Origin: Amphiscolops sp. MND2022
Taxonomy: Eukaryota
Assembly: GCA_964187785.1 (NCBI GenBank)
Contig: OZ076409.1
Location: 31,620,001 to 31,684,000 of the forward strand
Direction of reading: 5' to 3'
Length of the DNA stretch: 64,000 nt
A model generated the notes under the pieces. It was not told the origin of the DNA, did no database searches, and worked only from the letters and a program-made list of their open reading frames with translations. This document shows, piece by piece, positions 1 to 64,000 of this stretch. Each line of letters starts with the position of its first letter. The stretch's first letter is position 1. The translations under genes and the position numbers were made by a program.

Positions 1-3000
1 AAAGCCTAAATTAAGTATTGAAGAAAAAAATCCAAAAAACTGGTACACCAGGGAAGACTATGACAAGGGACCACAGAAATTCCAGAATGTCATTACATTG
101 AAAACAACTATTGAGTCACTGGACGAAGTGATGCTGTGTTGCATTATGCGGATTAATTTATGAAGGGAAACAGCCCTATACAGGAAACACAAAAAGCAGA
201 TGGCGTTCAAACAATCATCTATACAAAGCTGACTCAACTAACATGGCGAAATGTTTTTATTGGTAGAAAACTCCTCGATTATGGATATGCATTTCAATCT
301 ACGGACGAGCAAATAGCAGACATACGGGAGCCTTCCCTTTTTTGTCTACAGCATTGGGTGTTTTCTATAGTCCGCAATGAAAATGTAAATGTAGCACCAA
401 ATGTGTCCAGTCAATTTCTACTTGAAGCAAAAATAAACGGCTTTTTTAGGGACGTTCGTTATACCAATGAAACTATTTACAAGATATTATTAGTTGAGTA
501 TGAATTACAAGGATTTACGTTGCATATATTTCAGTAGATAATTCTTTTTGTTGTCTGTACCTTGGTCATTTTTTAATTGTAGCCTATCTTTCAGGTTAAA
601 ATTTGCGTCTTCAGGAGGAAGACGTTTACTCTATCGAAAAGTATCAAATCTATATTCGAGTCTGTTTCTCTATCAATTATATGACGAATGGAGCTCTATG
701 TAGTGTTTTAAAGGTACTTTCAAGACACTTTCTTTTTGGGGACACTTCCTCTTAATGTTACAAGAGTGGCGGTGGAACGATGAATCACAATCAGATTCAG
801 TTCGACTACACAACCAGTTTTACTACTTTGCTACAGAACTGAAACACGCTTATGACTTAAGTAATCATAAAATTCATGTGTTGTCCTGTTAAGTCATCCA
901 CTTCAAGGGAAAACACCATAAGACATAGTTAGGACGTTGATTAGAATGGATTAAACTTGGTATATGCTAAAGAAACAAGGTTTCATAATACTTTAAGCGA
1001 CCTCCGCTGACAAGCAACACTTTCATCAGATCATATTCTAATAAATTCTTGTAAACACGTGGAGTTACTTTTACTAGCGCTATATCCTAAACACGCACAC
1101 GAAATACAAATGATAGCATTGACATGACAGTAAATTTGAGACTTTAAGTTTGAACGAAGTAATCTTGAGAAACAACCGCTCACTGGAAGAGAAATTGAAG
1201 TAATGCGTTTTGCTATCACAGAATACAAAGTTAATAGCTTATTGTTGTTTAATTCAAGTCAACTGATTGTTTTGACATCATGCAAATGCGATGCAATGCT
1301 TTACTTGCAGAAGTACCCTCAGTTCTCACATATCCAAAGGATCTGTGTGGATTCCGTCTGAATACAGTTTGTGCTTCTGATAAAAGTCTGATAAACTTTT
1401 CTTGGATTCTTCGTAAGTATAAACATGATTTCGCTCCGTGAACCCTCGATTGATCGATCCAATATCCGAAACGTCATGCAAAGCTTTTCTGTATTTCTGG
1501 AGAGGACTAATGACTCATTCAAAAAGTGCCTGTTTAAACCCTTACTTCGTTTTTTTCGTTTGTAAAACATAGCAACAATATTTTGCTACACAAGCTATTC
1601 ATTTCTGTTGCACGGATTGAATAATCCAGGCTCTCGTTTGTCGAGCAGAGTGTGGGCAGAGCAACATGTTCGAGGGAAGAAGTTCCTCAAACTGTCTGGC
1701 TCAAAGTTATTACGGCAGTCCTCTTGTCTGATGGCTGGCCACTCTCCGAGTTTATCTTGTCTGATGCAATCAGTAATGTCGTTCTCTGCTAAGGCTAAAT
1801 AGAGAGAGTCTGTATCCATTTCCAATTCCTCGAACTTGCTCTCGTCACGGTACTGCTTCAAGAAGTTATAATAAAGCTCCAGCATTCTGAGCTTAGCGTA
1901 TTGAAGATTGAAGAAGCCTACATTTATTGGTTCCCGATGTTTTATTTCAGCTTTGACAAGCTCCACTTCATACACTGAATCGTTGATGTACTGAAGTTGT
2001 TTGAAGAAGGTACTATTCATAGCTCGGTTAGTCTTTTTCTCATCCAAGTATTTTGTCATTTTATGCTTGCTACGATCCATGATTTGATATCCATATGAAC
2101 TCATACTCAGCAATTTCATCGTCTCAGCGACCACCGTTGAGTTCTTGTTTTGATCACCTAATCGTCGGGCCTCAGCATTTGACTTCACGAATCCTTTGAA
2201 ACATTTTTCAGGAGTGTACTCAACGAATCTGTGAACCCTTGTACACTCCAGCCCCAGCGTCCTGTAGAAATTGAAGGTCGGAGTAATAAGACTACCATTT
2301 TCCAGGTGAAAACTAGAAATCATCAATCTGCTCGGTTGTCGGAGCAGTCCTTGTTGGTCAGCATAGGATTCCATGTATTCACCGACATTGGTTTTGTTGG
2401 CAAAACAATTCTTTAAAATTGGAGAAAAATGTTGAAAATAGCTTCGAAGATGCTTGGTGACTGATAAATCACATTGAACATATCCAAATAATGAATCATT
2501 GTCGATCTTTTGCAGCACCTGCTGCTCAGACAAAGGTTTGCGAAATGGGAATTTTATCTTCAAATGTTCCTTCAAGAACTTGTCATGTCTCACCCGCTTC
2601 CGCCAAAGACATTCCCAAACCTCTACTATTTCGTATCATTTTCCGATGATAAAATTTTTCCGTTCTATGTCAAATTTCCTGCGTTCGTGCCAACGTTTCA
2701 CAATATGAGCATTCGCTTCTATCTTTACCATTTGACAATCACAACCATGATAGAAATATCCCATGGCTTCAAACACTGTTACAGAGTCCACAAATGCTAT
2801 CCACACTGAAATTGTCAATTTTGTGCTGATTTCCGGTAGTTCGAATGCTCTGAATCTTGCAATCAGGTCGAGTCTTCTGCAAATAGTCCATCACCATGTT
2901 CTCAAAGCGTCATCGCCAATTCTGAATCAGAATAAACCTATTCTTTTTAGCATCTTTTTCCCATCTGGTCTATAACCCAGTCGGCATTTCCTGACCATCT

Positions 3001-3848
3001 GGAGAAAGGATAAAAGTGACTAGCATCGATTCCAACCAGTCCTCAAAAATGGAGGAAAATGTTTGAAGTAGTTTGAAGATGCTTGGCGATTGATAAATCA
3101 CATTGAACTTATCCAAATCAAGAATCATTGTCGATCTTTTGCAGCAGCTGCTGCTCAGACAAAGGTTTGCGAAATAGGAAGTTTATCTTCAAATGTTCCT
3201 TCCAGATCTTGTCATTTCTCACCTGCTTCCACCAAAAACATTCCCAATTTCCTACTTTTCGAATCCTTTTCCGATGATAATTTTTTTCCGTTCTGCGTTA
3301 AATTTCCTGCGTTCGTGCCAACGTTTCCCAATATGAGCATTCGCTTCTTTCTTTACGATTTGACAATCACAGCCATAATAGAAACATCCCATGGCTTCAA
3401 ACACAGTGTTACAATGTCCACAAAAGCCATCCAGACTGAAATTATCTATTTTGTGCAAATTCCTGGTAGTTTGAACGCTCTGAATCTTGCAATCAGGTCG
3501 AGTATTTTGCCAATGGTCCATCACCATGTTCTCAAAGTGTCGTCGCCAACTCTGAACGAGAATAAACTTTTTAGGCATCAATTTCCCATCTGGTGTATAA
3601 CCGAGTCGGCATTTCTTGACACATGGAGAAATGATTTAAAAAGATTTCAGTATAACGAATTTTGGTCTCCCCAGCAATTGCTTTCCGTGTGAAAACAATG
3701 GAAGGTCCTCCGACCATATCTTCTCTGATTTTGTTCAAAACATCTCGATCATGTTCAGTGAATGGGTAAAGTTTTGTATTTGTCGAAGAGTGGAGACATG
3801 TTGGCTAAATTCGGAAAGTACAGCCAAGCTTCAGCTTGTCGATTCCAC
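1..3848 (-). mobile_element. Polinton/Maverick relic A, inverted (left) arm with pPolB fragments
   Basis: Reverse complement of ~6130-9725 (e.g. 1-160 pairs with ~9560-9720; 700-900 with 8810-9020; 1620-2420 with ~6930-7660). Lacks ~8370-8810. Carries an internal ~630-bp diverged direct duplication (2420-3050 / 3052-3690). Confidence 0.85.
1595..2593 (-). pseudogene. Protein-primed family-B DNA polymerase (pPolB) C-terminal half, Polinton lineage A
   Basis: FGYVQCD, HRFVEYTP, KLL..SSYG (motif B), AKLRMLELYY, MDTDS (motif C). Confidence 0.9.
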
Positions 3849-6357
3849 CGCCCATTATGAAAAGTTCAAAAATTTACTTCTTAATGGTTATACCGAAAAC
3901 GATGCCTTGCGAGAAATGAAAATTTCCTCTGCTCCTCCGACAGGAAAGGAAAACTCTTCTCATTTGCAGGCTGTTTGTGAATCCCAAAACATGGGAACGT
4001 TCAAAGATTTTTCAAGGTGGTACAAAAACAAGGATGTTGTTCCAACACCGGACGCTGTCCAAAAATGATGAAATTTCATCATGACTGTGGAATCGACTTG
4101 CTGAAGCTTGGCTGTACTCTTCCGAATTTAGCCAACATGTCTACACTCTTTGACAAATGCAAAATTTTACCCATTCACTGAACATGATCGAGATGTTTTG
4201 AACAAAATCAGAGAAGATATGGTCGGAGGACCTTCAATTGTTTTCACGGGAAGCAATTGCTGGGGAAACCAAAATTCGTTATACTGAAAACTTGTGTAAG
4301 ACTTGTTGGAATCGAAGGTCGGAGTAATAAGACTACCATTTTCCAGGTGAAAACTAGAAATCATCAATCTGCTCGGTTGTCGGAGCAGTCCTTGTTGGTC
4401 AGCATAGGATTCCATGTATTCACCGACATTGGTTTTGTTGGCAAAACAATTCTTTAAAATTGGAGAAAAATGTTGAAAATAGCTTCGAAGATGCTTGGTG
4501 ACTGATAAATCACATTGAACATATCCAAATAATGAATCATTGTCGATCTTTTGCAGCACCTGCTGCTCAGACAAAGGTTTGCGAAATGGGAATTTTATCT
4601 TCAAATGTTCCTTCAAGAACTTGTCATGTCTCACCCGCTTCCGCCAAAGACATTCCCAAACCTCTACTATTTCGTATCATTTTCCGATGATAAAATTTTT
4701 CCGTTCTATGTCAAATTTCCTGCGTTCGTGCCAACGTTTCACAATATGAGCATTCGCTTCTATCTTTACCATTTGACAATCACAACCATGATAGAAATAT
4801 CCCATGGCTTCAAACACTGTGTTACAGAGTCCACAAATGCTATCCACACTGAAATTGTCAATTTTGTGCTGATTTCCGGTAGTTCGAATGCTCTGAATCT
4901 TGCAATCAGGTCGAGTCTTCTGCAAATAGTCCATCACCATGTTCTCAAAGCGTCATCGCCAATTCTGAATCAGAATAAACCTATTCTTTTTAGCATCTTT
5001 TTCCCATCTGGTCTATAACCCAGTCGGCATTTCCTGACCATCTGGAGAAAGGATAAAAGTGACTAGCATCGATTCCAACCAGTCCTCAAAAATGGAGGAA
5101 AATGTTTGAAGTAGTTTGAAGATGCTTGGCGATTGATAAATCACATTGAACATATCCAAATCAAGAATCATTGTCGATCTTTTGCAGCAGCTGCTGCTCA
5201 GACAAAGGTTTGCGAAATGGGAAGTTTATCTTCAAATGTTCCTTCCAGATCTTGTCATTTCTCACCTGCTGCCACCAAAAACATTCCCAATTTCCTACTT
5301 TTCGAATCCTTTTCCGATGATAATTTTTTTCCGTTCTGCGTTAAATTTCCTGCGTTCGTGCCAACGTTTCCCAATATGAGCATTCGCTTCTTTCTTTACG
5401 ATTTGACAATCACAGCCATAATAGAAACATCCCATGGCTTCAAACACAGTGTTACAATGTCCACAAAAGCCATCCAGACTGAAATTATCTTTTTTGTGCA
5501 AATTCCTGGTAGTTTGAACGCTCTGAATCTTGCAATCAGGTCGAGTATTTTGCCAATGGTCCATCACCATGTTCTCAAAGCGTCGTCGCCAATTCTGAAC
5601 GAGAATAAACTTTTTAGGCATCAATTTCCCATCTGGTGTATAACCGAGTCGGCATTTCTTGACACATGGAGAAATGATTTAAAAGATTTCAGTATAACGA
5701 ATTTTGGTCTCCCCAGCAATTGCTTTCCGTGTGAAAACAATGGAAGGTCCTCCGACCATATCTTCTCTGATTTTGTTCAAAACATCTCGATCATGTTCAG
5801 TGAATGGGTAAAATTTTGTATTTGTCGAAGAGTGGGGACATGTTGGCTAAATTCGGAAAGTACAGCCAAGCTTCAGCTTGTCGATTCCACCGCCCATTAT
5901 GAAAAGTTCAAAAATTTACTTCTTAATGGTTATACCGAAAACGATGCCTTGCGAGAAATGAAAATTTCCTCTGCTCCTCCGACAGGAAAGGAAAACTCTT
6001 CTCATTTGCAGGCTGTTTGTGAATCCCAAAACATGGGAACGTTCAAAGATTTTTCAAGGTGGTACAAAAACAAGGATGTTGTTCCAACACCGGACGCTGT
6101 CCAAAAATGATGAAATTTCATCATGACTGTGGAATCGACTTGCTGAAGCTTGGCTGTACTCTTCCGAATTTAGCCAACATGTCTACACTCTTTGACAAAT
6201 GCAAAATTTTACCCATTCACTGAACATGATCGAGATGTTTTGAACAAAATCAGAGAAGATATGGTCGGAGGACCTTCAATTGTTTTCACGGGAAGCAATT
6301 GCTGGGGAAACCAAAATTCGTTATACTGAAAACTTGTGTAAGACTTGTTGGAATCGA
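2275..6357. repeat. Recent tandem duplication, two ~2041-bp units (2275-4315, 4316-6357)
   Basis: The units are near-identical by eye (few SNPs, 1-2 nt indels). The junction at 4311-4320 fuses +strand GGAATCGA with the inverted arm's GAAGGTCGG through ATyGA microhomology. Confidence 0.92.
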
Positions 6358-7960
6358 TGCTAGTCAATTTTATCCTTTCTCCATGTGTGAGGAAATGCCG
6401 ACTGGGTTTTAGACCACATGGGAAAAAGATGCTAAAAAGAAAACGTATTTAGTCATTCAGAATTGGCGATGACGCTTTGAGAAATTGGTGATGGACTATT
6501 TACAAAAGACTCGACCTGATTGCAAGATATATAGCATTCAAACTACCGGAAATCAGCACAAAATTGACAATTTCAGTGTGGATGGTTTTTGTGGACACTG
6601 TAACACTGTGTTTGAAGCCATGGGGTGTTTCTATCATTGTTGTGGTTGTCAAATGGTAAAGATAGAAGCGAATGCTCATATTTTGAAACGTTGGCACGAA
6701 CGCAGGAAATTTGACACAGAACAGAAAAATTTTATCATCGGAAAATGATACGAAACAGTAGAGGTTAGGGAGTGTCTTTGGTGGAAGCGGGTGAGAGATG
6801 ACGAGTTCTTGAAGGAACATTTGAATATAAAATTCTCATTTCGCAAACCTTTGTCTGAGCAGCAGCTACTGCAAAAGATCGACAATGGTTCATTATTTGG
6901 ATATGTTCAAGGTGATTTGCCAGTCCCCAAGCATCTTCAAAGTTACTTTCAATATTTTCTTCCAATTTTCAAGAATTGTTTTGTCAGCAAAACCGATATC
7001 GGTGAATGCATGAAATCCTATGCTGACGAACAAGGACTGCTCCGACAATCGAGCAGAATGATGATTTCTAATTTTCACCTGGAAAATGGGAGTCTCATTA
7101 CTCCGCTCTTCAATTTCTACAGGACGCTGGAGCTGGAGTGTACAAGGGTTCACAGATTCGTTGAGTACACTCCTGAAAAATGTTTCAAGGGATTCGTGAA
7201 GTCAGTTGTTGAGGCTTGACGATTAGGTGATCAAAACAAGAACTCCACGGTGGTTGCTGAGACGATGAAATTGCTGAGTATGAGTTCATGTGGACATCAA
7301 ATCATGGATCATAGCTAGCATAAGATGACATAATACTTGGATGAGAAAAAGACTAACCGAGCTATGAATAGTACCTTCTTCAAACAACTTCAGTACATCA
7401 ATGATTCAGTGTATGAAGTGGAGCTTGTTGAAGCTGAAATAGAACATCGGGAACCAATAAGGTGCAAGGAATTGGAAATATATACACTCTTTTGAGCCTT
7501 AGCAGAGAACATTACTTATTGCATCAGACAAGATAAACTTGGAGAGTGGTCAGCCATCAGAAAAGAGGACTGCCGTAATAACTTGATGGCAGACAGTTTG
7601 AGGAACTTCTTTCCTCGAACATGTTGCTCTGTCCACTCTCAGCTCGACAAAGGAGACTGGATTATTCAAGGAAGAGTTCCGTGCAGCAAATGATTAGCTT
7701 GTGTAGCAAAACATTGTTGCACAGACGAAGAAAACGAAGTTCAGCAGTAAGGGTTTGAACAAACGCTTTTTGAATGAGTCATCAGACGGTCCTCTCCAGA
7801 AAAGTTTTGAATGACGTTTCGGATATTGGCTCGATCAATCGAGGGTTCAGGGTGCGAAGTCATGTTTATGCTTACGAACAATCCAAGAAAGGTTTATCAG
7901 ACTTTAATCCGAAGTGTAAACTGCATTCAACCGGACTCCACCCAGATCCTTTGGATATGA
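5891..7960 (+). pseudogene. pPolB (lineage A), frameshifted, with a Vsr/DUF559-like insertion (VDGFCGHCNTVFEAMGCFYHC)
   Basis: Consecutive fragments: FKDFSRWY.NKDVVP, IDLLKLGCTLPNLAN, REDMVGGPSIVF, VGIDASQ(F)YP.SMC.EMPTG (motif A), FGYVQGD, HRFVEYTP, then YEQSKKGLS at the C-terminus. Multiple stops and frameshifts. Confidence 0.88.
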
Positions 7961-9724
7961 GAACCGAGAGTGCTCCTTCTGCAAGTACAGCATTGCATCG
8001 AATTTGCGTGATGTTAAAACAATCAGTTGACTTGAATTCAACAACAAGCTATTAACTTTGTATTCTGTGATAGCAAAATGTATTAGTTCTTTTTCTGTTC
8101 CAGTGGGCGGTTGTTTCTAAAGAATACTTCGTTCAACATTAAGTATCAAATTTACTGTCATGCCAATGCTATTGTTTGTGTTTCGTGTGCTTTTTAAGGA
8201 TATAACGCTAGTAAAAGTAACTCCACGTGTTTACAAGAATTTATCAGAAACTGATCTGAATGAAAGTTGCTTGTCAGCGAAGGTCGTTCAAAGAGTTAAT
8301 AAACCTTGTTTCTTTACCATATACCAAGTTTAATCCTAATCAACGTCCTAACTATGTCTTATGGTGTATTGTATTTGTTTGGTGCTTATATTGTCTGCAA
8401 TTTATTACCACCTTCGTATATTTAAGCCTCGATGTTGTTTATATTCATTTTCTTCTCGGATTTTGAGCTTGAGACGTGGGTTTTATCGGATCCGCATGCC
8501 GTATGTAAAAAAAAACATGCTCGTAATGTTTGCTGAAGTTCATGTTTTTTAATGTATCGTTCCAATTTGAGTTTATTTGTTGGTATTGTTTCTAAAACAT
8601 TTTCATTCATGTTTGTTTATAACGTCTCAATTTTCCTGTCCGAACAACTGAGTTTCATGGGTTTAAGTTGAATAACCTCGATTAGTGTCCACTTACAGTC
8701 ATCGCTGTTCGATAATCAATAATATTTCCATCCGGTTAGATAAATGTATTGAAATATGTGTTGAAATTGAACACATCTTTGATTCAATTAATTTTCAATG
8801 ATAATCTTTTTCCTTTCAAGTGGATGACTTAACAGGACAACACATGAATTTTATGATTACTCAAGTCATAAGCGTGTTCCAGTTTTGGAGCAAAGTAGTA
8901 AAACTGGTTGTGTAGTCGAACTGAATCTGATTGTGATTCATCGTTTCTTCGGCACTCTTGTAACATTAACAGGAACAGTGTCCCCGAAATGAAAGTGTCT
9001 TGGAAGTACCTTTAAAATACTACATGGAGCACCATTCATCATATAATTGATAGAGAAAGACTCGAATATAGATTTGATACTTTTCGATAGAGTAAAAAAT
9101 CTTCCTGAAGGTGCAGATTTTTCCCTGACTTTGTATTAAAGATAGGCTACAATTTAAAAATGACCAAGGTATACTCAACAAAAAGAATTATCTTCTGAAA
9201 TATATGCAACGTACGTAAATCCCTGTAATGCTTCATACTCAACTAATAAAAACTTTGCATTGGTATAACGAAGGTCCCTAGAATAGCCGTTTATTATTGC
9301 TTCATGTAGAAATTGACTGGACACATTTGGTGCTACATTTACACTTTTATTGCGGCCTATAGAAAACACCCAATGCTGTAGACGAAAATCGGAAGGTTCC
9401 CATATGTCTGATATTTGCTCATCCGTAGATTGAAATGCATATCCAAAATCGAGGAGTTTTCTATTAAAGACATTTCTCCATGTTAGTTAAGTCAGCTTTG
9501 TAAAGATAATTGTTTGAACGCCATCTGCTTTTTGTTTTCTTGCTTAGGGCTGTTTCTTCATGTTTGAATCCGCATAATGCAACATAGCATCACTTCGTCC
9601 AGTGACTCAATAGTTGTTATTAGTTTTCAATGTAATGACACTCTGGAATTTTTGCGGTCTTTTGTCATAGTCTTTCCTGGTGTACCAGTTTTTTTTCGAA
9701 TTTTTCTTCAATACTTAAGCTTTT

Positions 9725-10217
9725 CCCAACTGTGTGGAGAGATATTCAAGTTACTAAAAGTCTTGACCTTGGAATTAGTTTCTCATGGTTTTCGAATTTT
9801 TCATATCCTGACAAAATGTTCAATGGAACTTTTCCATCCATTTTTTAAATATTCGTCATGCTTGAAACACATTTCATCCATTTTTCGAATGTTTCAAACC
9901 ATTTATAAGTCTGAAATTTTTGAAATATTGCATGTGGAGATTGGGGGGGGGGGGTGGTTGTACGCACTTTTTTGGAGATTTTTTCACCGGATTTTCAAAA
10001 ATTTTCGGGATTAGGCGTGTGACTCATTTATTTCCTCGGAATTTCCGTTGGGTCGAAAAACAATTTTGGACACACCCCCTGGCTTGAGGACCCACCTCTA
10101 CATAACCAAACTTCTCGGAGGACCCAATTTCGCCTGGATCTGGATCTACGCCTTATCTCGATACATTGGGGACCTCTACCTCGCTGTCTGATCGGCTCCA
10201 CTTTTACTACTCTTACT
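9725..10217 (+). mobile_element. Probable right terminus (TIR region) of Polinton relic A
   Basis: Non-coding, GC-richer stretch with G12 run (9943-9954) and repeated GGACCC/GGACCT motifs, ending in ACTACT (10206-10211), the canonical Polinton 3' end. The partner terminus is not in the window. Confidence 0.5.
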
Positions 10218-10531
10218 CATACGATTCAAACGAAATTTTTTTTACAGTCATTCTAAACAATATCAGGGTCCTATGTGTGCAATGGCATCAAAATCGTATG
10301 ACTGTGATCTGACAATCAATGATACGTCAAGAAAGTAGTTCCACTGGTCGTGTGCGAAAGCAATATTACCTCTAATGCTTTTCTTGTTATGCCTTTGTTT
10401 GAGCGTTTTTGTGAGTCAACAGAAAATGACGCAAACCTGAACAAATGAGAGCATTAACTTGAATAGTCCCTTCTTAGGGAATTGATCAGCATTTGGTTAT
10501 GAGGGGAATGATAGTTTTTTTTTGTTTTCAG

Positions 10532-11273
10532 GCGTAGGTCACATAGTGTAGACAAAATCAACAAACTCGACGTCTCATTTTTGATAGAATCAAAGCCCTC
10601 AATTGACAGGTATCAGTATGGAAATTATCGCATGCCCAAATCTGTGAGTGGCGACGTGACTGACCAAAGACTGGCAATTCTGAAACGATTCCGCAAGCTC
10701 TTTGAGGATAAACGCATCTTGGATGTTGGATGTGGAACCGGTGACATGATTAAAGCAATGGCTTTGGAATTTAGATCTTCAAACTTCTTTGGAATTGACC
10801 GCGACTCGTCCTTGATACGATCGGCGAATAATTCAATTCGGAGAAGTGAGTTTTCACATTTGAAAATAGTTTTTCATTCGCTGAACTTTGTGCCCTCTTC
10901 CATCAAAAACAGCAGCGAGTCATCACCGAGAGTTCTTTATGATTGCGTTTTTTTGCTGTCTGTTTCCAAGTGGATTCACCTGTCTTATGGAGATGAAGGT
11001 TTGATTCAGACTTTTCATAAAGTTTATCAGCATTTGCCTAAAGGTGGAGTGTTTGTGCTCGAGCCCCAGCTTTGGCCGTCGTATAGCAGAAGCCGAAAGA
11101 TAAATGACGCAATGTTTCGCAACTTCAATTCAATAAAACTGTTACCTGAACAATTTCCTAAATTCCTTGTCAACCACTGCCATTTTTCATGCTACCACCA
11201 TATTGGAGAAGTGACTCGAAAAAGGCGTAACAAAACGTATAGACGACCCATCTTCTTATTCTACAAATTATGA
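10532..11273 (+). CDS. MEPCE: Bin3/MEPCE-family SAM-dependent RNA methylphosphate capping methyltransferase (coding exon; 5' exon not located)
   Basis: Intact ORF with YQYGNY, LDVGCGTG (SAM motif I), GIDRD, LSVSKWIHLSYGDEGL and LEPQLWPSY, all characteristic of the Bin3 domain. The frame is open back to a T-rich TTTTCAG acceptor ending at 10531. Confidence 0.9.
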
Positions 11274-11669
11274 CTAGTTTAATGTGAGTTTAATTTTTTG
11301 ATGTTTCAGAAACTTTTTACTATCAATTGATGCAATTTGCTGAACAGGTTAGAAATAAGGGTATTGAGTAACGTCTAATTCAGAAAGTATATGATTTTGT
11401 TTTTGTTATTCAGTTCATTATTTTTCCTATTCAATTGCCCAGAAACATTTTCCCGCTAGCTTTTGAGAGAAGACACAGGCTTCCCAGAATCTCCGGTCCA
11501 TAACGTGTCAGGCGGTATATTGATGTTTCGTCGGCGGCGGATGTTACATTTGCTGAAAACCAGGGTTGGCAAAAACGAAAAAACATGAAAACCATTAACG
11601 AAAAAAACGTGTTTTAAACACATGTTTATTCGATTTTTCAGTAAGTGTTTACTGATGCTTGTAAAAAAA

Positions 11670-11790
11670 GACCAAATTTGGCAACAATTCACCGAAATTG
11701 ATGTTGGTGGAACTACCTGAGCCCAGTGCAACATGTGTGGGAGGGATGTCGTGCCAGCCGGAACGGCTTTTCTCGACAATGGGCATGAGC
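11670..11790 (+). pseudogene. Possible BED zinc-finger remnant (hAT-type transposase N-terminus)
   Basis: DQIWQQFTEIDVGGTT*AQCNMCGRDV resembles the W..F......A.C..C BED pattern. Short and interrupted by a stop. Confidence 0.35.
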
Positions 11791-12707
11791 TACGGGATGC
11801 TGCGATCACGTCTTGGTGTGGACAAAGGACGAAAATTATCATTTTTATTCAAACAACTTAATAATTAATGATGATTTGGAAGAAAAATTGGAAAAAAAAT
11901 CGACAAAACATTTTTTCAAAAGTTTTTTTGGAAAAAACTTTCCCCATCTCTGCTAAAAACAATACATATATATGAGGAATATTGAATTTCGTGATTAGAA
12001 AAGTCAGATCATCCCAAGAAGCATGCATTAACCCCGTCAACCTTAGAGAACGGGTAAATCTTCAACAGATATTATTTTGTTCGCGAGTTTTTTCACTGAG
12101 CTTATCGTCTCGGGCTATTCAGAGCCAATTATCGCTGGCATCTTTCCTTGAATCGTTCCCGCGTGATTTCCAATAATTTACCGCTGATTGGGCTCGAAGG
12201 AGGCCGTAATTATTTTCCGCCCCCACAATTTATTGTGTAGGAGGAGGAAAAATATCTGTTTCTTTCCTAAGTCTGCCAAATCTCTACTCAAAATATTGCG
12301 CTATATCCGAATTTTGACTTTATATCCGTAGTAAATTGAGTTTTACTAAGGATTCGGAAAACTTTTTTCCCGACCTTTCAATGAAAATTTCAAGTTTCTC
12401 AAAAGCTGTCCATACGATTGTCATAAAATTTTGCAGTTATTCTACACCCAAAGGTACTCCATTGACCAAAATTTGGCATTTTCGAAGTTTACAACTTTCT
12501 CAAAAACTGTCCATTTCATTTGAACGGAATTTTCTACAGTAATTCTACACCATATTAGGGTCCTATGTGTGCAATGGCATCAAAATCGTATGACATATCT
12601 GAGAAAGCCAAATCTGGTCTTAAAAATGACTAAAAGTCGGCCAATTTTGGGGATTCTTTCGACTGTCTCAAACACTCTTTGCAGTGTGAAAGAACTTTCA
12701 TGGAGTC

Positions 12708-13345
12708 TTTTTACTCGGCGCATTTTCCTTCAAAGAAAAAAGCCCGACTATTACTGTGGTTAGTTTTTTTCGTCAGACAATGTATGCGTAGTGGACACTT
12801 TTTACAGAACTACTAAAGTACTGGACTGGCAAGCGGAAACGCATCTGAGTTAGTGCAGAGGGTCCCCCTTTCATTTCTTCTACTTTTAACGTAAAATACA
12901 ACCGGACAAGACTATAGGGTCCCCCTTTGAATGTTTTGGCACTGTGCGACTTTTTTCGAAATTTGCTTTTGTCTCCTAAAGGTTCCACCATGAATTTGCA
13001 GCAAACTGGAGTTTCAAAAAGCACAAAGGGTCTCCCCTTTTTAAGTTTTTCGGCACCATGAGACTGTTTCAAAATTTTTCTTCTGAAATTGGGTCTTTTC
13101 AATATATACCCACAAATATTTTTTTTCAATATCAGAAATTTTGACGAAATATCCGGAGTACAGCGCTATATCCGAATTTCTGACGTCATATCCGAACTTT
13201 ATTGCGTTTTACTAAGGAGGAGGCGGAGGCTCGGAAATAATGCACCCCCTTGGTTTTTTTCGCTCCTGTGAAATTGACGCTTTGAAGTACCTGTGCTCTT
13301 TTTGAGCCTCAAGCGGGGTGCCGATAATGCCGTTACCTGCTTTTT
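12708..13345 (+). mobile_element. HINE-A: non-autonomous Helentron-like element, degenerate copy
   Basis: 5' sub-terminal ACTCGGCGC (12713-12721) followed by AAAAAAGCCCGACTATTAC. Internal GGTCCCCCTTT...GGCACTGTG subrepeats. 3' GTGCCGATA..GCCGTTACCTGC then T-run. Confidence 0.55.
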
Positions 13346-14529
13346 TCTTCAAATAATCTAAACATGAGGAACCGTTCCATTGTCTTATAGAACTCTTCAG
13401 AATCATGCCATCAAAAAGTCTTTCAACTATTCGCAGTACTGTTTCTAGGAAACTGTTTAGGCTTGAATGATGCTTCTTCCTAATTGAAAATGCCAAGAAG
13501 CCGAAAGAGGAGACCTTCTGGTGGAAATGTTGAAGTGTCGAAATTTCTCATTGAATGCTATTCTGATGCCGTTTTCATGAAAAGTTAAAAATCTCATGCT
13601 GTAGAAAAATTCATAACGTTGACCCCTTGGACGTTAAAGTGGTTTTTATTATTTCTGCGATAGCAGGAATATTTTTGAAATCTCAAGATGTCTACTTTTT
13701 TTCAGTAAAATTTTTGTCGTGATACTGAATAATCAGATATTTAACTAAGGCGGAAGTTCGAAAACAGGAGTTTTGCATGAAAACGTCTCAACGCATATTT
13801 TAAAGGCAGATATAGTGCCGACTTTAGACGTTCCCATGTCTTCTCAATATATTTGTTTTACTCTTGTTTTACTTTGGACTTTCGTTTTTCACGGAGGCGA
13901 GTTGTCAGTGTTGGAGAAATATTGCCGTTGCTTTTTTCAGTGGCAGGTTTTCAGAAAACGCAGACTGTAGTGGCTTCTATGAACTGTTCCCCTTTCTCCG
14001 CTTGTCCTATTGGTTAGCGTTTGTCGCTTAACGACAAGTTCGTTGTTTCGTAATTTCGTTAATTCTCTTTTTTTACGTTCATGAGGTTTTGTGTGTTCTG
14101 AGACTGACCGACGTTTTCATTTTCAACGAACTCATTCCACCAGAGACTACCCTTACAATTAAAGAGTTTTCTGTAATTTCAGATAGGAAAACGAATTGTT
14201 CCATTCACGAGGGTTTCTTTTGTTTTTTTTTTATAGTACGAGTTTTCTCTCGCGATGTGTTCTTCAGCATATTTAAAAGACATTGCCTTATCTTAGTCTT
14301 GCGCCTACTTGGGTTGTTCCCTGCTTGTTTTCTCCAGTTGTTACTGTAGTGGCCACTTTATTATTGGTTTTGTGAATTTTACTGGAATGTCGCAGATGTT
14401 AGGCCTAACGGTCTAGTGATTGGAGCGTTAACCCTTGAAGCAGAAGAGTTGGGTTTAAGTTTTCCCTTTTCGAGTAGATTTCAAGAAAGTTTTTTTTCGG
14501 ACATAGCTTCTGCAAAAGCAGCTGCGAAG

Positions 14530-15310
14530 TTGTTGCTGCATCATACGCCTTGTTGTTGCAGGGAACAGCTTCTGCAAATGATCGATGATAACCAGGATAC
14601 CCGTGTCACGATTGTCAGATGGACAGATTTTAATGTGATCGTACTGTACCAACTCGTTAAAGTACCCACTCTGGATGTTTTTCGAATGAAATCGTAGGTC
14701 ACCGGGTTTATCACGCACTTGTTGGCAAGTCAGGCATTGACTGATGTACTGTCCGATGCTCTCGCGGTTACCTGGCCATGTGTGACGCTCTTCAATCGTT
14801 GCCAGCACCTTGACAATGCCTTGATGAATCGATTCTGTGCAAGTAGTAGGTCTTTCAAACCGTGGACCGTCTTGGAATGCTCGTGAAGTTCCATACTCAC
14901 ACTGTTGATGGCAAAGGTCATCTGTTTCACATATTTCGGAGCTGTGTTAAGTGCTTGTTTTTCGGCACCATTTAGAGGATGTGTGGTTCTGGACGGCACA
15001 TTAGCTATATGCGTTGGCAGCAAAGTCTTGTCTGCATTCTTCGGGTAGTTCAATCCAATCCTCAGGGAGGGTCTTGAGATTAGGGATCCATAATTGGCTG
15101 TTAATGCCCTTTCCCTAGTACTGACAGGGTTTGTTTTTCTCGCGCCACCAGCTACATTGGACAAAACGAGCTTCGCCCCTATCCGAAGCTCTGTGCTGTG
15201 CCTCTGAAAATGCGAAAAGACAGCCTCGATTTCAGTGTACCCATATCCGAGTCCAACATCCACGAAGTTGCGTATATATCCATATGCATTCTGGAAGGTT
15301 GCGTACATTG
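14530..15310 (-). mobile_element. Ty3/Gypsy LTR-retrotransposon remnant: integrase N-terminus plus an upstream unassigned coding fragment
   Basis: HQGIVKVLATIEERHTWPG...SQCLTCQQVRDKPG...FNELVQYDH...GILVIIDH = HHCC zinc finger plus start of the DDE core. The 14860-15310 part has a diverged copy at ~17060-17235. Confidence 0.75.
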
Positions 15311-17059
15311 CAATCGCAAACTTTTAGACGTCAGATAATTGTCCAAGTTACTGTCGCCTGGCTCTGTTTTGCCAGCTTAAGTCAACTGGTCTGTATAACG
15401 ACAAACGGCTTAGAAGGCATTTTAGTGGTACCGTTATTTCTGCGATAGCAGTAATATTATCGAAACCTCAAATTGTCAACTTTTTTTACAGTAAAATTCT
15501 CGTCGTAATACTGAAAATTTCAGATTTGTTCGGCAGTGACTGTAAGCGTGAGAATTAAATTTGTCAAGCTTCCGACGACAATTCAATACTCGAGCGAGAA
15601 TGGTATTCCAGATACGAATCGATCAATAATGAAAGATTAAAGCAGAAATAATAGTGTACCCTGGAGATCGCTTTTTTCATGGAAGCAGTTCTTAACTAAG
15701 ACAATTTTCACACTTTTGTCCCGCTGAAAACAACAAACGTTCTAGAATCTTATATTGGGCATAAGCCGAGTTTCTAAATTCTGTTTTGTAGAAATCAAGT
15801 ATCGATTGTAGCGCCTTCCTTATAATAAAATAACAGTTGAATGCTCGAAGTCGTTTTGTCGATCGCTTGATTCAGTTGCAGTGGTTGGTTCATACATACT
15901 AAACCATGTATTGAGCATTTGAACGAGATACCTATTAAGTTTGATATAAAATATCACTGTATCCTTGAAAGGTGCATCGCTCTTTTCTAGTTCCAACGTA
16001 TAGAGCCTTTTCATCATCGGTGCGGGCAGTCACCCAATGACCTGTCTGTCTAGTTCCCAAACGCTTTTGAAATTGCACCCCTATCGTTTTTCGAGTCATC
16101 GTGCTTTTCGTTTTCTTCCCTTCTAAAACGAGAGCTCTGCTGAAGAAAAATGATCCCGTTTTCATGATGTATTCTGAGTACAAAACTGTGAGAAGTCGGG
16201 CCTTTGTCAATTGCCCATCGGGCAAAACTTGCGGAAGTTTATTTTAAGAACGTTTCTGCGTTAGTGCACTGTGGGAGGTACAGGAGATGGTTCATACTAT
16301 ACTATACGATTATACAATATTATACTAGAGAGGCTACTCTTGACAAAACTCGTCGAGCGATCGAATACTGGAGTCCTCTTATGTACTCTTCCATTGAATT
16401 GACTTTTGTGGGAGTTAGAGTATTTCCAAAAAATGGGAGAGACTTGTTGGTAATTCTTTGGTGTCTTTTCCGTAGACATTACTGTAGACTTTGGATTCTT
16501 CAATTGAGAACGAAAGCAGCCAATACTTACTCTGTTGTTGCGAAACACTGATGTATCGGTCCTCCGGAAAAGGAATGTCAACTGCAACAAAGTTAAAATT
16601 ATAAAGGCGATTTCTCTTATCACAGGTATCGTCTTTGAACGTTTCTTTGGGAGATGCCAACGGAATTTTCCTTGCTAAAAAAGTTTCTAGGCCTGCATAT
16701 TGCCGGTCCTGTTCTTTGCTCGAGGAATCAGAACTCTCTTCTAAATTTATCATTTTCCTTTCTGAACTTACTCTTATTACCACTGCTCCTGCTTCAAGAT
16801 GACAAAACGTTACGCTTTTCTTTTTTTTTGCTCAGGAGAAGTTATGCTTCAAAAGTTCTTGCTTTACCGATTCAGTTTCCAGATGCGAAATATTTTCTTT
16901 GCTTTGAAGTTTGTCGTCATTGGTTTGCCTACGTAAAGATTTGGAAAAAAATGACATACATTTAGGTTGGTATGTGAAAATTGACTTCAACCTTTCTGAT
17001 GTAGCATATTCCGGTTTGGGATCTCTGACACAGTACGGTCAATGAGAAATTATAATGTT

Positions 17060-17235
17060 CGAGCATGTCTTGAGATTAGGGATCCATAATTGTTTCTTAA
17101 CGCCCTTTCCCTAGTACTGACAAGGTTTATTTTCCTCGCGCCACCATCTACATTGGACAAAAGAGCTTCGCCCCTATCCGAAGCCCTGTGCTGTGCCTCA
17201 GAAAATGGGGATAGACTATTCGCCAGTTGAACTTC
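17060..17235 (-). repeat. Diverged copy of 15070-15215 (GARK.N.VSTRERAL..NYGSLIS segment)
   Basis: Direct nucleotide similarity (GTCTTGAGATTAGGGATCCATAATT...GAGCTTCGCCCCTATCCGAAG). Confidence 0.8.
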
Positions 17236-18079
17236 GATGTACATATTGCGGTGACTACAAAGGCAAGACTTCCAGGATATTTGACCAACACTGTTTTGGT
17301 GGTCATCTGTCGTGTTTTTTTTTCAAATTAGTCCTCCATTTGTTGAAGTTTTCCCATTTTCTTTAATGGGGGAATTGGTGACACCTCTATGAAATTCTGC
17401 AGCTTGCAACGTGGTGACGCCACCCGAATTTTTTTCCGACTGGCCCTCTCAATTTTTAATGGGCTGTGACATTAGTTATTTCTAAGAAACTTTATTCCGT
17501 TGCACACGGAGTTTTAGACTCGCCCTCTCAATAGCTACCAGGCTAACATCACTTGTTGCATACAAACTTGATTTGGTTGCACGCGGTCCTTACATCGATT
17601 CAAAGTGAATAAAATAATGTCAGAGAAAATTTTGTCGATACTCGTATCTGTCGAATTCTCGTGATTTGTAGTTTTCAAGTTTTCAAATGATGACCATTAT
17701 TCCATTATTTGGAGTCCCGTCCCAGTGCCTATCATAGGACAATAATAGCAGCTGACGTTCTGCAATTGGCACCTGAATTGTAGTTGATTCGAAAAATTTG
17801 AACAAAATGTCATTAGAATCTGTTAGTTCAGGTTATTCTACCCATCACTTAAAACCCTAATATGTTTTGCTCGTAACCCTGAATTTTTGGTGAACAGTGT
17901 ATCACTATGGAAATTTCAAATTTGTTTACTTTTGGTTCATGTTATTTCTCACACAGCAAGAACTCTCCGCGTAATCGTACTCTAATTTTTAGACAAATAA
18001 CTCATATAATGATTTCTAACAACCTTCTCCACGGTGGAAGAACATTCATTTTAATAAAGGTATTTCTTCAGATAATGAA

Positions 18080-18141
18080 ATGAACTCTTATTTTGGGCTG
18101 AGTCGAGCTGCACTGTCCTTTGAATACCTTCACACGAATTC
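18080..18141 (+). CDS. MORC2: MORC-family GHKL ATPase, coding exon 1 (MNSYFGLSRAALSFEYLHTNS)
   Basis: ATG at 18080. Translation matches the MORC1/2 N-terminus as I recall it (Y..L.RAQL.FEYLHTNS). Ends with TC|GTTAGT donor; phase 2 matches the next exon. A TTCTTCAG acceptor at 18071 suggests an upstream UTR or short coding exon. MORC2 vs MORC1 naming is not resolvable by eye. Confidence 0.9.
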
Positions 18142-18206
18142 GTTAGTATTTTACCCGCTATATTCTAGCAGTACACCAAATCCGTTACAGCTATTTTTCA
18201 TTTCAG

Positions 18207-18260
18207 GACGACTCACGAGTTTCTCTTTGGGGCTTTAGCTGAATTAATTGACAATTCAAA
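18207..18260 (+). CDS. MORC2: MORC exon 2 (TTHEFLFGALAELIDNS; GHKL N-box), 54 nt
   Basis: TTTCAG| acceptor, |GTAAGT donor, 65-nt upstream intron. Peptide nearly identical to the MORC motif TTHEFLFGALAELVDNA. Confidence 0.95.
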
Positions 18261-18659
18261 GTAAGTTATAATTATGCGTTCTCCCTACAGTGAGATTTTA
18301 TGCGAAAGCACCATCTTCACACTAGTTTTACACCACTAGGGATCCAGAAAATTGAAGACAGTGATATTTTTGTAGCTTTGATTTTTTTCTAGATTTCGAT
18401 TTTATCAAGTTTTTTTAATTTTTTCTCCCAGTTTGATCCAATACTGTTTCAATAACGAACGGTGTCAGGGCTACAAAAATGATCGAGGGGATTTTTCTTC
18501 TGACCAGTACTGTAGCTGAAACGTGTTTTGCGTTGAAGCTGCTAACTCTTGAAAAGTGCCTGTCAACAGCAAAATGTTTAGTGTGAGATGCGTAAACATT
18601 CTCAGAAAGCCCAGTTGCAACTTCTGAATGTTTCAAAACCATTGAAAAACACATACCCT

Positions 18660-19200
18660 CAAAATATAAGGTATTTGATTACTAATTTGCACCTGGATAG
18701 AAACAGACGGAGATTTCCCGAATTATGTCGATACCACGTACTGTTCATTATATCTTCCGTAATTACGGAGAAACTGGGTGCAGAACCCCACAAATGTACT
18801 CAATGCCGGTCGATGCTGCGACGGTTTTCACCTTCATGCCCCCATGTGATGGCCAATACCTGGGCAGATTGTCGCAAGTATCTAATACGTAAATTTCGGC
18901 GCCTGCCCCAGCTGAGAGGGCTGCAGGGACACACGAAGGGCGTCAAGAAAATTGATTTTTATCCAGACGTCACATGGAGAATCGATTGGATTTTTCCTGT
19001 CATTAAAAAACTTCCCTGACGAAATCCAAGATAGAAATATCTGGAAGGCGTGTGTAGTTTGTGAGACTACCTATGGTCGGAAGTAGAAAGACGCACCCAA
19101 ATAAATGACAAAAACGTGGCGAACAAACTCGTGGCACTTTGGGCATCTGGACACACGGTCTTTGTTCGTATCAATCGCAACTTGGACTGCGATCAATATC
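18660..19200 (+). mobile_element. Tc1/mariner-superfamily transposase remnant, internally deleted
   Basis: Frames give KQTEISRIMSIPRTVHYIFRNYGETG (N-terminal HTH), RR.L..RGL.G...KK and HMENRLDF..H (Tc1 H...RL.FA..H motif), and LWSEVERR...LVALW (C-terminus). TIRs not identified. Confidence 0.6.
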
Positions 19201-19849
19201 AAACTTCAATTTTCTTAAAAATTTGTTTTTAAATATCAGGCCTCCCAAAGTCAGGAAAACACCACATAATTAGGGCTGCAAGTAAATGCATGCGGAAAGA
19301 CCTTGTTCGGAGGAGAAAAATGCCGTTTGGAGTGTCTTTCTATCTTAACTTGATGCTACCTCACGATGTTTTGAATGTGAGCTTGGCAAGGTGTCGAGAT
19401 GTCAAGAAACGTACATGAGATTTAACTATGAATGTAATATCATCAGAAAACGTGCAATTAACCTCGAAACATGTTTGATTCCGAGTTTGGACTGTAGCCA
19501 CTCGATTAAAAGACTTTACACTCATTTGAAAATTGTTCATTAAAATCCAAATACTTGAAACATTGCAGTACATTCCATCTCCATTTCAGGGGAGATGGGA
19601 ATGTACTTGCTGAAGGCCAGGTACTATGACAAAATTGGTTTTATGCGACGCTTTTTTGCTATTGCGCTCTGCGACAACTATTCAGACTTTTTCTCTGCAC
19701 TCTTTTTCACGACAAATGATATACGTCTGTCCATACTTCAAACATCACCATCATTAACGTCCACGCCACATACACACATCGGCGCCCACCGTCTGTGGCC
19801 ATGCCGAGGCATGCCCTCGTCGACGTATACCAAAATTACGCTTTAGCGC

Positions 19850-21500
19850 GGTAGCTGTTAGGTATTTTGAGAGATTCCATGGCCTCAAACATGCTAGAGG
19901 AATTATTATTTCAAGTTAATGTTCCATGTCACATCCAAAGTGACTTTGGAAGCCATGGAAGTTTTCTGGAACATGGGCAATATCAAACGTGGAAGCCATT
20001 TTTTAACATTTCATGGATCTGCGGATGGTTTTCAATTCAATTTTCTCTCTCTACCTTTGGCAAACACAAATTACAAAATGGCCTTGAAGATTTTGATGAT
20101 TATTTTGACAACCAAAGACTCGTGTTAGCAATTTTCAATTTGAAATCACTCCAAGGTGAATCGGCATCAGAATTGCGGAAACGCATTGTCGCATTCGACG
20201 GGAATTTGGCGTCAATGCAGGGTCTTAAGGTGGACAAATTTTCAAGTGATTTTGTTTGGAGCCGTATTTTGACCAATAAGCTGGATTCGAATTCCAGACG
20301 ACAATTGGGAGTACATCATCCATGAAAAGACCTACACACATTGCAGCAGCAAGTAGATTTCGTCAATAGACGAGTTCGAGCGTTAAAAGTCTCGGATCCT
20401 CGTAGTTATCGAACAAAAAATGACAAGGTTAAAACAGGGCGCATTCCTCCAAAACAGAATTTCCAGAATCCAGTTTATCAAAACTACAAAAACACAGTTG
20501 AAAAATGCTGCGTATGTTCGACAGGTCACAAAATTGTCAATTGTGGCATTCATAGTTTTGGATTTCAACGCCAAGACGACTTTTGTTGTGAATTCGAAAG
20601 TGTTTCATTTGCCTCCAAGCATGGCATCTATTGAAGAATTCCAACTATAAAAGCACATGCAATGTCTGCAATGGCAAACAAAATTCATTACTTCACTACG
20701 AAAATGCTAATAATCGCAGTGAAAATACTGATACAGTCGTCGCCGGACAAGCTAATGCATTTGCCAACCGTGCTGTCTGTTGAAGACGACTCAAACCAGA
20801 TCACCAAATGCCGTGCTCTCTTGACTCACAGATGAGTCCCATGTATGAAGCAGTTTAACGCATGAAGTTGAAACGTCATAAACATTGACTTACTGTCAAC
20901 GGGATTGGAAGCGTTCAAAGGACCTACAACTCCGTAAGGGTTCAGTTAAGATGGAACGGAGGGAAACTGCTGGAAGACCAAGCTTTCATCCTTCCAAATC
21001 TCAGCCAGCATGCACCCATCAAATCTTTCAAATCTTCAAACTGGTTGCATATGAAGACAGTAGAACTGGCAGATATTAAGTTCAATGAGCGCAATCCAAT
21101 TAATTCTTGGAGCTGGCGTGTTCGAAAAATGTTCGATGGTTCGTTTAAAGAGGGGGTCTACACTTCCGTAACCCTGTTTTTGTATTGATTGCGTCGGGCA
21201 AACAACCCATCCAGGAATCAGCTAGTCTCATTACGTCACTCTGCCTCAACGGAAATTTCGTTTCGAAAGAGCTTTGGGAATTGGACTTATTCCCCAAAAC
21301 ATGCCTGTTCTCAAATGAAGAGCTTCCTTATGAAGAACATTTCCAGGAAACAACAAATCTAATAAAACCGGTTTGAAGCCTCAATGCTCTTCAAACCAGA
21401 CGCTAAACATTTGGAGGATACATATGTTCAGGACAGACGTCGCTTTCTGAGCTTAGAGAAACGTTTGGAATTGACGAGTTTTGGTACGATGATGGATATC
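19850..21500 (+). mobile_element. BEL/Pao LTR-retrotransposon fragment 1 (gag DUF1759-like, zinc knuckles, aspartic protease, start of RT region)
   Basis: ESASELRK...NKLDSNSRRQ; C..C...H..C; PTV.SV....KCRALL(D)SQMS; RRFLSLEKRL. Heavily frameshifted. Confidence 0.8.
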
Positions 21501-22799
21501 ATCGAAAAAAGTATCAAAGCCTTACTCATCTCAATAAAGCGCTGTTCTTGGACGAAATTATTTTTTTACTTTTGTGAAATAAACATTTTTGTATTTCAGT
21601 TTTCTCTTTTTTCTGTACTGATTTTTAGTGTTTCAATCAAAACCTTCAAAAAAGGAGAAAGTTTATTTATCCTACACCCTTTTTATCACTTTGATATTTA
21701 TATTTTCTGCATATTTTCATTCGAAAAATTGTGTCAATGATATCATAGTTGAATAGTTTATAGGTTGATGCGATGCCTTCGTCTACTTTTAGCGAACCTT
21801 TCTTCACACAATCCCAGGTTTGCTTCTTCCCACTAAAAAGTGAATCATAATCATCACAGTTTTATTCCAGGCTAATCATAGTAATATAATGGCATTCTTG
21901 CTATGATTACAGCTTGATAATAGTAAAATCATAGAGAAAATGATTTGCATGGTGCCATATTTTGTCTAGACAATGATCTGCCTTATGATAGATTTTTTCC
22001 CGAACTTGGCTCTGAATTGTCTCAGAGTATTTCCAGAGAATATTGCCAGTCTACACTTTTCTTGCAAGAAAACAAGTATCAATGCCGAAGGAAAACCCTT
22101 GTTTTCTGGACTTTGTACGGTTTTGTACTAAAGATTATCGGCTGTCGGCGAAATTATTGGAAAATTGAAAATTTGTTAGACTGCTTTGAAGCATTTCTGT
22201 GGGCGCGTTTTGAAGTAAGTTGTGTCTTGCTATGACTGACTGTTTTTTGGCCCAGTAGTTGTGTGTAGCGTGGAAATAAGAATTCGTGGGGCTCAAATCA
22301 TACTAAGGTTCTTTGGCAATTGCAAAAGGTAGACTAGGCCAAAATGTCCCCCTTCGGTTTTTGTTTTCGGTTACGAAGAAGCGTTTTCCAAGCTTGAAGA
22401 GTCCTAACTTTGATTTTTTGGCACGGCACTATGCGACTCTCAAACGATTTTTCTCAGAAATAAGGGTGTTTAATGTTAGTAGTAAGAGAATTCCCTCCTT
22501 AAATGAGGCCAAAATTGGAAACAACGAAAATAGGCCTTTTGATTTTTTTACTTTCATCTAATCCAAGGAATGAATTCTCTTACTACTCTGTGGTCATCAA
22601 AACAAACAATATTAGTAGTGAAAATAGTAGTGAAATTACCAAAGTAGTAGTGAAAGTTTTCCCAAAAAAACTTGAGATAGTCTCCACAGCAAAAAAGGTG
22701 TAACCGGGTACACCTTTTTATGCAAATTTTTCGAGATCCCAACCGGGCTTCTTTTTTATTTGGGAAAACTGCATTCAAGTTTCGCGTAAAAATTTAAAC

Positions 22800-23640
22800 A
22801 TAATTTCTAGATAAATGAAGAACAATGAACCTAAACAAATAATAAGGAATCTTCGCCCCAGTAATAAAAAAGTTTTGATCGCTTTAAAATAGCTCCCCAT
22901 TGCAAAGATGAATGTTGGAGTATTGATCTGATTGATCGCTCAAGTTTGAGCGAATACAACAAAAGCTACAAGTTTATTTTTACCATTATTGATAACTATA
23001 CAAAATATGCATGGGTATTTCCTCTTAAAGATAAAAAAGGAAAAAGTACAACACAAGCATTTAAGAAACTAATAAGTAAAAGAAAACCAGAAAAGGTTTG
23101 GTCGAATGGAGGTAAAGAGTTTTATAATAGTACATTCTTGGATTTTCCTAAAAAAATGAAATTCAAATTGACTCAACTCATTCAGATTTGGAAGCTGTTT
23201 TTGTTGAACGATTTAAAAGAATCCTGTTAGATCTAATAAAAGAACCAATGTATATTGTAGGAAAAGCTTGTTGGTTGAATCATCTTGATGCTGCTTTGGA
23301 AAAGTATAATAATCGTGTGCATACCACAACGCGTATGACACCTTTCGAAGCTAATGACAAACCAATACCTAATGTAATGTCTAGTAACAATAAATTGCCT
23401 AAATTTCAAGTGGGAGACTTTGTAAGAGTTCCTGATGAAAGGAACTATCATCCAAAAGGTTATACAACGAACTGGAATAGAGAACTTTCTAAAATGAATA
23501 AAACTAACACCACTAACCCCGTTACGTATGGTTTAGAAAACCAAGATGGAGAACTAATAGAAGGAAAGTCCTATGAACAAGAACTAAGAAGAGTATTCAA
23601 CTTTGAATCTAACCAGAAGGTATTAGAAAGTATGAACATT
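22800..23640 (+). pseudogene. Polinton retroviral-like (rve) integrase, frameshifted
   Basis: WSIDLIDR...IIDNYTKYAWVFPLKDK...KPEKVWS.GGKEFYN...VERF.R...KYNNRVHTT.RMTPFEA...KFQVGDFVR...KGYTTNW...EGK.YEQEL. Confidence 0.9.
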
Positions 23641-26199
23641 TTGCATTTTGTCGCATTTGGGTGTTTTTGGATATGTAGTTTCCAAGCCAGCAGCTTTGAT
23701 CGAACTGCAGAAGTGGAATATATAAAACTGTTTGAAATAGCATTTCAATAAGCTCGGCCACTGGTGAAACTGGAAGATTGGAGGAATTGGCGTAATCCGA
23801 CAGCCATTCCTTCTTGATTGCGAGTTTTTCCGGAGTAAGAGGTAGGTCGTTGTGAGGTGCATGCAAATGTGCTGGATATTCCAAGTCCCCCTCAACGAAA
23901 AAACCAACGGTCCCGAAAGAGTCAGTTTGTAGGATATCATCTAAAGACAAATCTTCTCTCCATTTGTAGTTACCGACAGGAAGAGGTTGCTGCATTGTTC
24001 CAGCATATAATGAAGTGACATCAAAAAATGCTCCGAACACTGAAGGCTGGGAGGGATCGAAATCTTGCATGTATTGATTGTTAGCTTTGAAGTGTCGCAT
24101 AGCGCCGGTTCCATTGATACCACCGCGGATAGCCCGCTCACAAAACAGTAACATGTCAATATCCGTCAAAATTTCACGCTCAACTTTGGTGGTGATCAGC
24201 ATCGCTTCCCAGCTCAAGTTGGGATCTGAAAAAAATTGAGCAGGATCTAGTTGATACTCTTTCACACCCACGTCACGGAAAGCCTGAAAGATGTCTGCGA
24301 GAAGATACACATCAAGGGTTAAATATAGGTCATGATAATCGCCAAAGTCTTTGCACTGCATCAAATTGAACATGTCTTTTGCTGTTTGGGACTGATCCTC
24401 GGTTATATCAATTTTACCAGTAAGACTATTTCTCCAAGCATCACCGTATGCTGGAAAAGGAACCCTAAAACCTTTCGAAGCTATTCAAGAAACTGTAGGG
24501 AAAATACCCTTTACCGCGAGTTTTTCGAAAGTCAGCATCGTTCAGATGCGAAAATTTCTTCCTTAAAAGTGTGAGCGATGAAGTCTCCATTGTTCTGGCC
24601 AAGCTGTCGAGAGATTGGGACATGAACTGATAACTGTCTGAGCAGCGAATTCCACTGTAAAGCGCAACAACTTTACCGTCCTTGCGTTTGTATTCAGACA
24701 CTTTGATGCGAAGACTATTAGAGATATAAATTTCGTCAGTACCAGAGATGGCTGAAAATTTTTCACCAGGGAGAACATTGATATTTTTCAAGATGTGGTG
24801 GGAATCATACCTGGAGAGATTGTCAAAGAACACAGGCAAGAAACGCTTGATCTGAGCCTTCAAATTACACATGGAATGAGCAATCCCAAAAATCATGCCC
24901 GATGAGTGGCAGTGATGAATCACCGGGTCATCTTGTATGACGCTTTTGCAAATACAACACTTTTCACCTCTAGTTGAGGCCAGGAATTACTCTTGTTGAG
25001 TTTTAGTGAGCACATCACTTAGAAATCTGTACCTTTGTCTCTCTGAGTCACACCAGGCATTCCACTTGCGAAGGCAGTTCATCAACTTTTCGATGCAATC
25101 TCCGCGGTAAAAAGGTTGATCGACAACTTTGTTGCTTTGAGAATCAACCAAAACAGCTCCATAGCTCGCAGGTAGCTGTTTCTCAATCAGAACAGTTTTG
25201 CTACCGCTCTGAATAAACATCGGAACATTGAGAGCTTCTAAATCTGCATAAACGACAAAAGGACACTTCTGAGTTTTTTCCCAGTTTGAGAAAGTCAGTT
25301 TCAGATGCTCACTGGGCATCACAATCCTCAAAGGTTGATTGTCATCACAAAGTCGAGTATGTTCCATGAATTTTTGCTTCCCAATAGACTGCATGCAGTC
25401 CACGCAAAACTTCGTTTTGGGACCCTTGGCAGCTCGTTTTGGAGATCTGCATACTTTATGCATGAAAGCTTGAAAATTAGTTATCAGACAATAGTGCGAA
25501 TTGAAGCCATCCAAAAGTAAATGCAAAAAAATCTTTGGATATTTCTCTTTGTTTTTTCTTCGATGACAACAGATGAGTCCTCCCTGCTCATCGAAATTGA
25601 ACACTTATGGAGAGAATATTGTCGCTTTCAAATCTTGCGATATCCTTAAGTTTCATAGGCATCATTGACTCGCTGAATATGAGACGATTAAATTTGTCAT
25701 GGTATTGAGAAGGCCTTTCGCGATTTTTGGACCGAGGAAAAAGGTACGCGAGAATACAATATATGAAGCAGAAATTGTCATACAAGTTGATATTAAGCAG
25801 ACATTTACGCATGCCCTCAAGTTTTGCTGGGGTTGGCAGGAAAGAAGTTCCAGCAAGTGATCTTGTATGACAATTTTTGATATCTAAAGATGAAAGCTGT
25901 TTAAGAATCCAACCTGAACCACCGGAGCAGAAGACGTTGAGTTGTCTCAAAACTTGGTCAATCAACTCATCAAGGTCTGCGTTGTTGATCGACTCAACAG
26001 CTCGCACCAAACGTGATGAGAAGTGGGGAGATATAGTTCCTTCGGTACATGGTTTTGATAATCCAACTTGCAAACACAGTTCAACGCGGTATATTCCTTG
26101 GTTGGTTATTTCCTGGTCAATCAAAAGTCCGATATTGGCTCGATTACTCCATATAAAGGCCAATGGATCAACACTTTCAGTTTGAACATCTAGTCGCAA
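23640..26199 (-). pseudogene. pPolB lineage B (terminal-protein region, exonuclease, endonuclease-VII-like insert, polymerase), C-terminally truncated
   Basis: GSGW...D..CF.Y.ILA; PFVVYADLE (ExoI); HHCHSSG...AHSMCNL (EndoVII-like); NL..YDSH; KG.FPY; YL.LDV.LLADIF; RGGI; DVTSLY (motif A). Ends at KNTQMRQNAK, before motif B. Confidence 0.9.
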
Positions 26200-26557
26200 A
26201 ATTGAAGTGAGAGTTCAAGGCTAACACTGTTTTAGAAACCTGCGGAATCGAGGCCCAATTGACTTTTGTTGTAGTTGTCATTGTGGACGAAGATACAACA
26301 GGGTGCTCCCTACTCTTGTGCGCGTGGAGATAGGACTCGCTTCCAAAAATTTTTGGGCAAGCATGACATTGAATGCTTCTATTGAATTTGTGAATATTCC
26401 TCAGATGGCGGATCAAATTCTTCGAAGAAGTCCATGTTACTTCACAATGTCCACAACTGAAAGACCATAGAGAGGGCTCTTTTTTGTGAACAGCTCTGAT
26501 ATGTTTGAAAAGTCGTTTGGTTTGGAAGTTGTCTCGGCAGTCTGGGCAAGGAAACAT
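26177..26557 (-). CDS. Three C2H2 zinc fingers, probably the frameshifted N-terminus of the lineage-B pPolB ORF
   Basis: CPDC..HIRAVH, CGHC..HLRNIH, CHAC..HKSREH. Overlaps the 5' end of ORF 25588-26199 on the same strand. Confidence 0.75.
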   Translation of the reverse strand: MFPCPDCRDNFQTKRLFKHIRAVHKKEPSLWSFSCGHCEVTWTSSKNLIRHLRNIHKFNRSIQCHACPKIFGSESYLHAHKSREHPVVSSSTMTTTTKVNWASIPQVSKTVLALNSHFNFATRCSN

Positions 26558-27188
26558 TCTGGCAGTGGGAAATCAAAAACTGAACGTTATATGATGGGTG
26601 AAAATTTGAAAAAGTATTCTATAAACCAAAAAAGAACAAAAGGAGTACTTTTCGAAACATGCCAGATCAAATTTAATTTTCACCCATCATTAGAGTAGAT
26701 GTTAGAGAAGTAGGTTATTCAAATGCATGTCTATCATTCAGTAGCTAAACTTGAAAAGATTCTCAGTTGTGTTAATTATATACCAAGAAGAATACTCAGG
26801 TTCACCAAAGTTGAACAAAAGTCGAGTTATCAAGGTTCATCGACAAATAAAAACAACTGAGAAGAAAATTTGAAGTCCAACATTATCGAAATCAACTTCA
26901 ATTGACATTGCATAATTAATTACTTCTAGGCAGACTCGTAAATGACCAGATTCTCAGTTATGTTTATTCGATAAAGAAAAGATCGTTTAGGTTCATTATT
27001 AAAGTTGAGCTGAAGTCAGCTTATCAGGGTTCATTAGCTTATTTGGACAATGTGTGAAACAGTTTTGACATTATCGAAGTGAACTCGGAAAAACTTCGGG
27101 CCCTTTGAAAAACAAAGGTGTCAAAAAATTTGAAAAGTGACAAAAAATGAGATAAAAGTCGGCTGGAAAGGAGTATAAAAGGCGACAC

Positions 27189-27626
27189 TTGGAATATATA
27201 TTCATTGAAGTTCCTGTTGAAAAACGCTCAATATTGGTTTTTAAAACTCTGCATCGTTGGAATTTCCAAATCATCAACCTAAACAACTTTAAAATATTGA
27301 TTCATGAATCAAGAGAGGTCACGATTCGCGAAACACGAAACCCCGGACAAGAGAGCAGCATCGAAATAAAGGTCCTCAAGAAGCGAGTGGACGAATTTTG
27401 CGAAGCTGGCGGGGTGATCGGCACCGAGGCTTCCTTCCCTGAGAAGGCCTTCACGAAACTGATGAGGATCAATTGGACAATTTTCTTCGGGATGCTGGGC
27501 AACGGTAAATTGCCTCAGGAGATGCTGGTGCCGACCCCCGCCAACGAGGACGCAGGGCTTCGTATGGAATCCCGTTTCACGTCAACACATTTCTCTGAAG
27601 TCGGTAAGCATGAACATATTAAATAG
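27189..27626 (+). CDS. Hypothetical protein, putative Polinton accessory ORF (145 aa)
   Basis: Open, GC-richer ORF inside element B, divergent from ZnF-pPolB. No recognised motif. Confidence 0.4.
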   Translation: MEYIFIEVPVEKRSILVFKTLHRWNFQIINLNNFKILIHESREVTIRETRNPGQESSIEIKVLKKRVDEFCEAGGVIGTEASFPEKAFTKLMRINWTIFFGMLGNGKLPQEMLVPTPANEDAGLRMESRFTSTHFSEVGKHEHIK

Positions 27627-27703
27627 GATTAATGTTGGTCAAAGAGAGAGGGACTCAGGCAAATTAGTCTTGAATCGGGCTTGAAGGATCACTAACATAT
27701 TCA

Positions 27704-28351
27704 GTGCAACCCTTTTCTTTGGGCGCTTGTGCCTCACAAGACGATGACTTTATCAAGATGCGTGATGACTTAGGTTGTATTGAAGTGATTTGTTTCAATT
27801 CGATAACACTTCTCATTTCATGTTTAGAAGAGAAGACAGCATTCAGGGCGCCAGTGAGCATATACAACTCGAACACACATACAAAGAAGAGTGTGTATGT
27901 GACAATGAAGGCCTTCCGTTGGGAGCCCGAATGGTCAGAATTCAATCGAGTTGGGCAAGTAATTACGCTGCATCATTGTGAGATGATGCGGCTGATTACG
28001 GAAAATAACGCCTATCTGGATAGAATTGTCGCTCCTTCTGGTAAGCCAACGGGAGAGAGCACTTGCGAGGAGGAAGACCGACCCTTGTCACTACTGAAAG
28101 CTGGGATGTCAAAGCGCAACAAAAAAACAGGATCTTCCTCCTCGCAAGTGCAAAAGAAAATACCAAAAAAGACGGCCCTTGCGGAAGTGACTTCAACAAC
28201 GCCCGCAGTTGATGCCCCAAAGGAGACCACTAGCGAAAAAATCACTAAGATATTGAGGATGAAAACTAATTGTATAGATACAATTGATTTGTATTATTTT
28301 ATTCAGTACCTAATTGTATATTGTTATATTACCTCCAAGTTTTGCTGCTAG
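27704..28351 (+). CDS. Hypothetical protein, putative Polinton accessory ORF (215 aa; globular N-half, K/S/T-rich tail)
   Basis: Open ORF inside element B. No confidently recognised family. Confidence 0.45.
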   Translation: MQPFSLGACASQDDDFIKMRDDLGCIEVICFNSITLLISCLEEKTAFRAPVSIYNSNTHTKKSVYVTMKAFRWEPEWSEFNRVGQVITLHHCEMMRLITENNAYLDRIVAPSGKPTGESTCEEEDRPLSLLKAGMSKRNKKTGSSSSQVQKKIPKKTALAEVTSTTPAVDAPKETTSEKITKILRMKTNCIDTIDLYYFIQYLIVYCYITSKFCC

Positions 28352-28939
28352 TTAGCAAATGACACATCAAGTTTGAAAAATACATCAAGTATTTCGAGTA
28401 AAAACAGTGAAAAAAAGTCATCATGAGAGCGGGTTTTCAAAGTGACTGCGATCAGATTCGATCCGCGTTTAAAATACCTTTCAAATTTTCAAATTGATCT
28501 AAAGATGAAAATTGAAGTACGGAAATGTGCGAAAGTAGAAATTCATTTTAATTCCAAAATTGGTTTGAGCAAAACCGCTTGCTCCAATGCTTACTAAACG
28601 CGCCGTGCCGGCGCGCTGTTCCTTGCGGCCCAGTATTACGACTTACATGAATTCCATCGTGGTCTACACCACTAGGGTACAGGCGCACTGATTTAGAATG
28701 AAATTGAAAAATTGTAATTAGCAGCGTGAAGAATTAAAAAAAGCGATGAATGCAGTATTAGGAATGAGAAACATCAAATTGAATTAAATTGAGAATACAG
28801 CTATTCGGTGTGGTGGCCGTTCAAACTTCGATGACATTGAATAACTCTAGGGTTGAATTGACACAGCATTGCAATTCAATCATTCCAAAACACAGCATTG
28901 AATAAATCAAACATTGGAAAGAATCATTAGCAGTAACAC

Positions 28940-29597
28940 TTACATCGATAGTTCGAGTTTGTGTAAATCGAATAGGTTCAAGGTTAAACATAAATTTGCG
29001 AAAATTGCAGAATTTTGTGGGAAAACAATAGGAAGAAACGAAAGTGTGCGAATACCCCTACCAACGTATACTACTAATGATTTTGTTTCTTGCATTTTTT
29101 TTAGTTTTTCTAAATCATCACGAATATGAATTGAATACATTTATTAATATAAACTAATCTTAAATTATAATTCATAGACATATTCATACTTGTATAATGA
29201 ATTTTGCCCAGATATAAACCCTTCCCTTTATGAACACTTTTTATAATATCAGGAGCAGCAGCAGCAGTTATGGCTCGTAGATTTTTACTTGCTGCTGCTG
29301 AAGTTATTTTAGCTGCGAGCTTCAGTGCTCTTCGGGGATTATTGAGTATTTTCTTTCCAACAATTTTAGCTGCATTTCCTAACGAAGAAAAGAAATTAAC
29401 CAATCCTTCTGCAGCAATAGTTTGATCTGATACTTCGTGGATTTATTTCTTTTACATGTTACATACTTGCCACGTAGTAGTTTTACTAGCATGCCAGTTT
29501 TTTTATTCTGAGTAATATCTCCTTTGATGTTTGTTGTTGCAGAATAGTGTTTGCCACCAACACGATAAGAGTTACTATTAATTTTATTGAAGCTCAT
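28940..29597 (-). pseudogene. Cluster of three small Polinton-type ORFs (basic Ala/Lys-rich 97-aa ORF; C..RNKS-type 72-aa ORF; truncated DDLEKL ORF)
   Basis: Tightly packed, overlapping, co-oriented small ORFs directly downstream of the penton-like gene, as in compact viral gene arrays. Family assignment from recall only. Confidence 0.5.
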
Positions 29598-29611
29598 TAT
29601 TTACTTAAATT

Positions 29612-30604
29612 AAATCTTGATGATTTGAATTGTGAATGTGAGTGCCTCATTGCTGAAGTATACTGGGTTATGGTTCGGGTCTTTTAAGAAAAATTGTGTG
29701 TGGGTTAGTCTTGTTTTGTTTGTCTTTGTGTGTAAAACAGTGTGGGGTTGTTTATAATTTTATATCCTAGTGGGGATGAAAAATTGAAACTAAACAAGAT
29801 TTGTTCTCGAACTCCTTTAACAATTGAGCCATCTACACAATCACACTTCAAATGAACTTTGTCTACGCTCGAAATCATAACTTTGTTTTCTATGACTTCC
29901 TTTACTATGTTTTAGATGTGAAGTTTATTCAATTCTGAATTAAACCTAATCGGGCTTGAGGTTGTTGAGACTGATTTCATTGATATGGTGTCAGGTATTA
30001 TATTGAGTTTAATTACAGAATCAGTTGGTTTTACTTTTATATCATCTACTTCATAAATTCAATCAGCAAGTTTTTTTAAAGCATTGATTTCAACTAATTC
30101 TTATGCTCCTGGTGGTAATTCTATTCCAATATAGTCTAGTTCAGTTTCAAAGTCAGGAATATTTATATGTTGATCAGGATATTTAAAGACTTCGATTAAT
30201 TCCTTTAAATTATTAAAAGTCTTTTCTGGTAAGTTTAGAATAAGTATTATAACTTATTTATAGGTGTATCAGTTTTTTTTACAATTTTATCATCAGAGGT
30301 TTCATATGAACTTGCATTATTCGGTAATTCAGTATCAATCCCAAGTTCTTCTGGTTGTTGTTCTGTTAGAAGAATTTCAAGTTTTTTGATGGCGGGAGTT
30401 ATTAACGGTATTGTATACTTCTAAACTGGTAACTCCCATCATCTATTGTTCGTTTAGTTCGAGAAGAACATCAAATGAAAAATATTCTTTTTGTGTGATC
30501 ATTTTAAATTCTAGGGTTTCTTGTGGTTTAGAATGAGCATTTTCAACAGTTTCTTGATTAGATTTAGCAATATTCAGCAAATGAGATTCCTTTTAATCAT
30601 AGAT
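29612..30604 (-). pseudogene. Polinton minor capsid (penton)-like gene, degraded; start codon separated by the LINE insertion
   Basis: N-term LLNIAKSNQETVENAHSKPQETLEFKM. C-term KVHLKCDCVDGSIVKGVREQILFSF...GYKIINNP...NEALTFTIQIIKI* resembles Polinton penton jelly-roll motifs. Confidence 0.55.
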
Positions 30605-33600
30605 AGATAGATAAAGATTTATAGTAATTTTCAGAAGCAAAGAACAACAGCGAATATGCGAACCACAAAAGTAAACAATCGAACAAATTTTATTGCTAAA
30701 CAAAACATGGTGTGATTTAACATAAAGAAATAGATTCGAAGTGTATAGGTGACGCGAGTCAAGAAGACTCAGCAGTCATTTTTGACACGAATTAGCTATC
30801 AAAGATCATTTAGCTCCTGCAACTTGGGCAAAAGCATTTAACGAAGAAAGTGCAGGACAGATGTAGCATGAATTTAGAGTCGCGAAGGGAACATAAATAG
30901 GAGTGAAGGCTGGATTTGAATTTTTGAAAGGGCCATCCGAAGTCAATTACACGATTTCGGCGATGATAGTTTCCTGTTCCGACTGATCGCAAGAAGAAAT
31001 TGTCGTGTGTTTTGAATTTACTACAGATTTTCATTTCTAAGAGCGGCTGGACATTTGATCTCGTCGCAATTGAGGAGACGCTAAATGAAATTTTTGAGCT
31101 AAAGTCGGAATCAATTTTTCCATTGAGGATCCGCCAGAGAAGCAACATATCTTTTTCAATCAGGATATAACACAGGGGCAGGAAGTTCCAAGTCTCCAGC
31201 CACTCTTGGTAAGAGGCAAACGGATGTAACCAGCGGAAGATTATTTTCTGAAATGCTTCTAATTTCTTCAAACAAGTAACTGAAGGACACCAAACTTCGC
31301 TGCAGTAAAGGAGAATTGATAAAATAAGGGACTGATAGAGTTGCAATGTTCTCCAGCAAGAGAGTCCAGAGGGTATACGCCTCTTTATGAGAGCCAAAAT
31401 TTGAGAACATTTATGTAACTGATATTTGATGTGTGAGTCCCAACATAATCTATTGCCAATAAGAAGACCAAAATCTTTAATTTCGTTGACTCCGCAAATG
31501 GGTACATCCATCATAGACAGCGATAAATTTCCCTGGCCAAAACACATAAAGTTGATTTTATCGAGATGGAATATCATCCTGTTGTCATCAGCCCAGAGAG
31601 TAAAGAATTAATATCACTGTTTAATTGAATAGCGCAAGCACTCGAAAATATTTGAACCCTAGTTTTGAGATCATCAGCATAGAGCAATGATTCGGTATAT
31701 TGCAAGATGCCATAGATATCATTAATGAATAATGTAAATAAAAGACCGCGTACACTGCCTTGAGGAACGCCGGATGTTACATTCTTCAACTCAGAAACAC
31801 TTTGATCCAATTTCACGCACTGCCTACGATTGGAAAAATAAGATTCAAATAACAGCAGGAATTTTTCATCAAACTCAAAAGTTTTCAACTGTTTCTTGAT
31901 TAGATTTAGCAATATTCAGCAAACGAGATTCCTTTTAATCATAGATAGATAGATAAAGATTTATATTAATTTTCAGAAGCAAAGAACAACAGCGAATATG
32001 CGAACCACAAAAGTAAACAATCGAACAAATATTATTGCTAAACAAAACATGGTGTGATTTAACATAAAGAAATAGATTCGAAGTGTATAGGTGACGCGAG
32101 TCAAGAAGACTCAGCAGTCATTTTTGACACGAATTAGCTATCAAAGATCATTTAGCTCCTGCAACTAGGGCAAAAGCATTTAACGAAGAAAGTGCAGGAC
32201 AGATGTAGCATGAATTTAGAGTCGCGAAGGGAACATAAATAGGAGTGAAGGCTGGATTTGAATTTTTGAAAGGGCCATCCGAAGTCAATTACACGATTTC
32301 GGCGATGATAGTTTCCTGTTCCGACTGATCGCAAGAAGAAATTGTCGTGTGTTTTGAATTTACTACAGATTTTCATTTCTAAGAGCGGCTGGACATTTGA
32401 TCTCGTCGCAATTGAGGAGACGCTAAATGAAATTTTTGAGCTAAAGTCGGAATCAATTTTTCCATTGAGGATCCGCCAGAGAAGCAACATATCTTTTTCA
32501 ATCAGGATATAACACAGGGGCAGGAAGTTCCAAGTCTCCAGCCACTCTTGGTAAGAGGCAAACGGATGTAACCAGCGGAAGATTATTTTCTGAAATGCTT
32601 CTAATTTCTTCAAACAAGTAACTGAAGGACACCAAACTTCGCTGCAGTAAAGGAGAATTGATAAAATAAGGGACTGATAGAGTTGCAATGTTCTCCAGCA
32701 AGAGAGTCCAGAGGGTATACGCCTCTTTATGAGAGCCAAAATTTGAGAACATTTATGTAACTGATATTTGATGTGTGAGTCCCAACATAATCTATTGCCA
32801 ATAAGAAGACCAAAATCTTTAATTTCGTTGACTTCGCAAATGGGTACATCCATCATAGACAGCGATAAATTTCCCTGGCCAAAACACATAAAGTTGATTT
32901 TATCGAGATGGAATATCATCCTGTTGTCGTCAGCCCAGAGAGTAAAGAATTAATATCACTGTCTAATTGAATAGCGCAAGCACTCGAAAATATTTGAACC
33001 CTAGTTTTGAGATCATCAGCATAGAGCAATGATTCGGTATATTGCAAGATGCCATAGATATCATTAATGAATAATGTAAATAAAAGACCGCGTACACTGC
33101 CTTGAGGAACGCCGGATGTTACATTCTTCAACTCAGAAACACTTTGATCCAATTTCACGCACTGCCTACGATTGGAAAAATAAGATTCAAATAACAGCAG
33201 GAATTTTTCATCAAACTCAAAAGTTTTCAACTGTTTCTTGATTAGATTTAGCAATATTCAGCAAACGAGATTCCTTTTAATCATAGATAGATAGATAAAG
33301 ATTTATATTAATTTTCAGAAGCAAAGAACAACAGCGAATATGCGAACCACAAAAGTAAACAATCGAACAAATATTATTGCTAAACAAAACATGGTGTGAT
33401 TTAACATAAAGAAATAGATTCGAAGTGTATAGGTGACGCGAGTCAAGAAGACTCAGCAGTCATTTTTGACACGAATTAGCTATCAAAGATCATTTAGCTC
33501 CTGCAACTAGGGCAAAAGCATTTAACGAAGAAAGTGCAGGACAGATGTAGCATGAATTTAGAGTCGCGAAGGGAACATAAATAGGAGTGAAGGCTGGATT

Positions 33601-34570
33601 TGAATTTTTGAAAGGGCCATCCGAAGTCAATTACACGATTTCGGCGATGATAGTTTCCTGTTCCGACTGATCGCAAGAAGAAATTGTCGTGTGTTTTGAA
33701 TTTACTACAGATTTTCATTTCTAAGAGCGGCTGGACATTTGATCTCGTCGCAATTGAGGAGACGCTAAATGAAATTTTTGAGCTAAAGTCGGAATCAATT
33801 TTTCCATTGAGGATCCGCCAGAGAAGCAACATATCTTTTTCAATCAGGATATAACACAGGGGCAGGAAGTTCCAAGTCTCCAGCCACTCTTGATAAGAGG
33901 CAAACGGATGTAACCAGCGGAAGATTTTTTTCTGAAATGCTTCTAATTTCTTCAAACAAGTTACTGAAGGACACCAAACTTCGCTGCAGTAAAGGAGAAT
34001 TGATAAAATAAGGGACTGATAGAGTTGCAATTTTCTCCAGCAAGAGAGTCCAGAAGGTATACGCCTCTTTATGAGAGCCAAAATTTGAGAACATTTATGT
34101 AACTGATATTTGATGTGTGAGTCCCAACATAATCTATTGCCAATAAGAAGACCAAAATCTTTAATTTCGTTGACTTCGCAAATGGGTACATCCATCATAG
34201 ACAGCGATAAATTTCCCTGGCCAAAACACATAAAGTTGATTTTATCGAGATGGAATATCATCCTGTTGTCGTCAGCCCAGAGAGTAAAGAATTAATATCA
34301 CTGTCTAATTGAATAGCGCAAGCACTCGAAAATATTTGAACCCTAGTTTTGAGATCATCAGCATAGAGCAATGATTCGGTATATTGCAAGATGCCATAGA
34401 TATCATTAATGAATAATGTAAATAAAAGACCGCGTACACTGCCTTGAGGAACGCCGGATGTTACATTCTTCAACTCAGAAACACTTTGATCCAATTTCAC
34501 GCACTGCCTACGATTGGAAAAATAAGATTCAAATAACAGCAGGAATTTTTCATCAAACCCAAAAGTTTTA
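30545..34570. repeat. Tandem triplication of a 1342-bp unit (LINE 3' end plus ~55 bp of flanking Polinton DNA)
   Basis: Near-identical ORFs at 30810/32152/33494 (exact 1342 spacing), with only scattered SNPs. Confidence 0.95.
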
Positions 34571-35104
34571 TCAGTAGTTTATCGTGAGATACATGGTCAA
34601 ATGCCTTTTTGAAATCAAAATATACCGAGCAAACGGATACACTCTCATCAAAAGAGCGATAAAGTCTATCGAGAAAAAGCAGTTGAGATAGCGTACTACG
34701 TCCTTTTATAAATCCATGCTAAGATGGGGAGATTTGTGCACGAACTAAGGGGAAATTGTATCTAAATAGCATACGCTCGAAAACCAGAGACATCTTCACT
34801 AAAGTGGTAATTGGTCGATAGTTTTGAGCCATTGAAAACGATCCATTTTTGTGTAGGGGAATGATGAAAGCAGTTTTCCATTCATCAGGCTAAATTCCAG
34901 TTTCAAAAATGCATTGAAAGAGCGAATGTACAAGAGGAGCAAGAATAGAAGCTGAATGATGGAGAACAAATGCAGGAATATTGTCACTCCCGGCTGATGG
35001 GTTATCATCACATTCTTTCAGCATATTCTCGACTTCGGAGACAACTACAAGAGAGTCTGAAAGGATGATACTTGGGATTTATAAGATACAAAGTTTTGAT
35101 AGAT
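30599..35104 (-). mobile_element. 5'-truncated CR1/L2/Jockey-group LINE (RT plus C-terminus, (TCTA)n tail) with ATAGAT target-site duplication
   Basis: NYRPIT, DFKKAFD.V.H..L, SGVPQGS, LYADD motifs. ATAGAT at 30599-30604 and 35099-35104. Microsatellite tail AGATAGATAGAT on +. Confidence 0.9.
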
Positions 35105-35111
35105 CCATTTA

Positions 35112-35321
35112 TCATACATGAAAATATTTAAATCCACTAGCAGCTATGTTGTTCATAAATTCTTGGTTTTGTTTTGATAATTTTTTCTTACTTTTCGGAT
35201 TATGATTTTCATGATACTCATTCGGATGATCTTGATTTGCAGACATATTTTCATGGTTCGGATGATATTGATGTTCTGAGATGATTTTAAATTGAGTTGA
35301 ATAAGCATTAATTTTCTTCAT
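35112..35321 (-). CDS. Small Polinton-type ORF (69 aa) upstream of the penton-like gene
   Basis: Co-oriented and abutting the reconstructed penton start. No function recognised. Confidence 0.4.
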   Translation of the reverse strand: MKKINAYSTQFKIISEHQYHPNHENMSANQDHPNEYHENHNPKSKKKLSKQNQEFMNNIAASGFKYFHV

Positions 35322-35476
35322 TTATTGATGATAATTTTTCAAAATATGATTGGTAGTATAAATTTAGTACTGCATTTTTAAAACCAATTGTTTTTGAAAG
35401 ATATAAAACATATTAACGATACGCTGCGCAATAACTATCATTATTCTGAATTTCATATTCTGAATAGATACCTTTG

Positions 35477-35704
35477 TTAATGTGATTCATTGTTTAGTGG
35501 AGGAGGGCAGCCATGTGAATCAAAGTAATACTCGTTAATAAACATAACCCAATGTGTTCCTTTAGTTGGGTGTAAATTGACTATACCTGACTTTGTATAG
35601 AACGTATCATCTCTCATATATATTCCACACGAAATTTTCATATTTCTATTAGTTTTACAATTCTTGTGGCTGCGTTTTCTAGTCCATATTTTTAACAAAT
35701 TCAT
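35477..35704 (-). pseudogene. Adenain-like (adenovirus-type) cysteine protease remnant of Polinton
   Basis: GIVNLHPTKGTHWV...YYFDSHGCPPP = catalytic His motif and FDS.G of Polinton/adenoviral maturation proteases. The catalytic Cys region is missing. Confidence 0.8.
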
Positions 35705-35870
35705 TGAAAGAGATGAACATTTATTTAATTAGAGAACGTGTTCACTTTAGATAATGTTTGTTTTGACTACTACAGAGTAGTAAGAGAATTCTATCCTTGG
35801 ATTAGATGAAAGTAAAAATATCAAAAGGCTTTTATTGGCGTGAAACACCAAAAAAGGCCTATTTTTGTTG

Positions 35871-36166
35871 TTTTTGCACATGACGAAGTCAATGTGCATT
35901 GCAGTCCAGCTAAGAAAGTTTTTTTTTCCACAATAGCCAACTTCATAATAAGCGCCTTTTAGAGAAAAGCCAAAACCCCAGAGAGATTCGAACCTGCAGC
36001 CTCCCGATTGCGCGGCATAAGTGTTAACCACTGTGCCATAAGGACGTTTTTGAATAAAGTTGAACTGTTGAATATATACGCATGCGATTAAAATAATATA
36101 TATACGCATATTAAAATAATCCTTGTCTTCGTCATGTGTTGCGAAGCACCGCTTCGCCTCTGTGTT
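35871..36166 (+). mobile_element. HINE-B: ~295-bp non-autonomous Helentron-like element inserted in the Polinton B right TIR
   Basis: 12-bp sub-terminal inverted repeats CACATGACGAAG (35877-35888) / CTTCGTCATGTG (36127-36138). 3' hairpin GCGAAGC-ACC-GCTTCGC (36141-36157). T-run ends. Absent from the left-TIR copy at 22478-22587. Confidence 0.75.
35975..36046 (-). pseudogene. tRNA-derived sequence (Pol III A and B boxes) inside HINE-B
   Basis: Minus strand TGGCACAGTGGTTAA (A box) and GGTTCGAATC (B box) at canonical tRNA spacing. The anticodon arm does not pair, so not a functional tRNA. Second copy at ~55455-55525. Confidence 0.7.
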
Positions 36167-36677
36167 AATTTTGGCCTGATCTAAGGAGGGAATTCTCTTA
36201 CTACTTTTCAAGCCTGGAGTGTCCTAACTTTGATTTTTTGGCACGGCACTATGCGACTTTCCAAAAGATTTTTCTCAGAAATAAGGGTGTTTAATGTTTT
36301 AAGCTAGGGAAAAGTGTTTTCCGAGCGTGATGAGCCCCCTCAGATATTTTTTCGGAACACTGCGATTTACCGGAGATTTGAAAAACAAATCTGAAAAGTT
36401 TCCGAAAAAATAATTAATATTAAAATAATATATATACGCATATTAAAATAATCGTTGTCTTCGTCATGTGTTGCGAAGCACCGCTTCGCCTCTGTGTTAA
36501 TTTTGGCCTGATCTAAGGAGGGAATTCTCTTACTACTTTTCAAGCCTGGAGTGTCCTAACTTTGATTTTTTGGCACGGCACTGTGCGACTTTCCAAAAGA
36601 TTTTTCTCAGAAATAAGGGTGTTTAATGTTTTAAGCTAGGGAAAAGTGTTTTCCGAGCGTGATGAGCCCCCTCAGAT
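36088..36677. repeat. 332-bp-period tandem duplication of the Polinton B right end plus flank
   Basis: The second AATTCTCTTACTACT ends at 36537, 332 nt after 36205. The copies are near-identical. Confidence 0.9.
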
Positions 36678-36861
36678 AATGTCGCCAGTTTTTTTAAAGC
36701 AACCTTGAGCATAGTTAAAAGCTTCTCGAACCTTGGACGGGTGCCGACCTCAAACGGTCCCGTCTTGACCCTTCAGCTGGGCGCCAATTTAGGCCGTTCT
36801 CGCTTGACTATAATTCATACAGACTTCTGTGACGAGACAACCAATACTTATATTTTTTCAG

Positions 36862-36896
36862 GGATGCTCGTTCGAAGAAGATTGAAATTTATTCGG
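36862..36896 (+). CDS. MORC2: MORC exon 3 (DARSKKIEIYS), 35 nt
   Basis: TTTTTTCAG| acceptor, |GTGAGT donor. Phases fit exon 2 (AA|G=Lys) and exon 4 (G|AG=Glu). Aligns to the MORC DADATRIDIYA segment. Confidence 0.85.
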
Positions 36897-37499
36897 GTGA
36901 GTCTGCTCCACTTCATCATCAAAAAACTTATGTCATAAAAAATTGAAGATTTTTCATTTTGATTCAATAAATATTGAAACGAAAAGGGTAAGACTTAATA
37001 CGTGTTCTAATGCCATAGTTTGAGAACGCATGTTTTTGGGATACCTGATTGAGTCAATTATGATCCGTTATGGGTTTGAAAACCACTTATAACTAGCTTT
37101 TTATTGGGAAATTCCTACCTTGTGTGTCATTTTTCAAAAATTAACTTTGACTTAATGAGTATTATCTTCACGAATCACATATATGTGTTGTGTTTACAAA
37201 TACTCTACTGAGTTTTTTTAATCTCTGGGATAGCAGGAATAATATAGACAGTGTAAGGATGAGTTGTTCAAACGGGTATGTTTGTTAACCGAGTACCTAG
37301 TAGAAAAGAGTCAGATGTTTTATTCGGCAGTCTAAGCGTGAGATCTAATATCTCAAGCTTCTGGCCACTTAATCTTTGACAAAACGCGAGCGTCCGCCAC
37401 CGCATCAATGAATCGAACGAATGGTATTCGGACGCCGAGAGCTTCACATGTATTCCAATACGAATGCAAAGCGTCATACACGCTTAGTAGTTGTATTCT

Positions 37500-37950
37500 T
37501 TTGTTCAACCAGGTATCTCGAAATTACTCGGACCAAAATCCCTAAATTACTCGACTCGGTACAGGCTTGAATATGGGCGGATTACTCTGTAAATTACTCG
37601 AAAAAAGAACGAAATTAATCACCAAAATTTCAATTTTTTCGGCGTCGACATACAGAAATAGTAAATGCAATGTTTCAGGAGCAAGTTTTTGTCGATCTTT
37701 AATTGAAACCTTGTTGAAATAAAAGAATACTGTCTCAACTGAGGCGGAAGATGGAACAATAAATCCGAATGTCATCGCAAGAGAATACATCTTCCAGATT
37801 CAAGCGGCAACTCTTTCCCAAAACCCGCCAATTTCTTCAAGTATTGCTTGGATGTATATGCTATTTCTCAGAAATACAGGCTTATTACGCGGTTTCACTC
37901 GCTAAACTGTAGTTGGTCAGTTTACTCGTAACATGACTCGGAAATACTCG
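37500..37950 (-). mobile_element. hAT transposon 3' remnant (C-terminal dimerisation domain, sub-terminal TTACTCG repeats)
   Basis: GFW.R......YSLA....VPSSASVETVF.....KDRQKLAPETL.LL.L resembles hATC. AATTACTCG is repeated at ~37520, 37545 and 37590. Confidence 0.7.
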
Positions 37951-38201
37951 CCGAATAATAATGACATGCCTGTGTTCAACTAATGAAGCATATCGTCCGG
38001 GAAAATCAATGACGGTGTAAACTGGTAGAATTATTAACGGTGCGCTTTATAATGATTTGACCGAATTGTTTACCTTGTAAACGGAGTGATACATTGCATC
38101 TTTTTTTGAACTTTCATGGTAATGATTATTGTAGCCTAGAGCAGAAATAACACTGAGCCCTCCAGGGGCCTATTTTGAATTATATAGTTTTCCTGGACGT
38201 A

Positions 38202-39018
38202 TTTTCAGTCGGCGCTTACGAAGTAACAGTCGCTATAGCAGTGGCTTTTTCTAGAAACGCGAAGTGATAAATTCGATCAGAAATGATTAATGCAGTAACT
38301 TAACAGCCACTTGGCCGAGAGGTTAACCCAGATTTTTTGAGTTTTTTGCTTGCAAAAGTAGAGGGGAGAACAAAATTTTTTTCTGCAATATGTCACTTTT
38401 TTCTGAACTTTTAGAACCAAAGTGCCGCATCTTGATTTTTAGCGTAGGCGAGCATAGAAGGCTACCTTATATTTTTTCGGAACACTGCGATTTACCGGAG
38501 ATTTGAAAAACAAATCTGAAAAGTTTCCGAAAAAAATCTCCCAATTTTTTTTCGAGTCCTAATTCTTTTCCGAGTCCTAAGGATGACCTCTTTGTTTGAT
38601 TTTTTTTTGTACTGTGGAACCGATGGTACCCCCTTGGCTTGTCAAACAGCTCCCGTTCACTTTTTGAAAAGTGTTTGGCTTGGTTTTCCGAATTGCGGGG
38701 GTCTCCTTTTGAGTTTTTCGTCTTTGCGTCGTCGAAAATTTTTTCATTTGGTCAAAGGTTACCCTCTTCTCTTTCATTTTTTTTCAGTTTGAAAAAAAGC
38801 GTTTTGCCAGCTTAAAGGCACTGTGAGACATTTTCTTGAAAAACAATCTTTTCAAAAAAAAGTCATTTTCCCAATTGGAAAAAACGGTTTTCTAGTCTTT
38901 TCGTTATCTTCCTTCGGTGTTTTCCGGCACTGTAAGTTTGATGAATTTTTGCATATCTAGAAAGCATGGTTTTTCAAACCTTGAGCGGGGCTCCGATTTG
39001 GGTCGTTCTCGCTTTGTT
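38202..39018 (+). mobile_element. HINE-A degenerate copy
   Basis: TTTTCAGTCGGCGC at the 5' end (38207-38215), GGCACTGT subrepeats, 3' GCTCCGATTTGGGTCGTTCTCGCTTTGTT. Confidence 0.55.
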
Positions 39019-39093
39019 GTAACTGTGATGAAAAACAAAAAAACTAGGACACTTTAGAAATCAGAGTTTCCATTAATTGAAACCTATTTTCAG

Positions 39094-39162
39094 AGAGCAA
39101 CGAAGACTTGAGAGGAGGCTATATGTTGTGCTTCCTCGACGATGGATGTGGCATGGGAAGGG
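39094..39162 (+). CDS. MORC2: MORC exon 4 (SNEDLRGGYMLCFLDDGCGMGR; GHKL DxGxG box), 69 nt
   Basis: TATTTTCAG| acceptor, |GTAAGT donor. Matches the MORC EDLRGGFMLCFLDDGAGM motif. Confidence 0.95.
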
Positions 39163-39234
39163 GTAAGTTTCTCACTTTCGCCATCATAGCATAGCTTGCA
39201 AAATCTTCCTAGTGAATTTTTCATTTCAAAAATT

Positions 39235-40860
39235 AATTTACTTTGTAATCATGGTTAAGAGCTATTCGGAATAAATGAACTAACTTACAAGTTTAAAACA
39301 AATCATATGAAGCATAATGTACATCATCTTCAACAAACATCAAGTTCAACGAAAGGAAAAATAAACAATTTCGAAGTTATGAAAAGTATGTTCTCTAGGA
39401 AAAAAATACTAGTCTAATCTTAAGTTCGTTTATAAAAAATTTGAATGTTTAATGGTGTTCCATTCCATGAGCATACGATAGTAGATACTAAAAATTTGAG
39501 TTTCAAAGAGGCCCTGTCGTTGAAGAAAAACTTCCAATTTCGGCTTTGGAGGCCATTGCGTAAACCCCGCGTTTTTTGCATTCCATGACCAAGTGATAAA
39601 TCATTTCAAGTTCTTCATCGCATTGGGAGCAAATGGGATGAGGGACTAAGTTTCTCAACCGCTTTTCCTGTTTATCTATGATACTTCCCATCAAAAAACC
39701 AATTTTTTCGGGAAGCTAGCAAAGATTCCAGGTTCCATAACTTTTGAACGGTTTCCTTAACTTTTGACCAGGTTTTTACTTCTCATGCCTTATTTTTGAG
39801 CCCTGCAGAAAGTCTATCTATCGCCTTTGTTCGGTCACAAAATTCCATCAGAAAGCTAAAAAATCTCTGGTTTTCGTCTCTGCCGTGATTTCTTTTTCGA
39901 GGCGCCCTTGTTTAATCAGCAGATTGTGGTCTCTGATTTTCAAAGTTCTTTTCTTTTTGCATTCAATTTTCAATCTTTCGCGAAGAAATAAAGAGCTCTG
40001 GCAAAAATTTTCTACTAGATTTCGATTTTTCTCTTGAAAGTAAAGTTCCTTCAAACTCATGATTTTACACGCTGTAACTAAAACCGAAAGGTTTTTGAGC
40101 CTGAGACCACATTCTTTCAACTCCAAGTGTAGGATCTCAGAATTGACTCTGTTTTTTATTTTGCCAGAATTGGTTAATTAGGTCGCGATTCAACTTTCCT
40201 AGCAGTTTTTTAATTAATAAGATGTGTCAGTCTATGATTAAGTCTGCAGATTACGAATACTTCAATTTTTATTGATCTGGCTTTGTAGGACATGGACTGC
40301 AGGGCATATCGAGAAGCTTTTCTAGCAATTTCGGCTAGACTGTCGGAAAAGCGGGTATTATGGTTAATGGTCCAAATATGTACTCCAAGAACTGTAATAG
40401 TTTTTGACGGAGTAATATTTTTAGGTAGTATACCATTGGTGGCTATTCCAGCTTTGGTGTCATTAATTTCCAATCCTGAAATGGTTTTAGTGATCGAAGG
40501 CAGCAAAAAAACGGAGGCTAGTCGATGCTAACTCCTGCAGTTATATCGTCAGCATAAGCAAGAGTTTTTTTTGGTCATTTTCGGAGAGTATCTCTTTTCT
40601 GACTGTATCTGTCGTAACAAAAGTTCTAGACCGACTTTGAATAAAAGAGCAGATAGCGGACATCCTTGTCTCGCACCCCTTTCAATTGATAGTGGAAGCG
40701 ACAAAAAACCGTTCAATCTTAATCTAGTATCCAGATGTTTGTATCGTAGTCATCATCGGTGAGCTCATATGCAAAAAGTAATCTATGGTCTGAAAAAGAC
40801 GTTTGTATCAAATCAAGAATTTGGTTATGCTTAGTCGGATAGCAGTAGATAAAATCTAGT
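39235..40860 (-). mobile_element. Tx1/L1-clade LINE ORF2 remnant (endonuclease and first half of RT deleted)
   Basis: RGARQGCPLSALLF, AYADD, SGLEIN..K, and C-terminal CSQC...E.I.HL..EC zinc motif. Many stops. Confidence 0.75.
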
Positions 40861-40945
40861 TGAGACCGTTGTTTGGTACGTTTGTGGTAGTGTGCGGGAG
40901 AAACGGGAGGGTTGTTTTTTGCCAGATCGCGGAAACCAAAAGAAT

Positions 40946-41821
40946 TTAGAGTGGAGACAGGTTTTTATACTTTATATATAGTGGCCGAGTGTGGGGAGAG
41001 TTGGATGTTTCATCTGCAAATGCTTGAAACTTGTTTTTTGCTGGCGTTGAAATTGAGGTTAGCACTTGAGCCTTTTCTCTTTTCCTGCGGTTTCTCGTCT
41101 GTTGATACCATGAACCATCGTCGTGTTCAGTTTCTCCACCATCTGGTTCAATCGCTCCATCCTCTCGTTCATCATCATTATTGTCATTCGGTGGTGCAGT
41201 GTTCTGATCTCTTTGTTCATCATTGTCATCAGCTGTCATTTTCTCTTCAAATGGTACTACAGGACGCGAGGTGACTGGTCTTCTTTTACGGTACCATGCT
41301 TCATCGTGTCCAAAAATTTCGCGCCCTGATTGTGTTGAACAAATTGAGCAGGAATGTAGTCGTAGTACATTTGCTCTGATGGTAATTCCATGCCAATTCC
41401 TTGTATCAGAAATACCATTGGCTCTGGACCAGTCTTTCAGAATAGTCTCTTCCTCTTCGCTTTTGACTTGGAGTGTTGCGTTAGCTGTTCCTATGTAGAC
41501 CACTCCGACTTCTGTTGTAACTGTGTGCCTGTTTATTTCTGAAAGAATGTCTCCGCATGACATTTGAATAACCTCAAGCAATTCTTCATCACCGCATAAG
41601 ATTGGTAATCCTTCAATCCGTAAAGTGAACTTTTTTGGGTACATTGATGGACTGTACTGCCATATTTCGTCAGCGGTAGGAAGCATTGTACGATTTAGAA
41701 TTTGTAGTCCTGTGAGCTGCATGTTTGCTACTTCTTCCTCTGCTTCTATGGGGGCAGTAACCATGAAGGTTTGCTGCTTCCGGTTGCCAATGATTGTGTG
41801 AGTCTTTGCAATCGTTATCAT
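40946..41821 (-). CDS. Tx1/L1-like ORF1 protein (RRM-like region, degenerate zinc knuckle, acidic tail), open for 291 aa
   Basis: Lies directly 5' of the ORF2 remnant on the same strand. LRIEGLP and CSIC......GH.E.. patterns. Confidence 0.6.
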   Translation of the reverse strand: MITIAKTHTIIGNRKQQTFMVTAPIEAEEEVANMQLTGLQILNRTMLPTADEIWQYSPSMYPKKFTLRIEGLPILCGDEELLEVIQMSCGDILSEINRHTVTTEVGVVYIGTANATLQVKSEEEETILKDWSRANGISDTRNWHGITIRANVLRLHSCSICSTQSGREIFGHDEAWYRKRRPVTSRPVVPFEEKMTADDNDEQRDQNTAPPNDNNDDEREDGAIEPDGGETEHDDGSWYQQTRNRRKREKAQVLTSISTPAKNKFQAFADETSNSPHTRPLYIKYKNLSPL

Positions 41822-43119
41822 CGGTCGCTTTTTTAATGTGATTTTGTATGTCGAAATACATAGTAGTAGCTAGGAAAGACGAGAAGTTCAGATATTTTTA
41901 GTCCTCTACGAATTTTGCTGCTGTGAAACTTGCTGCTAGAGATATGAGCTGAGAGTGACAACCATACGACGACTGAGTGCACAATGAAGTAACCAATTTT
42001 TGCAATGACAGGTGGTTGACATTTTGTACCCACAATCACTTCCACGAGATAGATAATTCATGCTCATTGGACATATTGTAGCGAAACTCGAAATAGATGA
42101 AACTACTTAGCATGTACCGTTTTCTAGCGAATTTTAGAATAGCATTGAAATTGCACATGCTATAATGTATTGGCCTTTTTTACTAAAAGTCTCTTTTGAA
42201 CAAAACTGACTGAACTAGGGAGTTGAGTTCGCTTCATAGTGCTTTTTGATAAAGGATTATAACAAAATTACAGGCAATTCCTTTCCAAAGAAGATGAACG
42301 TATGGTGTGTAACAGGAAAATTAGCAAAACAAGCCGGGATCAGCATAAGTCGGCGCCATATCCAAGGCTCAAAAATAGCAAAAGGACGTCAAATTGTCAA
42401 GTGTTCTTCTGGAATACCTGGAAGTGTCAAGCATTCTTTTACAGTACGAAATTGGCGTACCTACCGAAAAATTCAGATTTTTTGTTTTCCGCACTGAGTA
42501 TAAGCGTGCGATTTAAATTTCTCAAGCTGCCGACGACATTTTGTTTCTCGTCCGATGAAACGAGTGAGTGGCAATTAAGCATTCGTACGCCGAATTCATT
42601 GAAATGAAGCGAGCAAAAGTTCGTAATTATGCTTCCGTACGCCGAGTTCTTGAAATGAAGCCACCGAGTGTTAATTAATCGTTCACCGAGAGCTTCGCCC
42701 GCAATCAAATGCGAATACGAAACTTCGTCTACGCTAAGTAGTTATATTTTCTTTAGTCCGAGAATTAAAGGCGGTGTAAACTGGTACAGTGAATAATTGT
42801 GCGCTATATAATGAATAATAAGCCAGGACCGGCCCAAGTCGGTGCCATTGCGATACATATCCCCGCAAGCAAGTTCCCAGATCTTGCGACTTGCAATAAT
42901 AACCAATCACAGTGAGTTATTATTATGAATACAGTTTTACACTTTTCTCATATTACACCAAGTGATAATTAGCTACACTGAATGACTAAAATTCACTAAT
43001 TGACAGATTTACACTATTTTCCGGTCCATAAATTTACACTAATTGACTGCGTTACGCACTTATGCAGTACTACGCACTTTGACTGAATTACGCCGTCTTA
43101 CTAATTACGTGGTGTAAAT

Positions 43120-45880
43120 TAGTCCAACAGATGCCAAGTGTTTTTATTGTATTCTTCCGAGAAAAGCGCAACTTCATCTGATGTTTCTCGGAGTTCAAGG
43201 GGTAGCTCCATTGTTAACTCAGGGTGACTTGACGTCTACTTTCCTAGCTCAAACCCAAAAACGGAAAGCTCAGTACATGTCTTTCATCAAATTACGCGCT
43301 TCTGTGATGGTGTTAGCACCACCGAGAAAGTCATCAACGTAAAAAGAATTATTGAGTACGTCAGCGACTGCATGGTTGTTTGTGCGATTAGCAACTTCCT
43401 TTAGGCTGCGAGTGGAGTGGAAAGCAGAAGAAACAATTCCGTAGATAACTCGCTTCATTCGCATGTTTCCCTTTTTCATCTTTTTTGCTGCGCCACAGAA
43501 GACGATGGAAGTCTCTGTCAGGTGCATCTAGTTCAACCTGACGGTACATTTTGGCAATGTCCGCTGATAGCGCTATAGGCTTGTAGCGGAATTGATTCAG
43601 AATAGTAAACAAATCATTCTGAAGACTGGTCCAACCACGAGACTTTCGTTCAGTGAAAGTCCATTCGAAGTCTTGGCAGAACCATCGAAGACTACACGTA
43701 ACTTCGTTGTTGTTGAGTCTTCCTTGAAGACACAATGATGAGGTAGATTATAAACTGCACTATCAGGTTTGCTGATCTCATTTTCAGGAAAGACTTCCAT
43801 GTGGTCGAGTGAAACCAATTCGTCAACAAAAGCACCATACCGTTTTTTTTATTTCGGGACTAGTGTCCAATCGACGTTCCAGTGAACTGAATCTGCGTTG
43901 AGCTTGAGTTAGGCTTTCACCCAAAATTGCATCTTCTTTGAATGGCAACTTGACTACAAAACGATTGTCGAAAACCCTTGTGGTTTCTTGAAAGATTTTC
44001 TTACGTCTCTTCTTCAGTTGGCAAATTTCTTTCAGGCAGAGTCTCAAATTCCCAAAATTTTCTCAAAGTTTCGTCTGTTGAGGCATGTCAAGAGATGAAA
44101 GAATTTGATGATTCGTTTTGTTTTCCAATCAATACCCATCCAAAAATCGTTTTACGTGAAAACAAACCAGCGAAAGCTCCCGGCGTTGATTTTCCATCAA
44201 TTCTTCGAAGACATCCGCACCTAATATCATGTCGACTGGCTTAGAGATATTGAAATTGGGATCAGCCAAAGAGATATTGGTAGGTGTGGAAGGAATTTTC
44301 AGAAGTAGACTCGGTATGCTATTTGTTAGTTTCAAAATGTACGCAGATACATTGACTTGTTTCGACCCAGATTTCAAAACAAGTTTTACACGACCCGCTT
44401 TAACATCTTTTGCCTTGTCGCCGATGCCACTCAGGTTCAAGTTTACATCATCTTTGTTTATATTCAATGCATCAGCCAATTTTCCAGTGATAAAGCTAAG
44501 TTGCGAGCCACTATCCAATAAAGCCCGGCAGTGTACAAGTTCATTTTGCGAAACCAATACAGAAACAATAGCAGTAGGAAGAATTGTCGTGTAACTTGAC
44601 TCTTGATGATGTCCTGTAAATTGAGGATCGTCGTTTGTTGTGTTTTCAGCTAGGTGAACAGAGGCAGTATCAACTCGATGTAATAATGTGTTTTTTGTTG
44701 CAGGTTTGGCAAAATTTTTTCGAGGTTCCACTCTTTATACTGTGACCTTCCTTAAAACAGTTAAAGCAAAGCCTAAGATCTTTAATCTGATGATGTCGTT
44801 CAGTAATTGATAAGGATAAAAACGATGGAGAGGTATAAATCCGATGTGCTTTTTTTACACACAGGACAAGACATTGAATTGGACTGATAACTTCGGCAGG
44901 ATTGTCTTTCGACTTTTTCTCCCGCGTTATCTCGCCAGTGGCTTCTAGAGATCGACCAGATGCCTCTAATGCACGAGCACGACGTTCGAGAAACTTTCTC
45001 AGTTGCTCCATTGACTTCAGTTTTCCATCAGCATTGCTCAACTGCCATTCACGAGCAGTTTCAGCATCTACTTTTTGGAAAGTATATGCACCCAAACGAA
45101 GTCGCAACTTTTCGTGTCAATTCCCAAAGCACTAAGAGCCATCTCATTCTCATTAAAAATACCAATGAGTTTCCTCAGACTGTCCGCACTGTCTTTCTTC
45201 ATCGAATCAATCTCGAAAATGTGATTCAAATGCGCTTTCGTGATCAGAAACTATCGTATCGATCTTCCAGGAGTTGAATCGCTGCATCATAATTTGCTTC
45301 AGTTGTAGTCAAATTAGAAAGAACACGTTTAGCTTCACCTTTCAGAGCACCTTTGAGATAGTAAAGCTTTTGTACTTTGGGTAAAGATTGCTGTTCGTGC
45401 ACAGTACCTTTAAACATATCAAAGAATGTTTTCCAATCTTTATACTGACCATCAAAAGAAGGCAGTTCAATTCGAGGAAATCGAACATTGTCACGGTGGT
45501 TTGAGCCAAGCGATGAAGTTCCGTCGATATCAGATTTATGTTCTGTAATCCACTTTTGAAAACTTTTTTTACCTCAGTTTCAATTTCATCTTGTTTGAAT
45601 TTCCGCTTCTAAGGCCTCGTCGGAAGATTCAGTAATATCGAGAATCTTGAAATTGATTTCTCCGATTTTGGCTATTTTTTCAGTCAGCGATGCTAACAGT
45701 GTTTCTGCTGGTAATCTGTCATCCGGTGTTATTTCGTCAATGGGCTTCATTTTCAATTTGTCGAAAGTTGCCCTTTCGAGTAACAACGCCCATATGAGCC
45801 TTTCGAGAGGCTGAGTCTTCCTTTCGTCGGAAATTGTAGTCATGTTCTATGTTTTTCAACTGAGGACGAAGGAATTATCG
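43120..45880 (-). mobile_element. BEL/Pao fragment 2 (gag, protease, RT to KTLGI.W), 3'-truncated
   Basis: RIELPSFDGQYKDW..F; CF.C...GH..; RALLDSGSQLSFIT; RRFSSLERRL; LPHH.V.K..STTTKLRVVFDGS; DIAKMYRQV; FYVDDFLGG. Confidence 0.92.
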
Positions 45881-46109
45881 TTCTTTCGATTGAGCATAGC
45901 CCCTTGCAGGCAGGTCAACGGAAAGGGTGATTGAATTCAAGTGAGCGCAGCCCCTTGCAAGCAGGACACTCGAATTAGTGAAAGACAAATGAGGAAAAGT
46001 GGTCAGAATGGATATGTAGTGTATTGTTTCCAAAAAGAATGAACTGTTCTGCTTTTATAAGGTTTTTCGATATTCTTTCTCAAAATCTTTTCGTTAAGTA
46101 ATTTGTGAA

Positions 46110-46571
46110 CTTTTGCGAAAGCTCCAAGTCGTAAAGGTAATGAGATATGCCAACAAAAACTATGGGTTGCTTCTGTAAATTGCGAAAAGCGGTAAGCTCA
46201 GCGTTCAATTTCAAAACTTTATGCTATGTTTCTTCAGTACCTCGAGGCGGTACTCCATTAATGTAAACAGTTGAAGTGCGCAAAAGAAGTGGTCGAGCAA
46301 GTTCAAATATTCCTGTTGCAACTTCAATTGGCTCTTGAGCTGATCGAAAAGTGCCGTTTTTCGATAGGAAATTCTCTAATGCGTTACCCCCCACAAATAA
46401 TATAATCTTCTCAAACCTATTGAAGGGTGGTAGAAAATCCCAAAGATCTTGAGGGCGAGCTCCAGGTACAGACAAAACGTCAAATGAAATTGTTTTCAAC
46501 CTTTTCAGAAGTGAATCTGACAGAATCAAAAATTTTGAGCCGTTCTTCAGGTAAATACTTTTTCGTACCAT
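46110..46571 (-). pseudogene. SGNH/GDSL-hydrolase-fold remnant
   Basis: FLILSDSL (block I), VLSVPGA (block II), IILFVGGNAL (block III), then GVPPR. Frameshifted 3' part. Confidence 0.65.
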
Positions 46572-46899
46572 ATGAAAGAATTAGGAACGATCTAACCCAT
46601 ATCACGTCGAGAGGGTCACCAAAATGTAGAATTCTGCTGCACTGGCAGTTGTTCTTTGTTAGCGCTATGGCTAGATAGCAAAAACTCTTTGACGAAACTA
46701 ATTTCTTTTTGATCAAAGTGACTAATATCAAAGATTTGAAGGCAAACAATGAATCAAAGTATTTCGCGCTAAAAGTCATTCAATATTCATGAAAAGTTTT
46801 CATCAGTTTTTATAAAAGTGTGCATGCGTCAAATCATGAGTTATTAAAGTAAAATGAAATAATATTCAACATGTGGAACATTGCTCAGAACTGTCACGC

Positions 46900-47200
46900 A
46901 TTGACGAAGGCTCGATAAAAAACAGCAAAAGACATTGCTCAAATGAAAGATAGCTAATTCAAGAACAGTTTGCGTTGCTATGCTGATTGGTACTCACTGC
47001 AGAGAGAAATCCAAGCAAATTGGTATAATTCTTCCCCAAGTGAGATCAATTGATAAGGTGACTGCTGTTTGTGACATGTGTGCAGAAAAGTGCATCCATC
47101 TGCGGAACCAGCGGAAATATCAATTGATGGCCCAGAAGATTTCATCGCTCGGTACCGCGAGTGCTGGAAACTTGAGACTGAGCGTTTCAACCTCAGTTAA
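46900..47200 (+). pseudogene. TK1: Thymidine kinase (TK1/type II family) pseudogene fragment, intronless
   Basis: IDEG (Walker B, 46900-46911); RTVCVAMLIGTHCREKSKQIGIILPQVRSIDKVTAVCDMC aligns without gaps to TK1 [40 protein letters not shown] as recalled (17/40 identical by my count); after a frameshift IDGPEDFIARYRECW corresponds to IGGADKY..VCR.CY. P-loop region absent. Confidence 0.8.
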
Positions 47201-47521
47201 TCCATTCCCTAGCTTCATTACCAAGTATTACTATGAATTTCATTTCCATAGATTATGAAAAATTCGAGTTCAAATTCGAAATTTTCCCAAAAAACACGGA
47301 AGAGTGAGCACTTTGTTTACCAAAATCAAAATAGTAAACCAATCCTGTAAAAGTGGAAGCGTTTGCTGAATATTGATGGTAGGTGTTCTGCCAGTAAGGT
47401 GAGAGTGTCAAAAAAGTTTGTGTTACAGAGGTTTCATTCAAAACCACACTTGTAGTTTAGGAAACTGCATGAGTAATTTACAATTTTGGTCTTTCTGTAC
47501 TGAAGTTGCAATGGCTAGGTG

Positions 47522-48105
47522 TTTTCAGTCGGCGCTTTTGAAGAAAAAAGCTCGACTGTTACAGTGGGTAGTTTTTTAGACGCGTAAGGTCCACTTTTTT
47601 GTTCACCAACAAATGGTATTTGTTCAACAACTTGAGCTACGGAGGTTCAAAACACTCTAAACACCAGAACCTCGTCCAAAACAAAAAGAAACAAAATCGA
47701 CATCCAGAACCTCGAGAACATACTAAAGATAACCCCTTTAGCTATTTTGGTGTTTTTCATTTTGATTTTTTGTCGGCACTATGATTTTTAATTTTTTTTT
47801 GAATTGTGCCAAAGGATACCCCTTCATTTGTTTCGATATTTTGCAACAGAATGGATGTTAAAAAATCCCAAAGGGTCCCCCTTTTACATTTTTTGGCACT
47901 GTGACACTGTTCAAAAATCTCAATTTTTGTTTGTTTTTCAAAATTTTTGTAAAGTCTCCAAAATGTCCTCCTTTAATTTTTTTTTCATATTTTGCAACAA
48001 ACTGGAGTTTCAAAAAGCCCAAAGAGTTCCCCCTTTTACAATTTTGAAAAATTTGCGCTTTTTGAGTCTTAGATATAGCGCCGATTGTGACCGTTCCCGG
48101 CTTGT
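47522..48105 (+). mobile_element. HINE-A copy
   Basis: AGTCGGCGC (47527-47535) ... GCGCCGATT (48078-48086) sub-terminal IRs. CCG-TTCC-CGG hairpin then CTTGT. Internal AAGGGTCCCC/GGCACTGTG subrepeats. Confidence 0.7.
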
Positions 48106-48160
48106 AAGCATCTACAGACAAATTAAAAGCCACCAAGGTCAGTTGATTTGATGTTTTTAG

Positions 48161-48251
48161 AGGAAGCGCACCATGTAATAACATTTGGAAGGTCTGCAAA
48201 GAAAGCCATGGATACCAGTGTTATTGGACAATACGGGAATGGGCTAAAATC
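48161..48251 (+). CDS. MORC2: MORC exon 5 (EAHHVITFGRSAKKAMDTSVIGQYGNGLKS), 91 nt
   Basis: GTTTTTAG| acceptor, TC|GTGAGT donor. Matches the MORC IQFGKSAK...IGQYGNGLKS motif. Confidence 0.95.
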
Positions 48252-48583
48252 GTGAGTTGTTTTTGTTACGTATATTGATTTGTCTAAAATTTCGCCTGGT
48301 AAGCTCAAATATCAAAACTTGAAATTAGTCCGATGAGTCGAATTCAGACAATAATTTCTTCATTATTTTACACCAATGCCAGCAGCTAGACCAGATTTAT
48401 TTTGTTGAACGGATGCTAGATGTTCCGAATTTAATGATATAATTTTACAGTTCGCCATTTTTTTTCATTCAAGGCGAAGAAGTTCTTTTGTTCAGGTGAC
48501 TTGTGTACAGCTTGAATGATTTAGTAATCCGCAGTGACTTCATTTCCAACGATTTATTTGGTTTGCTATTTGTTTTGTTATAG

Positions 48584-48767
48584 TGGATCTATGAGAGTAG
48601 CCAAGGATTTCATTGTATTTTCAAAAACCAAAGATTTATGCACATGCATTTACATGTCGAGAACATTCCACGAAGACGAGAAGATTGACGAAGTTATTGT
48701 GCCAATTCCTTCTTGGGACGTTAAAACCAGAAAACCTTATCCTTCCACACCCGATGACCTTCAGAAG
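48584..48767 (+). CDS. MORC2: MORC exon 6 ([14 protein letters not shown]...[20 protein letters not shown]...LQK), 184 nt
   Basis: TTTTGTTATAG| acceptor, AAG|GTGAGT donor. Matches MORC2-type GSMRIGKDFILF...[20 protein letters not shown]. The six exons total 495 nt (165 codons) with no stop. The next exon was not found in the window. Confidence 0.95.
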
Positions 48768-48887
48768 GTGAGTCATTTTCTCTATACAAAGTCATTTCTT
48801 TCTAGTAAAGTTGCTTTCCCCATACAAAACAATTTGTCACAAAACAAGTTTTTTATTGGGTGTGTTGAAATTTTAGTTTCGTATTGC

Positions 48888-49166
48888 ACAGTTTCAGTTT
48901 CAACAATGTGAAGCTTTTCAACTCATCGTATCACAATTTTATTTTTGATGTCAAGCGGCCTGCTTATATAAGTTGCGAATTGATTTACGGGGCATTACAA
49001 TCCGGGCGGACATTCACTACTAATTACTGATTAGTAGTGAATGTCCGCCCGAAATGTAATGCCCCGTAAATCAATTCGCAACTTATATAAGCAGGCCGCT
49101 TGACATCAAAAATAAAATTGTGATACGATGAGTTGAAAAGCTTCACATTGTTGAAACTGAAACTGT
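48888..49166. repeat. Near-perfect palindrome: 137-bp arms, 5-nt loop, 2 mismatches
   Basis: 48888-49024 is the reverse complement of 49030-49166. Centre ...CATTCACTACTAAT-TACTG-ATTAGTAGTGAATG... Confidence 0.97.
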
Positions 49167-49170
49167 CTAG

Positions 49171-49826
49171 TAGATCTGAGGACACCCTATAGATGGAACT
49201 AATTTCTATCAACAGATAGCACGAAAAAGTGCTAGAAACGGTTTCGCAAAAGGTGAAAACTCGTGTCCAATGATAACTTCTGCAATTCAGCATCGTCTGC
49301 ACATCTGATGCCCGACTTTACTGGCCAATGACCTCGCAATGAACACGGTGACCAGATACAAGCTCATTTAACGCCGCATTTTCTACATGGCGATCGAGGC
49401 TTGTTCAACATCACCACAAAATCGAAATTGACGTGGAACGATCATTCCCAAAGATCAGACACGTTGTCGATCAGTTAGGTATCAATTGCGTGAGATGGAG
49501 CTTTTGAAAATATCTCGACGTTTGTTTCATCTAATTTGAATCAAGAACATTTGCGGACATTCACTACTAATTAGATTTGAGGACACCCTATAGATGGAAC
49601 GAATCTCTATCAACAGATAGCACGAAAAAGGTGCTAGAAACGGTTTCGCAAAAGGTGAAAACTCGTGTCCAATGATATTTTCTGGAAATGGCGCTTTTGA
49701 AAATATCTCGACGTTTGTTTGATCTAATTTGAATCAATATCTCAATGGGCGGACATTCACTACTAATTAGATCCGAGGATACCCTATAGATGAAACGAAT
49801 TTCTGTCAAAAAATAGAACGAAAAAG
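49171..49826 (+). repeat. Tandem array (units ~400, ~198 and partial) each ending GCGGACATTCACTACTAAT
   Basis: Repeated TAGAT..GAGGA.ACCCTATAGATG...GAAAACTCGTGTCCAATGATA; boundaries near 49570 and 49768. Confidence 0.85.
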
Positions 49827-52800
49827 TGCCCCTTTCAGCGAAAACAAAAACACCAAAACTGAAAGGTTACAAGGCGTACAAAATGGACAGGAGGAAAGGC
49901 CGGTCACGAGACACGCTCATAAGAGGGGGAGTAATGACTCTGGTCAAGGAAGGTCTACAACATAGACCACTGAAAGAAAGCTTTACAGTTGCAAATGATG
50001 TCACTACGGACGCCCTAGGGATCAGTGTCAAGGGGGCTGTTCAGGACCTAAAATGTATAAACCTATATATTCCACCAATCAGGGAAGGCTCAACAGACGA
50101 TCGAACACAAAACTTCTCTACCCGAAGACTCCCAGTGGACGCTGCCACGATTATAGCCGCAGATGCAAACGCCCACAGCCTGTACTGGGATTATCTAGAA
50201 GAGAATACAATCAGCAAGCAACTGGCCGAATGGATGGAAGATGAGGAATTAGTGACCCTAAACGACTACAGCAGAACGAGGACATGTCCAAGTACAGGAA
50301 ACGGGTCTGCACCGGACGTCACTATTGTACACTGTAGATTGTCGCGAAGATGCACTTGGAGAGCCTTTAAAGACCCTCTATCCTCGGATCACCATCCTAT
50401 GGTCACAGAAGGTACCTTCAAGCCAATTAGAATACGCAGAAAACAAATACGCCGATTTACCACTCGCAGAGCAAACTGGACTCTGTTCAAGGAAGAAACA
50501 GATCGCCTTCTCTCTGAAACTAAACCGGATTCAGGAAAGCTAAACTCTAAATGCGAATGGCTACAGAAATCGCTTCTAGAAGCTGCAAAGAAAGCTATTC
50601 CATTTGGGAGCTCTGGAACAACCAGTAAATGGTTTACTTCGTCATGCAAGCAAGCGATTCAAAGACGAAACAGAGCATTCCGAGAGTTTCAACGCGAACC
50701 CAACAATCCAAATAAACTGAAAACCTGGAAAGACAGATGCCGTGGAGTGAAGAAGGAAGTAAAAGAAGCAAAGCAGCAAGCTTGGCGCTCGTTTGTTGAC
50801 CGGATGGACATGAGAACAAACCCCTCGAAGATCTGGCGAACAATCAAGGAAATAGATGGTCAGAAATCAGAGACAAAGACCGGCGCCGCTCTGGTCAAAG
50901 ATGGCAAACTCCTGGAAGATAGCACAGAAAAAGCTAACGGGTTCATCAAAGAATACACAAAGGTCTCCTGTATTCAGAACAGGAAGGAAGACAGACCTTT
51001 CGTGAAACTACTGAAGAGAAAACTGAGAAGTGAGTGTGAATGCAAATCGAGCACGGAAGCCGGAAATTGTTGCAAACCTTTCTCTTTAGCTGAACTACAG
51101 CAATGCATTAACCAAGTGCAGTCGAAAAGCGCACCAGGAAATGACCAAATCTCCAATGCAATGCTCAAACACATGTCACCCAAAGCCATGGAAACCATGC
51201 TGGACATCATGAACCATTCATTAAGAGAAAATGTTTTCCCAACGACATGAAAGAAAGCAACCATCATTCCACTACTTAAACCTGGAAAAGACCCGGAAAA
51301 ACTCGGGTCGTATAGACCAATCTGCCGTACTTCGTGCCTCGGGAAACTACTGGAAAGGTCAATGAAGAGTAGACTCATGTTCATTCTTGAGTCAAACGGA
51401 AAACTCAAACCTGAACAGACGGGATTCCGAAAGCTCAGATCAACGCAAGACCAGATGCTGAGAATGACGCAAGATATCGCAGATGGACTCAACAAACCAA
51501 AACCCGCCAAGAGAACAGTATTATGTCTGATCGACTTCTCGAGGGCGTTCGACTCCGTGTGGCACCCAGGATTACTTCACAAACTGCTAAAGATGGACCT
51601 CCCAATATGTTATGTGAAATGGATCAAATCCTTCCTGCAAGACCGGAGCACTAGTGTCAGATTTAAAAATGTAAACAGCAGGTATCGACGGTTCAAAGCT
51701 GGAACACCTCAAGGCTCAATGATCTCGCCCTGTATCTTTATCATTTTTATAAACGACATTCTCGACGATTTACCAGAAGGAGTGAAAGCTTCCTTATTTG
51801 CTGATCTAGCATTATGGGTTTCGGACGAGATTCTAGAGAAAGCCCAAGAGAAACTGCAAAATGCGTTGGTTGTGCTAAGCAAATGGTGCAAGAAATGAAG
51901 ATTAAATGTCAACGTCGAAAAATGTGAGTCTGTTTTCTTCAGCATGGCTCCACAGGAAGCAAGATGGAAGCCAACACTTTACTTTGACGATAATTAAATA
52001 CTGTTTAACCCGGTCCCTCTTTCCTTGGAATCAAATTCGACCGGACGCTGTCATTCAGGCCACACACACAAGCGCTCCAAGAAAAGCTGCACAAGAGGAT
52101 AAACGTGCTCAAAAGCCTTGCAGGAAGAACTTGGGGAATGGTAAAGGAAGAACTCAGAGCGGTCTACATCACATACATTTCCTCTTCAATCGATTACTGC
52201 GCAGCCGCTTACCTACCGGCGATGCCAAAAACTATTCTCGACAAGTTGCAAATTTTGCAAAACTCTGCTGCGAGGATCATAACAGGCTGCTGTCGAGATA
52301 CGCCGGTGGATTTGTTAAATGTAGAAGCAAGCCCGACACCGATCCAGGTCAAAGCGGAAATTAAAGCAGCATGTGCATATGACAAAAGTCTGCGCCAACC
52401 GACAGACAACCCAACTGTAGAACCGGCGAAGGCCTACGTTCGTCGCAGACTCAAGTCACAACCGTCATGGAGCGAATCGGCTAAGGAAACACTCAGTACT
52501 CATAATCTATTGAACCTACCACGGTAAAAGCTCTATCAACGCAGCAACACGACCCCGTGGGATCTGATCAACAGGAACCATGAGTGACCAATTAATCAAG
52601 AAATGCTCGAAACGAGACCCAGCAAAAACGCGCAACCTAGCGGCAACGCAAACACTACAGGCTCTACCCGTCCCAGATGTACAACTGTGGACCGATGGTT
52701 CAGCAGTACAAAGCACCACCAACGGAGGAGGCGTGGTTCTGATCTTTGGAAACGAAATGGGGGAAATTGAACTACTAGCTCCAGCTGGCCTAATCTCCTC

Positions 52801-53545
52801 TAGTTACAGGGCTGAATACGTTGCCTTCAAGACCGCACTTGAGTGGATAAGAAATAACCCGGAGTTCGTTGAAGGGAAAACTGTCCACATTTACACGGAC
52901 TCAAAGTCGCTAGTCAACAAACTACAAGCTGGACCCCACGTGGCAAGAGAAACCACGGAGTTAGAAACCTGGGATCTCCTGAAAGATTGTAGTAACACGA
53001 CGAAAGAAATCCACATCCAATGGATACCGGGTCACGCGAAACTCAGAGACAACGAATCGGCAGACAGAATAGACCGACTTGCCACCAGACTAGACCAAAC
53101 ACTTCAACCGCTCGACATCTCAACACAGGCAGCTATCAAACGAAGCATCACAAGAACATGGAAAAGATCAATCCACCACGACAAAATCCCACAAGCAGGG
53201 AACACACCGCCTAACCAGAAAGAAAGGGAATTAGCAAGAACTGATAGAATCACTCTCCCAGTTGAGAGCAGGCGGCCACTGCCCTATGCTGCGAAGCTAC
53301 AGATACCGCATCGGAATTTACGACTCCGACAAGTGCGAATGCGGCGAAACAGACGACCTGCAACATGCACTTCTGAAATGCCCAATGAATGAAGGAAAAC
53401 GATTAGAAATATTTGGCCCAAACCGGAACCTCGAAATACTATGGACGAACCCGAAGTCTGTCATCAATTACCTTCGTGCCTCTGGAAAAAACCAGACGAC
53501 TGCGGCCTAACGGTCGAAGACGGGAGCTTCTACACACACATACAC
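49826..53545 (+). mobile_element. I-group LINE (APE endonuclease, RT, RNase H, C-terminal CCHC), 5'-truncated, few disablements, (CA)n-like tail
   Basis: IIAADANAH and SDHHP (APE); YRPIC.TSCLGKLLER, GFRKLRST, DFSRAFDSVWH, GTPQGS, LFAD (RT); WTDGS, YRAE, YTDSKS, WIPGH (RNase H); CECGETDDLQHALLKC; tail CTACACACACATACACAC. Confidence 0.93.
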
Positions 53546-55830
53546 ACGAACACATGTTCTGCTTTCACACAAAATTTAACCAGGAAACAAAACTCACTAA
53601 GCGACATTTGCTCTCGGAGACAGCGAAGCTATGCGACCTCATCGGCTTGTTATGACCAATCATATTAGTTCAAAATACTTCTTCAGAAACTTTGGATACG
53701 TGGAATAGGTTGGCACACAATGCTTCCAGATGTCATCCAACAGCAATGGCGTGGCATGAAGACAGATTTGGCAACACTACACATTCACATTGAAGAAATG
53801 CATCCATCCTCCCGCAAAGGTTGAAGAAATTCAGCTGCATCTATCTATTCACGGATGCCTCAGAAAGTACATACGCTGCTGTCATTTTCGCACGGATAGT
53901 CGACACAGAATGCTTTGTCTCTGTCAACATCAATACTCGGGAAAACCGCTCGTGAGGCCGAGAAAAACCGTATCATTACCACGCCTGCAACTCTGTTGAG
54001 CTCATCTTGGGGGAACCTTCTAACCAAGGTAAAGAAATCATAATGCTGAAATCTGTACAGCCACAACAGACATTCGTATGGACATGTCCCACAAATGTAC
54101 TGCAATGGGTGGCAACATTACCACGAACACGGACAACATTTGTTGCTAATCGTGTCTCAGATAAACAACAAGTTTTGCTAAGGTCAAATTGGAATCGTGT
54201 CCCCTCATCCACTAACCCAGCAAATTGTTCATCTCGAGGCACAACACTCTAAATACTGGAATCATCATCTATGTGGTGGAATGGTCCCACCTGGTTACAG
54301 AGACCACAAGAGAAGTGGCCGAAATCTCAAATACAAACGATGGAACCATCTGAGGTTAGAGATCACAGATGGCAAAAAACGTCTCTTTGCACAACAATCA
54401 CTCTTCAATCGAATGCAGTAACAACCGCCAAATGGATACTGGTACGACAAAATCAATTTTGCAGATGATTTCGCAGTCCTGAAACCAGGAAAAACTTTAT
54501 CTCGATAGAGTAAAGTTCTGAGCCTAACAACTTTCTATGACATTGAAATAGTGTGATTCTAGTAGGTGGAACACTTTCGCAAGGACAGTCTCGAGAATTG
54601 AAGTTGCCACTACTCGTGAGTCAAGTTTCTGGACTTGCCCACTTGGTACTTCTACAGTATAATGGCGCTACGCTCCATAAAGGGGCGGAATTAACAGTCA
54701 AATCCAGTAGAGTAGAGTTCTGGATCCAAACTGCCTAAGTCGTCGCCAACAACATCATCAAACAGTGGATCAAATGCAGTCGATTTGATAACAAGATACC
54801 CTATCAGCTCGTGGCTGATCTCCCAGCAGAACGTATTACCCCCGGTAAACTGTTCCAAACAGGTGGCTTGGATTTAGGCGGGCCAATTCAGCCGGGCGAA
54901 TCACATCGGAGTCAGAAACGACATTATCAGGGCATAAGAAATTCTGGCTCTAGAATGCAATGATAGACCAATTGCAACAAGAAACTATCGAATGGGAAAC
55001 AATACCTCCTTGGTCTCCCCATTTTGGAGGACTTGGGAAGCCGCAGTCAAGAGCATGGAACGTCATTTACGTCGCACTGTTGGTCTTCAAATAATATCGT
55101 TCGAACTTGGTCATACTAATTGAAGCAATTTTGAACCCAACACCGCTATCAGCTATGTCCAATGATCTTCAGCCGGTGTCTCAAAGGACCTTCAGCCAGT
55201 AACTCCTGCCCATTTTCTACTAAGGAGAGCTGCAAGAGATCTGTACGTGGTGTTCTCTGATTCCATTTCTTTGGGGCAGCCTTGGATGAAATCCTTGGTA
55301 CAGAGACTACTTGGCTACCCTTGAAATACGAAAACGATGGCTTCAATCCTGTCCTTTTTGCACATGAGAAGTCAATGTGCATTGCAGTCCAGCTAGGTAA
55401 GTTTTTTTCCACTATAGTCAACTTCATAATGAGCGCCTTTTAGAAAAAAGCCAAAACCCCAGAGAGATTCGAACCTGCAGCCTCCCGATTGCACGGCATA
55501 AGTGTTGACCACTGTGCCATAGGGACGTTATTGAACAAAGTTGAACTGTTGAATATTTACGCATGCGTTAAAAATAATATAAATACGCATATTAAAATAA
55601 TCGATGTCTTCGTCATGTGTTGTGAAGCACCGCTTCGCCTCTGTTTCAACGTAGGAGACTTAGTTTTAACCGCAGAGGCCAATTTGCCTTCATTAAGATG
55701 GAAAGTGGTGAGAATCACCCAGGTGTACTCAGGAATCGATCAAGTGAACAGAGCCGCAAAACTTTGAACGACCTCTGATGATGTCATCCGGCCAGTGGTG
55801 AAGCTCCCAGTCGACAACGCATCTCACTAA
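53546..55830 (+). mobile_element. BEL/Pao fragment 4 (RNase H, integrase, C-terminal DUF5641-like), interrupted by HINE-B
   Basis: TKRHLLSETAKL.D.IGLL; TDASE..YAAV; KTVSLPRL.LC; FVANRV; NPAN..SRG; WWNGPTWL; LPAERITP; SPHFGG; NVGDLVL...RPVVKL. Confidence 0.88.
55355..55645 (+). mobile_element. HINE-B second copy, inserted in a T-run of BEL fragment 4 without TSD
   Basis: Collinear with 35871-36166 (sub-terminal IRs, hairpin, tRNA-like segment). Flanks rejoin as KRWLQSCP/FNVGDLVL. Confidence 0.85.
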
Positions 55831-58800
55831 ATGCTCAAAAGTTTTCTTCATTTTTTGGAAGGTCGAAAATTCCGAGAAATATCCCTTGGTTCCATCAGAA
55901 ATACCCCCTGAGACACCCCAAAAAGTCATCATTTTGACAGAAAACAAAAAGATCGTCACGAACATTGAAAGTTCAGCCAATTAGCTTGCAACTGAGCAAG
56001 GTCTCGCTTTCGAGGCTCTAAAAACCGATGGTGGCATTTTTTGGAGAATTACCCATTTGTTCACTTACTACGCGACTTGAGGGCAGATTTCCAGTGTAAA
56101 AACGCTGATTCATCTATTTGTCACCGATTTCTTGTCACACTGCAGTGGAGAACAATCATTGGATACTATTGCGCTGCTGTTCTTACTTGAATTTTACATT
56201 TAAAAGACTACAAATGAAAAATCGAACTCACTTCATTTAATCAATGCTTCATTTTTGGTGGTGTCTTTATCTTTACCAGACTCCGACTTTTACTTCTACT
56301 CAGCGGTGTTACTACTTCATTCTCAGGAGAAAGCAAACAGTAGGCGACATGATCTTTAAAACAAAATTACTGATTACAAATTTTACGGATTGCAGTAAAT
56401 GATGTTAATCGCCCTACAATGCTGGAATCTTTTGAAGTATTTCATCATTTTCCTCTTTGTTACCGTCGTGCTTCGAATATTTCTCGAACTTGCTTCAGAT
56501 TGTTTAACCTACGTTGCTTTTGTGATATTGACGGTCTGTCTCGAGTGGGTTCGCTTTTCTTTGGCGATGAGTTTGAAGAAAACTTTATTCGTCGTTATTC
56601 TCTTTGTTTCTCAAGACTCGCCATTGAGGTGATGGTTCTGAAAGAACCTGTTGAAATTCCTATGAGTCCTACATTTTCTCACGCCTTGCAAAATATCCTC
56701 AGAGATTTTGAATAACTGCTGATTACGCACAACAACGGGTTGCGGAATCCATGTATCATCAAAAATGCTTCCCAAACCATCGTTGTTAGTTTTAACGCAC
56801 AGATCATCCCACGTGATACAACTCTGAACGTTAATTTGATTCAACGACTTCCATCCAAGATTTCTAGTTTCATCGCGATTGCTCTTTTCAACGAATTGCA
56901 TCACAGTGCAAGAAGGCATTTTACAATCTGAAAAAGAAATTAGTCCATTCCTTCGATGCGGGCGGAATGGTGCAGCCCCTGAAACTTCTAATGAACTTGT
57001 ACTTCATTGACTCGTATCTTCATGCGACGAATCAAATTTATACACAAAAACTATAAACATGCTGAATCATTTTTTCATGCTGTATTTCAGATTCCATTCA
57101 CTCTTTTGTCGTAACTCTCATCATTCCATTATGTTGATTTCAATTCAACCTTGACTTTAGTTAAGGGTTTCCCACGTTTCTGGAACAAAGTTACAAACTT
57201 CACTCAGACGAAACACACTTTTTTGTGATTTTCGAGCTTTGAGTACACTGCCCACTTCAGATGTTCCCGTCCGATTTTTGTGTCCGGTGAAGCGACATTT
57301 TCTGTTGTGGATAGGCGTTCCTCTTCTCTGAGCTCCGCGTATTGTCAAAGGCGCAAAACAACCGTTTTCAAAATTGATTCTGCAGTTTGAAAGCCTTCGC
57401 CTAAATGATATCGAAATCCATTCGCTGAAGAAAGTTGTATTGCGAAAAATTTTCGCTCTTGGAGAGCGTGTAGCAGTTTCTACACTGTAGCATTGAAATT
57501 GTCGCATCACACTCCAGGACGATAAGTAGGTTGGACAATCAGTACGATAAACTTCGGCAGTAGGCCAATCAGGGGTAGTGTTCTGGAGAAGAGGTCATTA
57601 TTAGATTTTCTTATCCAGTCATAGATTACTCCGTAGTTAGTTCGACACTGTGCAGCACACAATGTTAACTGATTGGATTGATTTCTACTTCAAATTTCAG
57701 CCAATCCAAAACGTTTAAGCTCGTTTTTTGTCGCAGTAGTTTTTTTCTCTGCCAAACAATTGTTGCGTTTTTAATCGGCGCTTTTTGTGAAACGAAAAAT
57801 TGCCCGATTCTTCCAATGACTTTTATTTCCAGACCACAGACGTCACACAGAAAGGTCCACTTTTTACAGTTTCTCTAGGCCATCCTATCAAGAGAACTTC
57901 AGAGAAGCATTGCCGTGTGGCATGTTTGAATTGAAATAAATGAGATCATTGCAATTTCCGAAAATGTAAGCGACAGTTTACATTTATGTATATTGAAGAT
58001 GAACTCAATGCATGAAGTGTCTTCGTAGACTGAGACAATTATAACTCAAATAAATTAGGGGCAAACAAATCATTGATTATTAGAGAGTAGCGGATTGTTT
58101 GGTATTTTCAAAGGTTCAATAGTTTCAAGAATGTATTATACTAATTTTTTCTTCAGCTGTTGTTTTTGCGTTGGCGATTGCATCAACAACTTGAGTGACG
58201 GTCTTGTTGATACTGCAAATTTGAATTCGGTCGGCCATGTTGTTACACCAAAGTTCACCATGACAAAATGAAAATCCGGTCGAATGAAATTCCACCTGTT
58301 TTTGTTTTCGGTGACGAAGTTTTTAATATTTAATCCAGAGGCTTACGAAGTTCGTTACATGCACCTACGAACTTCGTTGGGTGTCGGAGAAAAACTGACG
58401 GCAGCAGTCCGCGGCGAGCGATGAAGCGCAGAAGACCAGCAATAAAGTTGAGAGTCGAGACCAAAGTGGCAATTAAGCGAAGCAAACGAATAAGCAAATT
58501 GTTTTGTTTGCGCGTTTTGATTTTCTAATTTGAAAAGGACCCTCAAAATCAACACCAACTTGAGTGAACGGTTTGCTGGGTTTAACACGTTCCAAGGCTA
58601 AATCGCCCGTCATGGCATTTCGAATACAGACCACGCAATTGTGTAAGACCTTTCTCACTATGTAACAAACCTTCAGAATCCAAAACACTGACGAATATGG
58701 GCAGTTGTTAGGTCCATCGAACCATGTGAAGTTCGATGATGAGCATTTTTCTGAAGTAAATATGAATCGTTACTCAGAATCATAGGTTTTTTGTGACGTC

Positions 58801-60550
58801 GGGTTCATAACTAAATCGCCGTTATTCAGAAACGCTGAGAGTATTGAAAGCCTAGAATTTGAAGGGAGCGACTTGCTGTTCCCATTGTTTGAAACTTCGG
58901 GAGCGAAGTCTTGATTTTGTGCAAGTTTCGCCAAGCTGGATGAAGCGCGTTCAAGTTCCGACGAAGGTAAGGGTTCAAAGTTTTCTGTCTTCGAGCATGA
59001 AGTTTATGAATCGATAAACATAAGCAAAAGAAGTGTTCGCCGTCAACTATAGTCTCAGAAGCAGGGGTTTGCAAAGAATGAAAAATGGTAATTTTGCGCT
59101 GCTCTCGGTCCGTTTCGAAAAAACGCGTTTTGGGCCAAGAGTTGCGGTCAGCCAAAAATGTTGGAGCTTTCCACCACAATTAATTTTTCGCTAAAGCGGA
59201 CACGGTCTGGCTTCTCGGGGCTATATGGGCGGGCTTCTCCTCTGATGAAGCGTGATTCCAATTTTCAAAACGAATTTCATCTTGAATTTTTGAGACACCA
59301 TTAGCAACAAGGTTTGACCAACCTTCTGGGTTCTTTTAAACCAACTTAGCGCAACAGTTCAATTTGATCAAGCAAAAACGGAATCTATTTTCAAATTGCT
59401 AGAATGACTCCAATAGCGTTGAGCCGAGCAGAGCTGCGCAGAGTTCAAGTCTGGTTACCGAATTGTTTTTCATTGGAGCCACGCGCCTTTTTGAAAAAAA
59501 GCATGTGTGAGTGGAAACCTTTGGAGTTTTTGAAACAATCTATGCTAGCTCTAGCATATGCGGATTTAAGAAGCAAATCGTCCAAACCGAGTTTAAGGCG
59601 CCAAGGTTCTTGAAAGAAACATTTCAATTTGATTACAACTGTGGCGAGGAGCGTGAGAGGATCGAGAATGCGAGAGCAGTTGGACAAAAGTTTTCTTTGT
59701 GTTAGGGTTGTTGCTGCTTGTGAAGGCAGAAATGTGATTGTGAAGAGAACCTGGAATGTAGTCCAGAACGACGATTGAGTTCGACGACCGTTTTCGTATT
59801 TCAAAACATAGTATTTCGAGTTTTTGGGATATTCGAAATCCCTCTCGAACTTTTCTATACCCTCAGAAACTAGGTGATTAGGTTATCTACGTAAAAATCA
59901 CGTTCTATGATCGGTGAGGCAATTTTGTCAATAATAACCCTTGAGGCTTCAAAAAGTAAGCGAAAGGAGTGAAAATACGAAGAGGCGTTACCTTATGTGA
60001 CCCTCGTCATGCGGAAGTGTTTTAACACTGTTTGCGTTCCATTGCCACACAATGTGATAGAAGTCTTTATTTTTCTAATGCAATTTGCCGATTCATATTA
60101 ACTTCTGAAAGCGCGATTTTGTGTTTTCTGAAGGGAAGCAGACTTTTGAAAAGGTCCTGACTTTTAGGACCGACTAACAATTGTTTAAAACAGATGTTTT
60201 GCTATTCATCGGAGCCGTCAAACAATTCTAGTTTTGTTTTAGTGCTGCTTTGTTTGAAGACAGCGTGATGGGAAAGAGAGACCGCATGACGGGGAACTGT
60301 CACAAGTTCATCTTTCGGCACTTTTCCTAGATGACCTAGGTCGACAAATTTCTTTGAGGACACAATAGTCGTTTTCCAGTTCATCAGAAAACGTTACTCC
60401 AAAAGTATGAAGCGGCGAGACTCCCTTGAAAGTACAAAATCCACATCCGGAGGAGTTTCGTCTCTGAACGGCAATTCCACTTGAAATATGCCATCTTGGA
60501 GCCGCTTAGTAGTTTCAACGAAGTGCTTAAGCGGTTTCTTCCGTGGAGAG

Positions 60551-61020
60551 TTTTTAGTCGGCGATTTTATTAAAAAAAGCCCGACTATTACAGTCACTCG
60601 TTTTTTTTTTCAAGACAGACTCATTGCGACGAAATTTTTGTTCAGTTTGTTCAACTAAATGAAACTCAACGAATACACAGGAAACGCATATAAGATATTC
60701 GAAAGGGTTCCTGTTCCATTATTTTTTCTTACTTTTTTAACGAAACCTACTGAACCGGACGGGACTAAAGGGTGATCCCCTTTCGATTTTTTTTCGGCAC
60801 TGTGCTACTTTTTTTCGAAACCTTCTTTGTCTCCAAAGGGTCCGCATTTAGTTTTACTTTCTTAACGTAGCCTACAAAACCGGATGAGTGTAAAGGGTCC
60901 TCCTTTTCTTTTTTTCGGCACTGTACTTTTTTTCAGTTCTCAATTTTTTGTCTCCAAATTGTCTTCGATTTTGTTTGAGCCGTAGATGTAAGCGCCGACT
61001 TGAGACGTTCCCGTCTTGTT
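60551..61020 (+). mobile_element. HINE-A copy inserted in BEL element 3
   Basis: TTTTTAGTCGGCG (5') ... GCGCCGACT (60992-61000), AGACG-TTCC-CGTCT hairpin (61003-61016), TGTT end. BEL coding sequence continues on both sides; no TSD. Confidence 0.75.
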
Positions 61021-61124
61021 GAGTTTTTGGTCTTCTAATTGCCTAATTGGAGTCGGAATCACCAACGACATCGTGAAACTTTCGAACCCGATTCAAACGC
61101 TGACAGTCAGCGATGATGCTTGAT

Positions 61125-62335
61125 ACTATCCAACCGGAAATTGTTTCGCGAAGAAAAACACTGTCTTGCTGAAATTTTGCTTCAAGTACGATGTGATCGT
61201 ATATATCCGCGCCTGAAAGAAAGTCGATCCAACTGGAGATATTGAAATTAAGATAAACTTATTTGACGTTTTCCAAAGTAGACCAGTTTTTCGTCGGGCG
61301 TTCGTTTTCAAGACGACGAGCGAAGCGAGGGGCCTTATTGTTTGCGTCGAGTTTTTTTCGCCAAAACGTGACATCCCTCTGCATTTGTAAAAGTTTCGGC
61401 TATTTTTCTCCAAGCCTATTTCTCCGAGACAATTCAAATTTTTGAGAAAAGAACCGCAACTGAATGCTTTCTCTTCCCAGGTTCCAAAAACCTTTATTTG
61501 TTCCGAAAACAAGATTTTTGCAAAAAATTTTAGGCTTTTTTTCGTTTTTACGTAATTTTACCACTTGAACCCTATCGAACCGTCTCGAAATAGGTACCAA
61601 CCGACGCAAGAGGAAGTCTCCTTTAAGGTCGTGAAAGTTTCATTATCTTACATTTTTTGGGCGTTGAGAAAGTGGCGATTAAAATCGGAATTTTTTGGGT
61701 TTTTTTTTGCGAAAAATTTTCTAAATGTAGATTCCGCAATTTTACTACTTAAACGACGTCGAACCGGCTCATAGTTTGTACCGACCGACGCAACAACAGG
61801 ATGTCTTCTCTAAGCTCATGAATGTTTCATTATCCTACGATTATTGGTCGTTGAGAAAAGGGCGCAAAAAATCGGGAAATTTTTGGGTTTTTTTGCGAAA
61901 AAAATTCTCGTTTTTTGCGAAAAAAGTGTATTTTTACGTAGCCCATACAATTGCTGGTGTTTGGGCGCATTTCCGTAGCACCCATTACTCCTGGGCCCTC
62001 TCGGACATTTTCGGAGTATTTAAGGCGGGTGCGATTTTTTTCAGCTTCGGAAACGTGAACTTTCTGATAAATTTGAAAGTTTTTGCCTATTTTCGGTTGA
62101 TAAACGAACTGGATACGAGTTGGAATCGATTTTTTTTGCTGAATTATTGGAAGCTTCAAAGAGATCGTATGCTCGGAGCCGTCGCGCAATGGCAGTTGCG
62201 CCTATGTTTTTTCAGTCAAGACAGCGTATTTAACCTTTATCGCAATCATGGACCAGCGTCATTTCTACTGAACCGTTTGATTGTGCTAAGTTTTCACCTC
62301 CGACGCCTTTAATCGTAAGGTTACGCTTTCGGCTG
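61125..62335. repeat. Unclassified repeat insertion with a ~183-bp diverged internal tandem subunit
   Basis: TCGAACCG....ACCGACGCAA...TTTCATTATC...GTTGAGAAA units at ~61578 and ~61760. Interrupts the BEL protease region. Confidence 0.55.
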
Positions 62336-63629
62336 TTTAAATTCAACCGCTGATGACAGTGGTCAGTAATGAAGCTACTTTCGGCTCCAGAGTAGAAGAA
62401 AGCGCGCGAGTGTAGCGAGAATCGTTTGACTATTTGGATAGCGTAACTGAATTCTTCGAGAAGTTTGATCAGTCGAGCTTATTACTGTGGTTGCTTCATC
62501 ACGAATCAAGTAAAGATGCCGTTTTTGCAATGTCGATGGCACTATTGCTGTCTCGGCTTTGATGAACGTGCGATAGACAATTGGAACGAAGATTGTTCCT
62601 TTTGACTAAATCCTTTCGTTTGGCGACTGCTGAAGCAATGAACTTTCGATATCCTCACAGAACGGACAATTATTGTGCGCTGCTACAAGAGCAACGATCT
62701 ACTTTTGCCTTTTGGGCGTCTGAACTTTCGAATAAGTAGCCTCGACAGCCGTTGCTAAATTTTGGACAAACGTTTTCTAATCGCTTTAGGATGGAAAAAC
62801 CGTGCCTGAGTTATCGGAAGCGAAAGAAGCTCCAAATCTTTTGTAGTTACAGCGTCAAGGCGTCCCGTAACTAGATAGATTAGAATAGGATTCCAAGAAT
62901 TTTGCGTCGTTGCCAAGATTTTGGAAGACAAGAAACATTTTTGTCCGTTGTTTCGACCAACTTTCTCAATAATGTAGCATTTACGCATTTGTTTGGTTGA
63001 AACGTACGACAGAGTGGATATGTTCGCGAATGATTACCTTTTGGTAACGCTTCGCAAAATGTTCAGCGCGACACTAATGTTTGTAGGTGTGATCATCAGC
63101 TAATGATATGGTTCTTCCTTCAGAGAAGTTTTCAGGTACTGCATCTCTTGAGCACCGGATAATGTTCCGTTTGAATCGACTGAGGCCGTAATACGTTCAA
63201 AGAACGACACCCATATAGTTTAGCGTCCGGAGAAACTAGGCACATCGAGTTTCGATTCTTGACGAATTTTTCTGAAGGGCTAGAGGCCGCAAAAGCCGAA
63301 ATAGACACTGACGTGGTCACTTTTCTCGAACTCTGCCGTTGTTTTGTAATTTTTTTCTGCCGGCCTCGCACACGTCTTGAAGTCTTCCTTAGTGAGTCGA
63401 TTCTTGCTCCGTGCTCACTTCATCTAGTGTCATCACTTCATCTTGATTGTTTGCGATTTCGGTGGAAGCGAGCGCAAGACGTTCTTGTGAAGATGTTGCG
63501 TCGGCCTGATCGAAGGTTTCGTCTTTGACCGACCTTTTGATCTTAGCGGAAACGCGTTTGATTTGTGTTTCAGCTACCGAGCGTTTTTTGAGAAGCGTTT
63601 CAAGTTTTGAAGACCTATTAATATTGAGC

Positions 63630-63647
63630 ATCCGGGTCGGCGGACCA
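63630..63647 (-). promoter_or_regulatory. Primer-binding-site-like motif of BEL element 3, abutting the gag ATG
   Basis: Minus strand ...AACA-TC-TGGTCCGCCGACCCGGATG: LTR-type end (AACA), then TGG-initiated PBS similar to the BEL TGGTCCTTCGAGCCGGAT pattern. 63650-64000 is the presumptive 5' LTR. Confidence 0.65.
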
Positions 63648-64000
63648 GATGTTCCGTAGCAAAAGAAACCAAAAGAGCGAAAAAGGACGGCAGACCAGCA
63701 AAAAAAACACGTTCAAAAGATATTCAAAAAAGAGCAGTCAAAGAGTTGCGCGAAACGAATATGCGGACTAAATCAGGACCTCGAGAGAGCTGCGATCTTT
63801 TTGGTGAAGTTTTGCGCGCGAAGATTTCTCACCAGCTAATGTAATCTTTGGAACTTAGACTTAGAACTTAGGCTTCAGCTACGCCGATGTTGATGTGAGC
63901 TCAACCAAGCCGTTTGTATAGAACTAAACACTAGAAACACTCGGTACTGTCCATATCTAGTGAAGGTTACCACTGGAATGTTTCCAAGGAATGTTGTTTT

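Follow-up and report, generated by a model that had tools for sequence, protein, structure and literature searches.

The DNA between positions 22478 and 36205 of the 64-kb window (the whole stretch that was analysed) carries the ends and several genes of a Polinton, but it is short and appears to lack the major capsid and packaging ATPase genes. The question is whether it is a remnant of a longer element or, as the initial annotation also allowed, a compact family that depends on a helper. The data support a single Polinton-type element with both ends, and we consider it highly probable that it is one Polinton/Maverick copy of a multi-copy family, which was inserted into an intron and then decayed. 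The features on which the argument is built are as follows.

18080-18141 and 18207-18260, plus strand: MORC-like coding exons 1 and 2, GT/AG splicing
22385..22477: 93-bp direct repeat, left copy; its end abuts the element's first base exactly
22478..22622, plus strand: left terminal inverted repeat (TIR), from sequence alignment
22868..23645, plus strand: rve integrase, split over two frames
23645..26572, minus strand: C2H2-finger/endonuclease-VII/pPolB gene, in five frames
27273..27626, plus strand: ORF A, multi-copy family
27704..28255, plus strand: ORF B, multi-copy family, with a basic/acidic tail
28349..29071: largest stretch with no gene assignment, 723 bp; a stop-ridden plus-strand frame runs from 28698 into the break
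29072..29140, minus strand: 23-codon gene stub at internal break 1; relatives of 231-358 aa
29113-29442 and 29382-29600 (span 29113..29600), minus strand: two small basic ORFs, from translation
29603..30601, minus strand: penton-like gene, broken by stops and frameshifts
30602..35084, minus strand: 5'-truncated LINE with a (GATA)n tail, RVT_1 match
35380..35728, minus strand: gene resembling a cysteine protease, spread over two frames; pattern H-W-V, Y-F-D-S, Q-x5-C read by eye
35741..36205 (pieces 35741-35870 and 36165-36205), minus strand: right TIR, from sequence alignment
35871..36164, plus strand: HINE-like insert in the right TIR, with subterminal inverted repeats, a 3' hairpin and a T-rich site
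36206..36298: right-hand counterpart of that 93-bp repeat, beginning at the first base past the element
36419..36678: duplicate of 36087-36346, 258/260 identical, with another ACTACT tip at 36537
36862-36896, plus strand: 35-nt MORC-like coding exon 3, GT/AG, downstream of the element

Ends of the element and the flanking repeat

The element starts with AGTAGT at 22478 and finishes with ACTACT at 36205, and terminal inverted repeats with (AGT)2/(ACT)2 tips, the end motif of Polintons/Mavericks, are thus present. The left and right arms are identical at 130 of 140 aligned bases (segments of 37/39, 21/22 and 72/79), which bears out the tips and the ~140-bp inverted similarity described initially. 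The right arm is interrupted by the insert of ~294 bp (35871-36164) and has ~29 extra bases. Both ends can be described as 110-nt hairpins; the left one (22478-22587) is blunt-ended with 16-bp arms, and its predicted fold of -19.3 kcal/mol (z -3.58) was equalled in stability by 0 of 200 shuffles. The inverted similarity extends inward past the hairpin (22588-22612 versus 35751-35775). The 15-mer AGTAGTAAGAGAATT occurs five times in 64 kb, where 0.25 occurrences are expected, and all five copies in the window lie within the two element ends or the 99% duplicate of the right end; the unit is not found mostly away from Polinton genes. The second ACTACT tip at 36537 is a recent local duplicate and no independent insertion.

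The three host exons listed above and a further one from 39094 on join in frame with GT/AG splice sites, and the element therefore lies within coding intron 2 (18261-36861). Its earlier placement in intron 2 of MORC is correct as to the intron; the gene, MORC-like by its motifs, has no library match.

The element had also been called terminally complete. Both ends are indeed there, but a target site duplication (TSD) of 6 bp is not, as only 1 of 6 bases matches beside the element ends. Both termini are instead adjoined by the 93-bp direct repeat, the copies of which are identical in 87 of 94 alignment columns (BLASTN E 1e-31). The initial annotation mentioned neither this repeat nor the absent 6-bp TSD, and it also passed over the truncation of the polymerase described below. 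The divergence of the flanks (7/94 mismatches) equals that of the TIRs (10/140; Fisher p = 1.0), which would fit the same age, although with so few mismatches the comparison has little power.

We lean somewhat towards the view that the 93-bp repeat is a long target duplication created at insertion. The two element ends would have joined host DNA 93 bp apart, not 6, and the gap would then have been repaired. In Rous sarcoma virus, joining of the two ends at separate points reportedly yields a long duplication; Polinton integrases are not known to have been characterised biochemically. Single-end joining by retroviral integrase has been described in vitro (PMC9410886). The literature consulted on Polintons, PMC12220804 included, gives only 4-6-bp TSDs, which is no proof that a long target duplication is absent from print.

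An unlikely alternative is that two copies of the family went into sites 93 bp from each other, on different haplotypes or in separate copies of a host repeat, and then recombined, so that the left and right ends differ in origin and the DNA between the two sites was duplicated. Such a chimera would account for the repeat of 93 bp as well as the lack of a 6-bp TSD by ordinary integrase chemistry. It is in keeping with TIR arms that differ by 7% and by ~29 bp in length, and with a neighbourhood that is prone to duplication (1,342 bp three times, 332 bp twice). However, it requires two insertions within 93 bp, it turns the matching divergence of ends and flanks into a coincidence, and the evidence for internal deletions stands regardless.

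Later insertions and local duplications

The LINE, with its RVT_1 match on the minus strand, and its triplication were confirmed. The triplicated unit of 1,342 bp consists of the 3' 1.28 kb of the LINE and ~60 bp of the penton-like gene. Contrary to the earlier description, no TSD of the LINE is clearly visible: its junctions share at most an imperfect 6-7-base overlap, which is inseparable from the (GATA)n tail, and the longest exact word shared there (8 bases) falls inside the LINE. The identity of the three units (98.9-99.6%) raises the suspicion that assembly errors produced the triplication and the 332-bp duplication, but the units differ stepwise (6, 8 and 14 differences per 1,342), and we regard an artefact as distinctly unlikely. 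This question leaves the main verdict on the element untouched.

The HINE-like insert has subterminal inverted repeats of 12 bp and a second copy in the window (55355-55644, 93%). Its minus strand carries tRNA-like A and B boxes, read by eye; ARAGORN called no tRNA in it. Subtracting the LINE block and this insert leaves, as a matter of arithmetic only, 13,728 - 4,484 - 294 = 8,950 bp, in agreement with the ~9 kb estimated before.

Gene content and the two internal breaks

The integrase matches rve (PF00665) with an E of 4.1e-6, under the curated cut-off, and an IS481-type DDE model with an E of 4.8e-7. In the per-ORF Pfam scan the polymerase gene matches DNA_pol_B_2 (PF03175; E 4.1e-7, over the cut-off) and Endonuclease_7 (E 7e-4), and C2H2 fingers were detected as well. 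The proposed identities and strands of both genes hence stand, but pPolB is not whole. Its Pfam match stops at profile position 364 of 468, the gene stops after the region of motif A (at 24028), and a motif scan of all six frames of the element found neither motif B nor motif C; a PDB sequence search with the pPolB piece returned nothing relevant. The space between the end of pPolB and the left terminus is occupied by the integrase on the opposite strand. The two genes meet head-on at ~23,645, and the integrase frame continues stop-free into antisense pPolB as far as 23751. Judged from its sequence, pPolB is a truncated pseudogene that has no catalytic end.

The other break, at ~29,072, cuts the gene of which the 23-codon stub is left. 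All three matches to the stub (from 4 candidates) are proteins of 231, 325 and 358 aa that are covered over residues 1-21 or 1-23 with 87-95% identity; the E-values are modest (0.01-0.25 in the database, 1e-8 to 1e-7 against the window). The remainder of the gene is absent from the whole 64-kb window, and an internal ACTACT is present at the break. In the adjoining 723 bp (28349..29071) the longest stop-free frame is 78 aa and has no family match.

The two plus-strand ORFs of no known family and the small basic ORFs were found as reported, and ORFs A and B turned out to have multi-copy relatives: 15 among 21 candidates for ORF A (best 90%, cluster of 20 members) and 10 among 64 for ORF B (best 93%, cluster of 31). 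P0024 and P0025 reach past ORF A into the neighbours that lie downstream and upstream of it, which speaks for a single element. The best Foldseek rows for the ORF A model (pLDDT 51) are Pur-alpha (E 0.07, prob 0.92; VIA-align Z 4.2), a lead that weakly suggests a PUR/PC4-like fold; the ORF B model (pLDDT 44) is too poor for an informative fold search. A PDB search with the ORF B alignment gave nothing relevant, and a profile comparison of ORF A with ORF B showed no similarity (probability 0.6%). Atlas searches with ORF A and with 29113-29442, and library searches with the two small basic ORFs, yielded no usable match. That ORF A or ORF B is a hidden capsid or ATPase gene is ruled out by the size of their whole relatives, only ~110-190 aa.

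For the penton-like gene, 366 relatives reach E<=0.001, the best of them (345 aa) at 55%. The gene begins on the far side of the LINE, with its first codons at ~35085-35114 (tblastn), and at least two of the 150 matches listed, P0059 and P0114, match it on both sides of the LINE. This gene and the protease-like one, with its motif pattern, are present on the minus strand as described, but their names lack library support: neither has a Pfam, NCBIfam, PHROGs or PDB match (the alignment of the former used 22 of the 150 matches listed). We take them to be a penton and an adenain-like protease at the level of motif and position only.

Pfam detected no double-jelly-roll major capsid gene in the element, and none can be hidden there because no unassigned stretch is longer than 723 bp. 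Likewise, no A32/FtsK packaging ATPase was found in it: there is no Pfam match, and the sole Walker-A-like string lies within the integrase frame. The Pfam negative is weak when taken alone, as the long-frame scan also missed the pPolB core that was found per ORF. Outside the element, the capsid and ATPase families of Pfam matched 0 of the 107 stop-free frames of at least 85 aa in the window. The reported lack of a recognisable packaging ATPase or major capsid gene is therefore upheld by the Pfam search, the Walker A scan and the size of the largest gap.

Origin of the short element and its known relatives

The gene order is collinear, both ends are kept, and stops or frameshifts interrupt the core genes. 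Of the two origins offered initially, the deletion derivative is favoured by the two breaks and the general decay, while nothing positive was found for a compact family. The element would be short because pieces were lost after insertion. One Polinton copy would have entered the intron; the LINE and HINE insertions and the local tandem duplications came later. The two internal deletions, at ~23,645 and ~29,072, may have been local events or may have been inherited from a mobile parent, as one copy is compatible with either. What was lost at ~29,072 would have been the remainder of the stub gene together with, most probably, the genes for the major capsid protein and the packaging ATPase. As it stands, the copy is presumably unable to replicate, integrate or package itself and would be neutral intron filler. 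Scans of bacterial and archaeal genomes and a phage tblastn gave no genomic context for the relatives, and five short motifs are absent from one supplementary file of PMC8502044.

It is very improbable that the deletions happened once and that the ~9-kb form then spread as a non-autonomous subfamily, relying on full-length helpers for integrase, polymerase and capsid and needing only its hairpin ends. Both ends are kept and well structured, the relatives are multi-copy (clusters of 20 and 31 members), and capsid-less Polintons have been reported (PMC4028283). However, the breaks cut through genes, the genes decay neutrally, neither junction recurs in the window, and the catalytic end of the polymerase is missing too. 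Moreover, penton-like and protease-like genes have stayed although they serve no purpose where there is no capsid, in contrast to PMC4028283, where the loss was concerted. Still more speculative, and improbable to a slightly greater degree, is that such a form moves in trans on its 110-nt hairpins, joins its ends independently with target duplications of ~90 bp, in place of 6 bp, as a routine, and owes the ACTACT at ~29,072 to an end-directed deletion. Least probable of all is that the two ends are unrelated insertions, or the AGTAGTAAGAGAATT unit a free mini-element: the left end forms an inverted unit of 110 nt that is complete in itself, and no canonical TSD links the termini, but every AGTAGTAAGAGAATT copy in the window sits at these ends, the two arms stay similar further in than the hairpin, relatives match on either side of the LINE, and one direct repeat adjoins both termini exactly.

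The element is a degraded, dead copy of a known kind, its one odd feature being the unusual length of the repeat on both sides, and as such it matters little. It does caution against taking a short, capsid-less Polinton known from one copy for a new class that depends on helpers. If other copies share the flanking duplication of ~93 bp, this would suggest that Polinton integrases can follow a non-canonical route of integration. Non-concerted (half-site) retroviral integration, which involves the same class of integrase, resembles what we infer from this one locus; it is reported for retroviruses, with no Polinton example in the literature consulted. The insert in the right TIR is similar to HINE/DINE-1 non-autonomous Helentrons (PMC4067079) in its subterminal inverted repeats, 3' hairpin and T-rich site, but here it is a Polinton passenger and carries a tRNA-like segment, as read by eye.

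Among known systems, degraded Polintons/Mavericks (adintoviruses) share with this element the (AGT)2//(ACT)2 ends, the rve integrase, pPolB, the penton-like and protease-like genes and the decay (PMC8097293; PMC8502044). Its TIR falls inside their range of 46-1,447 bp (same sources). Most vertebrate Maverick copies are degraded, and intact ones measure 12.7-24.6 kb and have 6-bp TSDs (PMC8097293), whereas this element is ~9 kb long, lacks capsid and ATPase genes, has a polymerase that breaks off ahead of motifs B and C, and is flanked by a 93-bp repeat. As for capsid-less Polintons, 9 of 72 lack MCP, ATPase and protease together (PMC4028283, Krupovic et al. 2014). They are like the present element in having no recognisable major capsid or ATPase gene, but those nine lost all three genes, whereas the present copy still has its protease-like and penton-like genes, and its losses run through genes in the manner of random deletion.

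Ends of the element and the flanking repeat

The element occupies an intron of a host gene whose exons splice in frame at canonical sites, which bears out its assignment to coding intron 2:
18080-18141, host exon
18207-18260, host exon
22478-36205, Polinton-like element
36862-36896, host exon 3
from 39094, host exon

The exon peptides presumably correspond to the start of MORC-family ATPases; the MORC name itself had no library match.

The left tip at 22478 reads AGTAGT and the right tip ACTACT, with its last base at 36205. The inverted similarity of about 140 bp described in the initial annotation was confirmed, as the left end aligns with the reverse complement of the right end at 37/39, 21/22 and 72/79 positions (130/140 in total). 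The end motif (AGT)2//(ACT)2 has been reported for Mavericks (PMC8097293). The tip 15-mer occurs five times in the window (0.25 expected): four occurrences are accounted for by the two tips and by an inverted copy further inside each arm, and the fifth sits in a duplicate (258/260) of the right tip region. The left arm is predicted to fold into a blunt 110-nt hairpin (z -3.58).

The element had been called terminally complete. Both tips are indeed present, but the flanks show no 6-bp target duplication (1/6 bases match). Both tips are adjoined, with zero gap, by a 93-bp direct repeat that had escaped the initial annotation (22385-22477 and 36206-36298, 87/94 columns identical). We prefer the explanation that the two ends of the element were joined to host DNA 93 bp apart, and that repair of the gap would then have produced the repeat. 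Aberrant integration can give long duplications. Single-end joining by retroviral integrases has been described in vitro (PMC9410886). The rival explanation is that two copies, inserted 93 bp apart, recombined with each other. Divergence of the flanking repeat (7/94) equals that of the inverted repeats (10/140, p = 1.0), which would fit one insertion event, although this sequence comparison has little power.

The region 36087-38535 has an A-B-A'-C-B' arrangement: 36087-36346 recurs at 36419-36678 and 36344-36410 at 38469-38535 (100%), and segment C contains host exon 3. It can be accounted for by a tandem duplication and a later deletion at a 3-base microhomology, or else by misassembly.

Gene content and internal breaks

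The plus-strand integrase was verified by an rve match, and the minus-strand polymerase proved to be a C2H2/endonuclease-VII/pPolB gene. For two plus-strand frames of the initial annotation, ORF A (27273-27626) and ORF B (27704-28255), close relatives exist in multiple copies (15 of 21 candidates accepted, best 90%, 20 members; and 10 of 64, best 93%, 31 members). For ORF A, a model of low confidence (12 of 15 relatives aligned) gave PUR and PC4 domains as its best, weak matches. Both ORFs encode small proteins, and neither is a capsid or ATPase gone unrecognised. A 53-bp motif (26752-26995) recurs at 191-bp spacing (72%) in DNA full of stops that precedes ORF A.

The penton-like gene falls in a protein family with 366 members at E<=0.001; the best of them has 345 aa and matches at 55%. 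Neither it nor the protease-like gene at 35380-35728 matched Pfam, NCBIfam, PHROGs or PDB, and their motifs and position make them a putative penton and a putative adenain-like protease. Stops or frameshifts interrupt the genes for integrase and polymerase as well as the penton-like and protease-like ones.

Without the LINE block and the HINE-like insert the element measures 8,950 bp, as previously estimated (about 9 kb). Of the two origins proposed for this short length, a compact family depending on a helper in trans gained no support, whereas two internal breaks argue for a deletion derivative. At the first (~29,072), a minus-strand frame from 29140 matches three of four candidate database proteins (231, 325 and 358 aa) at 87-95% identity, confined to residues 1-21 or 1-23; the rest of this gene is absent from the window. 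Database E-values of these relatives are modest (0.01-0.25), and window E-values are 1e-8 to 1e-7. We infer that the capsid and ATPase genes may once have been located here. This break coincides exactly with a copy of the end hexamer ACTACT (29070-29075), one of four in the 13 kb interior (chance about 0.007, spotted post hoc).

At the second break (~23,645), the polymerase gene meets the integrase head-on, their frames overlapping without native stops. The polymerase Pfam match stops at position 364 of 468; motif A is at 24028, motifs B and C are absent from all six frames of the element, and the integrase takes up the space between the break and the left end.

A double-jelly-roll capsid gene needs about 400 aa or more. 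The largest unassigned stretch (723 bp, stop-free frames <=78 aa) is thus too small for one, and the reported absence of a recognisable major capsid gene stands. The element is very probably a degraded Polinton copy that has retained both ends and undergone two internal deletions.

Insertions and neighbouring repeats

The LINE interrupts the penton-like gene within its first codons, and ~60 bp of that gene is part of the triplicated 1,342-bp unit. The target duplication said to be visible was not clearly found at the insertion site. Among 150 matches listed, at least two penton-like relatives match both sides of the LINE; therefore, the protease and penton sides are contiguous in other copies.

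The right arm is split by a ~294-bp insert, present again at 55355-55644 (93%), which resembles HINE in its subterminal repeats, 3' hairpin and T-rich site (PMC4067079). Within it, 35950-36050 (minus strand) carries tRNA-like A and B boxes; ARAGORN called no tRNA.

Elsewhere, 1-9718 holds pieces of a second, different polymerase-B-like gene, duplicated in nested fashion in both inverted and direct orientation (84-99%). This gene keeps a DTDS motif at 1816, and a Pfam search gave no match; the region resembles the palindromic remains of a different Polinton family. An intronless ORF at 10515-11273 encodes a Bin3/MePCE-type methyltransferase (PF06859, E 3.5e-34). A 279-bp near-perfect palindrome (48888-49166, 97%) lies just before a LINE (49817-53392) that has endonuclease, RT and RNase H. 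LTR retrotransposon fragments, BEL/Pao-type and others, occur at 14458-14946, 44132-45573, 55444-55764 and 59448-59882.

Comparison with known Polintons

The prokaryotic collections searched yielded no relative. Intact Mavericks of vertebrates are 12.7-24.6 kb long; degraded copies are in the majority (PMC8097293). Capsid-less Polintons are known, and 9 of 72 lack capsid, ATPase and protease together, a joint loss cleaner than the losses seen here (PMC4028283). In the literature surveyed, including passages of PMC12220804, target duplications of Polintons and their relatives are 4-6 bp only; the long flanking duplication of this element is the sole lead worth pursuing.

What the first reader, a model, noticed from the sequence alone, without database searches (positions are those of the whole stretch)
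35871..55645. HINE-B: a Helentron-like mini-element carrying a tRNA-derived Pol III promoter
Two full copies (35871-36166, 55355-55645) share 12-bp sub-terminal IRs, a 3' 7-bp hairpin and T-run insertion sites without TSD, which is the established HINE/DINE-1 architecture. An empty site is visible in the left Polinton TIR, and the BEL frame rejoins across the second copy. Internally, on the opposite strand, lies a tRNA-like head with A box TGGCACAGTGG and B box GGTTCGAATC at canonical spacing. Inference: a rolling-circle element is spreading TFIIIC/Pol III sites (a SINE-Helitron hybrid) that could produce small RNAs or act as an insulator, here twice within the MORC locus.
Basis: partly seen in the sequence, partly recalled or inferred. 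Interest (0 to 1): 0.7.

Follow-up and report, generated by a model that had tools for sequence, protein, structure and literature searches.

The report
Rolling-circle mini-transposon carrying decayed tRNA promoter
A 290-base non-coding jumping element of a known rolling-circle type, in what appears to be an acoel worm genome, carries a worn-out tRNA-derived promoter as cargo; the cargo is real and little reported, but nothing here shows that it is active or useful.

Summary
Two copies are real (35871-36166, 55355-55646; 92.8% identical). Copy A has full HINE/DINE-1 anatomy: 12-bp subterminal inverted repeats, a 5' inverted repeat, a 7-bp 3' stem and T-run flanks (0 of 100,000 shuffles). Copy B has one deletion in its 5' repeat and one mismatch in its stem. 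The antisense A-box/B-box pair is real: the only such pair in 64 kb, 0 of 20,000 shuffles. It lies in a 73-nt tRNA-length relic whose cloverleaf has collapsed (7-8 of 21 Watson-Crick pairs, against about 20 in real tRNAs; no Rfam hit), followed at once by T4 and T4/T6 runs. Insertion without duplication is not shown: the empty site has two mismatches at the junction, and the T-runs let the boundary slide. A SINE-length duplication is absent. Box conservation between the copies is not above background (P=0.19). The host looks like an acoel; copy A is in a MORC2 intron, while copy B's place in the gene is only inferred. Best reading: an ordinary Helentron-type non-autonomous element that acquired a SINE-head-like Pol III cassette once and spreads it as a passenger. 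Transcription or insulator function is untested.

The parts
35871..36166 (+). Copy A, full HINE-type element (core 35876-36162 plus terminal T-runs whose ownership is ambiguous); lies in the right Polinton TIR and in the MORC2 intron 18262-36859
35877..35888 (+). 5' subterminal inverted repeat (12 bp), 1 nt inside a T5 run (35871-35875)
35892..35898 (+). Short 5' inverted repeat pairing with 35875-35881, 3 nt after the subTIR (DINE-1-type IR)
35919..35927 (-). A9 run on the minus strand (A7 at 55402-55408 in copy B), ending 125-127 nt from the start of the tRNA-like head; possible old SINE tail, with no convincing flanking duplication
35965..35975 (-). Two T4 runs directly after the tRNA-like 3' end (T4 and T6 at 55444-55456 in copy B); candidate Pol III terminators
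   Evidence: terminator role inferred
35973..36045 (-). 73-nt tRNA-length relic; acceptor stem partly kept (6 of 7 pairs counting G-U), D, anticodon and T stems decayed; positions 34-36 read CGC (TGC in copy B) in the ungapped register
35984..35994 (-). Pol III B box, 10 of 11 to the recalled consensus
36028..36038 (-). Pol III A box, full match to the recalled consensus
36072..36120 (.). AT-rich two-copy tandem repeat (period about 26), a minimal central repeat; includes a TATA-like word about 30 nt upstream of the head in copy A that is altered in copy B
36127..36138 (+). 3' subterminal inverted repeat
36141..36157 (+). 3' stem-loop (7-bp stem, 3-nt loop), 9 nt from the end
36419..36498 (+). 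Duplicated 3' end of copy A (no tRNA part), inside a 260-bp local duplication of 36087-36346 joined through a 67-bp piece identical to 38469-38535
55355..55646 (+). Copy B (core 55360-55643; T5 and T3 flanks), interrupting the DUF5641 end of a decayed BEL/Pao element
55361..55371 (+). Copy B 5' subTIR with a 1-nt deletion
55454..55526 (-). Copy B tRNA-length relic (A box 55509-55519, B box 55465-55475)
55608..55638 (+). Copy B 3' subTIR (55608-55619) and 3' stem-loop (55622-55638, one G-T pair)
22517..22521 (-). Paralogous empty site in the left Polinton TIR (about 22478-22612); two mismatches at the junction

Best explanation
A non-autonomous Helentron-type element (HINE / DINE-1-like), about 290 bp, copied in trans by a Rep/helicase from an autonomous partner elsewhere in the genome. 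The enzyme is inferred to recognise the subterminal repeats and hairpins and to paste copies into T-runs with no or at most a 2-4 nt duplication. An ancestor of the family acquired, once and in antisense, a tRNA-derived Pol III cassette. That cassette most likely passed through a SINE-head stage (promoter kept, cloverleaf lost), or less likely was a tRNA pseudogene captured at DNA level. It now rides as a passenger. If Pol III uses it at all, it would make a self-terminating RNA of about 70-85 nt that holds neither end of the element and so cannot mobilise it. Shown: ends, T-run sites, boxes, decayed cloverleaf, T-runs after the head. Inferred: rolling-circle mobilisation, the partner, the route of capture, any transcription.
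For: The ends match the published HINE/DINE-1 features (PMC4067079; PMC2374699; PMC7492417), with 0 of 100,000 shuffles giving all three motifs. Both copies share the same boundaries, about 120 nt upstream and 100 nt downstream of the tRNA relic, which fits DNA-level copying. No direct repeat longer than 5 nt straddles either site, and those found are T-rich. The boxes are non-random, and 121 of 121 prokaryotic loci fetched with a similar box pattern are tRNA genes. A tRNA model ranks the two copies first and second in the window (22.7 and 17.4 bits; next 10.3; real E. coli tRNAs 60-68, and 32 for tRNA-Leu). Stems are far more decayed than boxes: 7-8 of 21 Watson-Crick pairs against a median of 20 in 66 real tRNAs; P of boxes this intact 0.003-0.007 at the point estimate, the pattern expected of a SINE head. 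Helentrons capture internal fragments.
Against: No autonomous partner was found: 0 Rep or PIF1-type motif matches in six frames, apart from one generic P-loop-like match in the Polinton region, and no eukaryotic genome collection was available. Only two full copies exist, so terminal T counts and TSD cannot be settled, and a TGTT duplication reading of copy A is possible by eye. The box-versus-stem test weakens to P=0.10-0.15 at the upper confidence limit and is biased, because the boxes are why the segment was noticed. The tRNA model was trained on tRNAs chosen for these boxes, so its E-values are inflated. No flanking duplication supports a nested SINE insertion. Passenger status is an absence of evidence from two copies, not a demonstration.
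Confidence: 0.62

Rival explanations
1. Functional cassette: the HINE keeps a working, self-terminating Pol III unit because it helps the element (open chromatin, protection from silencing, or transcription towards the 5' end), like the 5S unit of plant Cassandra elements, and so seeds TFIIIC sites genome-wide.
For: The boxes are intact in both copies while the stems are decayed. T4 plus T4/T6 runs follow the head directly, and AT-rich DNA with a TATA-like word lies about 30 nt upstream in copy A. The three differences inside the relic all miss the boxes. Cassandra is a precedent for a non-autonomous element carrying conserved Pol III promoters (PMC7215508).
Against: Conservation between the copies is not significant (P=0.19 and 0.30). 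The TATA-like word is altered in copy B. DINE-1 elements lack Pol III boxes (PMC2374699), and the other HINE-like family in this window has no box pair, so the class does not need them. There are no expression or binding data.
Confidence: 0.15
2. A cut-and-paste MITE with subterminal repeats and a short TT (or 2-4 nt) target duplication, carrying the same cassette.
For: Copy B's flanks can be read as a TT duplication and copy A's as TGTT (sequence). DINE-1 was once read this way. The empty site is ambiguous.
Against: The ends are asymmetric, with a 3' stem-loop outside the 3' subTIR and a 5' IR. This layout was tied to Helentron partners in mite, Culex and Drosophila, where terminal T numbers vary without duplication. 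The two sites do not give the same duplication.
Confidence: 0.1
3. An ordinary tRNA-derived SINE: the whole unit retroposes and the T5 run is its A-tail on the minus strand.
For: A/B boxes with a decayed cloverleaf are typical of SINE heads, and the minus strand ends in A5 in both copies.
Against: Both copies include the same ~120 nt upstream of the head, which a Pol III transcript cannot contain. T4 runs follow the head at once. There is no TSD over 5 nt. The subTIRs and hairpins are far beyond chance.
Confidence: 0.04
4. The HINE is real but the boxes are a chance match noticed after the fact.
For: No Rfam tRNA hit; ARAGORN scores sit within the window's noise; the folding z-score of the relic is not significant.
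Against: 0 of 20,000 shuffles; exact ungapped tRNA spacing over 73 nt; acceptor stem 6 of 7 at the predicted place with the boxes held fixed (P about 0.02).
Confidence: 0.04

Closest known systems
HINE / DINE-1 non-autonomous Helentrons (Thomas, Vadnagara and Pritham 2014, PMC4067079; Yang and Barbash 2008, PMC2374699; oyster Cg_HINE, PMC7492417)
   Same: 11-15 bp subTIRs, a short 5' IR complementary to the 5' end, a 3' stem-loop just after the 3' subTIR, T-rich insertion sites with variable terminal T, no coding capacity, a short central tandem repeat.
   Different: No microsatellite. The subTIR matches none of the 15 listed families at 11 or more bases; it shares 8 bases with Helentron-Cq-31 (suggestive only). 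It carries tRNA-derived A/B boxes, which DINE-1 was reported to lack and which the HINE papers read here do not mention (0 occurrences of 'tRNA' or 'Pol III' in the main texts of PMC4067079 and PMC7492417). The partner is not identified.
Cassandra TRIM retrotransposons with 5S Pol III promoters (PMC7215508)
   Same: A non-autonomous element carrying an internal Pol III promoter derived from a small-RNA gene.
   Different: Cassandra is an LTR retroelement with 5S (type 1) boxes conserved across vascular plants. Here it is a DNA element with tRNA (type 2) boxes, antisense, with no shown conservation or transcription.
Arabidopsis tRNA-Cys cluster overlapping annotated Helitrons (PMC10701932)
   Same: Proposed capture of a tRNA gene by a rolling-circle element.
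   Different: There the tRNA genes are intact and tandem, and the three Helitron predictors run did not confirm the element; the authors say it would be the first non-coding RNA capture by a Helitron. Here the element's ends are clear, the copies are dispersed and the tRNA is degenerate.
tRNA-derived SINE heads (MetaSINE / V-SINE, PMC4824008)
   Same: A and B boxes kept within a tRNA-length region.
   Different: No central domain or LINE-like tail was recognised. There is no exact match to the A-box / D-loop words in the searchable supplement (file 1 not searched) and no evident match by eye to the bivalve V-SINE alignments in part 2 of 4 of file 2. Terminator-like T-runs follow the head.

Membership tests
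HINE / DINE-1-like non-autonomous Helentron | 11-15 bp subterminal inverted repeats, 5' copy 2-4 nt from the end | tested here: met
   Copy A 12 of 12; copy B has a 1-nt deletion
HINE / DINE-1-like non-autonomous Helentron | Short 5' IR (3-22 bp from the subTIR) or palindromic subTIR | tested here: met
   7-bp IR 3 nt after the subTIR; present in both copies
HINE / DINE-1-like non-autonomous Helentron | 3' stem-loop of 5-11 bp, 8-35 bp from the 3' end | tested here: met
   7-bp stem, 9 nt from the end; one G-T pair in copy B
HINE / DINE-1-like non-autonomous Helentron | Insertion in T-rich sites, at least TT on each side | tested here: met
   T5/TT and T5/T3; 2 of 2 sites
HINE / DINE-1-like non-autonomous Helentron | No target-site duplication | tested here: inconclusive
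   No repeat over 5 nt; empty site has 2 junction mismatches; BEL flanks colinear within one codon; a 2-4 nt duplication is not excluded
HINE / DINE-1-like non-autonomous Helentron | Autonomous Rep/helicase/endonuclease partner sharing the subTIR | not testable with these tools
   None in the window; no eukaryotic genome collection; 0 hits in the prokaryotic one
HINE / DINE-1-like non-autonomous Helentron | Named family membership (11 or more identical subTIR bases) | tested here: not met
   Best match 8 bases among the 15 subTIRs of Table S2; a new family of the kind, not a member of a listed one
Canonical Helitron | 5' TC, 3' CTRR, insertion between A and T | tested here: not met
   Ends and flanks
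tRNA-derived SINE | A and B boxes at tRNA spacing | tested here: met
tRNA-derived SINE | Element begins at the tRNA head | tested here: not met
   About 120 shared nt lie upstream of the head in both copies
tRNA-derived SINE | Variable TSD and 3' tail; no internal T4+ terminator | tested here: not met
   No TSD over 5 nt; T4 and T4/T6 directly after the head
Functional tRNA gene | Cloverleaf with four stems and U33 | tested here: not met
   7-8 of 21 Watson-Crick pairs, G at 33; ARAGORN 0 at default; no Rfam hit
Active Pol III / TFIIIC site | Factor occupancy or transcript | not testable with these tools
   No ChIP or RNA data available

The most novel reading that the evidence does not exclude
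A rolling-circle family in an acoel genome that keeps a complete, self-terminating tRNA-type Pol III unit under selection, the DNA-transposon counterpart of Cassandra. It would scatter thousands to tens of thousands of TFIIIC sites and 70-85 nt transcription units through the genome (about 13,000-33,000 copies if 2 per 64 kb were typical of a 0.4-1.1 Gb genome; 95% range about 1,500-120,000, biased upward by how the window was picked), with Pol III occupancy aiding the element's mobility or acting as chromatin boundaries.
Probability: 0.13. Interest if true: 0.72.

Novelty: new variant of a known kind. Interest (0 to 1): 0.38.

Why it matters
If the cassette is only cargo, this is a modest but clean example of non-coding (tRNA-derived) capture by a Helentron-type element, in a lineage (acoels) whose repeats are largely unclassified. 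It is also a caution for annotation, since such elements can be mislabelled as SINEs or tRNA pseudogenes. A 2023 paper treated non-coding RNA capture by a Helitron as unreported, and my ten searches found no HINE with A/B boxes, though nesting of SINE fragments in DNA transposons is commonplace (recalled). If the cassette is active and selected, it would show a DNA transposon using Pol III machinery and spreading TFIIIC sites without retroposition, which is directly testable with one genome assembly and one ChIP or small-RNA data set.

Tried and rejected
ARAGORN at default: 0 genes. At the 80% threshold the two copies are 2 of 29 window hits, so this was not used as support. Rfam over the whole window and over each copy: no tRNA; only chance-level hits. 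The per-copy E-value counts all 4,227 families, so this negative is less lenient than it looks. RNA folding of the relic: no cloverleaf, z from +0.8 to -1.3. DNA hairpin z-scores: significant only for copy A's 3' stem (z -3.5), borderline for its 5' end (-2.1), not for copy B. Search for other copies: none further in the window beyond the partial 3' end; 0 hits in prokaryotic genome contigs (expected); no eukaryotic collection was open, so genome-wide copies stayed unchecked. Rep/helicase motifs in the window: none. A generic HINE-architecture scan returned copy A (with either 3' end) and one inverted-duplication artefact at 4398-7027; it missed copy B, as its subTIR is damaged. Nested-SINE duplication around head and A-run: only A-rich 6-7-mers, rejected as support. 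The sigma-70 scan is irrelevant to a eukaryote. Terminal motifs in the literature: 5 unrelated papers, by their titles, with chance 12-mer hits; none in the Helentron paper's 10 supplements. Isotype could not be fixed: the ungapped register reads alanine anticodons, ARAGORN's alternative folds give Cys/Leu or His, and the closest of 66 prokaryotic tRNAs were Gly at 49 identities. A cluster look-up for names of the Bin3 relatives could not be made. Papers checked for SINE or tRNA cargo in Helitrons without result.
Full report
CONTEXT. The window is eukaryotic and TE-rich. A 60-residue exon at 48585-48764 is 83% identical to MORC2A of the acoel Symsagittifera roscoffensis; the other four hits are 48-65% (lineage). 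The host is therefore most likely an acoel (inference). That protein maps to six exons (18080-18142, 18208-18261, about 36860, about 39095-39163, 48161-48252, 48583-48767) covering residues 1-165 of 1128, and no later exon was found in the window. Copy A thus lies in the intron ending about 700 bp downstream. Copy B lies after the last visible exon and is intronic only if the gene continues past 64 kb. Pfam on 57 of the 88 ORFs of 100 aa or more shows a Polinton-like element (rve integrase, protein-primed polymerase), BEL/Pao remnants and a LINE with RNase H. Both copies are nested in such older elements, so their presence in MORC2 needs no special explanation.

THE ELEMENT. The copies at 35871-36166 and 55355-55646 are 92.8% identical, with 21 differences in 287 core columns. 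Copy A reads: T5, one base, a 12-bp subTIR (35877-35888), a 7-bp inverted repeat 3 nt later that folds back on the 5' end, an interior with a two-copy AT-rich repeat, the 3' subTIR (36127-36138), a 7-bp stem-loop (36141-36157), nine bases, ending in TT. All three motifs together occurred in 0 of 100,000 dinucleotide shuffles (singly 14, 979 and 2,237). This is the layout given for DINE-1 and HINE elements in PMC4067079 (read: parts 1-3 of 8, passages, supplement search and Table S2), PMC2374699 (passages) and PMC7492417 (passages). Copy B is slightly decayed: one base is missing from the 5' subTIR and the stem has a G-T pair. The subTIR matches none of the 15 listed families at the 11-base family criterion; it shares 8 bases with Helentron-Cq-31. 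A third 3' end at 36419-36498 is part of a 99% identical 260-bp duplication that includes 180 bp of flank and is joined through a 67-bp piece copied from 38469-38535. I read this as a repair or template-switch event, not a transposition.

TARGET SITES. No direct repeat over 5 nt straddles either insertion, so a SINE-type duplication is absent. The left Polinton TIR holds the empty site, but it differs at the two bases at the junction, and the right TIR has an extra insert of about 29 nt nearby. The BEL flanks, translated separately, match Pfam DUF5641 positions 17-34 (E 0.053) and 39-76 (E 6e-7), i.e. colinear within one codon, in an element that is otherwise riddled with stops and frameshifts. 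The eight flanking T's can be divided in any way, so frame continuity cannot tell no duplication from a TT duplication. The same ambiguity is described for HINEs. 'No TSD' is therefore compatible but unproven.

THE POL III CASSETTE. On the minus strand both copies carry a full-match A box and a 10-of-11 B box, 33 nt apart (consensus recalled). This is the only pair in the window at up to 1+2 mismatches (7 pairs at 2+2), and 0 of 20,000 shuffles of copy A match it. A covariance model built from the 66 distinct ones ranks the two copies first in the window (22.7 and 17.4 bits; next 10.3) but far below real tRNAs (60-68 bits for six E. coli tRNAs, 32 for tRNA-Leu). This model is biased towards the boxes. 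Against tRNA status: ARAGORN gives nothing at default and only noise-level scores when relaxed, Rfam gives no tRNA hit, and folding is unremarkable. In the ungapped 73-nt register only 7-8 of 21 pairs are Watson-Crick (13 with G-U), against a median of 20 in the 66 real tRNAs. The acceptor stem is the best kept, 6 of 7 with G-U (P about 0.02; Watson-Crick only, P 0.07-0.23). Boxes this intact beside stems this decayed are unlikely under uniform decay (P 0.003-0.007; 0.10-0.15 at the upper confidence limit; ascertainment applies). That suggests the promoter was under selection at some time, as in a SINE head, or still is. T4 and T4/T6 runs begin at about positions 71 and 78, so any Pol III transcript would stop at about 70-85 nt (inference from established Pol III termination at T4 or longer). 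An A7-9 run about 125 nt from the head start could be an old SINE tail, but no flanking duplication supports that. Between the two copies the boxes are unchanged, which is not significant (P=0.19; relic 3 of 73 against 18 of 214, P=0.30).

MECHANISM. Shown: HINE-type ends, T-run sites, identical boundaries well outside the tRNA relic, intact boxes, collapsed cloverleaf, T-runs after the head. Inferred: mobilisation in trans by a Helentron Rep/helicase (none in the window), a single antisense acquisition of a SINE-head-like or tRNA-pseudogene fragment, and passive amplification since. Internal capture by Helentrons and Helitrons is documented for gene fragments (PMC4067079; PMC6544945 passages; PMC12001565 passages). 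I put this at 0.62, a functionally retained cassette at 0.15, a MITE at 0.10, a plain SINE at 0.04 and chance boxes at 0.04.

COMPARISON AND NOVELTY. It works like a HINE and meets every structural feature I could test, except that the absence of a TSD is inconclusive and the partner is untestable here. It is not a canonical Helitron, not a SINE as a whole and not a tRNA gene. DINE-1 was reported to lack Pol III boxes. The nearest precedents are Cassandra with 5S promoters (PMC7215508, passages) and an unconfirmed Helitron-tRNA-Cys cluster in Arabidopsis (PMC10701932, passages). Ten searches of the open library found no HINE with tRNA-derived boxes. Subscription papers, Repbase and Dfam were not searchable, bioRxiv supplements were closed, and one supplement of PMC4824008 could not be searched (passages; supplements), so such a family may already be catalogued. 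Other papers were seen only as passages and added nothing; PMC10565955 (passages) gave the 407-1059 Mb acoelomorph genome range used for the rough copy estimate.

VERDICT. A real element of a known class with a real but degenerate tRNA-derived promoter inside: a new variant of a known kind, interest 0.38. The bold reading (selected, active Pol III unit; probability about 0.13) would deserve about 0.72 and is cheap to test with the whole assembly.

Noticed in passing
window 38207-39020, 47527-48100, 60556-61020 (and probably 12720-13340, 36740-36810): A second HINE-like family with a 13-bp subTIR-like word (exact at 38207 + and 60988 -; degenerate at 47527 and 60556), central tandem repeats of about 115-150 bp and 3' hairpins; it has no A/B-box pair.
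   Followed up: partly
window 22478-36205: Polinton-like element (integrase, protein-primed polymerase, zinc fingers) with short ~135-bp TIRs that are themselves internally palindromic; no 6-bp duplication is visible, and both flanks carry a 94-bp direct repeat related to the second family's repeat unit, suggesting insertion into a tandem array.
   Followed up: partly
window 30540-34569: Three head-to-tail copies of a 1342-bp unit, 99% identical, each with a 265-aa stop-free frame without Pfam match, inside the Polinton.
   Followed up: no
window 36087-36678 with 38469-38535: Recent 260-bp duplication joined by a 67-bp templated insert copied from 2 kb downstream; looks like a replication template switch or end-joining repair.
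   Followed up: partly
window 48888-49166: Near-perfect 137-bp-arm palindrome with a 5-nt spacer, about 120 bp after a MORC2 exon (I12).
   Followed up: no
window 34-9694: Large nested foldback structure: many inverted arms at 86-96% identity around a 2-kb internal duplication.
   Followed up: no
window 49817-53540: LINE with endonuclease, reverse transcriptase and RNase H, ending in a (CA)n tail, directly upstream of the BEL remnant that holds copy B.
   Followed up: no
window 10515-11273: Intronless-looking Bin3/MePCE methyltransferase reading frame about 7 kb upstream of the MORC2 start.
   Followed up: no
window 18080-48767: MORC2-like gene with very short exons and 2-18 kb TE-filled introns; only residues 1-165 of about 1128 lie in the window.
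   Followed up: yes
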